Origin: Haplodiscus bocki
Lineage: Eukaryota
Direction of reading: 5' to 3'
NCBI GenBank assembly: GCA_965655095.1
Contig: OZ296651.1
Coordinates: 117,614,001 to 117,678,000 of the forward strand
Length of the DNA stretch: 64,000 nt
In this document: positions 1-64,000 of the stretch, in pieces
Layout of the letters: the number at the start of each line of letters is the position of its first letter
How positions within the stretch are numbered: the stretch's first letter is position 1
Notes under the pieces: generated by a model
Seen by the model: only the letters and a program-made list of their open reading frames with translations
What the model was told of the DNA's origin: nothing
Database searches by the model: none
Program-made: the position numbers and the translations under genes

Positions 1-745
1 TCGAGTTGACGCTAAAGAAATTATGATTTCATATCAACACGCTTTATCCAAAATCTAACTTCGGCAGTAGTTCAGAGGAATAACAGGTAGCCATATTTCA
101 CCCGTCTGCGGATAGTTTTTTTTCGACAATGAGAAGCATTTTTCACATAAAATTCAAAACTTTTTTTGAAAAAGTTCAAAACTCCGATATGTAGGCTTCA
201 GAACCAACCAAAATAATTCTTCCGAAAAACTCAGACAAAACAATTTGTGAAACGCGACAATTTTTGAACGGTCTGTAGAAGAGCAAAATTGTCCAAATCG
301 GACACACTCAAAAACGACATGAAGATTAAAGAAGCATCGTTTTAAAAGTACACGTTACTTCCACAAATTGTTAAAGTTGCTTCCACTAACCACGTTTAAT
401 GTTGACAAAAGCTCGAAATGTAGAGAATCGAAGTACTACTTTCACGACTTCATAAATGAAGGGCACAGATTTATTCGACTATGAGTACTGATTCGCCATC
501 AAGTTGGCCTTCATCATGTCAATATTTACGGTTGACGATTATTTGATGAACACAACTGTCTCAATTCAATGATGATTATGACTAGTAACTATTTCTCATC
601 TTTTTGTTCTCCAGAAGCATCAAACGTTCTATATACGTTTTGGACGACACATGAATGAAATTGTTACATAGAGGATGAAATGTTATGGCGCAGAACTTCT
701 TATTCATAAATTTTTCAAGTACAGAACACCTAACTGTACTTTTTG
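1..745 (+). pseudogene. Decayed C-terminal part of a protein-primed family B DNA polymerase (Polinton/Maverick-like) relic
   Basis: Frameshifted fragments in PolB order: VDAK (motif A-like, ~5), KYYFHDF...STDS (~431-497, YxDTDS-like), TSNY, IEDEM, PKLY-like (~730); paralogous to 16611-17345. Confidence 0.5.
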
Positions 746-1371
746 ATGTTTTGAATAAATCAACTGACGTGAAAGAGCACACAAAACCTATATCGTTCCT
801 CTGAAGCGCGGAGGACGGCAACGAGAACCACCAAAAAATGCTTCAAGTACATGACTCATAGCGCAATCCAAAGATTTGTTTACAAAAACTGGATTGAATA
901 AAAGGAACGGAACTGTACTGAAAACGTTCGATGTTATGGAAGCCGGTAACGGGTAGTTCTGCGGAGTTATATTTTAATTCAGCAGCTCATAAAGTGGAGA
1001 ATTTGTTACTTTACCATTCTGAGCTGGCTTCGGGAAGATATCGTCCGGAAAGTACGTTTGCCATCCTTCATTGCTGCCGTCACGAACTTTAACAAAAAAA
1101 ACAGGGAAATTACTATAGGTTTTGAGGAACATCCCCACTTTTAGTGTGTGAGGCGAACTCTGTACGTATCAGTTGGATCCGCATTGTGCGAGTTAATCTC
1201 GAGCCTGTAGAAAAGTATCGTAAAAAAAGAACAAACAACAGTTTCCAATTATAATAACAGCAATTTAGAATTGCGGAATATTCATCAGAATTGATGCAGA
1301 AAAAAAAGAAAGTTGGATAGAAAAAGCCCCGCTCTCTAGTAATTTCCACCGTTGCCTCCACTGGGTGGTCA
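1..1371 (-). mobile_element. 5' end (partial) of a further A-type Helitron-like unit extending left of the window
   Basis: Collinear, clearly homologous but diverged copy of 16607-17966 (e.g. GTTGACGCTAAAGAAATTATGATTTCATATCAA at 5 and 16611), ending in the same junction motif. Confidence 0.85.
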
Positions 1372-1427
1372 CGCTCTTAAGCCCCACAAAACCGTTTGCG
1401 AGGCGGGGGAGGGGCCCTGTGCCGAGC
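1347..1427. repeat. Unit junction motif J1
   Basis: CACCGTTGCCTCCACTGGGTGGTCA - 26 nt - GCGAGGCGGGGGAGGGGCCC..GCCGAGC; the same motif recurs at 17942, 34981 and 52020. Confidence 0.9.
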
Positions 1428-1940
1428 TTCATAAATCAAGTTTACACCTAACCGGACCCCCCCGAAAAGGAGACGATCTCGAAACCTAACCATACGATTT
1501 CGATCAAACTTTGCATGTGGATAGAGTCTGCCGATGTATGAAGATTTTTGGCACTTACATCATTTTCTTTTTTTTCGTTGGGGAGATATGACGCAATGAT
1601 CCTGTTTTTTGGCAGGTTTCGATGTATTTTTCGCAATATCTCCACACTTTAACCATAGCATTGGACTCAAATTTTTTCTGTGAAGCACAATTGTTGTGGA
1701 CTACCTACACGCCAAAAATTTTCGGCCAGGGCTTTTTGCCCTAGGAGATATGACCTTTCAAAGTTGTCAAAAATAGGCCAAAATCGACCAATTTGTCATT
1801 TCTCCCAAGTTGATGTTAAAAAGTGATGTGAGCCTTCGTCACAACGTGACGGGACTTGTGTCAAATGAAAGATAATTTTCCGACAAAAAAACAGTTTTGG
1901 TCAAATTGCCAAAAATAATGACGGCTATGACGATTTTTTG
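1428..1940. repeat. Conserved non-coding 3' subterminal region with recurring GAGATATGAC / GTCAT-type motifs in both orientations
   Basis: Homologous to ~18024-18560, ~35063-35600 and ~52103-52640 (CCATACGATTTnGnTCAAACTTT, GAGATATGAC, ATGACGGnTATGACG) although unit A is otherwise strongly diverged. Confidence 0.75.
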
Positions 1941-2687
1941 TGGAGGAAAAAAAACAGGTAAAAAGTCAGTTTCTCCTCTACTTCATCTGAAATCCGTCAA
2001 CTTTTTGAAGACGGGAATGAAGCTTTGCTGAAATTTCATACTCAACTATTAGGCTGGGAAACTGTCGGTAACACAAGTTTTAACTTGGGCCAATTCAAGG
2101 AAACTCGCTGCAGTTTTTTTCTTTCAATTCCAAATTATTTGTAATAGAAATTATGAAGATTATGTTATAGTTATACATAACTGTAGCAACTTTTTTTGTC
2201 TCAGCGGACATTGAATTAGATTTGAGGTGACTAGTTACAAGGAGCTGCACAAACTTTTTTCTGAATGACCCATTGAATTTTTAATGAACATTATACGTAC
2301 CAACAACAGAAAACAACTTAAACTGTGCTAAATAAAGTTCACTAGTAATACAAAGTGAAATCTCAGTTTAACTGCAAATGAATGGTAGCAACACTTGAAA
2401 ATTCAATTGAATGCACGTAGAAAAAATGCACTTCATGACAACTCTCTTTTTCTTAAACGACTATTGATCTTTTAATTTTGGGCAAACACCTTACGGTCGA
2501 ATGCCTTGTGACAGTCGATGTTGCATGCAAACAACTTTCGGTAGCTTGCTGAATGATTCACTGCACCTTGTTTTAATTGTCTCTAATACCTGTGTTGAGC
2601 CTGTACTTAATTTGTAACTGTAGTAAAAGCTATCACAACAGTGATTGATATAAGATTTGTTTGAGTTTTGTTGGTTCAATGAAGTGT

Positions 2688-3734
2688 TCATCTCATGTTG
2701 TTTGCATTGTCACTTGCCGGCAAACTTGCGTTAGCGTGAAAAAGGCGTGGTGGCTGGTTTGTATCGTCTCCAGTCCAGGGAATTACATTGTACTTCAAGT
2801 TCACAGGGATCTCAGTCGCTGGAGTGATCCGACAAATTCTTACCCTTTGAACATTTTGGGCAATGTTTTCTTCTGTCAAAGCAGTTTTGTAGAAGCCTGA
2901 CACTCTCCATCCACCATTGTTATTAACATGGTTAGCAACACGCATGACAGCTTCTCTCAAAAGTCCCCTGTCAATTGATGTGTATGCCGATCTAATGATA
3001 GCTTCCTCACAAAAAAGTTTGGTCAAAGACAAACTTTGCAGAATATCCCCTGTTAGAGGATCATCGTCTTGGTTCAATATGTCCTGACTAATTACCCTTG
3101 CTGACATTACCCATGCCGACAAAGTCGATTTTTGCAAACATGCACAAATGCTTTCGTTTTTTCTATTTCTTCTGTCGCACAAAAAACCTGAACAAGTCGG
3201 AAACACAGGAATTGCGTGCAGAAACGAAAGGGGTCGATGTGGGAGACAGAAGTGGAACGTTGCACCCGTCGAGGGATTCAAATCGATAGGAACAGGCTCC
3301 ATTGGCAGGTCGTCGGTAACTACCTCTAACGGAAGAGACACGTTGAAAATTGGATTGGTTCGATCGTTACCAAGGCAGGAGTTGGAAAATATTGCTTCTT
3401 TCACATCAACGATGGCACCAATAGTTAATTTTCGGTCAGCAAAAAGGAGTGAACTTTTCTGCGCAGAATCGGCTATTACTGCAAAGCATTCTCGCGTTTC
3501 CATTTCGCCGATGATGATTAGGCGATCATAGTTTGTGTCAGGGGTCAATCTTTTAGCTTTTACAGTTTGCGGTCGAAATAACTGTAGGGGACGATCAAAT
3601 TTTTTAAAAACCAAAACAACACCTCGGATATATGTGTTCTCACTGTTTCGCAAGAAATTCGAGCAGTTATTTGGGCCGTATTTACACGGGTGGTCATCAT
3701 CTGGAACATTCCCTTCAAGCACCATCTTACACAA
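2688..3734 (-). CDS. Element-borne uncharacterised protein (348 aa), C-x4-C-D-x8-C-x-C motif, possible OB-fold ssDNA-binding protein
   Basis: Open ORF clearly homologous to the 336-aa ORFs of B1, B2 and C (RGVVLV..K.D.PLQLFRPQ, PTCSGFLCDRR...CACLQKS, NGGW.V.GFYK); start uncertain. Confidence 0.8.
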   Translation of the reverse strand: MCKMVLEGNVPDDDHPCKYGPNNCSNFLRNSENTYIRGVVLVFKKFDRPLQLFRPQTVKAKRLTPDTNYDRLIIIGEMETRECFAVIADSAQKSSLLFADRKLTIGAIVDVKEAIFSNSCLGNDRTNPIFNVSLPLEVVTDDLPMEPVPIDLNPSTGATFHFCLPHRPLSFLHAIPVFPTCSGFLCDRRNRKNESICACLQKSTLSAWVMSARVISQDILNQDDDPLTGDILQSLSLTKLFCEEAIIRSAYTSIDRGLLREAVMRVANHVNNNGGWRVSGFYKTALTEENIAQNVQRVRICRITPATEIPVNLKYNVIPWTGDDTNQPPRLFHANASLPASDNANNMR

Positions 3735-5040
3735 CGCGGTTTACACAATGACATTTTTTTAACCTATTCAGGACGCAGAACTAAGTGTTCTCAATAAACA
3801 AAACAAAAAAGATGAAGTTGAACATGATCAAATACAACTTCATTAATTTTCCACGTTTCAGTGAGAATTGTTAGTATACATTAAAAGGTTCGATATTAAA
3901 GTTGTTGCTCTTTTTTTACATTGAAAAAATTTACATGATTATTTACATGATGCCACGCAAAAGGTGGAACTGACTTTTTTCAACTTTTTTTTCACGTTTC
4001 AACGGTCTGAAAGTTCAGTCAATAGTAAATGAGGGGTATGTTTGGTCTTAATTACATTCTTCAACGAACTTTCACTGAACAATCATGGCTGCAAATGCAA
4101 ATGAAAAGAGTATACGTATTGAAAACGTGTTAATTCAGGATAAAATTGAAGTTCTTTGTGGTAACCAGTCTAACATGAAACTAAAATCTTTTGAAAAATG
4201 ATTAATTCATTGCACAGACAATGATAGCAACTTGAAAGAAATGAAACAATCGACAGTTTTTTGACTTAAGCAAATGAAGTTGAATCGAAGCTACATAAAA
4301 CGATATTTCAGGGGAAGTAATCTGCGGAATGTTCCATTTCAATGAGAATTTCAATTAGGTACAAAAAATTAACAGAAATAAAAACAACGCCGAACAAAAA
4401 GCAACATTCAAGGGTTTAGCAGTATCCATGGGTTTAGCAGTATTCACTTTATGGAGAAACGTATGTGAAAGAAACTAGCATACATAAAAAACAACGCAAC
4501 ATACCAAATTCAAAGGTTTACCGGATTAAAATGACATTTACTCAAAAAATCATTGAATTTTGTTGAGAAGCTACAAAAAAATAAAAACTCAGATCACTTT
4601 ACAGTCGATTCCAATTGTATGCACAGTAAAACAACCAATAACTCCTATTTGTTTGCTGCATGATAAAATAGGAATATCTGTTTAATCGAATATGCCGAAG
4701 GAAGCCTTCAAAACCTTGGTCGTCCAGTTTTCCCACAACACTTTTGTTTCTTTTTCAGTTGGAAAATGATGTGATTGCTTTCAGAACCCCAGTCGACATT
4801 GAGCAGGTGTACGTATTCTGCGACGCTCTGTTAAAAGAGTGGGCATTAAACAATTACAATTGATCACAATTTTGTCGACCACATTATGAAAACTTTTCAG
4901 TCAACTTTGATATTTTAAAAGAAACTAAGAAGAAAGAAAACAAACACGCCATTACCAAAAAATCTAACACAGGGTACCATGTTAGAGACTGCGTTCATTA
5001 ATCAACAACTACTTCACGAAAGCTTTGTTACTTGTACTTA

Positions 5041-5807
5041 TCACAGGTCAGAAAAATGTGGTACAGTACCCAAAACTCTTTTTCTTAGAATGTACATCAA
5101 GTTGGAAACACCGTGACGAGATAAATGCACGCCATCCATCAAATTCCTCTCGGAGCTCATTTTGCTAGCCACCGACAAAAAATTGTATTGACCCGAAGAG
5201 TTTCTGAGTCCATCGTTCACCCTTTTGATATCTAGGAGGCAACGTTTGGATCTCATGACAAGAGCCAGACAGTATACTGTGTAACACATTGGAGTGGCCA
5301 GACGCACGAGGTACATAATGTCTCGAACCACCTAAGATTTAACAAAATTTTTTGAGGTGAACATGCACTTCGTTTGATTTTGTCGAACTTTCTTCAAATT
5401 TTGGAGGAAAAAAATGAAAATACTTTCAGTTTCATTTGACGCTCAGCTTTTTGATAGAAAAATTTTTTTCGCAGGGAAATATCACCTGCCTATCAATTCA
5501 TGCACAATGCACCTTGATGTTGCAATGAGTATTTTCCTGAAAATGTTTTCAGTCGCGACCAACCTGACATTCTGTTGAACAAATCACTCACTTGCTCAGG
5601 AGTTTTTCCCCGCTGTCTGCCCCTGCTTGTAAGTGCATTTGCCCCGATGAACAGAATGATTGATTCATAAAACGTTGTTAGGTTTCTTAAACAGTCAATT
5701 ACCGGATGGCAAGATGCCGTGGCACCAGGGAAAAACTTCACTTCCAGGTTTTCGTGCTTCCTGACAAGTCTTCTGCCAAGAGAATCAGCTATGATAAGAT
5801 GTCTCAT
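5041..5807 (-). CDS. SGNH/GDSL hydrolase, two exons (5807-5592 and 5331-5041, 168 aa)
   Basis: SGNH blocks IADSLG, FPGA, FIGAN in exon 1 and DGVHLS in exon 2; phase-0 intron CAA|GTGAGT...TCTTAG|GTG (5591-5332) at the same codon as in B. Confidence 0.85.
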
Positions 5808-6720
5808 TTAGATCTGCAGAACGTTGAAAAACAAAGACAAGGGGGGACGACAAAAAAAACGACAATTAACGATTCCAACATCATAGGTACACTATGATGG
5901 AACACAGAAGATAAGTGTCATTAGCATTAAATTGGAGTATAAAACGCAAGAGCTGAAAATATCATTGTTCCAAAAGCTCTAAATATATATTTGCTCATTT
6001 GAGTGTGTCTGCTTTTTGGTATAGAAGTTTCACTAAGGTTTCACTAAAGGTTTCACCTTGCGGTCGAAACAGGAAGAAGTACAAGGCTTTTATCATACAC
6101 TATCTGGGAGTATATCGTTATTAGGACAAACAAAAAAGAAAGTGTTCGATTAAGCATACGTTAAAAATGCAGTGCAAAAAGTTAAATTTTCTAATCAATC
6201 AATTTTACTAACAGTGGGCAATCAGGAACGTTCTTTGTTAAGGGGCAGTTTAAGAACACCTAATGTACCCATTTCAATGTTCCAAAAAGCATGTTGAAAG
6301 TGCAGCAAACTTTTTTCCGCAAATGAATTTTGTCGAGAAAGTTTTGTATTAAACTTACTTAAACGTTGAACTCTATGGAAAACAGTACGTTGGCTAAATA
6401 CTCTGTAGACTACTCTCAAAGGCGTCAGAAATCGAACAATTGAATTGTTGTAAATAGCAAAAGAAAAAACATTTAGAAATAACAAATTCAGCGTTCTTTA
6501 AACACAGCAAAAAGCAAAAACACACATACTAAAAACATTATACGTGCACCACTGGAAACCACCGGGGACATTGAAGATATACGTTGGACGTTTAAAAATT
6601 CATTTCATGTGTTGAATAAATAATGAACTTCAGGTTTTTTTGTGAGAAAGCATTCATTTCGTCACATTTCACAGTCGGCGAAGCATTTGATAAGTAGTTT
6701 GTCAGTGTTTCTCTAAGGTA

Positions 6721-9700
6721 CTAAAGTAATATGGGCTGATTACAGCAAATTGCCAATTTCAAGACATCTTCTTTATGAGGCCAATTTATGATTAAGTTTT
6801 CTGCTGTTGACAATGCATTCGGGAGGGAGATGTTCTTCTTCCTCAAGTTAAGCACTTTAGTAAGCCACCGTTTTTCAAAAAACCTTATTCTCTCCGTTGA
6901 GCTGCTTGGAAGAAAACCAGTCACGTAAGCACACAAAACCCAAGGTCTTCGAGAGGGATCCTGTGTGAATGATGCTCCCAAGCCAACATTATCTTCACGA
7001 ATTCGTCGATTGAGGCACATTGTTGAACCAATATATAACAAGTTGTTTTGCGGGACGCTCTGAATAAGGTAACAGTAGCCAACATTCTCCTGCGGTATAC
7101 TGATGGTTGATGGAAAAGGGTTTGTAGCACCATGGAAGCTCGTTGGGTCACGGGAAGAACACTTCTGGAGGATTTCGGAAGTCAGCTCCGACCACTGTGA
7201 CTTTTTACACAGCAAACTCAGAATGGCTCCTTCGTTCGACTGCTTCGATCCCACGAAAGTGATGTCCGCCAGTGATCGAACACGACTCATTACTACGTAT
7301 AGTTGCTCTGGCAACCAAAGTGAAAACTCTTGGGCTCCAACAATCTGCGTGGCAACTGTTGGGAGTGTTTCGCCCATAGTTTTATGAATAGTTGACGCCA
7401 CGTACAATTTGAGGGGGAATTGGATTCTGCGACAAATAGTTCTGTGGTTTAGACGAATGTTCACTCCAATTTCTTTTGCAAGGACAATACATCTCCAGGT
7501 ACTTCGAATTACAGAGAGTGGTGGAATGGATCGGCAACCAGCAGGTGCCAAGGCAACAGTTACTGTTCCGTTGTCAGCCAATGAGTCCAGGGAAACCAAA
7601 ACACAGAGTTTTCCTTGGAAAGCCATCACATTTGGCTTGTTAACGGTGAGTCGGAGAATTGCTCCAGGGAACAGAAACAACGATTGTGGCTCCAAACATT
7701 TCTTGTTTAAAAATTTTGTCGCCGCTCCAGAAGCTTCTATCCAGTTATCCGTACTTGACACACACATTTCATCTGTCGATGAACTTTCATGGAACTGGGA
7801 ACCACTGTCTTTCACTTGACAAATTTTCTTTAATGTCGCATATCTTTCTGCTGTGCGAGTAGCAAAAATTCTAATTGTATCATTTGGTACGTCATCCCAA
7901 CATTTTACGAAATTGCAATTTCGCTCAATCAAATTCCAAATTTGCTTTCCGATGGGAGGTGTTCTGGGAAAAGTTGACATGAGTGACAAAACTTTCTGAC
8001 CTGCTTCGTTTTGTATACGCACAAAGTGCTGGAGGAAACTAAAATGAAAAGTCGTTAAAGGGAATGAAGAACTGATCAGGCAACTTCCTTTTGGTGGAGG
8101 AAGTTGAAAAAAATCTCCTGTTGCAATGATTAGTTTCCCAGCAAATGGCACGTAGTTCGAGCAAATGATTTGGAAAACGTGGTCCGTGGCAGCCCAAAGT
8201 TCACTTGAGATCATCGAAATTTCTTCAACGAACAATACATCCAGATTCTGGAGAAACCGACTTTTGTCCGGTGATTTCTGCAAGCTGGACAAAGCTACTC
8301 GAGACAAAGAATTAACAGTTCCATTTTTTTCCACCGGGAAAGGAATGAGAGCGTTCAGATGCTTCCCACCTAAAGTAGCCGACCTTTCGGCCGCCAGCGA
8401 AGTTACCATGCAATTGAGTCCTTGACATATTGCATAACTCAGACCTCTCAGCATGATGAACGTTTTTCCCGTTCCTGGTGCCCCTGCAATGATTTGATGT
8501 CTGACGAAATTTTGTGTTCCTCCTCTGTACAAGTCCACCATTTCAACTAAATGTTTCAAAATTTCACTCTGTTCACAGTACGACTTCACTGTCTGGCCAG
8601 GATGTCTACCAAAGTCCGGTTTCCAAACAACGGGTGCAGTTAGGGAAGAGTCTATCATACTTTCTTCGCTTGGAAGTCCCATTTGACATGTGTGTAAGAA
8701 CTCTACCAATCTAATCTTGTTCATTGTCAAATCTACAGCAACATTTTCTTCGGAGTCGGCAGAGATAGTGCGATCCAAAACAGCTGGTACCCCGGATGCA
8801 AAATACAAATTGTTTTCTAACAGTGCCTCTCCTAGAACACTATTTGCCATCAACAAATACTTGTCAATGAGTTTACAGGATCCTGGCACAAAGCGGAGCT
8901 GTTGCAGTAGGTACCGGCGAGCTAGTTGAAGGACAACTGCTACAGTAATGTTGTTACGCTCGACCAGTTTGGCAGCTACAAAAGCTTCCCTGAAAGAGGA
9001 AACAGAGAGAATGTCCAGTTCGGTGTCAAACGAACCAAAAGTTAGCACAAAGTGCAAGAAGAACTTTGTTGGACTACTGGGCAGATTATTTGTGAAAACC
9101 ACTATGGCTTTTTGATCTGAGAAACAAACATTGTACGCTAGTAGTCTGGGGCAACTGTTGGTTCCTTGCAATTTGGGGACAATGTGTTTGCGGCACTCCT
9201 CTTTCAAAAATTCGTCCCTCGGATTATCACTTCTTGTTGCACAGAAATCAAGAAAATCAAAGATAGCGGGTGGGCGTATCTTGATGACGTATCCGAGGCA
9301 ATCAACCCAAAAGTCATTACACGATGCACGGCTCAACAAAATCTCATGACTACTTTTCCCTTTCGAAATGTTGTTTTTGAGTCTAACGAAGCAACTGAAA
9401 TAACTTTTCAAACTGCTCACAAAGAGAAGCTCCGGTGGTCTCAACCCAAAAATGGTCACTTTGTCAGGCGTAATCGAACTCGCTTCTACATCTGCCAACA
9501 ACAATTCTTGATTTTTTGTTAATTGTCGATGTTTTGGAAGCTTCAGGACGTTTTTCCGAATTCGAACAGCTCCGGCAAAAACAGCACTGAAGTTCATGGT
9601 GCTCGCAGTATATTTTTCTATCACTATTCCTGATCTGAATTCTTTGGGAACTGTTGGTACATGAATGAAATCTACGTTTGTGCAAACGTACGGCAACTGC

Positions 9701-12700
9701 AAAGCCCACCACAAGCATTCAGTAATGCTAACAATTCTTCCTGTTACAGATTTGCGTTTATCATCATCCGGACGTTTTTTGGTTACGCTGGATTGGACAC
9801 CGGCTATTTTTTCATTCACAATAGGTTTCGTTTGCACTTTCACTTCATTCTCACCAGCAGAGGCTAATATCTTTGTGAACGCCCGACCTTCCACACCGGC
9901 AGCATACTTTGCAACGTATCGTGAACACATTTCGTCGTCACAAATTTGGACGTTCGTACTGCTTTCGGTGAAAGCAAAGAAAGCTGCATTTGTTGGTGAC
10001 AAGTGTTCATTGTAAGCAGCAGGGTAGTGATGTTTTCCAGCTCTCAGTTCTTCTTCAACTTTGTCCGTTGAAGAGTTAGGGTCAATATAGGACAATTTCA
10101 TGCTTCTCAGCAGGTCCCAAGTTTCTTTGGAGTAATTAGGTTGTATTTCCTTGTAAGAGAACCCAACTGATGCAGGATATTTAGGTACCCTACACACTGG
10201 CTTTCCCGACCAATCAGTTTTCTTTTTACATCTATTTTTTCCCTTGCCACAATCGTGCCGTTGGTATTTTTGGAAAAGTTTTCCCAACCGGAACCGTTCT
10301 CTATCCGATAATGCTGGACAACATTTGCTCAAGGCGCCCATGAATGTTTCTTTCGAACAGCAGACTCGGGATTGAACTTCCGGACCAAACTTGTTTTCTC
10401 CGGTACACACTAGTGCATGGATGTGTGGAAAGGCCGAAGTTTCATCTTGCCACTCGTATCTCATCCATAAGTGAGAGATTGGTCCCAAAGGTTGCTCGGC
10501 CGAACACTTCAACCATTGCATTACATACAGTGAGGCGCGATGCCAACATCTAAGCATAGGCATTAATTCACTTTGTATTACAGATAGTCTCAGTTCTTTC
10601 GATGTAATATCGGGCGGGTAAAGTTTGTCAATAGCCTGGAAAATTTTCCGCAAGCCAGGGTGAGTAGATTGCCCACATGTGTATGTAACAAAATAAGTGG
10701 GGTTTTTATCTCTAATGAGTGCTGCTACTTCGCAGACATTTTTCCGGGATTCTGCACAATCGAACTTGAACGTTTCATCGGAAAAGTACTGCTAATTAGT
10801 AGGCGCACTGCCCAATTCTTGCCAGCCTCTGTTCAACACAATCCGAATATCAGTTTTACTCAATTGTAAGTTTAAAAGACAGTCAAAAACGAACTGAAGA
10901 TATGATGCGTGACTGGAGGTTAAAAGCGACCCATCAGTGATGCGAGTTCGCAGCATGTTCTCTAAACCTGCAAACCCCACTTGTTTGTTGTATTTTTCGG
11001 ATTGGAACAGGGATATTGGAATTGCTCCTTCAATGCTGCCATCGTAATTTTGGGACCAGAAAATAGAAGGAAAAAGCAGTCCTTCCGGTTGAAGCAAAGG
11101 CGTTGATGATGTCGAGGAAGCTGTAATGTTTTCCATGAAACGTTTCTCCTTAACGGTTAGGGTAATGGGATGAATTTTTTTCCTGTACAGTAAGTTGCAT
11201 CGAGAATTCAACAGTATGTGGAGAGGAATATTGTAATTTTCCTCACTGACAGCCTCTTGTACAGCAACAATGGCCCTTTCACCCGAACACACGTTCAATT
11301 TATTCATCACCATAGTTGCTACGTCGGAAGTCCCTTGTTAAAGGAACATCATGTTTGTCACAAATGAAAACTCCTTGACCGGTTAAATTACTGAGATAGT
11401 GCCACTTTACAGTCGACACTTTCTTAGAGTTAGTTCCTCGGTAGATTAAAAAACTCCAGTAGCCTCGTAGAATTTTTTCTATTAAGGTCTCAGGTGACTC
11501 CAACAAAGGTTCAGCAAACTTGTTAGCTTTCAGTGTACGCCAAAAAATGCAGAAGGGACCACCATGCCGAAGCAAAATTACAGCGTCTGTACCCCGAGAA
11601 CCACAACCACATCCCACAAGCTCAAATTGGACATCAAACACGATGATATTGCGAGGTGGGTTGACCTTGTTCCTCAAACTGTTCACATCAGTTGTTGTAG
11701 CAATCACGTGCTTCGTATCCATGGTTACGTCGCGCACAATTTTCTCAGTCAATTCTATTCTTTGGCTCAAATGCAGATGGCATAAGTCAGCACATAATGC
11801 ATGCAACACCACGCCACCCGCCTGAAAAAAGTTTTAAATCATGTTTGGGTTGTCATTGTTAGTCGCCGCGTTGTTCAATATACTGTCAATGTCAGCTTGA
11901 GCTTGTGAAATACGCTGCAACTTGCTTTCTTTTCCAAACCCAGCAAATGTATTACGCAACAGTGGCAACAAATTTGTTGCCAAAACGTGGTTAACGCCGG
12001 ATACCATGGATGAACATAAAATTGGAGAAATGCAGCATGCTGCTTGAAGAAACCAGAGTGTATCTCCAGTATCATTGATCAGAGGAGGAGGTGAGCAACC
12101 ATGTTCATTGTTTGGTTGAGCCAAAGCGTAGCACTGAAGAAATTTCACATTACTCAAAAGTTCTTGTTCGTTTTTGTCCATCACTTTCGTCAATCGAATG
12201 CAGGTGTCAAGATCTACGCCGACATGCTCCGGCATTTTTTCCTTTTTCGGCTGATATTGAGAGAGATCAGTGGCGACATCTTCAATCAACTTACCTTGAA
12301 CAACCCATTGTCTAATTAAAATTGATATATCTGACCTGAAAAACATGGCGGTTTCTTCAACCTGGAACAAACGATTGCTAGCGATGTTCCAACGCCGTTT
12401 ACGTCTCAACGAAACAGTACTCATACCACTATAAGACCCAACGCTCCGAAACAGTTGATAGATGTGGCTAGCATAATTAGCCTTTAAGCTACTCACACAC
12501 GACAATGAAGGTGATACAATGGCTAATCGTTCCTCAAACAAAGTTGGAATTCGTCCCAGCTCCGGTTGCCTGGGGGATGCAAGAACTGTAACGCACATCC
12601 CCTGTCATGCGCAGAACAAGTTTGCACAACCAAACCTTCTTTCTCATGTAACCGCAATGTGGCAGCCACTAGAAACGTCTTTAAGCACATCAAAGGGCGC

Positions 12701-14490
12701 AAAAAGTCGAGTCTAGCGCCTCTGAGTTTTTTGAATGCAGACGTTTGGAATGATGTGAAAGTTCTGTCTATTAAGTTTACAAAATGCTACGCTGGTATGT
12801 AGCCAGGATCTTCGATAAACGTCCAACAACCAAAAGGGCAACGTATGTTTGGATACGGTTCCAAGTCCAAAGCTTCAGCCATTTCTTCTTGTCTCCTTGT
12901 TGTCATTAGTTGCTCGAAACGTTTCAGTCTCTGTGTTCCATCAACAGTACAAGTGCCAAAAATACGCCGCCGTTTCAAAACACGCTGGATGCAGTTAGGG
13001 AAAGGGGTAATTACCCCTAGCCAATGTTGCCTTATTTCCAGGGGTAACAGCGAGCAAAGAGCGACTAAACGAGCTTCTGGCTTGGAAGTATCAGAAAGGA
13101 GCGTGAAAAAAACAGCTGGCCAAGCCATTTGCCAGTTAACCTTTGGTGCAGTACAATAGTTATAACAGAAACAACACAGATGTACATTTTCGTTTTTCAG
13201 CTTTTTGCCGAACTTTCTATTAACCAATCCAACTTTGCTGTAGGCCTTAATGTCGAACGGATAATATACCGTGGCTTGACGCATGCACTTGCAACAAATG
13301 TTGGCAGCATCGACAGTATCTGTCACAACCAATTTTGACTCAGTTTTAACGGTTGATTCTTCAGTCAATTCCGATAATGGAACAAAATTTTCAGTTATTT
13401 TCAGTAAAATCTCATCAGTCAACTCGCCTCCAGGCAATTTGTGAAACTGATCTTGTCGATGTTCCACAGCAGTTGGAGGACGGCCTCTACTTCGCGTTGT
13501 AGTATTTTCTCCATCACAAAGAGCTTCTGCCAAACAAAAAGATGTCACAGCTGTATTAGTTTCTCTATCGTCGATCAAATATGTGGCGACTGGATATTCT
13601 GAAGACCGTCTGCGCTTCTGCAACGGCTCAGTTTCATCAAGTGCTGCAAGCGCTGTCTGGATTACGTGGCAGTGAGTATTCATTGCTGAATTTGCGCATT
13701 GACTACTCGAACCAGCAACATTTTCTGATAGGAGTGATGAAGTGTGGTATGTTTCGGTCAAGCCACTAATTACCTCAAAGTGATCTCCAGTTCGCGTTTG
13801 TTGAATGAAAACGCCTTGTCTGTCATTTGAGCAGTCGCATTTGTAAACGAACCAATTTTTCAAAAGACTGTGGTATAAATAAACGTCTAATTTAAAAAAT
13901 TGACAGAAGGTATATATTTCAACACAAGTGCCAAAAACTCCATTTTCTGCCATTCGCGATGTCTGCAGGTAGTGGTTGACAGTTGGACTGGTGAGAAGTT
14001 TGTTCTGGTTGGGGAACTCAGCGGAATAGATAGAAGTTTGCAAACTGTTTTCCGGAAAGGTTACCGAGTCCATGTTACTCACAATATGTTTCCTCAAATC
14101 ATGACCACTTTCATGAGAGAAACCGATAGCTACGCCCAGGGCAGTGAAAGGACAATTACCATCACCCGTTATTTTAAGACTCTGCGAGGGTTGAACAGAA
14201 GTGAGGCGAATGTTAGTTTTATTCACAATTATGCCGCTTGTTGGGGAACAGGATAGTCCCATCGCTTTCAACGTTGATTCTATGTGCAGGGTATCAACAG
14301 ACGAGACCAGCAAATTATTATCAGCTATACTGTACAAAATTCCTAATGGTTCGCTGGTTGAAGAAACGTTGTCAGTGGTAATTGGACAGGAGTGATTACG
14401 TTCACTGAAGCGTCCACATTTTGCACAGCGACGTCTTTTCAAATCACTCTTGCCAGATGGCATTGCTCTTTCACAACAAACTTCGCTCAA
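6721..14490 (-). pseudogene. Disrupted OTU-Rep-helicase-GIY-YIG polyprotein, unit A
   Basis: Collinear with 55528-63597; in-frame stops at 12787, 11834 and 10792, frameshift near 12565, and a deletion near 11313 removing the CRC..CP..C..C.C..H region; the last 1310 aa (HUH motifs 2-3, helicase, GIY-YIG) are open. Confidence 0.9.
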
Positions 14491-14661
14491 AAGTTTATCA
14501 ATAACTCATCTTTAATAGTGAATACAATGTAAAGAGTAGGCGCCATTATATAACCAACGTACAAAATGACATCGTTTTGCTCGGCTTTCAAACTGTTCAA
14601 TTAACGGTAGCATCTAATTAATTCGAAAAAAGTAGTATCCAGAAAAAAATATGCAATGTGG

Positions 14662-14699
14662 GCCTTGGGTTTGCGCAGTTAACGGAGCAAAACCAAGGC
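14662..14699. promoter_or_regulatory. Conserved inverted repeat (13-bp arms, 12-nt spacer) upstream of polyprotein
   Basis: GCCTTGGGTTTGC-GCAGTTAACGGA-GCAAAACCAAGGC; equivalents in all four units; function inferred. Confidence 0.75.
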
Positions 14700-15329
14700 A
14701 TTCATCAGAGAATGAAAACAAACAGGTACTTACTTGGAGAGGCGGCGATGTAATGAGTGTTAATTGCGAATCTTGTGTTGTTTAAAAATCGTATTTAAGA
14801 AAATAATTTCCGTTCGCCCATACAAGTGGAACGCATCTCGATGTTACGGATTCCCGTAAATTAGTAGTGTACATGGCGAGTTCTGTCAAGTTTTTTTCCG
14901 CAATCCTCAGTAAAAGAGACTACAATGCACATCACAATGGTTCTTAGAAACCAACAATGTTCAGTTGGAAAAACCAACTGAGAACGCATAAATGTTGAGC
15001 GAATTCATACGGATTTCGAAAGGTGTTTGGGAAAACTGTGCACTTTAGCAGGCCTGCAAGTTAACCTAAAAAGAGTAATCATGAAAAATGAGGAGGCAAG
15101 AAATGGAGAAAAAAAAGTTTTCCGAGATCTTACTATTAATTCAGGCAAACTAAAATTATGCCCTATTCTTTATGACTGAAGTCTGACACGAGGTGAAAAT
15201 TGACTCCACAGAAAAATATCTTCACGTAGAAAACCCGAAATCCTAACAAATTAGAGAACTATGTTTAAAAGATTCTTACCATCTTGTTTTTCTCTTAGTA
15301 AAATCTTGGCTTCCAAAATCATTGCATGA

Positions 15330-17350
15330 TACGGAAGTTATGGAAGCTGAGAAAACCAGGTGATTCAGTTGAGAAAACAACTGCTTGGAGCAGTGGTTGA
15401 TCAATAAAAATTATATCAAAAATATCGACAGCGTTTATGTAAATGCTAAAAATGAAACATTCAAGTTGATTATTGTACAAAGCAGATGGGATTTTTGACA
15501 GTTGAAACAAGAAACAGCAAGAGGCCCTCTTTTTCCCCCGCGAAAAAACACGTTAACAATTTTACCTTGTCAAAGTTTCATTTGAACACCTGAAGAATGT
15601 AAACTTTCAGTATTTGCCGAAATTTATTGAAATTGTCGTCAAACAGAAGTCATTTTTTTATAAGTGCGTCACAAAGTTGATCCACAGTCCCATGCGTGGT
15701 ACTTCCACGCCACAGATAACACACAGTTTGCTATGAATGTTGAGGCAGTACTTTCCACCAAAAAGTATTTTCCACAAGCAAGGCTTTTCGCTAACATCTG
15801 CACAAAACGCGTCCGAATCCAAACAGTGTTGTCGGAAAAGGCAATTTTTTGCGGTCAAAACTATTGATAATATGATCTGAATTACGGTCATTCGATCTTG
15901 AATTTCGCTCCAAAAATGGTAAAAACGATTGAGTGGTTGATCACATGGAAGATGAAACGAAACTCACAGGCAACACAAATATGAAGATTTTTCAATAGCA
16001 TGAAAAACACGATGAAATGACGCACACACTGTCAAGTTTGTCAGAAACCTATAGGTAATGTAATTCTGCGAACATGCACGTTAACACTCCGTAGCTTTTA
16101 GGCGGTAGAAGGGTAAAAAATTAATGAAAACATTTTCTCCGTAGCAAAACCATTAGCTTGCTCAACTCTGAGGAGCCCGTTGACACTGTTCGTTCAATGC
16201 CAATCATCTTTGGAATCCATCGGTATAAATTTAAAGTTACGATTATGTTGTACACTTTTCAATTTTTCTTACGCCTCTCATGCTCCATCAGCCACATTAG
16301 AAATTCATGTAGGATGATAACAGCGGAGTTCCCCTTTGGAATTCGGAAATTGTGGAAGAATACCCAGTACTCAGTCAACGATTCTTACAAATATTATCCA
16401 GCATTCTTCGTTCAGGAAAACGTCAGTTAAATAAATTACCCGAAACAATTAGCTCAATTTATCGACAGAAGCCACACGATGTTGACCATAGTCAGTTGAG
16501 ACTTCAGTGAGCCACGATTCACAAGAGGAAAACTTCAAACGATCGAATGACATAAGAAAAGTGTCTACTTCAGAGGGTTCAAATGAGGGATGGGAAATTG
16601 GCAAAGTCTAGTTGACGCTAAAGAAATTATGATTTCATATCAAAACGCTTTATACAAAAACTAACTTCGGCAATAGTTGAGAAGAATAACACTTTGCTAT
16701 ATTTCGCACGACCGCGGATAATTTTTTTGACAACGAGAAGCATTATTTCACAGAAAAATCAAAACTTACTTTGAAAAAAGTTCGAAACTCCCATATGTAG
16801 GCTTCAGAACCAACCAAATATATTCTTCCGAAAAACTCAGGTAAAAGAATTCGTGAAACGCGACAATTTTTGAACGGTCTGTAGAACAATAAAATCTTCA
16901 AAATCGGAAACACCCAAAAACGACATCAAGAGTAAATAAGCATCGTTTCAACTGTACACATTACCTCCACATATTGTTGAAGTTGCTTACACTAACCACA
17001 TTTCATGTTGGCAAAAGCTCAAAAAGTAGATAATCGAAGTACTGCTTTCAAGAGTTCATAAATGAAAGGCACATATTTAATCGACTATCAGTACTGATCC
17101 GCCATGAAGTTGGCCTTTATCTTGTCATAATTTATGGTTCAAGATTATTTGATGAAGCCAACTGTCTCAATTCAATGATGATTATGACTAGTAACTTTTC
17201 TCATCTTTTTGTTTTCCAAAAGCATCCAACGTTCTATATATGTATTTGGACGACGCATGAATAATATTGTTACATAGTGGATGAAATGTCATGGCGCAGA
17301 ACTTCCTATTCATAAATTTTCTAGTACAGAACACCTAACTGTACATTTTC
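15330..17350 (+). pseudogene. Heavily decayed, deletion-riddled protein-primed PolB gene with EndoVII-like Zn motif (Polinton/Maverick-like relic)
   Basis: Motif remnants in canonical order: SSG* (GSGW-like, 15389), VCYEC..VFST..HL (15726), FDLE (15891), THCQVCQKP (16024), DTVRSMP/SSLESIGINL (16182), EFPF..KL..TQ (16326), S*D..FT..KLQ (16494), VDAK (16611), LKKVR..NSGKR..NNKIFK (16770-16905), TD (~17093). Confidence 0.6.
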
Positions 17351-17941
17351 ATGTTTTGAAAAAATCAACTCATGTGAAATAGCACACAACACTTATATTG
17401 TTCCTCTGAAGCACAAAGGAAGGCAACGAGAACCACGAAGAATTGCTTCAAGTACATGACTCATTGCGCAACCAATAGATTTTTTTGAAAAAAGTGGATT
17501 AACTAAATGGAACGGAACTGTCCTGAAAACGTCCATTGTTATGGAAGCCGGTAACGGGTAGGTCTCCGGAGATATATTTCAATTCAGCAGCTGATAAAGT
17601 GGAAAATTTGTTATTTTACCGTTCTGAGCTGACTTCCGGAAAAAATCGACCGGAAAGTACGTTTGCCATACTTCATTGCTGCTGTATGAACTTAAAAAAA
17701 CCAGGAAGATTACTATAGGTTTTGAGGAACATCCTCACATTTACGGTGTGAGACGACCTTTGTACGTATCAGTTGCATCCGCATTGTGCGAGTTAATCTT
17801 CAGTCTGGAGAAAAGTATCGTAAAAAAAGAACAAACAACAGTTTCCAATTAATTAAACAAAAAATTAGATTCCGAACCAATCACCAGAATTGATACCGGA
17901 AAAAAAATGAATGCAAAAAAAACCCGCCCTCTAGTAAATTG

Positions 17942-18023
17942 CACCGTTGCCTCCACTGGGTGGTCACGGGATTACGCCCCTCATAGGTCCTGGCGAGGCG
18001 GGGGAGGGGCCCCTTTGCCTCGC
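17942..18023. repeat. Unit junction motif J2 (A/B1) with GC-rich hairpin
   Basis: CACCGTTGCCTCCACTGGGTGGTCA - 26 nt - GCGAGGC-GGGGGAGGGGCCCCTTT-GCCTCGC (7-bp arms, 17993-18023). Confidence 0.9.
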
Positions 18024-19562
18024 GTTAATATATAAGAAATAACTCTATGCAAATACGGTATAGGAAAATAACGATCTCAGCTCCCACCCATACGATTTTG
18101 ATCAAACTTTGCATGCGGGCATAACTTTCAATTCTAAGAACAATGGTGCAAGTTAGATCATTCTAGCAAAAATGGTTGGGGAATTATGACGGGATGATTC
18201 TGTTTTTTGGCCTCATTTTGCAGTTTTTTACCGACAGCCCTGCAAGGAACCACATGCACTTGGCCGAAACTTTTCGTGTGAAGCAGAATAACTAAGGGCT
18301 ACACACATGCAAAAAATTTTCTACCAACTCGTCATAGGTGTTGAGATATGACGGATCAAAGTTGGAAAAAAATGCCGAAAATCGACCATTTCGTCATAGC
18401 TCCCACATTGAAGTGCATAGTTTGCCCTCTGGAGTGGCTCCAGTATGAAATCGACTCCATATCTTCAAAGGCAATTTTCCGAAGATGAAAAAGTTTCGGC
18501 CACTTTGCCGAAAAAAATGACGGTTATGACGAATTTTTTTGGAAAAAAAAACAAAAATCAGAAAAAAATCAATTTTTGCTGTAGAATTTGAATATAACAC
18601 TTAAACAGGCGTATGGTGAAACGTCGGCAGGAATTTTTGCCCGCAATTCTCGGAGAGCAACTGTTCCTTTAACAAACAACTTCAAGTTTGATGAGTTTCT
18701 GGGAAGGAAAACTAAAATTTTTGTCCGAACGAATACTTTCAAAATTTGACCAGCGAAAGTGTTTTAACTTTCTCAAAAAGTTTCGCATCAATGTTGTCAA
18801 TTTGTAGGCAGTAGGTTCCCAGCTATTACTTTGTGAAAACAACCCGAATGAACCAAATGAACCTGTATAGACTTCAGAAAAAAATTCCCTAAAATTTCGT
18901 ATGAAAGTTTGATCCCATTCTTCTGTTAGCGAAAAATACAACACTGTATCAAACGTCAAGCAACGAACTGAGAGCGTGCACTTCGACCGATAGAAGAGCA
19001 AGCCAGCGTTTCAAAGTTCAAAACGTTCGGTCATGAACGGATAGTAATGTTTAACATAACAAGAAAGAAGTTAATTGCATAACATAAAAAGTTCACAACT
19101 TCTACACGAACCAATAAACCACACTCAAAAGCCACACGAATTAGCACAATGTTCTAAGCTACTGAAAAACGTAGGTTTACAGAGACAAGTCGTCGGCAGT
19201 TGCAAACTAATTTCCATTGTTCAACAACAACTAATTTGTAATTTGACATTAGTGTTTACAGTTCCACAAAAACCAACAATTAACCTTTGGGTACTGATAA
19301 GTACTGGAAAGTTAAACTTTATCATTAACAAGAAAATTGAAGCATAGGTTTCAAGATTGAAAAGGAGGAGAACAAATTGTGGTATGAAAGAACGAGGACA
19401 ACTTTATCAGTTGACTTTTTTTCCGAAACTTGTTAATTTGTGCATGTTTTTTTCAGCAACCACCTTGCGGTCGATTGCGAAAGGAGAGATTGGTTTTGAA
19501 AACCAGCAAGCAGTTCATGCGGTGGAGAAAGAACGGTCATCTGAGGAGTAAGTCTAGATCAG

Positions 19563-20573
19563 CTATCGTACGTTGTTCGGATTGTTAGGAGCACCGACGT
19601 TAGTATTCGCATGTTGCAAAGCTGGGGGCTCATTGCCAATATTGGCGTTGCATGGCACAATGTTGTATTTCAAGTTAAAAGGCACTTCAACGGCAGGCGT
19701 AATTTTGCAAATGCGGACACGTTGTACGTTTTGTGCAAGATTTTCGTCTGTGGATCCACTTTTGTAAAATCCACATACCTGCCAACCACCATTCTCATTT
19801 ACAAATTGGGACACCTGGTTAACAGCAATCCGCAGTTGTTGCGAATCGATTGATGCATATGAACTTCTAATAATTGCTTCGCTGCAAAACAGTTTTGTCA
19901 GGTTAAGACTTTGTATCATTTCTCCCGTGAGGGAATCTTCGTCTTCATTTTCGATGTCACGACTGACAATTCGGGCGCACATTACCCAAGCTGAAACAGG
20001 AGATTTCTGTATACAGGGGCATACAGAGTCAATTCGTTTTTCTCGTCTGTCACACATGAAGCCTGAGCAAGTTGGAGCTACAGCACCTGCTTGTAAGAAG
20101 GTGAGGGGTCTGTTTGGCAAGCAAAAGTGAAACATTGCTGTCGTTGATGGGTGGAGATCTATGGGAATTGGCAACAATGGAATATTGTTAACCACGACTT
20201 CCAAAGGAAGAAAGACATGAAAAATTGGATTACTGCGGTCATTGCCGAGACAAGAGTTCGAGAACACAGGTTCTTTTACGTCCACAATTGACCCTACTGT
20301 TAACAGAGTGTCCCCGAACAAAAAATAGCTTTTCTGTGCAGACTCCGCAATCACAGCAAAGCATTCTTTTGAATTGATCTCGCCTAGTATGACTAATCGA
20401 TCATAGCTGGTATCGAGGGCACCTCTCTTGTTTTTGATATTTTGCGGTCTAAACAACTGCAAAGGTTTGTCGTATTTCTTAATTACTAGAACGATACCTC
20501 TGACGAATGTATTTTCGCTTCGACGCAAAAAATTTGGTGCTGTTACTTGGGAGGTGTTCACTTGAGTTGTCAT
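19563..20573 (-). CDS. Element-borne uncharacterised protein (336 aa), Cys motif, possible OB-fold
   Basis: Open ORF conserved in all units; TTTCAG immediately before ACT-ATG suggests a possible upstream exon. Confidence 0.8.
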   Translation of the reverse strand: MTTQVNTSQVTAPNFLRRSENTFVRGIVLVIKKYDKPLQLFRPQNIKNKRGALDTSYDRLVILGEINSKECFAVIAESAQKSYFLFGDTLLTVGSIVDVKEPVFSNSCLGNDRSNPIFHVFLPLEVVVNNIPLLPIPIDLHPSTTAMFHFCLPNRPLTFLQAGAVAPTCSGFMCDRREKRIDSVCPCIQKSPVSAWVMCARIVSRDIENEDEDSLTGEMIQSLNLTKLFCSEAIIRSSYASIDSQQLRIAVNQVSQFVNENGGWQVCGFYKSGSTDENLAQNVQRVRICKITPAVEVPFNLKYNIVPCNANIGNEPPALQHANTNVGAPNNPNNVR

Positions 20574-22017
20574 AGTCTGAAATCAAACGTGGTTGAAGCT
20601 GCCTGAGAATTGAACAATTGGAACATTCAAAACCATGCTTTTTCCTTTTTTAAAGATTCTGTGAACGCATTTTCCTATAAGGTTCAATGAAGTCAACAGG
20701 CAAGTAATTTTGGTTTCAAGCATTTAATCCAGTGAATTAGCGCTATTGCTTCAAGTAAAGCAACCTGTTTTTCAAAAAAGCATGACAAGTTTCTCAATTA
20801 TTCACATTTCTCAAATCTTCTTTATCATTAAGTTTATTTCATCGAAATGTTATGTTACATTTACAGTTATCTTACTGTTCAACGCATCACGCTTTATCGA
20901 TCAGTAACACTCAAGGCAAAAGAAAAAAAATGGTGAGCAATGCATTCAAATACATCGTTATTACATCGGTTTTTTTCCTGTCTACAAAACTTGTAGAAAG
21001 TTAAGGATTATAAATTATATTTTCATTGCAGATGTTCCACAACTGAAGTTTAATACGAGCTCAAAGCTGCACAATGTTTGCTATAACGTTTTTTGCGAAT
21101 ATAAGAACAAACATTTCAAAAGAAAACTTTATTCAAAATAATATGAACAATCCTTGTAACAGTATGGCCGAGGTTAGTTGATCACTTTCGAAATTTTAAA
21201 CTACCAAAAGTTTTTAACAAACAATGTAACTATGGAGTACACTATTTCAGCGAAATCATGAAGGAATTGTGACGACTCATAGCGGACGGCGACCATTAAA
21301 AAAATGTTCCAATGACAACGAAGCATCAAAAATTCAAAGAGGTACAGATCACCATGCGGTTGAACTCCTTACAACGTCATCACAAACCAACTTTAAATTG
21401 AATGAGGCATGAAGACAAAGTTTAAAATAATAAATATGTTGTAATGTACGCCAAAATGCAAGGTGTGTGGAACAAAAAAAATTCAAAACCTCAAAGAAGT
21501 AGAGGCCACCATGCGGTCGAGCTTTTTTACAATTTTATCACTGACAAATTACAAATCGAAGAGGACACGAAAACAAAATTAAAACACTGTCCTAGCGGCG
21601 TCAATTGGCCAAGATTATTGGAAACCAAAAAAGCACCTTTGTTTGTTTTTAATGGTACCACCAAAAAAAGTTTCAAAATTGTGTCATCATGAAAAAACTA
21701 CCAAGAGTATTCGAAACATAGGTGCAACGACCAAGATTGTAATTCCATTTTCCAGAAATGTCCAAATGAAGCCTACAACAACACAGGGCCGGATCTTCAC
21801 CACTTCCAGTGGACGTAGCGGTTTTTGCGATGGGAGAGTCTCCTGATTGAGTATCCTAAACGACATTGGTGTTAGAATGGAAGTTTATGGAAAAAACGTA
21901 AACCTTCTATAGGTAAATTCCAAAGAGTTTAAAGCTAGAAACATTCAATTGCTGGAAAGTTGATATCAACCGCAAATTACTGGAATCAATACTGTTTTTC
22001 AACATCTTAATGTACTG

Positions 22018-22770
22018 CTAGACACATTTGTTACCTAAAGTCCGTCTTTTTATAATCCACAGGATGTTCGTCACGCCGTGCTGAGACAGATGCACTCCGT
22101 CTTTAAGATTTCTTTCAGATGACATCTTAGATGACACGGAAACGTAAGTGTAGTGTCCAATGGATGTTCGCAGCATTCGGTTTATTTCTTTCACTGCAAG
22201 GAAGCACGGTCGGCTTCGCATTACTAAGCCCAGGCAGTATACTTTGTCGCATTTTCTCTCGGCAATTCTCACAAGGTTCAAGATATCAAGGAACACCTAA
22301 TAATAAAACAACAAAAGCAAATGAAGTACTGTTGAGATATTAAAAACACAAAGTTACGGTTCAATTATAGTTTGCAAGTAGCACCAGTTAAAGTACCAGT
22401 AGAAAGACTTACTATTGAAAACAACGTGTTCCTAGATTTTTACTAAACGTACTTCAATAAAGGGTTTAACAATACACAAAAACGTTCCAAATTTTACTAG
22501 CGTCTAATTTGATTTTGCAAACAGTAACCCCATGAACCATCACTTAAGCTTTACCTGTTCTGGACTTTCAGCTGGACGCCGGCCCCAATTGGAAAGGCCA
22601 TTCCCTCCAATGAAACTTGTAATGGATTGGAAGCGGCGCCGCAAATTTTCCAGGAAACTCGTTACACGTCGGTCCGCCGCTCTGGCGCCAGGAAAACTTT
22701 TAACTGCCAAATTTTCAAGCACACCTTCCAGTTGTACGCCCAGAGAGTCGGTTATGATCAAATGAGCCAT
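22018..22770 (-). CDS. SGNH/GDSL hydrolase, two exons (22770-22555 and 22296-22018, 164 aa)
   Basis: ITDSLG, FPGA, FIGGNG, DGVHLS; intron CAG|GTAAAG...TTAG|GTG (22554-22297). Confidence 0.85.
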
Positions 22771-23106
22771 AATGATCTGGAAGCACTGTGAAAAACGTCG
22801 GTTTCTGCAGCTTCAGGTATCATCCCCGAATACGGGGATACAGTAACAAGAGTGCTTCAATCAACAATGTCAAAATTCGTCATTTAACGTATGATTATAT
22901 TTTTTCCCGAAAAAACTTGAAAGTTAGCTGATTTCTATTGTCCAAAATTAACGGCGCTTTTTAAAATGGACTCTTTCTAGTGCTTCCAAAATCAAAGTCC
23001 ATCAAATCAGGTTCAGTGAAAGTCAATCCCATCAAACTAATGAATTAAACAGACACAGACAAGTGATTAGCAACAAATCATGTCAACTGCAAAATAGATA
23101 ATGCAA

Positions 23107-23248
23107 CACTATGCAGTCGAAGCATTATCTTTTCCAGCAAAAAGGTTGATGTTGCTGCACGTGCTACTTGGTTCATCACTCTGCAGCCGATGCGGTTGCA
23201 GCATAACATAAAGAGAAATTCACCATTGCATCACTATGCAGTCGATGC
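23107..23248. repeat. Three dispersed copies of CACTnTGCAGyCGAwGC just past the polyprotein stop
   Basis: Copies at 23107, 23177 and 23232; also in B2 (~40147-40288) and C (55372, 55430). Confidence 0.7.
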
Positions 23249-23346
23249 GTATGGCTGTCAAGGCAAGGAAGTTTGTGTGCAAGTAAAACAATTATCTCAA
23301 ACTAATCCATAAGTTTTTGGGCAGCTTTCTCCTAAAGTACGACTTT

Positions 23347-26300
23347 TCAAGACACAGTTGATGACCTGCAGCACACTACTAGTTTCAAATCATCTTCTTT
23401 GTATAGCCAATTTTTTGCGACAATTTCCCCCAAATTGATAGCTGTGGGAAGTGACACATTTTTCTTTTTTGCGTTGACGTAGTGTGTTGCCGCATTCAGC
23501 CACTCCTTCTCGAATGCTCGGATTCTCTCTGAAGCATTAATCGAATTGAAACCAGTAACATAAGCACAAACCATCCAGGGCAAACGATTTTGTACCTTGG
23601 TGAAGGAGGAACCCAGTCCTGCATTGTGCTCTCGCAAACAACGCACTAACGACATAGTGGAGCCAATGTACAGAAGGTGCTGCTGTGGTTCACTTTGGAG
23701 CAAGTAACAGAAGCCCACATTTTGAACGGGTAGTTCTCTCATTGAAGGGGGAAAAGGAGATGCTCTTGCATGATCAATTGTAGGGTCACCAGCGGAACTT
23801 TTAGTCAAAATTTCATTCGTGAGTTCAGCCCATTGCGAATTTTTGCAGACTAAATCCAAGACTGCTCGTTTGTTAGATTCCTTCGATCCAACAAAAGTCA
23901 CCTGATTCAGACTTCTTACTCGACTCATTACAACATAGATTTGTTCGGGAAGCCACAAAGCGAAGTCTTTCGATCCAACTATTTGGGTTGCGACCATCGG
24001 AAGCGTTTCACCCATTGTCTTATGAATGGTTGACGCAACAAATAATTTTAGTGGAAACTGGATTCGTCTGCAAACCGTTTTGTGGTTTAATCGGTAGGTA
24101 ACACCAGTTTCTTTGCCGATAACAACACAACGCCATTTGTTTTTGATCACAACAAGCGGTGGAATACTTCGGCAACCAGCTGGTGCTAGAGCAATTGTCA
24201 CAGAGCCATTCTCAATTGTATCCAAAGAAAGCAGAACACAGAGTTGACCCTGATACGCGGATATAGATGGCATGTTCACTGTTAGTCGTAAAATGGCTCC
24301 GGGGTACAGAAACAACGACTGGGGTTCAAGACACTTTTTGTTGAGAAATTTTGATGTACTTGGCGACGCCTCGGTCCAGTTGTCAGTGCTTGAAACGCAC
24401 ATTTCATCAATTGCCGCATTTTCATAATAATTGGGTACCGCTGTTTTTAACATCGATTATTTTGTCTTCAGTTGCTTTACGTTCTGCTTGTCGAGTGGCA
24501 AAAATTCGAATTCTATCATTCGGCACGTCTTTCCATGAATGGACAAAATTGCAACCTTTACCGATAATTTCCCAGATACGCCTCGCATTGCCGTCAGTTT
24601 TTGGAGTCGCTGACAACAAAGACAACAGTTCTTGGCCATTTTTGTTTTGCATGCGAACGAAATTTTCCAGTTTGAGAAAAGTGAACGTTGTGAGAGGAAA
24701 AGAAGAACTCATCAAACAAGATCCTGATGGTGGAGGAAGTTGGAAGAAATCTCCGGTTGCAATAACAAGTTTCCCACCGAATGGAACATAATTTGCTGTG
24801 ATAACCTGAAGCACATAATCCGTGGCAGCCCAAAGTTCGCTAGAAATCATTGACAATTCCTCCACGAAAAGAACGTGTAGATTTTGCAGAAAGCGGCACT
24901 TAATAGGAGATCGTTGTAGGTTGGACAGGGCTGTTCTCGAGAGCGATTCTGCAGAAGCGTGTTTTTCCACTGGAAATGGGATGAGGGCATTCAGATGTTT
25001 TCCAGCCAAAGCGGCAGATCTTTCAGCAGCCAAAGATGTCACTACACAGTTGAGACCTTGGCATAAAGCATATGCAAGCGATTTTAGCACAACGAAAGTT
25101 TTCCCACTTCCTGGAGGTCCAAAGACAATTTGATGCCTGATGAAACTGCAAAGTCCTTCTTTATAAATGTCGATGGAACTCAACAGTTTGTCTACTACAC
25201 TCTTCTGTTCCGTATAAGAGTTTCGACATTGATCCGGGCTTTTCTGAATGACTGGTTTCCAAGGTAAAGGGACGGTGATGGTTGCATCTAGCATCGCCTG
25301 CTCAGTAGGTAATTGTTTCTGACAAGTGTGAAGAAAAGCTACCATTTTGCATTTTTCCATACTGATTTGCACTGCTAGTGATTCTTCGTATTCTTCAATG
25401 ACACTTCTGTCCAGCACAGGCGGTAGCGCAGCAGCGAAATAAAGGCTGTTTACTAACAGAGCCTCTGAAAGAACACTGTGAGCCATTAAAAGGTATTTGT
25501 CAATTAGTTTCGAGGACCCAGGTACAAAACGCAGCTGTTTCAGCAAATAATTCCGTGTTAAATTTTGCACGGTCTTGGCTTTTATGTTACAGCTTGGAAT
25601 AATTTTAGCTGTTGTGAAAGCTTCTTTGAAAGACTGCACGTTCAGAATGTCCATCTCTGTGTCAAATTCTCCATTAGTCAAGAGCACATGTAGTAGAAAT
25701 TTAGTTGGGTTATTCGGCAAAACGTTACTGAAAACAACCACGGCATCTTCTTCGGACAACTGCTTCCAGTGAGCAACAAATTGTGATGCTTTTTTCGTCA
25801 CAAGCAACGGAACAATGTGTATTCTCATTTCGCGTTTCAGAATCCCATCCCGTCCATCGGTACCATTTGCACGACAGAAATTTACGAAAGCGTCCACTGA
25901 ACAAGGGCGTAGTTTAACCAAATACCCCAATGCATCAACCCAACAACTTCTGCGGAAGCTTCTCTTCAAGAACACTTCATGATTGCTGATGGATTTTTTT
26001 GTTTGCGGTTTACAACGAACAAACCAACTGTAGTAATTTTTTAACTTCGAGACAAACAAAAGTTCAGGTGGGCGGAGTCCAAAAACTGTTACTTTGTCTG
26101 GCGAAATAGAGCTGTTTTCAACATCTGCAAGAAGAAAACTTTGTGTTCTTGTGAACTGCCGGTGCTTTGGAAGTTGTAAAACGTGTTTCCGAACTCGGAT
26201 TCCTTCCATAAACGTGGCGCCCAACTTAATTTTATTGCTAAAGCGTTTTTCAGTGATAATTCCAGATCGATTTTCTTTGGGAACAGTTGGCACGTGAACA

Positions 26301-29300
26301 AAATCGACATTTGTGCAGACATAAGGAAGCTGTAAGGACCACCAGAGACACTCTGTTATGCTGACCACACGACCAGTTACCGATTTTTGTTTTTCATCGC
26401 CTGTCATTTTCTTTTGCGAAGCCTGTACCCCAGCTATTTTTTCATGTGCGATTGGTTCTGTTAAAACTTTGACACTATTTTCTCATTCACCAGCAACAAT
26501 TTTGGCAACTGCTCGAGATTCAATGCCGGCTGCATATTTTGCAACGTAGCGGGGGGCCATGTAGTCGTCACATATTTGAACATTGGTGCTGGATTGTGTC
26601 AAAGCAAAAAGAGCAGCGTTCGTTGGTGAATAATGTTCGTTAGAAACAGTGGGATAATGATGTTTTCCGGCCGTTAAAGGATCTTTCACTTTTGGGAATA
26701 GCGAGTTTTCATCTATGTCTGCCAGTTCCATTTCTCGCAGAAGTCCCATTGTTTCGCAGGAAAAGTTCACAGGAATTTCCTTGAAAGAAAAACAATTCGA
26801 AGGAGGATATTTAGGTACACGACAAATTGGTTTGTCCAGCCTGTCTGTCTTCTTATGGCAACGTTTACGGCCTTTCGAACAGTTATGGGTTTGATACTTT
26901 TGGTAAAGTTCACCCAGTTGGAAACGTTCGACTGCGTTCAATTCGGGGCAACTGACTTCTAAGCCACCCAAAAACGTTTGTTTTGAACAGCAAACTCGAG
27001 ATCGTACATCATCACTAAATTTATCTTCTGGTGTGCACAATATAGCATGCAAGTGTGGAAAGCCAGCTGTATCTTCTTGCCATTCGTACCTCATCCAAAT
27101 ATGAGACACAGGACCAAGTGGTTCTTCTGGTGAATTTTTCACCCATTCCATTACATATTGAGAGGCGCGGTACCAAGACCTGAGCATGGGCATGAGCTCA
27201 GCTTGAATTGCTGCTGCAAGTACTTCCTTTGGAGTGGTTTCTGCGGGATACATTTCATGCAGTGCTTCAAAGATTTTGCGAATCCCCGGGTGGGTCGATT
27301 GACTACAAGTGTATGTCACAAAGTAGGTTGGATTTTTGTCTCTAATCAAAGCCGCAAGTTCGCAGACATTTTTTCGACTTTCGGCACAATCAAACTTGAA
27401 AGTTTGAGTCGAAAGAAAAGAGCAATTATGAGGAACCGAATTAACTTCTTGCCATCCTCGATTTAGTATTATCCTAATGTCACTTTTATGAAGCTGCATG
27501 TTCAAGAGGCAATCAAACACATACTGCAAATAAGTAGGATTGCAAGATGTCAAAAGAGAGCCGTCCTTGATTCGAGTTCGAAGCATGTCATCCAAACCGG
27601 CGAAACCCAGCTGTTTGTTGTACTTGGATGAATTGTATAAAGCCTTTGGTATTGCTCCTGGAAAACTGCCGCTGCTAGCTTGACACCAAAAAATCGATGG
27701 AAAAAGAAGAGCTTCGGGTTGAATGAGCGGTAATGCAGACGTCGAAACAGCTGAAATATTTTCCAGGAAACGTTTTTCTTTCAGAGAAAGGCTGATTGGA
27801 TTCCCGTTACGTCGATAAAGAAGATTGCATTGTGAGTTTAAAAGAATATGGAGCGGTAGTTTGAAGGCATCTTCTTTTCGTTCAAGATCCACGGAAATCA
27901 GTTTTTCATCTGAGTTGGTTTTTAATGTAGCCATTATTCTCAAGTTGTCATCTTCGAATTCTTCGTCATTTGTTTCCGGATGAACAATATAACTGACGGA
28001 CGAACTGTTGCTTGATGCAATGTCAAGCGTTTCTGCTGCCGCATCTGGTTGAATTGGTTCATTTGCAGGCATGCTGTTGGGCTCAATAAAATCCCGTGAC
28101 GAAGATGATTCCGATACCAGAGAAGGGGAATTAGTTTTATTTAACTTCTCCAACGGTACTGAATCAATTAAAATACGTCTGTGTTGCTGCTGTAGACCTT
28201 CATTGAAGTGACGCTTGCAAACGCAAGAGTAGCACTGCAAATGCGGGCAGCGCAAAAACGATGCACGATTACATCTACATTGGAAACCACTGTTTCTGAA
28301 ATCTCTTGTTAAAGGAATTGTGTGATGTGCACAAATAAAAATACCCTGACCTGTCAAAGTGCTCAGAAATTTCCACTTCAAATCAATCAATTCAACATTT
28401 CTTGACTTTTGATAAATTGCAATTGTCCAATAACCCCGAATGAAAGTTTCCAGGGCATCAGTCGGAGAGCCTTCTGTTTTTGTGGCAATTTTTTTACTTT
28501 TCTCAATGAGCCAAAACCCCTGAAACCTCCCTCCATGTCTAACCAACCACCTCGGTTCTCCCTTGCTGCTTCCATCCTTCGTTCCAACTGCAATCAATTC
28601 GAATTCATTGTCGGAAATAATCAGGGTTAACGGTGGTTTCACCTTGTTCCGCAAATTTTTTGGGGAACCTGTCGTAAAAATGGCATGAGTCATGTTGTAC
28701 GAAACTTGCTCTGTTGTGGCTGAACCGATATTCTTCCGTTTGTTTAAGGGAACGTGTTGAATGGTGTCACAAATTTCTGAAAGAAACCTTGCTCCTACAA
28801 AACAACAACAGTCGGTTGTTCCCTCTGTTTTGTCATCAGTGTTAGTTTGTTCTATGACAGCTGAGACTGCTTGTTCGGATTTTCTAACAAGCCATAAAAC
28901 TTTTGCTGTATTCATTCTTGCGGTGCCAAGCAACACTTTCCTGAGTAAAGTGAACAAAGGCCTAAGTGTCACACTGTATTTTGATGAGTTCACTAAGGAT
29001 CGACAAAGTATTGGGGAAACACAAACTGCAGCCTGCACAATCCACGATACTATGCTTACTCTATTTTCCAGAGGAGGTGGAGAGCAGCCGTAATCATCAT
29101 TCCCATGGACGAGAGTGTAACAACTCAACGACTCAACATTGTTGAGATATTCTTTTTCATTCATTTCCACTATTTTCGTGAGGTCCAGGCATGTTTGTAA
29201 GTCTATTGAAGTGGCCTGTGACAAACAACTGTTGACTTTCTTTTTGTCCGGTACATAATCCAGCATTCCCGAAGCTACGTCATCAAGGATTTTACCCTGT

Positions 29301-31417
29301 CTTACCCACTCACGAATCATTGTTTTGATGTCTTCTCTGAAATGACAAGCGACGCCTTCAGCATAATACAAAATGTCACTAGTGAAATCCCAGCGCGTTT
29401 TCCGCTTCAATCGGACTGTGCTCATTCCACTGTAAGAGCCAACACTTCTTAGCAATTGGTACGTATGACTGGCGAAGTTGGCTTTTATGCTTGAGATGAA
29501 CGACAATGTGGGTGCGATGGCACTAAGACGTTCTTCATAATTCACTGTAGTTCGCACCAGCAAAGGATGTGATGGCGGATGAAAGTACTGCACACTGGAG
29601 CCTCTTGAGTGCCTGGAGCAAGCCTGAACCACGAGTCCCGCTTTTTCATCAACTCGCACTGTAGTCGCTACTAAGAACTGGCGCAGGGACACAAATGGTG
29701 TCAAAAAGTCGGACCTAATTCCTCTTAGATGCAGGAAGCTGGAGGACTGAAACGAGGTAAAGTTTCTTTCAAAAAGATTGATGAAGTGATTTGCGGGTAT
29801 CCAACCTGATTCTTCAATGAAACACCAGCACCCATATGGGCAGCGGACGTTGGGATAAGGTTCATTGTCCAGGGCAAGAGCAATGTTAGTCTGCTTCAAG
29901 GTTTTCATGAGTTCGTGGAAACGACGCAAACGAAGCGTCCCATCAACGGAACATTTCCCAGCAATCCGTTTCCGACTAAGACATCTTTGAACGCACAGGG
30001 GAAAGTAGTGCATGGATGTCATCCACTGCTGTCTCAATTCCCAAGGTAACAAAGACAAAATATCCATTTGGGTTCTAACTGGCATGTCTTGATCACTCAA
30101 TAGGCTGAAAAACACAGAGGGCCAAGCATTGTACCAATCATAACTTTCGGTTGTGCAATAGAGAAGACAGAGCTTACATAAAACAACAATGGGCTCCGTT
30201 AGCTTGTTTCCAAACACACGGTTTTTAAGATCAAATTTATTCTTCCTCTTCAACTTTAAAGGGTAAAGAACTGTTGACTGGCGCATGCATTTTGCGCAAC
30301 AGCCACATCCGCCCAAATTGGGGCACTCGCCGTTCGTGTGCATATTTCCTGAAACACTATCTGTTGGGGAAAAGTCAAAACATGGGGGTTCCAGCATTTG
30401 TGAACAATCGTTCTTTGGGAGGTTCGTTGAATTTGTTGATAATGTTTCCAAGGCCGAAAGTTTCTTCATTTTGGTAGATACAGAATTGGCGAAGAGACTT
30501 AATGCGAGCGGGTCAGGGTGCTCTTCCCAGGTGTAATCAGAACTGACTTTGCTTTTTTTCGAAGCTGGTTCAGTTTCAGTTCCTTCGCAGTTCTGCAAGG
30601 CTTGACTCCAATGATTAGTTTCGCTTGATTGAGAAGGAGGGCGATTAATTGATGCAACTTGCGATAAGCTGGAGCTTTCAGGACCAATTGAAACCAGCTC
30701 TGTTATCACCTCGAAGTGATTTGCATTCCGGTTTTGTTGAATGAAAATTCCTTTTCTATTTACGTTGGAGGAACATTCATAAATCATCCAGGATTTGAAT
30801 GGAACATGGTACAAAAAAACATCTACTTTGAAGATTTGGCAAAATGAATATATTTCTACACAGCTTCCAAAAACACCATTTTCTGCCATTCTAGATTCGC
30901 GGAGGTACTCATCGACGGAAGTACAACTCAAAACACGATGTTGGTTGGGAAAGTCATCGGAGTAAACAGATGTTTGCAGGCTATTAGGGGGGAAACTGTT
31001 TAAATTCATGTGGCTGACAATAATGTTACGTATGATTGGGCCACATTCATGTGACAGTCCCAGAGCAACTGCCAGAGAAGAAAAAAGGCAATTACCGTCC
31101 CCAAGCACTGCTGTTACCCGGACTGGCTGCATGGAGCAGATAACTGTATCGTTTCCGATAGCTGTTTTTGTAGGCTTTAAAAAGTCCATCAACCCCAAAG
31201 TGTTCAGCGAGCTGTGTATCTCCGTTCTCGCGGTAGGTGACAAAGCAACTGATGCATCGGGAATTTTGTATAAAATTCCTAAAGGCTCGTTGACCTGAAG
31301 TTCCAGCTCAATTGATTTTGCACACACATGATGTTCTCCAACAAATTGTCCACAGGAAGTACAACGACGACGCTTCAAGTTTCCTTTGTTGTTTTGTTTT
31401 GACATTGTAAAACACAA
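23347..31417 (-). pseudogene. OTU-Rep-helicase-GIY-YIG polyprotein, unit B1, with two lesions
   Basis: TGA at 26483 (ACA in B2) and a 1-bp insertion near 24428 split it into ORFs of 1644, 661 and 368 aa. Confidence 0.9.
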
Positions 31418-31666
31418 CAGACATTAATTCAGTGGGATCATGACTATATGAAAAAACAAGATGTTACAATACAAACACACGTTGAAGAATTAGCAGGGAA
31501 ATTCGTATAATAGGTAAATACATCAAATTGTCGTTTGAGCGAAGTCTTTTACGGTTCAATTACAAACCGTTGCCTGCCTAATTAAATTTCAGGTTCGATG
31601 CCGCGAAAAAGATAAGGCAGTACTGTAAAAAATCATAATTCAATTCCAACCATTCATAAACCAGAC

Positions 31667-31704
31667 GCCTTGGTTTTGCGAACGCACAGGAGCAAAACCA
31701 AGGC
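31667..31704. promoter_or_regulatory. Perfect 13-bp inverted repeat upstream of polyprotein
   Basis: GCCTTGGTTTTGC-GAACGCACAGGA-GCAAAACCAAGGC. Confidence 0.75.
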
Positions 31705-31899
31705 TTCCTCAGCAGTTGTATTGACTTCAATCGAACACAACGTAATTTTTCAGTTTCACAAAACACTTAGGAACTTGAAAACTTTTTGCAAAAAATGGCA
31801 CCAAGTAACTGAAGTTGGGTAAATTAAGACCCAACAAAGTTTTCAGAGGTTCGTAGTCTTTTTCACTGGTGTAAACCAGGCATCAATTCAATTCAGTTT

Positions 31900-34860
31900 T
31901 TGCAGGTAAAAAAATTTTATATTCAAGGGCCCAAAAAAATCAGTACCTTTGTTTCATCTCTGAAGTAAGTAGCTTGTTTTAACAGATGTAAAGTTGAAAA
32001 GATCAGTCTAGGTTTCGAAGAAAATGTCGTATAGAAGACGAAAAGAGACCAGATTTAAGATACGAAAAAGCTCAAGAATTTGACAGTCTAAAAAAAGCAT
32101 CCAATAACAATTTCATAAAAATAAGGGGGTACAGAGAATTGTTGGTACAAATTTTGTTTCAGTTGGGAGGAACAATGGGAAGCTCTACATTTCCATCATT
32201 CTCCGTCGAATTCACCTTTTCTCTCCGACAAATTCTCAAAATCATATATTCACGGCCTATTTCATTGAAGTACACAACGTAAACCACTACTGACAGTCTT
32301 TAGGCGTCATAAAAATGAATTTAGTATTTTTTTTAAATTACTTCAACGTTGGAAAGCTTCTTGAAATCAAGAGCTTAGTAACAAATTCCGCAAACTCTAT
32401 TCGTTGTTTTATTTCATGTCCTTTCGTCAACGGTGACAGATGAACAGGCACGTTGATGGAACAGAGGGGAAAATTTCAAGGCTCCAGATACGAAATCTCT
32501 TGATGAAAACATAAAAAGAATGGATCAAGGATGTTCAAAAAGTGCCATAGTTGTGTGCAATTCCAACTGCCTAGCATCATTCAGACACAGTTAATCGTTG
32601 TGATATAGTTTGCATCTTGAACTTGAAAAATTGAATCAGTTAAAGTCATTGATCAATATGGCTATCCCGCCTTGGCTTCTTATTGTCTTGATTCCGTCTA
32701 CTGACAATTAGATGAACATCCACTTCCCGATGATCTTTTACAAGTAAAGCATATTTGAAATTTTGAATTTCTGGCAGTGGAGCCATTTCATAAAATCTTC
32801 ACTGCAGGAAAGAAAGAGCCTCAAAGTGGACCTTAAGATTCGAAAGCATTGACTTTTAAACAACCAGGCTAGTCCAAGTGAGAAAATTGGCAGTTAACGG
32901 AAATATTATTCCGCAGAAAAAGGCTGCCAAAGCCAGCCATTGCGTGTGAGAAAAAGTTACGCATATAAAAGATATTTATGAAGTTAAAGATGAAATACGT
33001 TTTTATTTTTAATCAATCACTTTACAAACATTAACGATGTTTTATATATGTCTGCGGAGAAACATATGCTAATGTGAACAGTTGTAAGAGAACTAGCATA
33101 AGGTTGCAGAAGTGAATTGCCTTCCGTCCACCAAAATTCCAAATGACTCTGGGGGATCAGAGTATCAGGATGGGAATTAGCAAAATTAGAAAAACATTGT
33201 GAATAAAATAATAAGCTCTACAATAAAAAACAATAATTTGCTTCTGGAAATTCTATAATTTAAAATCAGGAAGAAAAAGTCAAAGAAGGGAAGGACGAAT
33301 CTGAAATTCGGTAAAATGTTGAACAAGTGATGGAATTAAATAGCTGAGGAAATGCCCCGTTCGTTACTCAATCTGGACTAACGAAACTTATTAGTTTCGC
33401 GAAAATATCGGAAATTTCGAATTGTCAGTACAGTCTTCAAAAAAGGAAATTATTTTTAGGAAGACATTATTGCGGAAAAAAAAGGTTGGGTGCTTTTCTT
33501 AAAAATGTTGACCGTAAAAGCAGGACAGTCATGTCAATGGGAAGCCATGAATAAAAAACGTAATTATTTAGGGAAAATTGGCTCGGACAACGTTGTAAAC
33601 AAATGAAGAAAGCGAATTAACGCGAAAACATGAAGCCACGAGGAAGCGTGCAGTAGCCATCTTTACTTTTCTACTTATGTGCTGATTGAAAAACATTATT
33701 GGTTAGTGAAACTTCATGCCAACACAAGGGGAAACCGGACCTTTCCCGTCAAGAAACGCTTGATTCAAACAAAAAGAAGCAGCTACAGCGCAGGAAGCCT
33801 TAATTGAAGAAATGATTGTGATGAATCGTGTTATCCATTAAAATACAAAACAACAAAAAAATAAATTACCTACCAGATGCGTAGTGCAACGTTTCCAATA
33901 AAAAACTCCACCTGAGCCCGGAAAAAAAATAGCATTTGGTGTCGATCAAAAACAAGTCATCATTCCGTTGCCTCTTTTTGTTTGAACATTAAAATTTCAT
34001 TCAACAAAACTATTCAGAAATTCATTTTCGAAAGCGGCGGAATGGGTGGTTGATATTAATCAGACACATTTTTCAAAAAACCAATGTAAGTTATAACAAT
34101 CAATGAAAACCTTGAAAATGAATCTCATAGGTATGAGAAACTGGAGAAACTTGCTCGTGATTTTCGAGGTTCAAACAACGCTTAAGGTTCGTGGAGACCA
34201 CCCGCTTCCAATATCCTGATTTTTGTTCACTAAATGTTAGTATCCCATTGCAAAGCTGCATTGTCAAGTTCATCCCTGCAGAAAACATTAGAAACAACAA
34301 AACAATTATTGTTTTTTCCACGAAGGCAGAATCCAAACATAATTTTGGAGTGCGTAATTGAACACCAGTCAAGTTTTTTCTTTGTTTAAAGAAACAACAA
34401 CAGCAATGAGACAAAAAAAATTTCTGGGAACAGCTCCAAAAGAAACAGCAAAAGTATGGATAAAAACTTAGAGTTAAAACAAAACTTTACTCACCTTTCA
34501 TATTTTAAGTACAGATAAATTTTACTAATGAATTGGACAAAAACCCAGAATTTTGGTAGCTGAAGAAAAGATTAAAAAGTAACTGTTAAACTTAAATTTT
34601 AACAAAAACATATTTTGTTCCAAGATAACAACTGTTCATTGCTCAGCATACTTCCGGCCCCTTCGTATTCACCGCCTAACTGCACCTTTCCCAAACTGCA
34701 TCGGCAAATCCAGTGCGTCTACAGGAAAACAAAGTTACCTCTCATGCAGGAGACAGAGAAGTTAGAACAACAATCTGAAATAAGGATTGACGACGATAAT
34801 TCTGTCAATATTTGCCACCCAAAAGGCATTTTTCGTCTTCGTCACAAAAATTGACAACAT
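31900..34860 (+). pseudogene. Spacer with several decayed plus-strand gene relics, possibly Polinton/virus-like
   Basis: Broken protein-like frames (ITSTLESFLK, FKAPDTKSLDENIK, WIKDVQKVP/VVCNSNCLA, ALASYCLDSVY, VVRELA..AFRPPK) and QDNNCSLLSIL..KLP..EKLEQQSEIRID (34621-34790), resembling the DNxCFxWSIL..FP..KFExxNxIxIN N-terminus of pPolB proteins. Confidence 0.35.
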
Positions 34861-34980
34861 ACTGCTTCACGGCTTCACGTTGACTGACGCACAATGACAG
34901 GACTACGCCCGTTTGTCGCAGAAAATAAATCTGAACACGAAAGAAACACCGATTCAAACCTCACGCCTTCTGGTAATTTT

Positions 34981-35062
34981 CACCGTCGCCTCCACTGGGT
35001 GGTCAGGGGATTGCGCCCCACATTAGTCCTTGCGAGGCGGGGGAGGGGCCCCTTTGCCTCGC
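34981..35062. repeat. Unit junction motif J3 (B1/B2) with GC-rich hairpin
   Basis: CACCGTCGCCTCCACTGGGTGGTCA - 26 nt - GCGAGGC...GCCTCGC (35032-35062). Confidence 0.9.
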
Positions 35063-36601
35063 GTTAAAATATAAGAAAAAACAAATATGCACAAACGGTA
35101 TAAGGAATTAGCGATCCTAGCTCCCACCCATACGATTTGGATCAAACTTTACATGCGGGCATAACTTTCAATTCTAAGAACAATGGTGCAAGTTAGATCA
35201 TTCTAGCAAAAATGGTTGAGGAATTATGACGGGATGATTCTGTTTTTTGGCCTCATTTTGCAGTTTTTTACCGACAGCCCTGCAAGGAACCACATGCATT
35301 TGGCCGAAACTTTTCGTGTGAAGCAGAATAACTAAGGGCTACACACATGCAAAAAATTTTCTACCAACTCGTCATAGGTGTTGAGATATGACGGATCAAA
35401 GTTGGAAAAAAATGCCGAAAATCGACCATTTCGTCATAGGTCCCACATTGAAGTGCATAGTTTGCCCTCTGGAGTGGCTCCAGTATGAAATCGACTCCAT
35501 AACTTCAAAGGCAATTTTCCGAAGATGAAAAAGTTTCGGCCACTTTGCCGAAAAAAATGACGGTTATGACGAATTTTTTGGAAAAAAAACAAAAATCAGA
35601 AAAAAATCAATTTTTGCTGTAGAATTTGAATATAACACTTAAACAGGCGTATGGTGAAACGTCGGCAGGAATTTTTGCCCGCAATTCTCGGAGAGCAACT
35701 GTTCCTTTAACAAACAACTTCAAGTTTGATGAGTTTCTGGGAAGGAAAACTAAAATTTTTGTCCGAACGAATACTTTCAAAATTTGACCAGCGAAAGTGT
35801 TTTAACTTTCTCAAAAAGTTTCGCATCAATGTTGTCAATTTGTAGGCAGTAGGTTCCCAGCTGTTACTTTGTGAAAACAACCCGAATGAACCAAATGAAC
35901 CTGTATAGACTTCAGAAAAAAATTTCCCTAAAATTTCGTATGAAAGTTTGATCCCATTCTTCTGTTAGCGAAAATTACAACACTGTATCAAACGTCAAGC
36001 AACGAACTGAGAGCGTGCACTTCGACCGATAGAAGAGCAAGCCAGCGTTTCAAAGTTCAAAACGTTCGGTCATGAACGGATAGTAATGTTTAACATAACA
36101 AGAAAGAAGTTAATTGCATAACATAAAAAGTTCACAACTTCTACACGAACCAATAAACCACACTCAAAAGCCACACGAATTAGCACAATGTTCTAAGCTA
36201 CTGAAAAACGTAGGTTTACAGAGACAAGTCGTCGGCAGTTGCAAACTAATTTCCATTGTTCAACAACAACTAATTTGTAATTTGACATTAGTGTTTACAG
36301 TTCCACAAAAACCAACAATTAACCTTTGGGTACTGATAAGTACTGGAAAGTTAAACTTTATCATTAACAAGAAAATTGAAGCATAGGTTTCAAGATTGAA
36401 AAGGAGGAGAACAAATTGTGGTATGAAAGAACGAGGACAACTTTATCAGTTGACTTTTTTTCCGAAACTTGTTAATTTGTGCATGTTTTTTTCAGCAACC
36501 ACCTTGCGGTCGATTGCGAAAGGAGAGATTGGTTTTGAAAACCAGCAAGCAGTTCATGCGGTGGAGAAAGAACGGTCATCTGAGGAGTAAGTCTAGATCA
36601 G

Positions 36602-37612
36602 CTATCGTACGTTGTTCGGATTGTTAGGAGCACCGACGTTAGTATTCGCATGTTGCAAAGCTGGGGGCTCATTGCCAATATTGGCGTTGCATGGCACAAT
36701 GTTGTATTTCAAGTTAAAAGGCACTTCAACGGCAGGCGTAATTTTGCAAATGCGGACACGTTGTACGTTTTGTGCAAGATTTTCGTCTGTGGATCCACTT
36801 TTGTAAAATCCACATACCTGCCAACCACCATTCTCATTTACAAATTGGGACACCTGGTTAACAGCAATCCGCAGTTGTTGCGAATCGATTGATGCATATG
36901 AACTTCTAATAATTGCTTCGCTGCAAAACAGTTTTGTCAGGTTAAGACTTTGTATCATTTCTCCCGTGAGGGAATCTTCGTCTTCATTTTCGATGTCACG
37001 ACTGACAATTCGGGCGCACATTACCCAAGCTGAAACAGGAGATTTCTGTATACAGGGGCATACAGAGTCAATTCGTTTTTCTCGTCTGTCACACATGAAG
37101 CCTGAGCAAGTTGGAGCTACAGCACCTGCTTGTAAGAAGGTGAGGGGTCTGTTTGGCAAGCAAAAGTGAAACATTGCTGTCGTTGATGGGTGGAGATATA
37201 TGGGAATTGGCAACAATGGAATATTGTTAACCACGACTTCCAAAGGAAGAAAGACATGAAAAATTGGATTACTGCGGTCATTGCCGAGACAAGAGTTCGA
37301 GAACACAGGTTCTTTTACGTCCACAATTGACCCTACTGTTAACAGAGTGTCCCCGAACAAAAAATAGCTTTTCTGTGCAGACTCCGCAATCACAGCAAAG
37401 CATTCTTTTGAATTGATCTCGCCTAGTATGACTAATCGATCATAGCTGGTATCGAGGGCACCTCTCTTGTTTTTGATATTTTGCGGTCTAAACAACTGCA
37501 AAGGTTTGTCGTATTTCTTAATTACTAGAACGATACCTCTGACGAATGTATTTTCGCTTCGACGCAAAAAATTTGGTGCTGTTACTTGGGAGGTGTTCAC
37601 TTGAGTTGTCAA
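36602..37612 (-). CDS. Element-borne uncharacterised protein (336 aa), B2 copy
   Basis: One internal amino-acid difference from B1 (D to Y); first codon is TTG rather than ATG. Confidence 0.75.
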   Translation of the reverse strand: MTTQVNTSQVTAPNFLRRSENTFVRGIVLVIKKYDKPLQLFRPQNIKNKRGALDTSYDRLVILGEINSKECFAVIAESAQKSYFLFGDTLLTVGSIVDVKEPVFSNSCLGNDRSNPIFHVFLPLEVVVNNIPLLPIPIYLHPSTTAMFHFCLPNRPLTFLQAGAVAPTCSGFMCDRREKRIDSVCPCIQKSPVSAWVMCARIVSRDIENEDEDSLTGEMIQSLNLTKLFCSEAIIRSSYASIDSQQLRIAVNQVSQFVNENGGWQVCGFYKSGSTDENLAQNVQRVRICKITPAVEVPFNLKYNIVPCNANIGNEPPALQHANTNVGAPNNPNNVR

Positions 37613-39056
37613 AGTCTGAAATCAAAAGTGGTTGAAGCTGCCTGAGAATTGAACAATTGGAACATTCAAAACCATGCTTTTTCCTTTTTTAAAGATTCTG
37701 TGAACGCATTTTCCTATAAGGTTCAATGAAGTCAACAGGCAAGTAATTTTGGTTTCAAGCATTTAATCCAGTGAATTAGCGCTATTGCTTCAAGTAAAGC
37801 AACCTGTTTTTCAAAAAAGCATGACAAGTTTCTCAATTATTCACATTTCTCAAATCTTCTTTATCATTAAGTTTATTTCATCGAAATGTTATGTTACATT
37901 TACAGTTATCTTACTGTTCAACGCATCACGCTTTATCGATCAGTAACACTCAAGGCAAAAGAAAAAAAATGGTGAGCAATGCATTCAAATACATCGTTAT
38001 TACATCGGTTTTTTTCCTGTCTACAAAACTTGTAGAAAGTTAAGGATTATAAATTATATCTTCATTGCAGATGTTCGACAACTGAAGTTTAATACGAGCT
38101 CAAAGCTGCACAATGTTTGCTATAACGTTTTTTGCGAATATAAGAACAAACATTTCAAAAGAAAACTTTATTCAAAATAATATGAACAATCCTTGTAACA
38201 GCATGGCCGAGGTTAGTTGATCACTTTCGAAATTTTAAACTACCAAAAGTTTTTAACAAACAATGTAACTATGGAGTACACTATTTCAGCGAAAACATGA
38301 AGGAATTGTGACGACTCATAGCGGACGGCGACCATTAAAAAAATGTTCCAATGACAACGAAGCATCAAAAATTCAAAGAGGTACAGATCACCATGCGGTT
38401 GAACTCCTTACAACGTCATCACAAACCAACTTTAAATTGAATGAGGCATGAAGACAAAGTTTAAAATAATAAATATGTTGTAATGTACGCCAAAATGCAA
38501 GGTGTGTGGAACAAAAAAAATTCAAAACTTCAAAGAAGTAGAGGCCACCATGCGGTCGAGCTTTTTTACAATTTTATCACTGACAAATTACAAATCGAAG
38601 AGGACACGAAAACAAAATTAAAACACTGTCCTAGCGGCGTCAATTGGCCAAGATTATTGGAAACCAAAAAAGCACCTTTGTTTGTTTTTAATGGTACCAC
38701 CAAAAAAAGTTTCAAAATTGTGTCATCATGAAAAAACTACCAAGAGTATTCGAAACATAGGTGCAACGACCAAGATTGTAATTCCATTTTCCAGAAATGT
38801 CCAAATGAAGCCTACAACAACACAGGGCCGGATCTTCACCACTTCCAGTGGACGTAGCGGTTTTTGCGATGGGAGAGTCTCCTGATTGAGTATCCTAAAC
38901 GACATTGGTGTTAGAATGGAAGTTTATGGAAAAAACGTAAACCTTCTATAGGTAAATTCCAAAGAGTTTAAAGCTAGAAACATTCAATTGCTGGAAAGTT
39001 GATATCAACCGCAAATTACTGGAATCAATACTGTTTTTCAACATCTTAATGTACTG

Positions 39057-39809
39057 CTAGACACATTTGTTACCTAAAATCCGTCTTTTTATAATCCACA
39101 GGATGTTCGTCACGCCGTGCTGAGACAGATGCACTCCGTCTTTAAGATTTCTTTCAGATGACATCTTAGATGACACGGAAACGTAAGTGTAGTGTCCAAT
39201 GGATGTTCGCAGCATTCGGTTTATTTCTTTCACTGCAAGGAAGTACGGTCGGCTTCGCATTACTAAGCCCAGGCAGTATACTTTGTCGCATTTTCTCTCG
39301 GCAATTCTCACAAGGTTCAAGATATCAAGGAACACCTAACAATAAAACAACAAAAGCAAATGAAGTACTGTTGAGATATTAAAAACACAAAGTTACGGTT
39401 CAATTATAGTTTGCAAGTAGCACCAGTTAAAGTACCAGTAGAAAGACTTACTATTGAAAACAACGTTTTCCTAGATTTTTACTAAACGTACTTCAATAAA
39501 GGGTTTAACAATACACAAAAACGTTCCAAATTTTACTAGCGTCTAATTTGATTTTGCAAACAGTAACCCCATGAACCATCACTTAAGCTTTACCTGTTCT
39601 GGACTTTCAGCTGGACGCCGGCCCCAATTGGAAAGGCCATTCCCTCCAATGAAAATTGTAATGGATTGGAAGCGGCGCCGCAAATTTTCCAGGAAACTCG
39701 TTACACGTCGGTCCGCCGCTCTGGCGCCAGGAAAACTTTTAACTGCCAAATTTTCAAGCACACCTTCCAGTTGTACGCCCAGAGAGTCGGTTATGATCAA
39801 ATGAGCCAT
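39057..39809 (-). CDS. SGNH/GDSL hydrolase, two exons (39809-39594 and 39335-39057)
   Basis: Copy of 22018-22770 with intact motifs and splice sites. Confidence 0.85.
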
Positions 39810-40386
39810 AATGATGTGGAAGCACTGTGAAAAACGTTGGTTTCTGCAGCTTCAGGTATCATCCCCGAATACGGGGATACAGTAACAAGAGTGCTTCAAT
39901 CAACAATGTCAAAATTCGTCATTTAACGTATGATTATATTTTTTTCCCGAAAAAACTTGAAAGTTAGCTGATTTCTATTGTCCAAAATTAACGGCGCTTT
40001 TTTAAATGGACTCTTTCTAGTGCTTCCAAAATCAAAGTCCATCAAATCAGGTTCAGTGAAAGTCAATCCCATCAAACTAATGAATTAAACAGACACAGAC
40101 AAGTGATTAGCAACAAATCATCTCAACTGCAAAATAGATAATGCAACACTATGCAGTCGAGGCATTATATTTTCCAGCAAAAAGGTTGATGTTGCTGCAC
40201 GTGCTACTTGGTACATCACTCTGCAGCCGATGCGGTTGCAGCATAACATAAAGAGAAATTCACCATTGCATCACTATGCAGTCGATGCGTATGGCTGTCA
40301 AGGCAAGGAAGTTTGTGTGCAAGTAAAACAATTATCTCAAACTAATCCATAAGTTTTTGGGCAGCTTTCTCCTAAAGTACGACTTT

Positions 40387-43300
40387 TCAAGACACAGTTG
40401 ATGACCTGCAGCACACTACTAGTTTCAAATCATCTTCTTTGTATAGCCAATTTTTTGCGACAATTTCCCCCAAATTGATAGCTGTGGGAAGTGATACATT
40501 TTTCTTTTTTGCGTTGACGTAGTGTGTTGCCGCATTCAGCCACTCCTTCTCGAATGCTCGGATTCTCTCTGAAGCATTAATCGAATTGAAACCAGTAACA
40601 TAAGCACAAACCATCCAGGGCAAACGATTTTGTACCTTGGTGAAGGAGGAACCCAGTCCTGCATTGTGCTCTCGCAAACGACGCACTAACGACATAGTGG
40701 AGCCAATGTACAGAAGGTGCTGCTGTGGTTCACTTTGGAACAAGTAACAGAAGCCCACATTTTGAACGGGTAGTTCTCTCATTGAAGGGGGAAAAGGAGA
40801 TGCTCTTGCATGATCAATTGTAGGGTCACCAGCGGAACTTTTAGTCAAAATTTCATTCGTGAGTTCAGCCCATTGCGAATTTTTGCAGACTAAATCCAAG
40901 ACTGCTCGTTTGTTAGATTCCTTCGATCCAACAAAAGTCACCTGATTCAGACTTCTTACTCGACTCATTACAACATAGAGTTGTTCGGGAAGCCACAAAG
41001 CGAAGTCTTTCGATCCAACTATTTGGGTTGCGACCATCGGAAGCGTTTCACCCATTGTCTTATGAATGGTTGACGCAACAAATAATTTTAGTGGAAACTG
41101 GATTCGTCTGCAAACCGTTTTGTGGTTTAATCGGTAGGTAACACCAGTTTCTTTGCCGATAACAACACAACGCCATTTGTTTTTGATCACAACAAGCGGT
41201 GGAATACTTCGGCAACCAGCTGGTGCTAGAGCAATTGTCACAGAGCCATTCTCAATTGTATCCAAAGAAAGCAGAACACAGAGTTGACCCTGATACGCGG
41301 ATATAGATGGCATGTTCACTGTTAGTCGTAAAATGGCTCCGGGGTACAGAAACAACGACTGGGGTTCAAGACACTTTTTGTTGAGAAATTTTGATAAACT
41401 TGGCGACGCCTCGGTCCAGTTGTCAGTGCTTGAAACGCACATTTCATCAATTGCCGCATTTTCATAAAATTGGGTACCGCTGTTTTTAACATCGATTATT
41501 TTGTCTTCAGTTGCTTTACGTTCTGCTTGTCGAGTGGCAAAAATTCGAATTCTATCATTCGGCACGTCTTTCCATGAATGGACAAAATTGCAACCTTTAT
41601 CGATAATTTCCCAGATACGCCTCGCATTGCCGTCAGTTTTTGGAGTCGCTGACAACAAAGACAACAGTTCTTGGCCATTTTTGTTTTGCATGCGAACGAA
41701 ATTTTCCAGTTTGAGAAAAGTGAACGTTGTGAGAGGAAAAGAAGAACTCATCAAACAAGATCCTGATGGTGAAGGAAGTTGGAAGAAATCTCCGGTTGCA
41801 ATAACAAGTTTCCCACAGAATGGAACATAATTTGCTGTGATAACCTGAAGCACATAATCCGTGGCAGCCCAAAGTTCGCTAGAAATCATTGACAATTCCT
41901 CCACGAAAAGAACGTGTAGATTTTGCAGAAAGCGGCTCTTAATAGGAGATCGTTGTAGGTTGGACAGGGCTGTTCTCGAGAGCGATTCTGCAGAAGCGTG
42001 TTTTTCCACTGGAAATGGGATGAGGGCATTCAGATGTTTTCCAGCCAAAGCGGCAGATCTTTCAGCAGCCAAAGATGTCACTACACAGTTGAGACCTTGG
42101 CATAAAGCATATGCAAGCGATTTTAGCACAACGAAAGTTTTCCCACTTCCTGGAGGTCCAAAGACAATTTGATGCCTGATGAAACTGCAAAGTCCTTCTT
42201 TATAAATGTCGAAGGAACTCAACAGTTTGTTTAATACACTCTTCTGTTCCGTATAAGAGTTTCGACATTGATCCGGGCTTTTCTGAATGACTGGTTTCCA
42301 AGGTAAAGGGACGGTGATGGTTGCATCTAGCATCGCCTGCTCAGTAGGTAATTGTTTCTGACAAGTGTGAAGAAAAGCTACCATTTTGCATTTTTCCATA
42401 CTGATTTGCACTGCTAGTGATTCTTCGTATTCTTCAATGACACTTCTGTCCAGCACAGGCGGTAGCGCAGCAGCGAAATAAAGGCTGTTTACTAACAGAG
42501 CCTCTGAAAGAACACTGTGAGCCATTAAAAGGTATTTGTCAATTAGTTTCGAGGACCCAGGTACAAAACGCAGCTGTTTCAGCAAATAATTCCGTGTTAA
42601 ATTTTGCACGGTCTTGGCGTTTATGTTACAGCTTGGAATAATTTTAGCTGTTGTGAAAGCTTCTTTGAAAGACTGCACGTTCAGAATGTCCATCTCTGTG
42701 TCAAATTCTCCATTAGTCAAGAGCACATGTAGTAGAAATTTAGTTGGGTTATTCGGCAAAACGTTACTGAAAACAACCACGGCATCTTCTTCGGACAACT
42801 GCTTCCAGTGAGCAACAAATTGTGATGCTTTTTTCGTCACAAGCAACGGAACAATGTGTATTCTCATTTCGCGTTTTAGAATCCCATCCCGTCCATCGGT
42901 ACCATTTGCACGACAGAAATTTACGAAAGCGTCCACTGAACAAGGGCGTAGTTTAACCAAATACCCCAATGCATCAACCCAACAACTTCTGCGGAAGCTT
43001 CTCTTCAAGAACACTTCATGATTGCTGATGGATTTTTTTGTTTGCGGTTTACAACGAACAAACCAACTGTAGTAATTTTTTAACTTCGAGACAAACAAAA
43101 GTTCAGGTAGGCGGAGTCCAAAAACTGTTACTTTGTCTGGCGAAATAGAGCTGTTTTCAACATCTGCAAGAAGAAAACTTTGTGTTCTTGTGAACTGCCG
43201 GTGCTTTGGAAGTTGTAAAACTTGTTTCCGAACTCGGATTCCTTCCATAAACGTGGCGCCCAACTTAATTTTATTGCTAAAGCGTTTTTCAGTGATAATT

Positions 43301-46300
43301 CCAGATCGATTTTCTTTGGGAACAGTTGGCACGTGAACAAAATCGACATTTGTGCAGACATAAGGAAGCTGTAAGGACCACCAGAGACACTCTGTTATGC
43401 TGACCACACGACCAGTTACCGATTTTTGTTTTTCATCGCCTCTCATTTTCTTTTGCGAAGCCTGTACCCCAGCTATTTTTTCATGTGCGATTGGTTCTGT
43501 TAAAACTTTGACACTATTTTCTGTTTCACCAGCAACAATTTTGGCAACTGCTCGAGATTCAATGCCGGCTGCATATTTTGCAACGTAGCGGGGGGCCATG
43601 TAGTCGTCACATATTTGAACATTGGTGCTGGATTGTGTCAAAGCAAAAAGAGCAGCGTTCGTTGGTGAATAATGTTCGTTAGAAACAGTGGGATAATGAT
43701 GTTTTCCGGCCGTTAAAGGATCTTTCACTTTTGGGAATAGCGAGTTTTCATCTATGTCTGCCAGTTCCATTTCTCGCAGAAGTCCCATTGTTTCGCAGGA
43801 AAAGTTCACAGGAATTTCCTTGAAAGAAAAACAATTCGAAGGAGGATATTTAGGTACACGACAAATTGGTTTGTCCAGCCTGTCTGTCTTCTTATGGCAA
43901 CGTTTACGGCCTTTCGAACAGTTATGGGTTTGATACTTTTGGTAAAGTTCACCCAGTTGGAAACGTTCGACTGCGTTCAATTCGGGGCAACTGACTTCTA
44001 AGCCACACAAAAACGTTTGTTTTGAACAGCAAACTCGAGATCGTACATCATCACTAAATTTATCTTCTGGTGTGCACAATATAGCATGCAAGTGTGGAAA
44101 GCCAGCTGTCTCTTCTTGCCATTCGTAACTCATCCAAATATGAGACACAGGACCAAGTGGTTCTTCTGGTGAATTTTTCACCCATTCCATTACATATTGA
44201 GAGGCGCGGTACCAAGACCTGAGCATGGGCATGAGCTCAGCTTGAATTGCTGCTGCAAGTACTTCCTTTGGAGTGGTTTCTGCGGGATACATTTCATGCA
44301 GTGCTTCAAAGATTTTGCGAATCCCCGGGTGGGTCGATTGACTACAAGTGTATGTCACAAAGTGGGTTGGATTTTTGTCTCTAATCAAAGCCGCAAGTTC
44401 GCAGACATTTTTTCGACTTTCAGCACAATCAAACTTGAAAGTTTGAGTCGAAAGAAAAGAGCAATTATGAGGAACCGAATTAACTTCTTGCCATCCTCGA
44501 TTTAGTATTATCCTAATGTCACTTTTATGAAGCTGCATGTTCAAGAGGCAATCAAACACATACTGCAAATAAGTAGGATTGCAAGATGTCAAAAGAGAGC
44601 CGTCCTTGATTCGAGTTCGAAGCATGTCATCCAAACCGGCGAAACCCAGCTGTTTGTTGTACTTGGATGAATTGTATAAAGCCGTTGGTATTGCTCCTGG
44701 AAAACTGCCGCTGCTAGCTTGACACCAAAAAATCGATGGAAAAAGAAGAGCTTCGGGTTGAATGAGCGGTAATGCAGACGTCGAAACAGCTGAAATATTT
44801 TCCAGGAAACGTTTTTCTTTCAGAGAAAGGCTGATTGGATTCCCGTTACGTCGATAAAGAAGATTGCATTGTGAGTTTAAAAGAATATGGAGCGGTAGTT
44901 TGAAGGCATCTTCTTTTCGTTCAAGATCCACGGAAATCAGTTTTTCATCTGAGTTGGTTTTTAATGTAGCCATTATTCTCAAGTTGTCATCTTCGAATTC
45001 TTCGTCATTTGTTTCCGGATGAACAATATAACTGACGGACGAACTGTTGCTTAATGCAATGTCAAGCGTTTCTGCTGCCGCATCTGGTTGAATTGGTTCA
45101 TTTGCAGGCATGCTGTTGGGCTCAATAAAATCCCGTGACGAAGATGATTCCGATACCAGAGAAGGGGAATTAGTTTTATTTAACTTCTCCAACGGTACTG
45201 AATCAATTAAAATACGTCTGTGTTGCTGCTGTAGACCTTCATTGAAGTGACGCTTGCAAACGCAAGAGTAGCACTGCAAATGCGGGCAGCGCAAAAACGA
45301 TGCACGATTACATCGACATTGGAAACCACTGTTTCTGAAATCTCTTGTTAAAGGAATTGTGTGATGTGCACAAATAAAAATATCCTGACCTGTCAAAGTG
45401 CTCAGAAATTTCCACTTCAAATCAATCAATTCAACATTTCTTGACCTTTGATAAATTGAAATTGTCCAATAACCCCGAATGAAAGTTTCCAGGGCATCAG
45501 TCGGAGAGCCTTCTGTTTTTGTGGCAAATTTTTTACTTTTCTCAATGAGCCAAAACCCCTGAAACCTCCCTCCATGTCTAACCAACCACCTCGGTTCTCC
45601 CTTGCTGCTTCCATCCTTCGTTCCAACTGCAATCAATTCGAATTCATTGTCGGAAATAATCAGGGTTAACGGTGGTTTCACCTTGTTCCGCAAATTTTTT
45701 GGGGAACCTGTCGTAAAAATGGCATGAGTCATGTTGTACGAAACTTGCTCTGGTGTGGCTGAACCGATATTCTTCCGTTTGTTTAAGGGAACGTGTTGAA
45801 TGGTGTCACAAATTTCTGAAAGAAACCTTGCTCCTACAAAACAACAACAGTCGGTTGTTCCCTCTGTTTTGTCATCAGTGTTAGTTTGTTCTATGACAGC
45901 TGAAACTGCTTGTTCGGATTTTCTAACAAGCCATAAAACTTTTGCTGTATTCATTCTTGCGGTGCCAAGCAACACTTTCCTGAGTAAAGTGAACAAAGGC
46001 CTAAGTGTCACACTGTATTTTGATGAGTTCACTAAGGATCGACAAAGTATTGGGGAAACACAAACTGCAGCCTGCACAATCCACGATACTGTGCTTACTC
46101 TATTTTCCAGAGGAGGTGGAGAGCAGCCGTAATCATCATTCCCATGAACGAGAGTGTAACAACTCAACGACTCAACATTGTTGAGATATTCTTTTTCATT
46201 CATTTCCACTATTTTCGTGAGGTCCAGGCATGTTTGTAAGTCTATTGAAGTGGCCTGTGACAAACAACTGTTGACTTTCTTTTTGTCCGGTACATAATCC

Positions 46301-48456
46301 AGCATTCCCGAAGCTACGTCATCAAGGATTTTACCCTGTCTTACCCACTCACGAATCATTGTTTTGATGTCTTCTCTGAAATGACAAGCGACGCCTTCAG
46401 CATGATACAAAATGTCACTAGTGAAATCCCAGCGCGTTTTCCGCTTCAATCGGACTGTGCTCAATCCACTGTAAGAGCCAACACTTCTTAGCAATTGGTA
46501 CGTATGACTGGCGAAGTTGGCTTTTATGCTTGAGATGAACGACAATGTGGGTGCGATGGCACTAAGACGTTCTTCATAATTCACTGTAGTTCGCACCAGC
46601 GAAGTATGTGATGGCGGATGAAAGTACTGCACACTGGAGACTCTTGAGTGCCTGGAGCAAGCCTGAACCACGAGTCCCGCTTTTTCATCAACTCGCACTG
46701 TAGTCGCTACTAAGAACTGGCGCAGGGACACAAATGGTGTCAAAAAGTCGGACCTAATTCCTCTTAGATGCAGGAAGCTGGAGGACTGAAACGAGGTAAA
46801 GTTTCTTTCAAAAAGATTGATGAAGTGATTTGCGGGTATCCAACCTGATTCTTCAATGAAACACCAGCACCCATATGGGCAGCGGACGTTGGGATAAGGT
46901 TCATTGTCCAGGGCAAGAGCAATGTTAGTCTGCTTCAAGGTTTTCATGAGTTCGTGGAAACGACGCAAACGAAGCGTCCCATCAACGGAACATTTCCCAG
47001 CAATCCGTTTCCGACTTAGACATCTTTGAACGCACAGGGGAAAGTAGTGCATGGATGTCATCCACTGCTGTCTCAATTCCCAAGGTAACAAAGACAAAAT
47101 ATCCATTTGGGTTCTAACTGGCATGTCTTGATCACTCAATAGGCTGAAAAACACAGAGGGCCAAGCATTGTACCAATCATAACTTTCGGTTGTGCAATAG
47201 AGAAGACAGAGCTTACATAAAACAACAATGGGCTCCGTTAGCTTGTTTCCAAACACACGGTTTTTAAGATCAAATTTATTCTTCCTCTTCAACTTTAAAG
47301 GGTAAAGAACTGTTGACTGGCGCATGCATTTTGCGCAACAGTCACATCCGCCCAAATTGGGGCACTCGCCGTTCGTGTGCATATTTCCTGAAACACTATC
47401 TGTTGGGGAAAAGTCAAAACATGGGGGTTCCAGCATTTGTGAACAATCGTTCTTTGGGAGGTTCGTTGAATTTGTTGATAATGTTTCCAAGGCCGAAAGT
47501 TTCTTCATTTTGGTAGATACAGAATTGGCGAAGAGACTTAATGCGAGCGGGTCAGGGTGCTCTTCCCAGGTGTAATCAGAATTGACTTTGCTTTTTTTCG
47601 AAGCTGGTTCAGTTTCAGTTCCTTAGCAGTTCTGCAAGGCTTGACTCCAATGATTAGTTTCGCTTGATTGAGAAGGAGGGCGATTAATTGATGCAACTTG
47701 CGATAAGCTGGAGCTTTCAGGACCAATTGAAACCAGCTCTGTTATCACCTCGAAGTGATTTGCATTCCGGTTTTGTTGAATGAAAATTCCTTTTCTATTT
47801 ACGTTGGAGGAACATTCATAAATCATCCAGGATTTGAATGGAACATGGTACAAAAAAACATCTACTTTGAAGATTTGGCAAAATGAATATATTTCTACAC
47901 AGCTTCCAAAAACACCATTTTCTGCCATTCTAGATTCGCGGAGGTACTCATCGACGGAAGTACAACTCAAAACACGATGTTGGTTGGGAAAGTCATCGGA
48001 GTAAACAGATGTTTGCAGGCTATTAGGGGGGAAACTGATTAAATTCATGTGGCTGACAATAATGTTACGTATGATTGGGCCACATTCATGTGACAGTCCC
48101 AGAGCAACTGCCAGAGAAGAAAAAAGGCAATTACCGTCCCCAAGCACTGCTGTTACCCGGACTGGCTGCATGGAGCAGATAACTCTATCGTTTCCGATAG
48201 CTGTTTTTGTAGGCTTTAAAAAGTCCATCAACCCCAAAGTGTTCAGCGAGCTGTGTATCTCCGTTCTCGCGGTAGGTGACACAGCAACTGATGCATCGGG
48301 AATTTTGTATAAAATTCCTAAAAGCTCGTTGACCTGAAGTTCCAGCTCAATTGATTTTGCACACACATGATGTTCTCCAACAAATTGTCCACAGGAAGTA
48401 CAACGACGACGCTTCAAGTTTCCTTTGTTGTTTTGTTTTGACATTGTAAAACACAA
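40387..48456 (-). pseudogene. OTU-Rep-helicase-GIY-YIG polyprotein, unit B2, single nonsense codon
   Basis: TAA at 47623 (GAA in B1) separates the 277-aa OTU part from a 2373-aa open frame holding Rep, helicase and GIY-YIG. Confidence 0.9.
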
Positions 48457-48705
48457 CAGACATTAATTCAGTGGGATCATGACTATATGAAAAAACAAGA
48501 TGTTACAATACAAACACACGTTGAAGAATTAGCAGGGAAATTCGTATAATAGGTAAATACATCAAATTGTCGTTTGAGCGAAGTCTTTTACGGTTCAATT
48601 ACAAACCGTTGCCTGCCTAATTAAATTTCAGGTTCGATGCCGCGAAAAAGATAAGGCAGTACTGTAAAAAATCATAATTCAATTCCAACCATTCATAAAC
48701 CAGAC

Positions 48706-48743
48706 GCCTTGGTTTTGCGAACGCACAGGAGCAAAACCAAGGC
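48706..48743. promoter_or_regulatory. Perfect 13-bp inverted repeat upstream of polyprotein (B2)
   Basis: Identical to 31667-31704. Confidence 0.75.
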
Positions 48744-48939
48744 TTCCTCAGCAGTTTTATTGACTTCAATCGAACACAACGTAATTTTTCAGTTTCACAA
48801 AACACTTAGGAACTTGAAAACTTTTTGCAAAAAATGGCAACAAGTAACTGAAGTTGGGTAAATTAAGACCCAACAAAGTTTTCAGAGGTTCGTAGTCTTT
48901 TTCACTGGTGTAAACCAGGCATCAATTCAATTCAGTTTT

Positions 48940-51900
48940 TGCAGGTAAAAAAATTTTATATTCAAGGGCCCAAAAAAATCAGTACCTTTGTTTCATCTAT
49001 GAAGTAAGTAGCTTGTTTTAACAGATGTAAAGTTGAAAAGATCAGTCTAGGTTTCGAAGAAAATGTCGTATAGAAGACGAAAAGAGACCAGATTTAAGAT
49101 ACGAAAAAGCTCAAGAATTTGACAGTCTAAAAAAAGCATCCAATAACAATTTCATAAAAATAAGGGGGTACAGAGAATTGTTGGTACAAATTTTGTTTCA
49201 GTTGGGAGGAACAATGGGAAGCTCTACATTTCCATCATTCTCCGTCGAATTCACCTTTTCTCTCCGACAAATTCTCAAAATCATATATTCACGGCCTATT
49301 TCATTGAAATACACAACGTAAACCACTACTGACAGTCTTTAGGCGTCATAAAAATGAATTTAGTATTTTTTTTTAAATTACTTCAACGTTGGAAAGCTTC
49401 TTGAAATCAAGAGCTTAGTAACAAATTCCGCAAACTCTATTCGTTGTTTTATTTCATGTCCTTTCGTCAACGGTGATAGATGAACAGGCACGTTGATGGA
49501 ACAGAGGGGAAAATTTCAAGGCTCCAGATACGAAATCTCTTGATGAAAACATAAAAAGAATGGATCAAGGATGTTCAAAAAGTGCCATAGTTGTGTGCAA
49601 TTCCAACTGCCTAGCATCATTCAGACACAGTTAATCGTTGTGATATAGTTTGCATCTTGAACTTGAAAAATTGAATCGGTTAAAGTCATTGATCAATATG
49701 GCTATCCCGCCTTGGCTTCTTATTGTCTTGATTCCGTCTACTGACAATTAGATGAACATCCACTTCCCGATGATCTTTTACAAGTAAATCATATTTGAAA
49801 TTTTGAATTTCTGGCAGTGGAGCCATTTCATAAAATCTTCACTGCAGGAAAGAAAGAGCCTCAAAGTGGACCTTAAGATTCGAAAGCATTGACTTTTAAA
49901 CAACCAGGCTAGTCCAAGTGAGAAAATTGGCAGTTAACGGAAATATTATTCCGCAGAAAAAGGCTGCCAAAGCCAGCCATTGCGTGTGAGAAAAAGTTAC
50001 GCATATAAAAGATATTTATGAAGTTAAAGATGAAATACGTTTTTATTTTTAATCAATCACTTTACAAACATTAACGATGTTTTATATATGTCTGCGGAGA
50101 AACATATGCTAATGTGAACAGTCGTAAGAGAACTAGCATAAGGTAGCAGAAGTGAATTGCCTTCCGTCCACCAAAATTCCAAATGACTCTGGGGGATCAG
50201 AGTATCAGGATGGGAATTAGCAAAATTAGAAAAACATTGTGAATAAAATAATAAGCTCTACAATAAAAAACAATAATTTGCTTCTGGAAATTCTATAATT
50301 TAAAATCAGGAAGAAAAAGTCAAAGAAGGGAAGGACGAATCTGAAATTCGGTAAAATGTTGAACAAGTGATGGAATTAAATAGCTGAGGAAATGCCCCGT
50401 TCGTTACTCAATCTGGACTAACGAAACTTATTAGTTTCGCGAAAATATCGGAAATTTCGAATTGTCAGTACAGTCTTCAAAAAAGGAAATTATTTTTAGG
50501 AAGACATTATTGCGGAAAAAAAAGGTTGGGTGCTTTTCTTAAAAATGTTGACCGTAAAAGCAGGACAGTCATGTCAATGGGAAGCCATGAATGAAAAACG
50601 TAATTATTTAGGGAAAATTGGCTCGGACAACGTTGTAAACAAATGAAGAAAGCGAATTAACGCGAAAACATGAAGCCACGAGGAAGCGTGCAGTAGCCAT
50701 CTTTACTTCTCTACTTATGTGCTGATTGAAAAACATTATTGGTTAGTGAAACTTCATGCCAACACAAGGGGAAACCGGACCTTTCCCGTCAAGAAACGCT
50801 TGATTCAAACAAAAAGAAGCAGCTACAGCGCAGGAAGCCTTAATTGAAGAAATGATTGTGATGAATCGTGTTATCCATTAAAATACAAAACAACAAAAAA
50901 ATAAATTACCTACCAGATGCGTAGTGCAACGTTTCCAATAAAAAACTCCACCTGAGCCCGGAAAAAAAATAGCATTTGGTGTCGATCAAAAACAAGTCAT
51001 CATTCCGTTGCCTCTTTTTTTTGAACATTAAAATTTCATTCAACAAAACTATTCAGAAATTCATTTTCGAGAGCGGCGGAATGGGTGGTTGATATTAATC
51101 AGACACATTTTTCAAAAAACCAATGTAAGTTATAACAATCATTGAAAACCTTGAAAATGAATCTCATAGGTATGAGAAACTGGAGAAACTTGCTCGTGAT
51201 TTTCGAGGTTCAAACAACGCTTAAGGTTCGTGGAGACCACCCGCTTCCAATATCCTGATTTTTGTTCACTAAATGTTAGTATCCCATTGCAAAGCTGCAT
51301 TGTCAAGTTCATCCCTGCAGAAAACATTAGAAACAACAAAACAATTATTGTTTTTTCCACGAAGGCAGAATCCAAACATAATTTTGGAGTGCGTAATTGA
51401 ACACCAGTCAAGTTTTTTCTTTGTTTAAAGAAACAACAACAGCAATGAGACAAAAAAAATTTCTGGGAACAGCTCCAAAAGAAACAGCAAAAGTATGGAT
51501 AAAAACTTAGAGTTAAAACAAAACTTTACTCACCTTTCATATTTTAAGTACAGATAAATTTTACTAATGAATTGGACAAAAACCCAGAATTTTGGTAGCT
51601 GAAGAAAAGATTAAAAAGTAACTGTTAAACTTAAATTTTAACAAAAACATATTTTGTTCCAAGATAACAACTGTTCATTGCTCAGCATACTTCCGGCCCC
51701 TTCGTATTCACCGCCTAACTGCACCTTTCCCAAACTGCATCGGCAAATCCAGTGCGTCTACAGGAAAACAAAGTTACCTCTCATGCAGGAGACAGAGAAG
51801 TTAGAACAACAATCTGAAATAAGGATTGACGACGATAATTCTGTCAATATTTGCCACCCAAAAGGCATTTTTCGTCTTCGTCACAAAAATTGACAACATA
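48940..51900 (+). pseudogene. Copy of the decayed plus-strand relic spacer
   Basis: Near-identical to 31900-34860. Confidence 0.35.
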
Positions 51901-52019
51901 CTGCTTCACGGCTTCACGTTGACTGACGCACAATGACAGGACTACGCCCGTTTGTCGCAGAAAATAAATCTGAACACGAAAGAAACACCGATTCAAACCT
52001 CACGCCTTCTGGTAATTTT

Positions 52020-52102
52020 CACCGTCGCCTCCACTGGGTGGTCAGGGGTTTTTGCCCCATATCAGGCCTTTGCGAGGCGGGGGAGGGGCCCCTTTGCCGA
52101 GC
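52020..52102. repeat. Unit junction motif J4 (B2/C)
   Basis: CACCGTCGCCTCCACTGGGTGGTCA - 27 nt - GCGAGGCGGGGGAGGGGCCCCTTTGCCGAGC. Confidence 0.9.
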
Positions 52103-53667
52103 CGTTTTAGTAGTTAGTGTTTTACATCTGTGGAAACGGGGGTGTAGAAATAGCGATCTCAGCTCCCACCCATACGATTTGGTTCAAACTTTGTATGCAG
52201 GCATACTTTACAATTCTAAGAACAATGGAGTGGGTTAGATCATTCTAGCAAAAATGGTTGAGGAATTATGACGGGATGATTCTGTTTTTTGGCCCTTTTT
52301 TGCAGTTTTTAATCGACAGCCTTGCGAGTAACCACATGCATTTGGCCGAAACTTTTTGTGTGAAGCACATAAACTGTGACCTATACGCATGCGAAAAATT
52401 TTCTGCCAACTCGTCATAGGTGTGGAGGTATGACGGATCAAAGTTGGAAAAAAATGCCGAAAATCGATCATTTCGTCATAGCTCCCACATTGAAGTACAT
52501 AGTATGCGCTCTGGAGCGGCTCCATTGTGAAATTGACTCCATAACTTGAAAGATAATTTTTTGACGATAAAAAATTTTTGGCCAAAGTGCCGAAACAAAT
52601 GACGGTTATGACGAATTTTTCGAAAAAAAAAATAAAAATCACAAAAAATCAAAATTTGCCGTAGAATTTGATTATGACACTTAAACAGGCGCATAGCGAA
52701 CGTCGGCAGAAAAATTTAGCTTGCTATGTTTTGAAAGCAGCTGTTCCTTTAACAAACAAATTCAAGTTTGATGAGTTTCTGGGAAGGAAAACAGAATTTT
52801 TTTCCGAACGAATCAAAATTTCACCTGCGAAAGTGTTTTAACTTTCTCAAAAAGTTTCGCACCATTGTTGTCAATTTGTAGGCAGTAGGTTCCCAGCTGT
52901 TACTTTGTGAAAACAACCTAAATGAAGCAAATGAACCTGTATAGACTTCAGAATAAAACTTCTCTAAAATTTCGTATAAAAGTTTGTTCCCATTCTTCTG
53001 TTGGAGAAAATTACAACACTTTCTGCTTCTTTTCCTTTTCCCTGTTTTACAAAGCGTTCACTGTATCAAACGTCAAGCAACAAACTGAGAGAGTGCACTG
53101 AGCCCGATAAAAGAGCAAGACATCGTTTCAAAGTTCAAAACGTTCGGTGATGAACGGATAGTAATGTTTAACATAACAAGAAAGAAGTTCATTGCATAAA
53201 ATGAAAAGTTCACAACTTCTACACGAATCAACAATCCACATTCAAAAGCAACACGAATTAGCACAATGTTCTAAGCTACTGAAAGACATAAGTTTACAGA
53301 GAGAAGTCGTCGGCAGTTGCAAACTAATTTCCATTGTTCAACAACAACTAATTTGACATTAGTGTTCACAGTTCTACAAAAACCAACAATTAACCTTTAG
53401 GTACTGATAAGTACTGGAAAGTTAAACTTTATCATAAACAAGAGAATAGAAGCATAGGTTTCAAGATTGAAAAAAGCAGGAGAACAAACTTTGGTATGAA
53501 AGAACGAGGACAACATTAATTTTTTTTTCCGAAATTGTTACTTTGTGCATGTTTTTTTCAGCAACCACCTTGCGGTCGATTGCGAAAGGAGATGTTGGTT
53601 TTGAAAACCTGCAAGCAGTTCACGCGGTGGAGAAAGAACGGTCCTCTGAAGAGTAGGTCTAGATCAC

Positions 53668-54678
53668 CTATCGTACGTTGTTCGGATTGTTAGGAGCACC
53701 GACGTTAGCATTCGCATGCTGCAAAGCTGAGGGTTCATTGCCAATATTGGCGTTGCATGGCACAATGTTGTACTTCAAGTTAAAAGGCACTTCAACGGCA
53801 GGCGTAATTTCGCAAATGCGGGCACGTTGTACGTTTTGTGCAAGATTTTCGTCTGTGGATCCAGTTTTGTAAAATCCAGGTACCTGCCACCCTCCATTCT
53901 CATTTACAAATTGGGACACCTGGTTAACAGCATTCCGCAGTTGTTGTGAATTGATTGATGCATATGAAGTTCTAATAATAGCTTCGCTGCAAAACATTTT
54001 TGTCAGGTTAAGACTTTGTAATATTTCTCCCGTGAGGGAGTCTTCGTCTTCATTTTCGATGTCACGACTGATAATTCGGGCGCACATTACCCAAGCGGAA
54101 ACAGGAGATTTCTGTATACAGGGGCATACAGAGTCAATTCGATTTTCTCGTCTGTCACACATGAAGCCTGAGCAAGTTGGAGCCACAGCACTTGCTTGTA
54201 AGAAGGTGAGGGGTCTGTTTGGCAAGCAAAAGTGAAACATTGCTGTCGTTGATGAATGGAGATCTATGGGAATTGGCAACAATGGAATATTGTTAATCAC
54301 GACTTCCAAAGGAAGAAAGACATGGAAAATGGGATTACTGCGATCATTGCCGCGACAAGAGTTGGAGAACACAGGTTCTTTGACGTCCACAATTGACCCT
54401 ACTGTTAACAGAGTGTCCCCGAACAAAAAATAGCTTTTCTGTGTAGACTCCGCAATCACAGCAAAGCATTCTTTCGAACTGATCTCGCCTAGTATGACTA
54501 ATCGATCATAGCTGGTATCGAGGGCACCTCTCTTGTTTTTGATATTCTGCGGTCTAAACAACTGCAAAGGTTTGTCATTTTTCTTAATAACTAGAACGAT
54601 ACCTCTGACGAACGTATTTTCGCTTCGACGCAAAAAAAATGTAGCTGTTACTTGGGAGGTGTTGACTTGAGTTGTCAT
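53668..54678 (-). CDS. Element-borne uncharacterised protein (336 aa), unit C
   Basis: About 24 amino-acid differences from B1 by manual count (~93% identical). Confidence 0.8.
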   Translation of the reverse strand: MTTQVNTSQVTATFFLRRSENTFVRGIVLVIKKNDKPLQLFRPQNIKNKRGALDTSYDRLVILGEISSKECFAVIAESTQKSYFLFGDTLLTVGSIVDVKEPVFSNSCRGNDRSNPIFHVFLPLEVVINNIPLLPIPIDLHSSTTAMFHFCLPNRPLTFLQASAVAPTCSGFMCDRRENRIDSVCPCIQKSPVSAWVMCARIISRDIENEDEDSLTGEILQSLNLTKMFCSEAIIRTSYASINSQQLRNAVNQVSQFVNENGGWQVPGFYKTGSTDENLAQNVQRARICEITPAVEVPFNLKYNIVPCNANIGNEPSALQHANANVGAPNNPNNVR

Positions 54679-55527
54679 AGTCTGAAATCAAAAGTGGTTG
54701 AAGCTGCCTGAGAACTGAACAATTGGAGTATTCAAAACCATGCTTTTTACTTTTTTTAAAGATTCTGTGAACGCAATTTCCGTTAAGGTTCCTTACAGTC
54801 AACAGGCAAGTATTTTCGGTTTCAAGCAATTAATACAATGAAATAGCGCTACTGCTTCAAGTAAAGCAACCTGTTTTTCAAAAAAAAGCATGACAATTCA
54901 TCAATTATTCAGAGTTCTCAAGACTTCTTCATCATTAAGTTCAATTATAAAAATGTCATGTTACAATTACAGTCATCTTACGGTTCAACGCATCACGCTT
55001 TGTCGATCAGTAACATTTAAGGCCATAGAAAAAAAGGTGAGCAATGCATTCGAATACACCGTTATTAAATCGGTTTTTTCCGTCCACAGAACTTGTAGAA
55101 AGTTAAGGTTAATAAAATATATTTTCATTGCAGATGTTCCACAACTGAAGTTTAATACGTACTCAAAGCTACACAAAGCAAGAAAATTCAACTAATCAAA
55201 AATGCTGAACTAACTACAGGAACAAAAATTCTAAACTGTTCATCTGGTGCATATTATCGAGGGCACAGAAGGGGCAATACCAGCTGACATTTCAAAATGC
55301 GACAATCTACAGCCGTAGCAGTCAGTCGAGCCGAAAATTTTTCGTCAGTAGTCCTATGCTGAAATTCGCAACACTGTGCAGTCGATGCAAATATATTCAA
55401 AAGATTGGAAGAGAACTCTGTCAACGCTTCACTATGCAGTCGAAGCAGTTGGGATCCAACGCGTACGCAGAAACATTGTGCATAACAGAAAATGGTTTCA
55501 ACAGTTTTGTCAGAATGGATATTGCGA

Positions 55528-58500
55528 TCACCATGGCTTTAAACAGGCAGTGGGTTCACCACTACATACAATAAGTTTCAAACCGTCTTCTTTGTGCGGC
55601 CAAGTTTTTGCGATGTCTTCACCTAAATTGATGGCTGTGAAGAGTGATACATTTTTCTTTTTGAGATTAACGTAGTTCGATGCTGCATCCAGCCATTCTT
55701 TCTCAAATACGCGGACTCTATGAGACGCATTGGTTAAATTGAACCCAGTTACATAGGCACAAACTTTCCAGGGCAACCGATTTGTAATTTTTGTGAACTT
55801 AGAACCTAACCCAGAATTGTGTTCCCTCAGACGACGCACCAAGGACATAGTGGAGCCAATGTACAACAGCTGACTTTGTGGGACACTCTGCAGCAAGTAA
55901 CAGAAACCCAAGTTTTGGGTAGGTAGGTCACGAGTTGATGGCGGAAAAGGCGATGCTTTGGCATGATAAACTGTGGGATCGCGCGCAGAACTTTTTGTCA
56001 GAATTTCATTAGTCAGCTCAGCCCACTGTGATTTTTTGCGGACTAAGTCTAAAACTGCTCTTCTATTCTCCTCCTTCGTGCCCACAAAAGTGACATGGTT
56101 CAAACTCCGTACCCTGCTCATAACCACATACAACTGCTCAGGAAGCCACAAAGCAAAATCTCGTGACCCCACTATTTGCGTCGCCACCATCGGCAGAGTT
56201 TCGCCCATGGTCTTGTGAATGGTGGACGCAACAAAAAGCTTTAACGGATACTGTATCCTCCTGCACACTGTTTTATGGTTTAATCGGAAGGCTACACCAG
56301 TTTCCTTGCCAATAACAACACACCTCCAATTGTTTCTGATCACAGAGAGTGGCGGGATATTTCTGCAACCAGCTGGAGCAAGAGCAACTGTTAGGGTACC
56401 ATTTTCAATGGTATCCAAAGTCAGGAGGACGCAAAGTTGACCTTGATATGCTGATAAGGATGGTTTGTTGACAGTTAATCGCATAATAGCACCGGGGTAT
56501 AGAAAAAGTGATTGGGGCTCAAGGCACTTTTTGTTCAGGAACTTCGACGCTGTTGCAGACGCCTCACTCCAGTTGTCGGTGCTCGAAACGCACATTTCGT
56601 CGATGGACGCACTTTCAAAGTATTGTGCTCTGCTGCATTTAACTTCAGTGATTTTATTCTCGGTTGCTTTCCGTTCCGCTTGTCTAGTAGCAAAAATTCG
56701 AATTCTATCGTTCGGCACGTCGTTCCACGATTGTACAAAAGTGCAATCTTTCTCCATAATTTTCCAAATTTTTTCTGCATTGGCATCTGTTTTAGGCGTT
56801 GGTGATAACAATGATAACAGTTCCTGGCCGTTCTTGTTCCGCATTCGGACAAAATTTTTCAAATTGTGGAAAGCAAAGGTTGTTAAAGGAAAAGAGGAAC
56901 TCATCAAGTAAGATCCAGAGGGCGGAGGAAGTTGAAAGAAGTCACCAGTTGCGACAACGAGTTTTCCGCCGAAAGGAACATAATTTGCTGTGACAACTTG
57001 CAAAACATGATCTGTCGCTGCCCAAAGCTCGCTAGATATCATCGAAAGTTCTTCAACGAAAATTACGTCTAAGTGCTGTAAAACTCGGCTTTTGATAGGA
57101 GATCGTTGTAAATTGGACAGAGCCTTCTTCGAAAGTGATTCTGCAGAGCAACATTTTTCAACTGGAAATGGTATCAAAGCATTCAGATGTTTTCCAGCTA
57201 AAGCAGCAGATCTTTCAGCTGCTATGGATGTCACCACACAATGCAATCCTTGACATAAGGCGTAAGCAAGAGATTTCAGCATCACAAAAGTTTTGCCGCT
57301 TCCTGGTGGACCGAAAACAATCTGATGTCTTATGAAAGTGCAATGTCCTCGTTTATACATGTCTATTGAATTAATGAGTTCGTCCAAAACTTGACGTTGC
57401 TCTAAATATGAGTTTTTACTTTGATCCGGGCTCTTCTGTAAAAGTGGCTTCCAAGGCACTGGAGTATTGAAAGTGGCGTCGATCATCGTTTGCTCTGCAG
57501 GTAATTCAGTCTGACATGTCTGAAGGAAAGCTATCATTTTACACTTTTCCATAGCCAGTTGAATTGTGACTGTTTCTTCGCATTCCTCCAGGACGCTTTT
57601 GTCGAGAACAGGTGGTAAAGCAGCAGCAAAAAAGAGATTGTTTATCAACAGTGCCTCCGATATGACACTATGGGCCATTACCAAGTAAGTGTCAATCAAT
57701 TTAGATGACCCTGGAGTGAAGCGAAGCTGTTCGAGCAAATACTTCTTAGCTATTTCTTTCACTTCGCCATCAGTGACGGTTGAGTTTAGCAAAATACCCG
57801 CTTTTATGAAAGCTTCTTTGAAAGTTTGGACGTTCAAGATGTCCAACTCAGTGTCAAGTTTCCCGACGGTCAGTAACAGATGAAGTAAAAACTTTGTTGG
57901 GTTATTCGGTAGACTGTTGCTGAAAACAACAACGGCCTCTTCTTCTGACAAGTTTTTCCAATGAGCAACGAACTGAGAACTGTTCTTGTTTTCAAGAATG
58001 GGAACAATGTGTTTCCTCATTTCGCGTTTCAAGATCTGATTCCGTTCTTCACCAAACTTTTCTTGACAGAGACTTACGAAAGAGTTAACAGCAGATGGGC
58101 GCAGTTTAACCAAATATCCAAGTGCATCAACCCAGCAGCTTTTACGTAAACCTTTTTTCAAGAACTTCTCGTGATTGCTAAGGCAGTTTGTTCTTCTGGG
58201 TTTCCAGCGCACAAACCAGCTGTAATAGTCTTTTAACTGCGATACGAACAAAAGTTCCGGCGGCCTCAGTCCAAAAACAGTTACCTTGTCAGGAGAAATG
58301 AAATTGTTTTCAACATCTGCAAGGAGGAGGGTTTGACTTTTTGTAAATTGTCGAAGTTTTGGGAGTTCCAATAATTCTTTTCGCACACGGATTCCATCAG
58401 TGAAAGTGGCGCTGAAATTCGGAGACTTGTGAAAACGTTTCTCAATTACAATTCCTGAACGATATTCTTTGGGAACTGTAGGCACATGTACAAAGTCAAC

Positions 58501-61500
58501 ATTTGTGCAGACGTAAGGAAGTTGTAAGCACCACCAAAGACATTCAGTAATACTGACAATGCGACCTTTTACTGATTGTCGTTTCTCTTCCTGACGCAAA
58601 TTTTTCAAACAAGCTCGAACACCTGCTATCTTCTCATGTTCTATCGGTTCTGTCAGAACCTTTACACTGTTCTCTGTCTGACCTGCAACAATTGTGGCTG
58701 CTGCTCGAGATTCAATGCCCGCTGCATACTTCGCAACGTAACGGGGTGCCATGTAATCGTCGTAAATTTGAACGTTAGTGCTTGATTGAGTCAGTGCAAA
58801 CAAAGCTGCATTGGTTGGCGAGAAATGCTCGTTAGACACAGTCGGATAGTGATGCTTCCCGGCAATTAGAGGGTCTTTGACCTTCGGCAACAACGTGTTA
58901 ACGTCAATGTCTGCTAAGTCCATGGCTTGTAACAAGTCCATTGTTTCAGAAGAGAAGTTAATGGGAACTTCTTTGAACGAAAATGCATTCGATGGTGGAT
59001 ATCTTGGCACACGACAAATTGGCTGATTGAGACGATCTGTTTTTTTATGGCATCGCTGACGCCCTTTGGTACAGTTATGAATTTGATACTTTTGAAATAA
59101 CTCACCGAGATGCAACCTTTCGTCTTTCGTTAATTGAGGGCAACTGCTTTCTAATGCACCCAAAAATGTTTCTTTTGAACAGCAAACTCGAGATCTCACC
59201 TCAATAGAAAACTTGTCTTCTGGAGTACAAAGTATCACATGCAAATGAGGGAACCCAGCTGTCTCCTCCTGCCATTCATACCGCATCCAAATGTGGGATA
59301 CCGGTCCCAGTGGTCTTTCTGGAGACTTTTTCACCCACTCCATTACGTATTGTGAAGCTCTATACCAACACCTGAGCATCGGCATCAATTCTGCTTGAAT
59401 GGCCGCAGAGAGCAGTTCTTTTTTTGTAGTTTCTGGTGGGTACATTTCATAGAGTGCCTGAAAAATTTTTCTAACGCCAGGATGGGTCGACTGGCTGCAA
59501 GTATATGTCAAAAAGTACGTTGGATTTTTATCTCGAATTAAAGCTGCGAGTTCACAGACATTTTTACGACTTTCCGCACAGTCAAACTTGAATGTTTGCG
59601 TTGAAACAAATGAACAATTTGTAGGGCCGGAACTCACTTCCTGCCATCCCCGATTTAAAACCAATCTAACATCAGTTTTGTGAAGCTGCATGTTCAAAAG
59701 GCTGTCAAACACATACTGCAAATAAGTTGGATTGCATGATGTCAACAGCGAACCATCTTTGATTCTCGTACGAAGCATGTCTTCCAAACCAGCAAAACCC
59801 AGTTGTCTGTTGTACTTGGAGTTGTTGTAAAGCGCGGCTGGTATTGATCCATGAAAACTACCGTTGTTAGCTTGACACCAGAAAATTGATGGAAACAAAA
59901 GAGCTTCTGGTTGAATTAGAGGCAGCGCTGTCGTGGAAGTTGCTGCAATGTTTTCTAAAAAACGTTTTTCTTTCAGCGACAAACTGATTGGACTCCCTTT
60001 ATGCCGGTACAAAAGGTTGCATTGAGAATTGAGCAGAATGTGAAGTGGCAGTTTGAAAAGGTCTTCATTTCGATGTGGATCAATGAAAAGAGCTTTTTTA
60101 TCAGGGCAAGTTTGGAGACTAGCCAATACATTTATGCTTTCTTCAAGAGGTTCATGGTTGTCAACTTCCAAAGAAAAATCCCCAACAACAGACAAATTGT
60201 TGTTGGACACCATACCAAAGGCAATTGCTGCTGCATCAGGCTCGCTTGATTCGATAGACTCTACAATAGATGATGTTTCGGATACAACTCGCAAGCTAGA
60301 CGACTCTGAATTAACAGGAGAGAAATGCGTATTTGCCCTCTTTTCCGACATCGGCATTGGATCAACAAGAACACGTCTATTCGGATACTGTAGACCTTCG
60401 TTGAAGTGACGCTTGCATACGCAACTGTTACATTGGGAATAAGGGCAACGCAAAAAAGAAGCACGGGTGCATCTACAACGAAAACTGCTCTTTCTGAAGT
60501 CTCTTGTCAAAGGAACGTCATGAGATTCACAGATGAAGACGCCCTGACCAGTCAAAGTGCTCAGCAAGTTCCATTTCAAATCAACTAATTCAAGATTTCT
60601 TGATTTCTCATAAATTGCTATTGTCCAATATCCACGAAGACCTGAACTCAAAGCCTCAGTTCTAGACTCTGTCATCTTCTTAGCGTATCTGCAGTTTTTC
60701 TCCAAAAGCCAGAACTTCTGGAAGTCACCTCCATGTCGAACCATCAACCTTGGCTCGGCGGCCGGGCCTCCATCCTTTGCTCCGACTGCAATCAGTTCAT
60801 AGCCGATATCGCTGATAACCAACTTTAGCGGAGGTTCGCTTTTGCTCCGCAAATTATTGGGGGAGTTGGTGGTGAATATAGCGTGAGTTGTTTGAACGGG
60901 AAGTTGCAGATTTGTATAACAAGTTATATTTTTTCGATTCGTTAAGGGGATGTGGCAAAAATTCTCTGACACGGTTGCCAAAAACTGTGCGGCGAGATGG
61001 CAACAACAGTACTTCACACCTTCTAACTGCTCTTCAGTTCGGTTTTTCTCTAGCAAAGTGTTTATTGCTTCTTCCGAGCGCCGTAGAAGTAGCGTATTGC
61101 TGGCTTTCTTCATTGCCTTTGAGGTAATAAAAACATTCCTCAGCGAAGATATCAAAGGCCTCAAGGTCACAGAATACTTACCTGATGTTACTAAAGAACG
61201 ACACATCAACGGTGACAGACACAGTGCAGCTTGTACCAGCCAAAAAACATTGCTGCCTTTACAATTCAGAGGAGGGGGCGAACAACCATACTCGCCGGTT
61301 CCGTGGGCGAAGGAATAACAACTCAAAGCTTCCACGTTGTTTAAATAGTCTTTATCATTTTTATCTAGAACTTTAGCTATTTCTACACAAGTCTCCAAAT
61401 CTGTAGAAAGGGCAGGCAACAAACATTCTGATATGTTTTCAATCTGTGCAGGATAGTCAAGAATCCCCAAAGCTACATCTTCAACGATTTTACCTTCTTT

Positions 61501-63597
61501 CACCCATTCACAAATCTTCGTTTTAACATCTTCCCGAAAACGGCACGCGAGGCCTTCAGCGTGGTACAAGATATCGCTGGTGATGTCCCAACGCGTTCTC
61601 CGCCGCAACTGAACTGTACTCATTCCACTATAAGAACCAACACTTTTCAATAACTGGTAGGTATGACTGGCGAAATTTGCTTTAATATTTGTTATCCACG
61701 AAATTGTTGGTGCCACCATACTCAAACGCTCATCGTGAATTAACGCAGTTCTTGACAGGACAGGATGTGATGGAGGATGAAGGTATTGCACAGACGACCC
61801 CTTTGAGTGCATAAGGCAAGCGTGAACAACCAATCCTTCTACTTTGTCTACACGCACAGTTGTTGCAATTAAAAACTTCCGCAACGATGACGTTGGAACC
61901 AAGAAATCTGACCTAATTCCTCTAAGATGCAAATGACTAGAAGCTCCAAAAGACGTAAAAGCTGGGTCGAATAGATTCAAAAAGTGTTTAGCATTGATTA
62001 AACCGGATTCTTCAATGAAACACCAGCAACCAAATGGGCACCGAACGTTCGGGTAAGGTTCTTTATCCAAAGCTACTGCTATTTGTTCTTGTTGAAGAGT
62101 TTTGATCAGTTTCTGGAAATAATGCAAACGAGCGGTTCCGTCAACGACACATTTCCCATTGATTTCTTTTCCATTGAGAAACTGTTGGACACATGGAGTA
62201 AACTTTTCCAAGCATCCCATCCATTGCTGTCTCAGTTCCCAAGATAACAACGTTAAAACATTCAACTGCTGCTCCTTGGGCATTTTTTCATCACTCAAAA
62301 GCGTGAAAAAAACAGATGGCCATGCGTGACTCCACTCGATGCGTTCGGAAGTACAGTAAAGTAGACATTGATTGCATAATATGGGAAAAGCGTCCTTGAT
62401 TCGGTTACCAAACATTCTGTTTATAAAATCTGACTTTTCTGTCTTAGTAAGCTTTAACGGATATTGCAGCGTGGATTGTCGCAAGCATTTGCCGCAAAAC
62501 TCTCCGTCAGCAGACTTAGAATTACCATCTGTCGTTTGTTCATTTGTTGCATCACTGTGTGAAACCGTAGCAGTGTTAGTGTACAGATCCTCGATTTTGG
62601 GTATTTCTCTGCTCAGAACAGATTTGGTAGCGTTTTCTGACAACGGTAGCATCGGAAAATTTTGATCTGACTTTGCGTTACAGGAGTTCTGACTTGGAAT
62701 GTGTGTGACGTGAGTTTCAAGGCATGTCTTCGAGGTGGATGGATCCGCAGTGTGTTTTGCTTTTTTCGCTGGTGGGACCCCTGTTGTGTTTTCCGGGTAC
62801 CTGAAAGATTCAATATCCTCTCCCAAAACTGACGAAGAGAAATGCATTGCGTTGGAACCAAGACAGGAAATTCTTTGTGAACCTGCAGCGTTTTCTTCAT
62901 TTGCGACTGAAACCAACTCACTGATTACTTCAAAGTGATTTGCATTCCAGGTTTGCTGAATGAAAATTCCACGACGATTCGTGCTCAGAGAGCATTCATA
63001 AACCAACCAGGATTTCAGAGGAACATGATATAAATATACGTCCATTTGGAAAATCTGACAAAACGCGTATATTTCAACGCATGTTCCGAAGACTCCATTT
63101 TCTTCCATTTTCGACAAACTGAGGTACTCTTGAATCGAAGTACAAAGCAAAACACGGTATTGGTTTGGAAAATCAGCGGAGTAAATTGTGGTTTGTAAGC
63201 TGTTTGGAGGGAAGTTGATGAACATCATGTTGCTAACAATTATATTCCGTAGAATTGAACTACAATCCTGTGACAAACCGAGAGCAACTGCTAAGGATGA
63301 GAAAAGGCAATTACCATCGCCAAAAATCGCAGTTACACGCGCCGGACGCAAATTATAAATGATACTGTCATTTGCGATCGAAACGTCTAGAGAGACTAAA
63401 AAATCAGTTAGACCTAAAGTTGAGAGACAGTTCAGAGTTTCACTTCGTGCAACTGGTGAAACGGAGATTGAAATGTCGGGAATTTTGTATAAGATGCCCA
63501 GCGGCTCATCAGATTGCAGTTCTCGATCAATGTCCTTCAGGCAAACATGGCTTGCAACAGCAAATTGTCCACAAGAAGTACAACGGCGACGCTTCAT
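55528..63597 (-). CDS. Intact 2689-aa RepHel-like polyprotein: C2HC knuckle, OTU-like cysteine protease, Cys-rich region, HUH Rep, PIF1/SF1B helicase, SLX1-type GIY-YIG endonuclease
   Basis: CTSCGQF..H.C; GDGNCLFSSL...FGTCVEI...HFE (OTU); YFLTYTC, RYEWQ..GFPHLHVIL, YVAKY (HUH motifs 1-3); GPPGSGKT, VEELSM, GDFFQLPP, YPLKL..ASTIHKTMGETL, QLYVVMSRV (helicase); GFCYLL..LYIGST..RRLREHN.G..RLPW..YV.GF..FEKEW (GIY-YIG). Confidence 0.93.
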   Translation of the reverse strand: MKRRRCTSCGQFAVASHVCLKDIDRELQSDEPLGILYKIPDISISVSPVARSETLNCLSTLGLTDFLVSLDVSIANDSIIYNLRPARVTAIFGDGNCLFSSLAVALGLSQDCSSILRNIIVSNMMFINFPPNSLQTTIYSADFPNQYRVLLCTSIQEYLSLSKMEENGVFGTCVEIYAFCQIFQMDVYLYHVPLKSWLVYECSLSTNRRGIFIQQTWNANHFEVISELVSVANEENAAGSQRISCLGSNAMHFSSSVLGEDIESFRYPENTTGVPPAKKAKHTADPSTSKTCLETHVTHIPSQNSCNAKSDQNFPMLPLSENATKSVLSREIPKIEDLYTNTATVSHSDATNEQTTDGNSKSADGEFCGKCLRQSTLQYPLKLTKTEKSDFINRMFGNRIKDAFPILCNQCLLYCTSERIEWSHAWPSVFFTLLSDEKMPKEQQLNVLTLLSWELRQQWMGCLEKFTPCVQQFLNGKEINGKCVVDGTARLHYFQKLIKTLQQEQIAVALDKEPYPNVRCPFGCWCFIEESGLINAKHFLNLFDPAFTSFGASSHLHLRGIRSDFLVPTSSLRKFLIATTVRVDKVEGLVVHACLMHSKGSSVQYLHPPSHPVLSRTALIHDERLSMVAPTISWITNIKANFASHTYQLLKSVGSYSGMSTVQLRRRTRWDITSDILYHAEGLACRFREDVKTKICEWVKEGKIVEDVALGILDYPAQIENISECLLPALSTDLETCVEIAKVLDKNDKDYLNNVEALSCYSFAHGTGEYGCSPPPLNCKGSNVFWLVQAALCLSPLMCRSLVTSGKYSVTLRPLISSLRNVFITSKAMKKASNTLLLRRSEEAINTLLEKNRTEEQLEGVKYCCCHLAAQFLATVSENFCHIPLTNRKNITCYTNLQLPVQTTHAIFTTNSPNNLRSKSEPPLKLVISDIGYELIAVGAKDGGPAAEPRLMVRHGGDFQKFWLLEKNCRYAKKMTESRTEALSSGLRGYWTIAIYEKSRNLELVDLKWNLLSTLTGQGVFICESHDVPLTRDFRKSSFRCRCTRASFLRCPYSQCNSCVCKRHFNEGLQYPNRRVLVDPMPMSEKRANTHFSPVNSESSSLRVVSETSSIVESIESSEPDAAAIAFGMVSNNNLSVVGDFSLEVDNHEPLEESINVLASLQTCPDKKALFIDPHRNEDLFKLPLHILLNSQCNLLYRHKGSPISLSLKEKRFLENIAATSTTALPLIQPEALLFPSIFWCQANNGSFHGSIPAALYNNSKYNRQLGFAGLEDMLRTRIKDGSLLTSCNPTYLQYVFDSLLNMQLHKTDVRLVLNRGWQEVSSGPTNCSFVSTQTFKFDCAESRKNVCELAALIRDKNPTYFLTYTCSQSTHPGVRKIFQALYEMYPPETTKKELLSAAIQAELMPMLRCWYRASQYVMEWVKKSPERPLGPVSHIWMRYEWQEETAGFPHLHVILCTPEDKFSIEVRSRVCCSKETFLGALESSCPQLTKDERLHLGELFQKYQIHNCTKGRQRCHKKTDRLNQPICRVPRYPPSNAFSFKEVPINFSSETMDLLQAMDLADIDVNTLLPKVKDPLIAGKHHYPTVSNEHFSPTNAALFALTQSSTNVQIYDDYMAPRYVAKYAAGIESRAAATIVAGQTENSVKVLTEPIEHEKIAGVRACLKNLRQEEKRQSVKGRIVSITECLWWCLQLPYVCTNVDFVHVPTVPKEYRSGIVIEKRFHKSPNFSATFTDGIRVRKELLELPKLRQFTKSQTLLLADVENNFISPDKVTVFGLRPPELLFVSQLKDYYSWFVRWKPRRTNCLSNHEKFLKKGLRKSCWVDALGYLVKLRPSAVNSFVSLCQEKFGEERNQILKREMRKHIVPILENKNSSQFVAHWKNLSEEEAVVVFSNSLPNNPTKFLLHLLLTVGKLDTELDILNVQTFKEAFIKAGILLNSTVTDGEVKEIAKKYLLEQLRFTPGSSKLIDTYLVMAHSVISEALLINNLFFAAALPPVLDKSVLEECEETVTIQLAMEKCKMIAFLQTCQTELPAEQTMIDATFNTPVPWKPLLQKSPDQSKNSYLEQRQVLDELINSIDMYKRGHCTFIRHQIVFGPPGSGKTFVMLKSLAYALCQGLHCVVTSIAAERSAALAGKHLNALIPFPVEKCCSAESLSKKALSNLQRSPIKSRVLQHLDVIFVEELSMISSELWAATDHVLQVVTANYVPFGGKLVVATGDFFQLPPPSGSYLMSSSFPLTTFAFHNLKNFVRMRNKNGQELLSLLSPTPKTDANAEKIWKIMEKDCTFVQSWNDVPNDRIRIFATRQAERKATENKITEVKCSRAQYFESASIDEMCVSSTDNWSEASATASKFLNKKCLEPQSLFLYPGAIMRLTVNKPSLSAYQGQLCVLLTLDTIENGTLTVALAPAGCRNIPPLSVIRNNWRCVVIGKETGVAFRLNHKTVCRRIQYPLKLFVASTIHKTMGETLPMVATQIVGSRDFALWLPEQLYVVMSRVRSLNHVTFVGTKEENRRAVLDLVRKKSQWAELTNEILTKSSARDPTVYHAKASPFPPSTRDLPTQNLGFCYLLQSVPQSQLLYIGSTMSLVRRLREHNSGLGSKFTKITNRLPWKVCAYVTGFNLTNASHRVRVFEKEWLDAASNYVNLKKKNVSLFTAINLGEDIAKTWPHKEDGLKLIVCSGEPTACLKPW

Positions 63598-63882
63598 GTT
63601 TTGCTTTTTGGTTGCAGGTTTGATTGCACAAAAAAGGGAAGCAGCATGTCAAAATTTACCATACCTATTTGAAACACAAAAAAAATTACAGACCCCAGAT
63701 AATTGAAGCCGCCAAGGACCCATTTGCGACAAATAGAGCTCCAGAGGCTGCTATAAATTCGACATACAGACTGTGATATTTATTCCTTTCCGCATTTCAA
63801 ACCTTTTTGAAGTTTTTAGGAAAGGACTGTTTCCATAACGGTTACAGTTTCCATTGCGAATTGAATAATGAAAAACAGAAGC

Positions 63883-63920
63883 GCCTTGGTTTTGCGAAGG
63901 CCTCTGAGCGAAACCAAGGC
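63883..63920. promoter_or_regulatory. Conserved inverted repeat upstream of polyprotein (C)
   Basis: GCCTTGGTTTTGC-GAAGGCCTCTGA-GCGAAACCAAGGC (one mismatch). Confidence 0.75.
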
Positions 63921-64000
63921 TTTGGGAAGATGCCTTTTACATATAGTGCTTCACTCGTGCCGACATCAAATAGCAAAAGTCCTACAGGCAAAGCACATAG

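Follow-up and report, generated by a model that had tools for sequence, protein, structure and literature searches.

The window analysed here is a 64-kb stretch of DNA with no ambiguous bases (N), and all of its long ORFs and genes are on the minus strand. It holds five transposon units arranged head-to-tail, which read C > B2 > B1 > A > A' in the direction of the elements. Since the elements run from high to low coordinates, A' is present only as its 5' part and C only as its 3' 12 kb. Unit limits were set by the breakpoint, which we mapped within a 17-mer core at each joint. An Rfam scan and a tRNA scan of the window gave no match.

Unit C (52037..64000, minus strand) contributes its 3' 11,964 bp, with an intact RepHel ORF and ORF2, and the ~2.8 kb at its 5' end lie beyond the window end; a C copy at locus L069, which is 99.7% identical to the one in the window, reaches ~2.8 kb further 5'. 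Units B2 (34998..52036, minus strand) and B1 (17959..34997, minus strand) are both 17,039 bp long. The RepHel gene of B2 keeps a single reading frame but contains an in-frame stop (ORFs 40387-47508 and 47623-48456), and that of B1 is broken by one stop and two frameshifts (ORFs 26483-31417, 24422-26407 and 23347-24453); ORF2 is at 36602-37612 in B2 and 19563-20573 in B1, all on the minus strand. Unit A (1364..17958, minus strand, 16,595 bp) belongs to an old lineage. Its RepHel gene is decayed, with frameshifts, and is left as pieces at 12787-14490, 11834-12598 and 6721-10653, while its ORF2 is at 2688-3734 (all minus strand). Unit A' (1..1363, minus strand) is the 5'-terminal 1.36 kb only and has 86% identity to the 5' region of A.

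Encoded proteins and lineages

Every full unit codes for a single large protein, in which OTU, HUH Rep, PIF1 helicase and SLX1-like GIY-YIG domains are combined, and for the 336-aa ORF2. The large ORF of unit C (55528..63597, minus strand) is intact and codes for 2,689 aa: OTU, a Zn-finger-like N-terminal region, HUH Rep, the PIF1 helicase fused C-terminal to Rep, and GIY-YIG. The OTU-like cysteine protease domain (63025..63321, minus strand, aa 93-191) matches Pfam PF02338 with an E of 2.8e-5, and the family profile matches OTUD3 (PDB 4bou). For the HUH Rep endonuclease domain (58708..59559, minus strand, aa ~1347-1630), Pfam Helitron_like_N scored 27.6 bits, narrowly below its 28.9 cut-off; PF14214 is present in the precomputed annotation of relatives. 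The PIF1-family helicase domain (56098..57402, minus strand, aa ~2066-2500) matches Pfam PIF1 (E 1.9e-12) and PIF1 helicases in the PDB (E 1e-13 to 1e-19), and the helicase part of Helraiser (7lcc) is matched by the family profile (E 3.6e-8). The SLX1/URI-like GIY-YIG nuclease domain is C-terminal (55684..55908, minus strand, aa 2564-2638), with matches to Pfam PF01541 (E 6.9e-9) and, by profile, to SLX1 in PDB 4xlg (E 3e-13). H1451-I-H1453, Y1620-x3-Y1624, Walker A (2096-2102) and the GIY-YIG residues are invariant in 12 homologues of 31-68% identity. The transposase gene of unit C is apparently intact, and apparently so in relatives as well.

The GIY-YIG domain is present in 118 of the best 148 cluster representatives at 50% identity. 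We found no match to AP endonuclease (PF03372) in the unit C protein, and a carp Helentron-like protein with PF03372 was only a remote match (E 3.5e-9, 25% identity). There is no reverse transcriptase domain in any ORF, and the GIY-YIG domain is fused to RepHel, unlike in Penelope-like elements.

ORF2 (53668..54678, minus strand, 336 aa in unit C) is conserved in every full unit and has a dN/dS of 0.2-0.37 between close copies. It had no Pfam match at E up to 10 and no PDB match with a 13-sequence profile, and its AlphaFold model, with a pLDDT of 35, was unusable. A role as an RPA-like single-strand-binding protein is only a guess that we made from the strand pattern and a Cys cluster.

Unit A can be aligned with B or C in coding DNA only, at ~65%, and the non-coding DNA is unalignable apart from the junction motif. 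B and C stand at 72% in the large ORF. Between the RepHel genes of C and B, dS is ~2.0, which is saturated, and dN is 0.22 (dN/dS 0.11), so each lineage has long been under selection at the protein level; meanwhile the 17-mer and a GC-rich 20-mer of the junction are invariant. B1 and B2 are 99.35% identical, with ~110 mismatches (a value of 98.55% includes an extra 1 kb of B2-to-C overlap), and their last ~540 bp differ five- to ten-fold more than elsewhere. Unit C is a mosaic, as its ORF2 and 3' module are B-like (dS 0.10), against the RepHel dS of ~2, and locus L079 has the same mosaic pattern. Such mosaic units show that ordinary recombination is active in the arrays, and it could alone reshuffle neighbours.

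The junction

The units abut at an invariant 17-mer, TGACCACC|CAGTGGAGG, where the bar marks the break. Up to the 17-mer the sequence follows the lineage of the upstream unit and past it that of the downstream unit, with the lineage switch inside the 17-mer itself. No junction in the window has host DNA, a target-site duplication or duplicated bases. Four exact matches to CCTCCACTGGGTGGTCA occur in the window, all on the plus strand (1355, 17950, 34989 and 52028), as do four to GCGAGGCGGGGGAGGGGCCC (1398, 17993, 35032 and 52072, all plus strand), where shuffles gave expectations of 0.01 and 0.00 chance matches, respectively.

Junction C>B2 (52028..52091) has its core at 52028-52044, the break at 52036/52037, a 3' hairpin and the GC-rich 20-mer at 52072-52091. 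The core and 20-mer are at 34989-35005 and 35032-35051 in B2>B1 (34989..35051), at 17950-17966 and 17993-18012 in B1>A (17950..18012), and at 1355-1371 and 1398-1417 in A>A' (1355..1417). All four junctions are given for elements on the minus strand.

About 90 bp of the junction are conserved, and they consist of a 3' end joined to a 5' end. The 3' side has a palindromic block rich in GC, a small hairpin and TGACCACC; the 5' side has YAGTGGAGGCGACGG. Unit ends read ...TGACCACC | YAGTGGAGG.... Whether C or T follows TGACCACC goes with the type of unit that lies downstream, also in B copies that differ from each other at 1-3 positions in 10 kb, and a CTAG is formed only with a downstream unit that contributes T. 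In most of the 31 distinct ends the hairpin has a 3-4-bp GC stem and a 4-7-nt loop and is 0-1 nt before (T)GACCACC, and its stem variants are compensatory (GGGG/CCCC, GGGT/ACCC, TCTC/GAGA, GCT/AGC). The folding energy of the junctions was no better than that of shuffles (z -1.2 to +0.5, not significant). The 5' TGGAGGCG partly complements the subterminal 3' CGCCTCGC, and there are palindromic blocks; there was no sequence variation with which to probe the pairing. We read the junction as a probable single origin/terminator nick site.

The preliminary description of this DNA had listed five consecutive units in one orientation (A-like, A, B, B, C), from at least three clearly diverged subfamilies, with one conserved motif at all joints and neither host DNA nor target-site duplications between them. 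All of this is borne out by the single strand (minus) of all long ORFs, by the single strand (plus) of all motif copies, by the divergence of A, B and C, and by the direct abutment of units at the 17-mer.

Related loci

We compared the window with related loci, for which the sample was the 10-kb flanks of called genes on both sides, from two or three assemblies of probably one host group; this is a sample and not a genome-wide census. Ten B copies come from one long-read metagenome assembly, and there are relatives in a Cyphastrea coral metagenome. The ten copies are 99.25-99.99% identical over 10 kb and have at least 8 different downstream neighbours, all joined at TGACCACC|YAG. These neighbours include full units (a B variant, C, an A variant and a B that is 99.6% identical to B2 of the window), arrays of short units (~1.05-1.45 kb) of three kinds, and a 6-kb stretch that could not be classified, with short units after it.

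Across all loci, C is joined downstream to B or A, B to another B, to A, to C or to short units of several kinds, A to A', and an A-like unit to B. The lineages of the window recur elsewhere at 92-99.7% identity, with other neighbours and in another order. At L066, C>A is joined at the core, and the window shows C>B2>B1>A between these same flanks; the two look like an empty and a filled site.

Unique host DNA was found at 0 of ~40 junctions, taken from the window together with 20 related loci; each was at the core, and the arrangement was head-to-tail throughout. The elements sit in long contigs that also hold host genes. Among these loci we found no array ends or solitary copies, and the 3' flanks of L002, L064, L072 and L075 were more short-unit arrays or could not be classified. 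One junction, at L068, has the core deleted.

Tandem arrangement extends to more distant lineages. L079 has two ~21-kb units and ~1.04-kb units in tandem, L003, L004 and L002 have units without ORFs and with the motif at their bounds, and L065 has ~1.3-kb repeats on both flanks that carry a conserved hairpin segment. We found no canonical core in L063-L065 and L079 (below ~45% protein identity) by profile or fuzzy search. L078, a distant GIY-YIG RepHel locus, had no tandem structure on its short contig.

A scan of JGI metagenomes with the 17-mer gave 58 loci, of which only L010 and L045, from the Cyphastrea coral metagenome, are real family members; we rejected the others as chance matches in GC-rich bacterial DNA. 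The same scan of a viral collection gave 0 matches.

Classification and origin of the arrays

The traits of the Helitron superfamily are present: a Rep with HUH and YxxxY, a fused PIF1 helicase, no target-site duplication, no terminal inverted repeats of the cut-and-paste type, and a hairpin near the 3' end. The ends do not have the canonical Helitron (HLE1) termini 5'-TC...CTRR-3' between host A and T, and no A|T host target is found among the junctions. In place of the AP (Exo_endo_phos) endonuclease that defines Helentrons, the unit C protein has an SLX1-like GIY-YIG domain. As in site-specific transposons, there is one sequence context and one orientation, within the limited sample of ~40 junctions from the window and 20 loci.

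Prokaryotic HUH elements of the IS91/ISCR and IS200/IS605 types nick at a short specific sequence beside a hairpin, have a target related to their own end, and form tandem multimers by one-ended transposition. The elements described here would resemble them in these respects. However, the IS elements have tetranucleotide targets and no fused helicase or nuclease, and arrays of diverged lineages are not their usual state, whereas our elements are eukaryotic, carry a fused helicase and nuclease, and are found in arrays of diverged lineages.

Like Helentron/Helitron2 (HLE2) elements, the family has a large RepHel of HUH Rep and PIF1 with an upstream OTU and an added C-terminal endonuclease, and it has short non-autonomous derivatives rich in tandem repeats, hairpin ends and no target-site duplication (PMC11417382, PMC3627910, PMC4067079). 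We saw no T-T host target at these junctions, none of which has a unique host flank, and, unlike in HLE2, every end adjoins a family member at TGACCACC|YAG. The units are also much larger (15-21 kb) and have a private ORF2. These comparisons with HLE1 and HLE2 are by features and not by phylogeny. The sole published Helitron-like family that we found with a GIY-YIG beside RepHel is HelenSM92, an HLE2 family of Sphagnum magellanicum in which it is a captured domain and the insertion sites are ordinary TT/TT (PMC11417382). Going by that description, our family is set apart by a fusion that is ancient and widespread among the cluster representatives, and by its arrays.

Tandem Helitrons are known from maize centromeres, Myotis, the Drosophila pseudoobscura Y and Metarhizium, with head-to-tail copies and precise junctions of 3' and 5' ends, and they have been attributed to rolling-circle replication or to insertion at the end of a resident copy (PMC5876387, PMC5148889, bioRxiv 10.1101/2021.06.02.446622). 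The premise of the preliminary description, that Helitrons insert dispersedly and give concatemers of identical copies, therefore understates the same literature. Those arrays consist of copies of one family, often truncated, and occur along with many dispersed solitary insertions; here the neighbours are of lineages with saturated dS, near-identical copies have varied neighbours, and we saw no solitary copy. Tandem Helitrons and a GIY-YIG Helitron have both been published before. The telomere-capping Helitrons of Paramecium are similar in that they are strictly specific for site and orientation, have large ORFs under purifying selection and come with many ORF-less derivatives and with satellites, but their target is the telomeric repeat at chromosome ends (PMC13085455), and here it is apparently the family's own junction.

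We confirm that the window holds large Helitron-like transposons in a head-to-tail chain, that they belong to several old lineages and that they share one short conserved joint; the family apparently uses its own ends as the place of insertion or recombination. The preliminary description had proposed that mixed-subfamily arrays need insertion into, or recombination at, the end motif of a resident element. This core idea is supported by the combinatorial neighbours, the switch inside the 17-mer, the near-identical B copies with different neighbours, the saturated dS and the lack of host flanks; the mostly solitary, host-flanked copies that it had named as contrary evidence did not appear among the ~40 junctions sampled.

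We believe, with somewhat better than even confidence, that the best explanation is autonomous rolling-circle elements that insert, as circles, at the core site of resident junctions. The elements are 15-17 kb long and encode the OTU-Rep-PIF1-GIY-YIG protein and ORF2. Their usual place would be a head-to-tail array of kin, where units of full length from several ancient lineages are found together with many non-autonomous units of ~1-1.4 kb. Rep would nick at a position that is probably TGACCACC|YAG, the helicase would peel off one unit, and the ends would be joined into a presumed circle bearing the same junction. The Helraiser transposase makes and precisely re-cleaves RTS-LTS junctions, and dsDNA circles with the junction are integration donors (PMC5876387). 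The reverse reaction would then return the circle to the same site in a resident junction of any lineage, which is possible because all lineages keep the same core. The outcome would be a precise, scar-free insertion in the same orientation between two residents. The SLX1-like GIY-YIG would nick the other strand or resolve a branched intermediate, and neighbouring near-identical units such as B1 and B2 would come from read-through or local duplication. Rep, GIY-YIG and host recombination are all candidates for the activity that joins the units.

Recombination could also have built the arrays. Past conventional transposition would have been followed by gene conversion and by homologous or unequal recombination of the host, among arrays or circles or both, at the ~90-bp motif and the shared 3' modules, with rolling-circle concatemers in addition and a Rep that has no preference for the core. 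The mosaics of C and L079 and the dense B1/B2 differences near the unit end favour this, rolling-circle concatemers are the usual explanation for tandem Helitrons in other taxa (PMC5876387, PMC5148889), and the core-deleted junction of L068 means that non-Rep rearrangement does occur there. However, crossovers would be needed repeatedly within ~17-45 bp of identity and in register every time, each of ten nearly identical copies has a different neighbour, and the motif is invariant despite synonymous saturation, a sign of sequence-specific function. This account would also have to explain why host-flanked copies are lacking, and we consider it unlikely, although we take it seriously. Another possibility is homing, in which GIY-YIG would cut at or near a resident core and repair would copy in a unit from another junction, with the conserved end motifs as the sole homology; spread would then be like that of homing endonucleases and not by HUH strand transfer. 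The catalytic residues of GIY-YIG are conserved in every lineage and the domain is common among the cluster representatives, the sequence is conserved on both sides of the break as homology-dependent repair would need, and the products are precise and scar-free. But the nearest relatives with a known structure, SLX1 and the URI type, are structure-specific nucleases rather than sequence-specific homing enzymes, the homology arms would be very short, and the fully conserved HUH/YxxxY Rep and helicase would be left without an obvious role, so we find homing improbable.

Two other origins, both raised in the preliminary description, fit the data poorly. If one ancestral unit had been duplicated in tandem or segmentally long ago and diverged in place, we would expect units that are collinear, in the same orientation and similar in size, as they are. 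Yet the saturated RepHel dS with a dN/dS of 0.11 excludes divergence in place, the non-coding DNA is unalignable save for the junction motif, and the same lineages occur elsewhere with different neighbours and order. Duplication is contradicted for A, B and C and is highly improbable for the array as a whole; for the B1/B2 pair alone, with its equal lengths and high identity, it is possible. An assembly artefact, with mis-joined repeats or one unit falsely repeated, would not be surprising for repeats this long and hard to assemble, and one related contig was flagged circular and several end inside units. But the same heterologous junction types are spanned in independent short-read (L010, which has the B1>A type, and L045, both JGI) and long-read assemblies (with L001 and L066-L077 as ENA contigs), the ~110 differences between B1 and B2 are spread along the unit, and four different units are involved. 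We find an artefact scarcely credible.

Of the steps in eukaryotic rolling-circle transposition, Helitron integration is the one that is least understood, and it would become directly testable with oligonucleotides and plasmid targets in a family whose target is long, fixed and easy to recognise. The GIY-YIG fusion, which seems far commoner in sequence data than the literature suggests, is an independent solution to the mechanistic need met by the Helentron AP endonuclease. More broadly, and at slightly less than an even chance, this may be a large and barely described clade (RepHel with SLX1-like GIY-YIG) that uses its own origin/terminator nick site as the sole integration site. Its arrays would be self-made landing pads into which copies of any lineage slot without a scar, with satellite-like DNA as a by-product; to call this a safe harbour is a reading of the pattern and not a result. 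If true, it would give a concrete route from transposon to satellite DNA, in which short non-autonomous units multiply and serve as landing pads, and it would account for the coexistence of very old transposon lineages in a single genome at little cost to host genes. The family would then be a counterpart, among Helitrons, of the retrotransposons that are specific to rDNA or telomeres, and its niche would be the element family itself.

Array layout and junction anatomy

Each of the two end motifs of the preliminary description occurs four times in the window, on the plus strand only (expected 0.01 and 0.00), at spacings of 16,595, 17,039 and 17,039 bp, and the window has no Ns. Because every ORF of at least 200 aa lies on the minus strand, the elements read from high to low coordinates, in the order C > B2 > B1 > A > A'; C is represented in the window by its 3' 12 kb alone, and A' by its initial 1.36 kb. 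B1 and B2 have the same length to the base, 17,039 bp, with about 110 differences between them (99.35% identity). The large ORF is 72% identical between B and C, A can be aligned to B or C in coding DNA only (~65%), and A' matches the 5' region of A at 86% identity. This confirms that diverged lineages are arrayed head-to-tail.

At every junction (upstream 3' end plus downstream 5' end) we found, in element orientation, a GC-rich block ...GGGGCCCCTCCCCCGCCTCGC, about 27 nt with a small hairpin, TGACCACCCAGTGGAGG and CGACGGTGAAAATTACCAG..., with no duplicated or inserted bases. The 27-nt segment tracks the lineage of the upstream unit regardless of the downstream one, and the bases past the 17-mer core track the downstream unit regardless of the upstream one. 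In almost identical B copies, core base 9 is C where the next unit begins ...AGTGGAGG and T before other kinds of unit (TAGCGCTGG..., TAGAC..., TAGAAG...). Since this base tracks the downstream unit, we place the break after TGACCACC. The hairpin abuts (T)GACCACC at a fixed position, and its stem varies with compensation (GGGG/CCCC, GGGT/ACCC, TCTC/GAGA, GCT/AGC). The folding energy of the whole junction was not better than that of shuffles. On the strand opposite the genes, at 1355-1417 (+) and at the other three junctions, there are at least four G-runs in about 65 nt (GGG, GGGG, GGGGG, GGGG), which could in principle form a G-quadruplex.

Proteins and age of the lineages

The unit C ORF (RepHel) is intact at 2,689 aa, with Pfam matches to OTU (aa 93-191), Helitron_like_N (aa 1347-1456), PIF1 (aa 2066-2225) and GIY-YIG (aa 2564-2638). 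In an alignment of 12 homologues (31-68% identity), the HUH residues H1451 and H1453, the YxxxY pair Y1620 and Y1624, the Walker A loop and the GIY-YIG residues are invariant. The nearest proteins to the nuclease are SLX1 and URI-type GIY-YIG; the helicase is nearest to PIF1 and, weakly, also to Helraiser. The RepHel frame has one in-frame stop in B2 and a stop plus two frameshifts in B1, and it is decayed in A. The stretch from OTU to Rep (aa ~200-1340, over 1,000 residues; 59578-63000, minus strand) is kept across lineages and matched no Pfam family; it contains several invariant Cys/His clusters, such as C368/C371/C408/C411 and C1041/C1043/C1051/C1056/C1061. A second ORF of 336 aa, ORF2, is conserved in every full unit (copies of ~336 aa at 53668-54678 on the minus strand, 36602-37612, 19563-20573 and 2688-3734). 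Purifying selection acts on ORF2, and it contains an invariant Cys cluster, C169-x4-C174-x10-C185-x-C187. Neither Pfam nor PDB gave a match to it, it has no named homologue, and its AF2 model was unusable (pLDDT 35).

RepHel of C and B are separated by a saturated dS of ~2.0 with dN of 0.22 (dN/dS 0.11), and more distant pairs are fully saturated. On these rates the lineages are very old, each shaped by selection on the protein, which rules out duplication with decay and divergence in place as the origin of the diverged units. ORF2 and the 3' 3.1 kb of unit C are B-like (52037-55180 against 34998-38113; dS 0.10, 89-92% nucleotide identity), and this module beside an anciently diverged RepHel marks the C lineage as a recombinant mosaic. 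The same module pattern is seen in L079, a related metagenome locus. B1 and B2 are 99.5% identical across most of their length, but the final ~540 bp at the 3' end (17959-18500 against 34998-35540) hold 24 of the ~110 mismatches, which suggests that one 3' tip was swapped by recombination or conversion. Judging by these patterns, recombination clearly acts in these arrays.

Related loci and their varied neighbours

Protein searches found homologues of the GIY-YIG RepHel and of ORF2 in ENA metagenome assemblies only. The related loci lie on long-read contigs as long as 1.5 Mb with roughly 50-130x coverage, some carrying eukaryotic host-gene fragments (CAP-Gly, SSNA1), and on two short JGI contigs of a Cyphastrea sp. 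2 coral metagenome. Going by the samples, not by the window itself, their host is probably a stony coral.

In one assembly, 12 contigs encode an identical ORF2 protein, and we retrieved 10 of these loci. Over 10 kb, identity among the ten B copies is 99.25-99.99% (L074 and L076 are one base apart), and their downstream neighbours differ. The next unit can be a variant B, a variant A, a C matching the window's C at 99.7% identity or a B matching its B2 at 99.6%; in other copies it is a series of eight short units of ~1.05 kb, tandem units of ~1.43 kb, units of the TAGCGCTGG type, or 6 kb of unclassified sequence with short units after it. Every copy is joined to its neighbour at TGACCACC followed directly by YAG. 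We consider this variety the strongest test of exchange at the core, and it supports the proposal that units insert into, or recombine at, a shared end motif. Among about 40 junctions examined, none showed demonstrably unique host DNA or a solitary, host-flanked member.

Other loci add further combinations. L001 has a B unit (95.7%) with a junction at each end and an A-like unit upstream, a type of junction that the window lacks; L010 is B>A and L067 is B>B. In L066, which is C>A, the alignment runs along the left half of the window's C>B2 junction, crosses over within the invariant core and continues along the right half of the B1>A junction. Assuming orthology, L066 would look like the empty site to the window's filled site, a candidate pair.

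More distant lineages are likewise tandem and heterogeneous. L079 has two ~21-kb units (RepHel ends 78% identical, 3' modules 90%) with three ~1.04-kb units between them, and L002, L003 and L004 have ORF-less units with the motif at their bounds. L065, from a distant lineage (31% aa identity), has ~1.3-1.4-kb tandem repeats on either side (1-8164, 19308-26188) that share a 55-bp palindromic segment (e.g. 821-930; GCCCAC..GTGGGC and GGGCATGCC..GGCATGCCC, both perfect), a candidate for the junction of this lineage.

Next to full-length units there are runs of ORF-less ~1.05-1.45-kb units of several types (L074:12640-20060, L075:12650-21011, L004:1560-5910, L079:6695-9593). Each of these short units has the junction motif, or a degenerate version of it, at its bounds, and the runs look like satellite DNA built of non-autonomous elements. 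In L068 (ENA ERZ26859043, ctg68648; 12600-12680), the junction between two full-length units lacks ~32 bp, the entire core among them (…GGGGCGCGA joined to GAAAATTAC…), so the two are fused as one double unit. This 30,691-bp contig is flagged circular by the assembler, and its self-closure could reflect a tandem repeat of the double unit or a real circle. Two related lineages have ~50-bp tandem repeats immediately past the RepHel stop codon (L063:18496-19101, L064:18126-18626). The 3' region of the L064-type unit (L064:25407-26920) recurs upstream of the L063 unit (L063:390-1918), and the similarity breaks off sharply past …CCAAGTTGGCCTT, which may be the 3' terminus of the L064-type lineage and a further heterologous adjacency.

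Possible mechanism and relation to known Helitrons

Helraiser transposase makes and precisely re-cleaves end-to-end junctions, and double-stranded circles with such a junction act as integration donors (PMC5876387). An array junction would be the sequence expected at the joined ends of a Helitron circle. If Rep recognises a long site across both sides of the nick, each resident junction would be a donor site and also the best available acceptor, and lineages that keep the core would use one another's junctions. The SLX1-like nuclease would lend itself to second-strand nicking or to cleavage of a branched intermediate. This mechanism, including the Rep site, the junction as acceptor and the role of the nuclease, is our inference; it would account for the precise, scar-free joins in one orientation, the mixed lineages within one array, a core that stays invariant where neutral divergence is saturated, the abundance of short non-autonomous units and the absence of copies with host flanks. 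Host recombination at the shared motif might instead have shuffled the neighbours, which we think unlikely, and break-and-copy homing by the GIY-YIG nuclease seems to us more improbable again. The core is the place of unit exchange under both of these as well as under recognition of a long site by Rep, as the preliminary description proposed.

The units belong to the Helitron superfamily by protein architecture, absence of target-site duplication and a 3' hairpin. They are not canonical Helitrons, as they lack TC/CTRR ends and an A-T target, nor Helentrons in the strict sense, as they have GIY-YIG instead of an AP endonuclease. Tandem Helitron arrays and head-to-tail junctions have been published (PMC5876387, PMC5148889, bioRxiv 10.1101/2021.06.02.446622), Paramecium Helitrons are site- and orientation-specific (PMC13085455), and one HLE2 family with GIY-YIG is described in Sphagnum (PMC11417382). 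The GIY-YIG domain is present in 118 of the 148 best cluster representatives and, on this sequence sampling, the RepHel clade that carries it is both old and large. What appears to be new is the combination of this ancient, large clade with mixed-lineage arrays joined at a conserved core.

What the first reader, a model, noticed from the sequence alone, without database searches (positions are those of the whole stretch)
17942..18023. Bipartite junction motif with a mappable switch point and no canonical Helitron termini
Seen: a 25-nt box and a GC-rich box are separated by a fixed 26-27-nt variable segment containing an invariant GCCCC. Diagnostic bases track the left unit up to GGTCA+1 (CCGTTGCC..GGTCAC after A-type, CCGTCGCC..GGTCAG after B-type). 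Sequence beyond that tracks the right unit, placing the joint at ~17967-17971. The GC box forms a 7-bp-arm hairpin around the palindrome AGGGGCCCCT in B. No 5'-TC/CTRR-3' pair or TSD is present at the joint. Inference: this is the Rep nick/ligation site (origin-like), with a new terminal signature.
Basis: partly seen in the sequence, partly recalled or inferred. Interest (0 to 1): 0.75.

Follow-up and report, generated by a model that had tools for sequence, protein, structure and literature searches.

The report
Joined ends of unusual Helitron elements
This short motif is the seam where giant rolling-circle transposons of several divergent families sit head to tail, and its near-perfect conservation suggests that these elements insert at each other's ends rather than at ordinary genome sites.

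Summary
The motif is real. It occurs four times (1347, 17942, 34981, 52020) and marks every joint of a head-to-tail array of ~17-kb Helitron-like units from at least three families. Each unit encodes an OTU–Y2-HUH Rep–PIF1–SLX1-like GIY-YIG protein and a probable OB-fold protein.

The 25-nt box (24/25) and the 20-nt GC box (20/20) stay conserved between families whose RepHel proteins are only about 54–63% identical. There is no CTRR|TC pair, no TSD and no significant terminal inverted repeat.

- The joint is firmly bracketed only to 17948–17971. The narrow call (17967–17971) rests on one base (posterior about 0.5).
- The right side does not simply follow the right unit: B1 and B2 differ at 20 of 144 bases there, against 0.57% elsewhere.
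- The perfect hairpin exists in only 2 of 4 joints.

Best reading: these are joined Rep-processed termini, and new elements insert precisely at existing ends, building mixed arrays. Nick strand and base are not shown. The GIY-YIG-bearing clade is large (223 clusters at E≤1e-30) and I found no description of it. New variant of Helitron; interest 0.6.

The parts
17942..17966 (.). 25-nt box at joint J1 (A|B1); 24 of 25 bases identical across all four joints; holds a 4-bp CCAC/GTGG stem
17948..17971 (.). Interval that must contain the A|B1 joint; the best single positions are after 17967 or 17968
17967..17992 (.). Variable 26-nt spacer with invariant G+2, TT+6/+7, GCCCC+10..14 and A+17; different at every joint
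17993..18012 (.). Invariant 20-nt GC box
18017..18023 (+). Right arm of the GC-box hairpin (perfect in B; 5 of 7 pairs with tandem G.A in A and C)
17968..18111 (.). Terminal 144-nt segment of B1, 14% diverged from B2 while the unit bodies are 0.57% diverged
18085..18551 (.). Subterminal non-coding block still 65% identical between A and B families; carries five TATGACG sites in both orientations (17 of the window's 19 copies lie in these blocks). Coordinates approximate, transferred from the A-B2 match
1347..1427 (.). Joint J0 (Z|A): same two boxes, 26-nt spacer
34981..35062 (.). Joint J2 (B1|B2)
52020..52102 (.). Joint J3 (B2|C), 27-nt spacer
1..1372 (-). Tail of unit Z, 86% identical to the corresponding end of A
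1373..17967 (-). Unit A (16.6 kb); RepHel at 6721-14490 broken by 3 stops and 2 frame changes; small ORF 2688-3734
17968..35006 (-). Unit B1 (17.04 kb); RepHel at 23347-31417 with one stop and one frameshift; small ORF 19563-20573
35007..52045 (-). Unit B2 (17.04 kb); RepHel at 40387-48456 with one stop; small ORF 36602-37612
52046..64000 (-). Unit C (runs off the window); first ~3.1 kb B-like (about 85-92%), then a different family
55528..63597 (-). Intact 2689-aa transposase: OTU (93-191), HUH Rep (H1451/H1453, Y1620/Y1624), PIF1 (2066-2225), SLX1-like GIY-YIG (2564-2638)
53668..54678 (-). 336-aa accessory ORF; its N-terminal ~100 aa is probably an OB fold of RPA/Teb1 type (low-confidence model)

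Best explanation
The motif is the joined right and left termini of a Helitron-like rolling-circle element from a GIY-YIG-bearing clade. It is the site that the RepHel protein recognises, nicks on one strand and re-ligates. SHOWN: it marks every unit boundary; the units encode Y2-HUH Rep plus PIF1; the two boxes are nearly invariant across families whose other non-coding DNA barely aligns; there is no TSD. INFERRED: (1) The Rep nicks at or just right of the 25-nt box, most likely after 17967 or 17968; the helicase peels one strand; the ends are joined into a circle, as in Helraiser. (2) Because all families keep the same boxes, an incoming element uses a resident element's end or joint as its target, so unrelated families stack head to tail with no host DNA between them. 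(3) The long conserved end right of the joint (GC-box hairpin, TATGACG cluster) is the exchangeable end; swaps there gave the B1 145-nt and C 3.1-kb mosaics. (4) The SLX1-like GIY-YIG domain trims the flap or branched intermediate, and the OB-fold protein coats the displaced strand. Confidence that the motif is the joined termini processed by Rep is about 0.85. Confidence in the whole account, including self-targeting, is the number given.
For: Four of four unit boundaries carry the motif and it occurs nowhere else, even allowing 8 mismatches in the 25-nt box or 6 in the GC box. Three of the four joints link different units: Z|A (86% nt), A|B1 (RepHel 40-63% aa by segment; about 54% overall) and B2|C (68% aa). 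At the A/B2 right non-coding ends, the only matches are the 42-nt terminal block (88%) and one 47-nt block just upstream of the ORF. HUH histidines are invariant in 15 of 15 aligned sequences and both tyrosines are at least 90% conserved. GIY-YIG is present in 16 of 19 long homologues scanned (19 chosen from the 150 listed), and its best solved relatives are SLX1 (E 2e-7). B2 against C differs at 0.23/0.16/0.50 by codon position, so the families diverged under constraint. Indirect support: divergent families share contig lengths elsewhere (8 of 53 distinct lengths among five small-ORF clusters at 49-88% identity; 5 of 47 among four RepHel clusters). Precedent: Helraiser makes and cleaves precise head-to-tail joints (PMC4778049 and PMC5876387, passages).
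Against: Only four joints were seen, with no array edge and no empty site, so neither the exact end nor a target preference is shown. The narrow joint rests on one base, and 0.47 of the posterior lies inside the invariant box. Two other mosaic switches lie away from the motif (about +145; 21074/55176, with no box-like sequence there), showing that ordinary recombination also shapes the array. No conserved strong hairpin: the junction folds no better than shuffles. Shared contig length does not show adjacency.
Confidence: 0.55

Rival explanations
1. The motif is the element's joined ends, but mixed arrays come from host recombination. Rolling-circle concatemers of single families are shuffled by crossover or gene conversion, and the apparent switch point is just a crossover in the most identical stretch (the invariant 18 nt).
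For: B1 carries a 144-nt end allele 14% diverged from B2, and C carries a 3.1-kb B-like end. The posterior for a joint inside the invariant box is 0.47. Tandem Helitron arrays from rolling-circle replication are known (PMC5876387 and PMC5148889, passages).
Against: A and B share only 42 nt at 88% on one side and 65% identity on the other, a poor substrate for homologous recombination. Three of four joints link different units and all switch within the same 23 nt. The +1 base favours a joint outside the invariant stretch (likelihood ratio about 9).
Confidence: 0.2
2. These are degenerate Helitron2/HLE2-reverse termini with the ORF reversed. On the + strand the left unit ends with a 3' inverted repeat (CACCGTYGCCTC) followed by a 4-bp hairpin, the right unit starts at or near the GC box (5' repeat GAGGCGGGGGAG folded into a 5' hairpin), and the spacer is a short remnant. 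The signature would then be an eroded known one.
For: The order of elements matches the Helitron2 and DINE-1 descriptions (PMC3627910 and PMC4067079, passages), and reversed ORFs are known (PMC3627910, PMC5148889, PMC13085455). The two 12-mers pair 8-9 of 12 plus 1-2 G.T pairs on the + strand. The GC-box hairpin is 1.0-2.0 kcal/mol more stable on + at all 4 joints. OTU is common in HLE2.
Against: The inverted repeat is no better than chance (177-242 of 300 shuffles reach it), whereas HINE subTIRs are described as perfect or one mismatch (PMC7492417, passages). The putative 5' repeat is about 27 nt from the joint, not 0-4. The invariant TT is not at the joint (posterior 0.013 for +5 or beyond). 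DUF6570 and AP endonuclease are absent in 19 of 19 homologues.
Confidence: 0.15
3. The motif, or part of it, is a fixed target rather than an element end: a multicopy host site or a chromosome end to which elements are added one after another, as with telomere-targeted elements, possibly cut by the GIY-YIG domain.
For: RepHel decay is ordered along the array (A 5 breaks, B1 2, B2 1, C 0; chance of a monotonic order 2 in 24), as expected for growth from one end. The terminal 145 nt is uncoupled from the body. Telomere-targeted Helitrons exist in Paramecium (PMC13085455, sections 14 and 18 part 1).
Against: No Rfam family at gathering score in the window and only chance-level hits near the joint; no tRNA; no telomere-like repeat. 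Spacers differ at every joint, so they are not duplicated targets. The closest solved GIY-YIG relatives are structure-specific SLX1 enzymes.
Confidence: 0.1

Closest known systems
HLE2 (Helitron2, Helentron, HLE2-reverse/FoHeli3-5), including the GIY-YIG-carrying family HelenSM92 of Sphagnum
   Same: RepHel with an N-terminal OTU; no TC/CTRR ends; no TSD; two conserved terminal blocks; a hairpin involving one block. HelenSM92 shows that a 16-19-kb HLE2 can carry GIY-YIG (PMC11417382, passage and supplementary legend).
   Different: No significant terminal inverted repeat; no T|T at the joint; no DUF6570 or AP endonuclease in 19 homologues. GIY-YIG is a fixed C-terminal part of a broad clade. 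Full-length units of several families are stacked in one array. Whether HelenSM92 belongs to this clade was not testable (its sequence and Figure S8 were not visible).
HLE1 (canonical Helitron, Helraiser)
   Same: Y2-HUH Rep fused to PIF1; precise head-to-tail joints; a probable RPA-like gene downstream of RepHel, the side HELIANO reports for HLE1.
   Different: No CTRR|TC pair; no conserved hairpin 10-12 nt from the joint; the clade's Rep profile does not detect Helraiser at E up to 10, and only the helicase matches (E 0.002).
Paramecium telomeric Helitrons (third clade)
   Same: Very long RepHel ORF, clade outside the usual profiles, one orientation in arrays, apparent target specificity (PMC13085455).
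   Different: Those end in CCAA and are flanked by telomeric repeats; GIY does not occur in that paper's main text. Here units abut directly and no telomeric repeat was found.
Replitrons and IS91
   Same: HUH transposases, target-specific and oriented insertion, generally no TSD (PMC10288648, passages).
   Different: They lack a fused helicase; Replitrons are Y1 with short terminal direct repeats. Here the enzyme is Y2 plus PIF1.

Membership tests
Helitron-like elements (superfamily) | Y2-HUH Rep domain | tested here: met
   H1451/H1453 invariant and Y1620/Y1624 at least 90% conserved in 15 sequences; Helitron_like_N E 4e-6, 27.6 bits, just under the 28.9 cut-off; nearest atlas clusters carry Helitron_like_N, score 0.94
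Helitron-like elements (superfamily) | PIF1 helicase fused C-terminal to Rep | tested here: met
   PF05970 E 2e-12; solved PIF1 structures E 3e-12
Helitron-like elements (superfamily) | No target-site duplication | tested here: met
   Spacers flanking complete units are 13, 20 and 19 of 25 identical; tested only inside the array
Helitron-like elements (superfamily) | Rolling-circle transposition via a circular intermediate | not testable with these tools
   Needs junction PCR or an in-vitro assay
HLE1 | 5'-TC and CTRR-3' termini joined at a tandem junction | tested here: not met
   No CTRR|TC on either strand at 4 of 4 joints; CTGG and TC lie 4 nt apart in the box
HLE1 | Hairpin 10-12 nt from the 3' end | tested here: not met
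   The GC-box hairpin ends about 25 nt from the likely joint and is perfect in only 2 of 4; the 25-nt box folds weakly and inconsistently
HLE1 | Insertion between A and T | not testable with these tools
   No array edge or empty site in the window; the only related locus fetched is 2.5 kb and lacks ends
HLE2 | Asymmetric terminal inverted repeats of 8-17 bp | tested here: not met
   Best candidate pairs 8-9 of 12; 177-242 of 300 shuffles score as high
HLE2 | 5' hairpin involving the 5' repeat and a 3' hairpin after the 3' repeat | tested here: inconclusive
   7-bp hairpin in B, 5 of 7 in A and C; 4-bp stem in the 25-nt box; junction z-scores not significant
HLE2 | T|T insertion site or T-run at the ends | tested here: inconclusive
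   An invariant TT lies at +6/+7, but a joint at +5 or beyond has posterior 0.013; true flanks not seen
HLE2 | DUF6570 marker domain | tested here: not met
   0 of 7 window proteins and 0 of 19 homologues; divergence could hide it, and some atlas look-alike clusters carry it in 28-76% of members
HLE2 | Phylogenetic placement in the HLE2 clade | not testable with these tools
   No HLE1/HLE2 reference proteins were recognisable among the hits listed
Helentron | C-terminal apurinic endonuclease | tested here: not met
   GIY-YIG occupies that position; no Exo_endo_phos in 26 proteins scanned
Replitron | Y1 Rep without helicase, terminal direct repeats | tested here: not met
   Y2 plus PIF1

The most novel reading that the evidence does not exclude
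A broad, undescribed Helitron clade, separate from HLE1 and HLE2, with an SLX1-like GIY-YIG nuclease fused to RepHel. Its members share one origin-like terminal sequence across families and use it as a sequence-specific landing pad, so that they insert into one another's ends and build long mixed head-to-tail arrays, possibly growing from one end. This would be a self-targeting, site-specific rolling-circle transposon carrying about 17 kb.
Probability: 0.3. Interest if true: 0.82.

Novelty: new variant of a known kind. Interest (0 to 1): 0.6.

Why it matters
Known Helitrons insert at dinucleotides (A|T, T|T) or, in Paramecium, telomeric repeats. A terminal sequence held nearly invariant across families only 54-68% identical in protein, and found at every joint of a mixed array, points to long-sequence target recognition and self-insertion as a safe harbour. 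It gives a short defined substrate (about 80 nt) and an intact 2689-aa enzyme with which to test nick position, strand and target choice, and the role of a flap/junction nuclease in Helitron integration, a step that the Helraiser passages I read leave open. Ends of this kind would be missed by TC/CTRR- or TIR-based annotation.

Tried and rejected
Host RNA gene as target: no Rfam match at gathering score in 64 kb; two chance-level hits (E 2.7 and 4.9) near the joint; no tRNA.

Telomeric context: no short tandem arrays of note; no vertebrate-type telomeric dimer (motif recalled).

More junctions: genome contigs gave 1 locus from 77 candidates (L001, 2.5 kb, 53% identity, inside a bacterial MAG record, probably stray eukaryotic DNA), with no ends. 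Phages and plasmids gave no match. Metagenome and viral contigs were closed, so termini of related elements stayed unchecked.

Terminal inverted repeat: not above shuffles. T|T joint at +6/+7: disfavoured. Long hairpin centred in the spacer: predicted only at J3.

Pair counting on the alignment used a mis-registered structure and was discarded; four sequences could not show covariation anyway.

Small ORF: no Pfam hit, no atlas hit, no PDB profile hit. The second (pLDDT 37.5) gave no Foldseek hit at E≤0.001 and OB-fold matches at Z 6.6-7.2, which the tool warns is a middling score.

Clade placement: the last protein search returned only this clade, so no tree against HLE1/HLE2 was built.

Literature: ten searches listed no paper whose title or abstract start describes a GIY-YIG Helitron clade or mixed-family self-targeted arrays. 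The library lacks most subscription papers and Repbase, and several searches listed only part of their hits (e.g. 20 of 32, 25 of 105).

Full report
SETTING. The window is a head-to-tail array of about 17-kb units with all long ORFs on the minus strand: the tail of Z (1-1372), A (1373-17967), B1 (17968-35006), B2 (35007-52045) and the start of C (52046 to beyond the window). C holds an intact 2689-aa protein with OTU, Helitron-like Rep, PIF1 and GIY-YIG domains. Its GIY-YIG is closest to SLX1 among solved structures. The HUH histidines and two tyrosines are conserved in a 15-sequence alignment. Each unit also has a 336-348-aa ORF with 15 database relatives. A low-confidence model of it (pLDDT 37.5) matches RPA/Teb1/MCM10 OB folds over its first ~100 residues at Z 6.6-7.2, which is a lead only. 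Against a near-B intact protein, C is 68% identical and A 40-63% by segment. A has 5 breaks, B1 2, B2 1 and C none.

THE OBSERVATION. Both boxes occur exactly four times, once per unit boundary, and never in shuffles; no weaker copies exist elsewhere. The spacer is 26, 26, 26 and 27 nt. With +1 = 17967, bases at -42, -37, -33, -18 and +1 follow the left unit; J0 and J1 first differ at +3, and J2 and J3 at +5 although B1 and B2 are identical for the 903 nt before the joint. There is no CTRR|TC pair and no TSD.

CORRECTIONS. First, the bracket. Positions -17..0 are invariant and carry no information. A scan trained on left-flank and right-flank site patterns (uniform prior) gives 0.43 for a joint after +1/+2, 0.09 after +3/+4, 0.47 spread over 19 positions in the box and 0.013 for +5 or beyond. 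The firm interval is 17948-17971 and the best single positions are after 17967 or 17968. Second, the right side is not a clean copy of the right unit: B1 and B2 differ at 20 of 144 bases in +2..+145 against 96 of 16,895 elsewhere (p 6e-21). Each carries its own derived changes relative to A and C, so these are two old end alleles on nearly identical bodies. C is likewise B-like for about 3.1 kb and then switches family at 55176, where no box is present. Third, the 7-bp hairpin is perfect only in B. A and C pair 5 of 7 arms with a tandem G.A/A.G mismatch. That such a mismatch can be stable in DNA is recalled, not tested. The hairpin is 1.0-2.0 kcal/mol better on the + strand at all four joints, a weak hint that + is the working strand. 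Whole-junction folding is not better than shuffles.

WHAT THE CONSERVATION SAYS. Between A and B, the non-coding DNA left of the joint matches only in the last 42 nt (88%) and one 47-nt block just upstream of the ORF; the region between the two ORFs does not match at all. On the right, the GC box and a 470-nt block at 65% are shared. That block holds 17 of the window's 19 TATGACG sites, in both orientations, which may be protein-binding sites (inference). Such conservation across families marks functional termini. Three of four joints link different units at the same motif with no host DNA between. Elsewhere, divergent families share contig lengths (8 of 53 and 5 of 47 distinct lengths, from at most 15 listed members per cluster). 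This is compatible with mixed arrays but does not show adjacency.

MECHANISM. Helraiser makes precise RTS-LTS joints and cleaves them precisely on one strand (PMC4778049, PMC5876387; passages). By that established chemistry, the joint of a RepHel-encoding tandem array is where the Rep cut and joined. I infer that the Rep nicks at or just right of the 25-nt box, that PIF1 displaces the strand, and that the shared boxes let an incoming element use a resident end as its target. This explains mixed families at one motif, which rolling-circle concatemers alone cannot. The SLX1-like domain keeps its catalytic-type residues in most long homologues (Y2567 91, Y2579 83, R2589 75 and E2632 76 of 106 partly redundant proteins; residue roles recalled) and most likely trims flaps or branches during integration. 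The rivals are recombinational shuffling at the invariant stretch (0.2), eroded Helitron2-type ends with a reversed ORF (0.15), and a fixed host or chromosome-end target (0.1). The ordered decay A>B1>B2>C fits the last but has a 2-in-24 chance level.

COMPARISON. It works like a Helitron and meets the superfamily tests that could be run. It fails the HLE1 terminal tests. It fails or is inconclusive for HLE2: the candidate inverted repeat is reached by 177-242 of 300 shuffles, and DUF6570, which HELIANO calls an HLE2 marker (section 23), is missing in 19 of 19 homologues. The clade is large: 1105 clusters at 50% identity with E≤0.001 and 223 with E≤1e-30, with GIY-YIG in 16 of 19 long members scanned. 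Its Rep profile does not detect Helraiser. The only GIY-YIG Helitron I found in print is HelenSM92, an HLE2 with TIRs and T|T sites. Its figure and sequence were not visible and may bear on novelty. Tandem and self-inserted Helitrons are known (PMC5148889, PMC5876387), but the passages I read did not describe mixed-family full-length arrays with a shared long joint motif.

PAPERS SEEN. PMC11417382: abstract, passages, sections 4, 23 and 24, and a supplement search (legend only). PMC13085455: abstract, section 14, section 18 part 1, passages. PMC5148889: passages and section 16. Passages only: PMC3627910, PMC4067079, PMC6431247, PMC4778049, PMC5876387, PMC7492417, PMC10288648, PMC13565253 and 10.64898/2026.09.17.752431. 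All others: search listings only.

VERDICT. Observation partly confirmed; interpretation partly supported. A real and unusual terminal junction of a little-described GIY-YIG Helitron clade, probably self-targeting, with the nick site bracketed but not mapped. New variant of a known kind; interest 0.6.

Noticed in passing
window 6721-14490, 23347-31417, 40387-48456, 55528-63597: RepHel decay is ordered along the array (5, 2, 1, 0 breaks), hinting at growth from the right-hand end; chance 2 in 24.
   Followed up: partly
window 21074 / 55176: Unit C switches abruptly from B-like sequence (about 92%) to a different family about 500 nt upstream of the small ORF, with no junction box at the switch.
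   Followed up: partly
window 18185-18531 and the same offsets after the other joints: Cluster of TATGACG sites in both orientations; 17 of the 19 window copies lie 216-563 nt right of a joint. Possibly binding sites.
   Followed up: partly
window 18071-18116: A third conserved block (CGATC...CCATACGATTT...TCAAACTTT) is shared by all four units. It reminds me of the core block of non-autonomous Helentrons (recalled, untested).
   Followed up: no
window 17956-17965: CTGG (a CTRR) and TC lie 4 nt apart inside the invariant box; a GTGG|TC joint would be one base from the canonical HLE1 joint and is not excluded (per-position posterior 0.025).
   Followed up: partly
window 36602-37612: The B2 small ORF begins with TTG where B1 and C have ATG.
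   Followed up: no
L001:714-2339: A 53%-identical Rep region on a 2.5-kb contig in a Poribacteria MAG record, probably stray eukaryotic DNA.
   Followed up: no
protein P0118: One homologue has an OTU-like match C-terminal to the GIY-YIG rather than at the N-terminus.
   Followed up: no

Follow-up and report, generated by a model that had tools for sequence, protein, structure and literature searches.

A divergent terminal tract, likely a product of ordinary repeat recombination, in an unusual head-to-tail array of Helitron-like elements in Haplodiscus bocki

We compared the locus with the Helitron literature in the text that was accessible to us, including PMC11417382, PMC3627910, PMC4067079, PMC5148889, PMC13565253, PMC6431247, PMC12001565 and PMC13085455. 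Elements of the Helitron2/Helentron type (HLE2) have a long RepHel ORF with an upstream OTU domain, a nuclease fused to its C-terminus, and many short derivatives (PMC3627910, PMC4067079, PMC11417382). HELIANO uses DUF6570 as its HLE2 marker, and a GIY-YIG domain is described there in one Sphagnum HLE2 family (PMC11417382). A third clade, found in Paramecium, lies outside HLE1/HLE2 and has very long ORFs and a strict insertion preference and orientation; its elements insert in telomeric repeats with a CCAA end, and copies of one element carry alternative right ends, RTSa-c and RTSf-m (PMC13085455). The main text of that paper contains no GIY or Slx term. In Fusarium, FoHeli elements show self-insertion, composites with extra short (<200 bp) termini, tandem copies and circular intermediates (PMC5148889). 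Tandem Helitrons in plant centromeres are cited in the same work (PMC5148889).

The stretch of DNA analysed here (the window) is 64,000 nucleotides of the Haplodiscus bocki contig OZ296651.1. Self-comparison showed that the window is a head-to-tail array of ~17-kb units, in which three Helitron-like subfamilies, A, B and C, are stacked and meet at a single fixed position (Table 1). At all six joints available, four in the window and two in contigs L001 and L002 of another sample, the unit switches right after CCACTGGGTGGTCANG: the letters through this sequence follow the left unit and the letters beyond it follow the right unit. The left/right combinations were A'/A, A/B, B/B and B/C in the window and B/A and A/B in the public contigs. 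The two bases at the joint were G and G or G and C in all six cases. Every joint was element-to-element (6/6), and a host-flanked end was seen at none of them. CTAG was present 35-38 bp to the left of the joint in A-type ends and in L001 and was absent from B1 and B2. We infer from these sequences that new units may be added at the joints of resident units (self-targeting).

Table 1. Positions of the units and of features at their ends, in window coordinates
Feature	Position	Strand	Remarks
Unit A	1374..17968	-	RepHel ORF in several pieces, 6721-14505; second ORF 2688-3740
Unit B1	17969..35007	-	17,039 bp; RepHel in three pieces, 23347-31423; second ORF 19563-20582
Unit B2	35008..52046	-	17,039 bp; RepHel in two pieces, 40387-48462; second ORF 36602-37621
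Unit C	52047..64000	-	Truncated by the window end; tail 52047-55176 B-like, body more distant
B2 terminal tract	35008..35151		24-bp spacer, G-rich motif, A-rich variable stretch, start of conserved core
B1 terminal tract	17969..18111		20 differences from B2; letters also in contigs of runs X3 and X4
Inferred recombination breakpoint	18099..18132 (35139-35172 in B2)		Likelihood support interval (2 lnL)
G-rich motif	35032..35065 (B1 17993-18026)	+	Kept at all joints; long hairpin in B-type ends only
Other end of left neighbour, ~44 bp conserved, ending in CCACTGGGTGGTCANG	34964..35007		Joint directly after
Further copies of the ~44-bp end	1330-1373, 17925-17968, 52003-52046
~600-bp terminal block common to subfamilies	35008..35600		Six ATGACG motifs; raised contig depth
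Open 2,706-codon frame in unit C	55528..63648	-	OTU, Helitron Rep (HUH), Pif1 helicase, C-terminal Slx1-like GIY-YIG nuclease
Second ORF of tail module	36602..37621	-	339 codons; no Pfam family

The terminal tract lies downstream of the RepHel ORF. The motif ATGACG, counted in both orientations, occurs 36 times in the window, with six copies in each B and C terminal block (35226-35571) and three in A, and its clusters are possible protein-binding repeats. A ~100-bp direct repeat (about 74% alike) is present at 38365-38623 and 21326-21584, in a stretch between tail and RepHel that only B has. A search of the whole window against Rfam gave no match, and therefore no host RNA gene is seen as the target. 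Two patterns had no match in viral contigs. Two matches in prokaryote genomes, L003 and L004, were set aside as chance, both lying within a bacterial coding gene.

Each of A, B1, B2 and C has one long minus-strand ORF with OTU, Helitron Rep, Pif1 helicase and C-terminal GIY-YIG domains; the frame is intact in C and interrupted at differing places in the other three. With an HUH Rep and a Pif1 helicase predicted in one ORF, the units are classified as Helitron-like elements. The PIF1 match had E = 2e-12, and Helitron_like_N (E = 4e-6, 27.6 bits) just missed its cut-off of 28.9, which relatives such as P0012 exceed. Rep motifs 1-3 are kept across 33 aligned proteins, and a match to Helraiser is confined to the helicase part (E = 0.002). 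The best solved relatives of the GIY-YIG domain are SLX1 enzymes, which are structure-specific and cut branched DNA (E 2e-7 to 5e-3). At E <= 1e-30, a profile search with the Rep region gave 141 clusters. Of 20 distant long RepHel relatives picked among the 150 listed (P0121-P0188), 14 have a GIY-YIG domain at the C-terminus, one of them together with a Ulp1 protease domain. Four relatives (P0009, P0026, P0047 and P0107) are on contigs whose length, 17.3-17.8 kb, is close to that of a single unit; these may be collapsed repeats or free circles.

Neither DUF6570 nor an AP endonuclease was found in any of 11 RepHel proteins at E <= 1 or in any of the 20 distant ones at E <= 0.001. The ends characteristic of HLE1 (5'-TC and CTRR-3') were absent on either strand at the inferred joint. 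As for HLE2, no inverted pair of at least 10 nt across the joint, as expected of asymmetric terminal inverted repeats, was common to the three junctions scanned, and T/T insertion was found at none of the six joints, all of which are element-to-element. The CCAA right end and the telomeric-repeat flanks of the Paramecium clade were likewise absent at 6/6 joints. The unit ends fit neither the HLE1 nor the HLE2 rules, and this clade may be among the elements that HELIANO leaves as 'unclassified'.

The second ORF, 339-350 codons long with a Cys-rich middle, is present in all four units (in C at 53668-54687). It matched no Pfam family; its Atlas matches, to clusters of OB-fold single-stranded DNA-binding proteins, scored at most 0.83 and are a weak lead, and its structure model (pLDDT 29) was unusable.

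B1 and B2 are 99.5% identical over the 17-kb unit. When they were aligned (17969-35007 against 35008-52046), 115 events were counted: 20 in the first 152 bp, 6 in the following 440 bp, and 89 in the last 16,447 bp (0.54%). The terminal excess reported in the initial annotation of this DNA is therefore real. A scan of the pair gave at most 4 events in any other 152-bp window, far below the 20 at 17969-18120. By segment, there were 5 events in the 24 bp of the spacer, none in the 34 bp of the G-rich motif, 13 in the 52 bp after the motif (Poisson P = 9e-18), and 2 in the 42 bp of the core. The 440 bp beyond the tract were mildly elevated (1.4%, P = 0.035), and the final 900 bp at the opposite end of the unit had no difference. 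Of the tract events, 19 are substitutions and one is a gap; the gap is among the 13 post-motif events (18027-18078), the other 12 being substitutions.

Our recount matched the earlier figures of 6 differences in 17967-17992, 13 in 18027-18078 and 2 in 18079-18120, except in its total. Site 17967/35006 sits to the left of the joint, and its letter follows the unit on that side, being C where this unit is A-type and G where it is B-type; because the site is part of the left neighbour, the tract holds 20 differences and not 21. The sequence described as an unchanged hairpin does have no difference between B1 and B2, and its G-rich motif is kept in all the ends, but the long hairpin does not extend beyond the B-type ends, since the second arm is altered in A and C. 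When the terminal folds were compared with shuffled sequences, none of 8 was better (z from -0.81 to +1.24).

Divergence had also been said to fall with distance from the joint. It does fall, though a step at 18099-18132 describes the fall better than a gradient. In likelihood fits over the first 600 columns, compared by AIC, the best model combined the B-versus-C family profile x 0.5 with a step (182.6), followed by a flat step (187.6), the profile times decay (190.0), an exponential decay (195.3), the family profile without a step (200.8) and background only (277.7). Depending on the pair compared, the step was better than decay by 2.4-12.7 AIC; ~26 events underlie the fit, and 2.4 is its narrowest margin.

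We then asked where the letters of the two tracts occur in other samples. L002 covers 11 of the differing columns; it shares its letter with B2 in 6 of them and with B1 in 4, and matches neither copy in the remaining one. Over ~85 tract columns it is 9 events from B1 and 7 from B2, which are themselves 11 apart there. The element bodies of the same sample differ from the window at 88 of 923 (9.5%) and 162 of 1344 (12.1%) positions. Because the L002 tract divergence matches that of the body (8-11%), the tract has not evolved at a higher rate than the body along lineages; had every insertion changed 10% of it, the tract would by now be saturated.

Contigs of four runs (X3, X4, X14 and X16) were compared over 34650-36150, of which no contig spans the whole stretch; we used the best 40 of 250 variants (2 of them in the tract), 12 of 25 indels and 24 of 222 loose ends. 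The labels of the runs point to a coral-associated host. The B1 letters at a three-column patch, 18043-18045, were also present in X3 and X4, which come from two other studies, and L002 has the B2 letters there. X3 had the gap at 35083 (depth 36.7 of 51.3) and a loose end, and X4 had a loose end (loose ends at 35082 and 35086). The B1-type gap had a depth of 44 of 22,585 in X14 and of 0 in X16 and X4, which gives no support for a common B1-type end in the closest samples and counts against a sister-lineage tip; X14 or X16 may be the source of the window. Two X3 contigs differed from B2 at 16 positions and at 13 plus the gap (B1: 14 plus the gap; C: 36-37), these being counts and not letter-by-letter comparisons. 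The B2 letters at 35103 and 35151 were in no compared contig of the four runs, where contigs may omit rare variants; two such rare changes compare with ~0.4 expected (hand Poisson, P about 0.06), another point against a sister-lineage tip. One X14 contig jumps from 35606, at the end of the terminal block, back to 34970 in the opposite terminus, which suggests that short non-autonomous units, ~640 bp or longer, stack as well.

Units C and B have a 3.1-kb tail in common (about 89% alike), after which similarity drops within a few bases. This tail (52047-55176 against 35008-38113 in B2) includes the second ORF and breaks off sharply some 350 bp beyond the RepHel stop; the remainder of C is much more distant from B. 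At 4-fold sites, B and C differ at 14 of 138 (0.10) in the tail ORF and at 402 of 711 (0.57) in RepHel, while A is equidistant from both in the two genes (about 0.70). As judged from sequence comparison, unit C carries a second, sharp tail swap with the same polarity as the B1/B2 tip. The C-type tail is common in X14, where 19 of 22 deep variants beyond the tract are C letters. Protein clusters of the second ORF include copies 98-99% and about 95% identical to B2, two of them on equally long contigs; the ~95% lineages would have a depth that suits a donor half as distant as C. No exact donor of the B1/B2 tip was found in the window or in the public contigs.

Pop-out of the solo-LTR type, and gene conversion between transposon copies, recombine direct repeats into a hybrid repeat with a sharp breakpoint. 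The account that we lean towards, by a modest preference, is that a crossover within the terminal block common to the subfamilies gave one B copy, probably B1 (which adjoins unit A), a tip that stems from an older sister lineage. Units added at the joint between residents would lie as direct repeats of their neighbours, and the ~600-bp terminal blocks, the most similar part of neighbouring units, could recombine. If a sister-lineage unit or a short non-autonomous unit stood in front of the young B, a pop-out or unequal crossover between the two blocks would remove the intervening unit, whose tip would stay behind on the young body. With one crossover at about 18099-18132, the first ~140 bases would come from the sister lineage. 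On this account the 20 differences would not be new mutations but long-standing variants, with selection on the G-rich motif acting as a filter. Hybrids would form on the tract side only because the other end is conserved over just ~44 bp. Of the two earlier proposals, end swapping from another family member is thus the better supported, but not as a swap at each insertion: the subfamily switch is at the joint itself in 6/6 cases, and one young pair was compared. A shift model, in which an incoming circle trades ends with a resident at an internal point, was rejected as the normal route, as the ends at 35008 and 52047 should then match, and they are further apart than those of B1 and B2.

A step and shared alleles are equally expected of polar gene conversion, in which a nick by Rep or by the Slx1-like nuclease, at the joint or close to it, would start a repair that copies ~140 bp from one of many terminal blocks located elsewhere, with the neighbours unmoved. 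We hold this to be rather unlikely. The tract does begin at the joint and is one-sided, and the fused domain, a predicted nuclease, is nearest to branch-cutting enzymes. Summed contig depth over 34956-35620, a figure that we do not take as copy number, was several-fold above both flanks in 4/4 runs. However, the 3.1-kb swap in C would be long for such a tract. Conversion and crossover leave the same sequence pattern, so that the present tests do not separate them.

The second earlier proposal, that insertion or repair is locally mutagenic, would have every event leave new substitutions near the joint, perhaps aided by a G-quadruplex-prone motif. The G4Hunter-type score is at least 1.4, a modest value, at 4/4 window joints; the two B2 letters seen in no compared contig would suit new mutation; and the spacer is strongly variable in every pair compared. 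Between A and L001, 10 of 18 spacer columns differ and L001 is 6 bases shorter, and the rest of the end differs at 13 of 153. Local damage at the joint could account for this variability, and mutagenic insertion may still act on the 24-bp spacer. As the source of the tract we consider it improbable. The G-rich motif has no event in 34 positions, compared with 18 in 76 for the sequence on its two sides (Fisher P = 0.0013), the step fits better than decay, alleles of several bases are met again in independent samples, and saturation is seen neither in the tract relative to L002 nor, outside the spacer, in A relative to L001. Its substitution spectrum resembles that of the body, with transitions at 8/19 against 41/89 (P = 0.80); A/T transversions were 7/19 against 16/89 (P = 0.12). 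Columns variable in outgroups made up 11 of 20 differences and 53 of 131 matches, which was not significant (P = 0.23) and does not help the sister-lineage account. The recurrence of alleles at the three-column patch, the step, the spared motif and the ordinary spectrum also speak against reading the tract as a per-event barcode.

An assembly chimera, with the tip of one array copy joined to the body of another inside the conserved core, seems less probable still: the step does fall in a conserved stretch of a high-copy repeat, and read-level support consists of contigs, none of them spanning the stretch, but 19/20 events are substitutions without homopolymer slips, B1-type letters are present in other samples, and B1 and B2 keep their own private changes and frame breaks over 17 kb, which majority polishing would be expected to erase.

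The tract is likely a product of ordinary repeat recombination, and it therefore marks the ancestry of the tip and not individual insertion events. Helitron integration and target choice are poorly understood, and the array setting, with subfamilies meeting at one fixed position in four left/right combinations, outweighs the tract in importance. It is a speculative idea, to which we give low credence, that a widespread undescribed clade of Helitrons with an Slx1-like nuclease lands on its own joint, its subfamilies cutting and overwriting each other's tips in mixed arrays in a homing-like contest over the terminal recognition sequence. If self-targeting is true, Helitron integration could be tested directly, with a defined target and a nuclease that is a candidate for the resolving step; it would also be a warning that these families are misclassified when judged by their end sequences.

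The accessible text of the papers above already describes self-insertion, tandem copies, elements with alternative ends and one case of GIY-YIG capture. We found no description of mixed-subfamily Helitron arrays with a fixed joint or of an Slx1-like RepHel clade in the literature covered, with Repbase, most subscription journals and supplements outside its scope. As described in those papers, HLE2 elements resemble the units in their long RepHel ORF with OTU and C-terminal nuclease and in their short derivatives, but the nuclease here is Slx1-like GIY-YIG instead of an AP endonuclease, DUF6570 is absent, the joint lacks asymmetric inverted repeats of 10 nt or more and a TT target, and the arrays mix subfamilies. 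The tandem stacking of units, putatively by self-insertion, recalls Fusarium FoHeli in its published account; there the termini are duplicated, whereas here the tip is replaced without duplication and different subfamilies meet at one fixed position. Unlike in a solo-LTR pop-out, the repeats are terminal blocks of neighbouring Helitron units and not the LTRs of one element. GIY-YIG homing systems, where a sequence-specific cut drives conversion, share the predicted domain, but its nearest solved relatives are structure-specific SLX1 enzymes. The third clade of Paramecium, by its described features, is similar in apparently lying outside HLE1/HLE2, in its very long ORF, in a strict preference for insertion site and orientation, and in its alternative ends; the joints here differ from it in having no telomeric repeats, the apparent target being the element's own joint.
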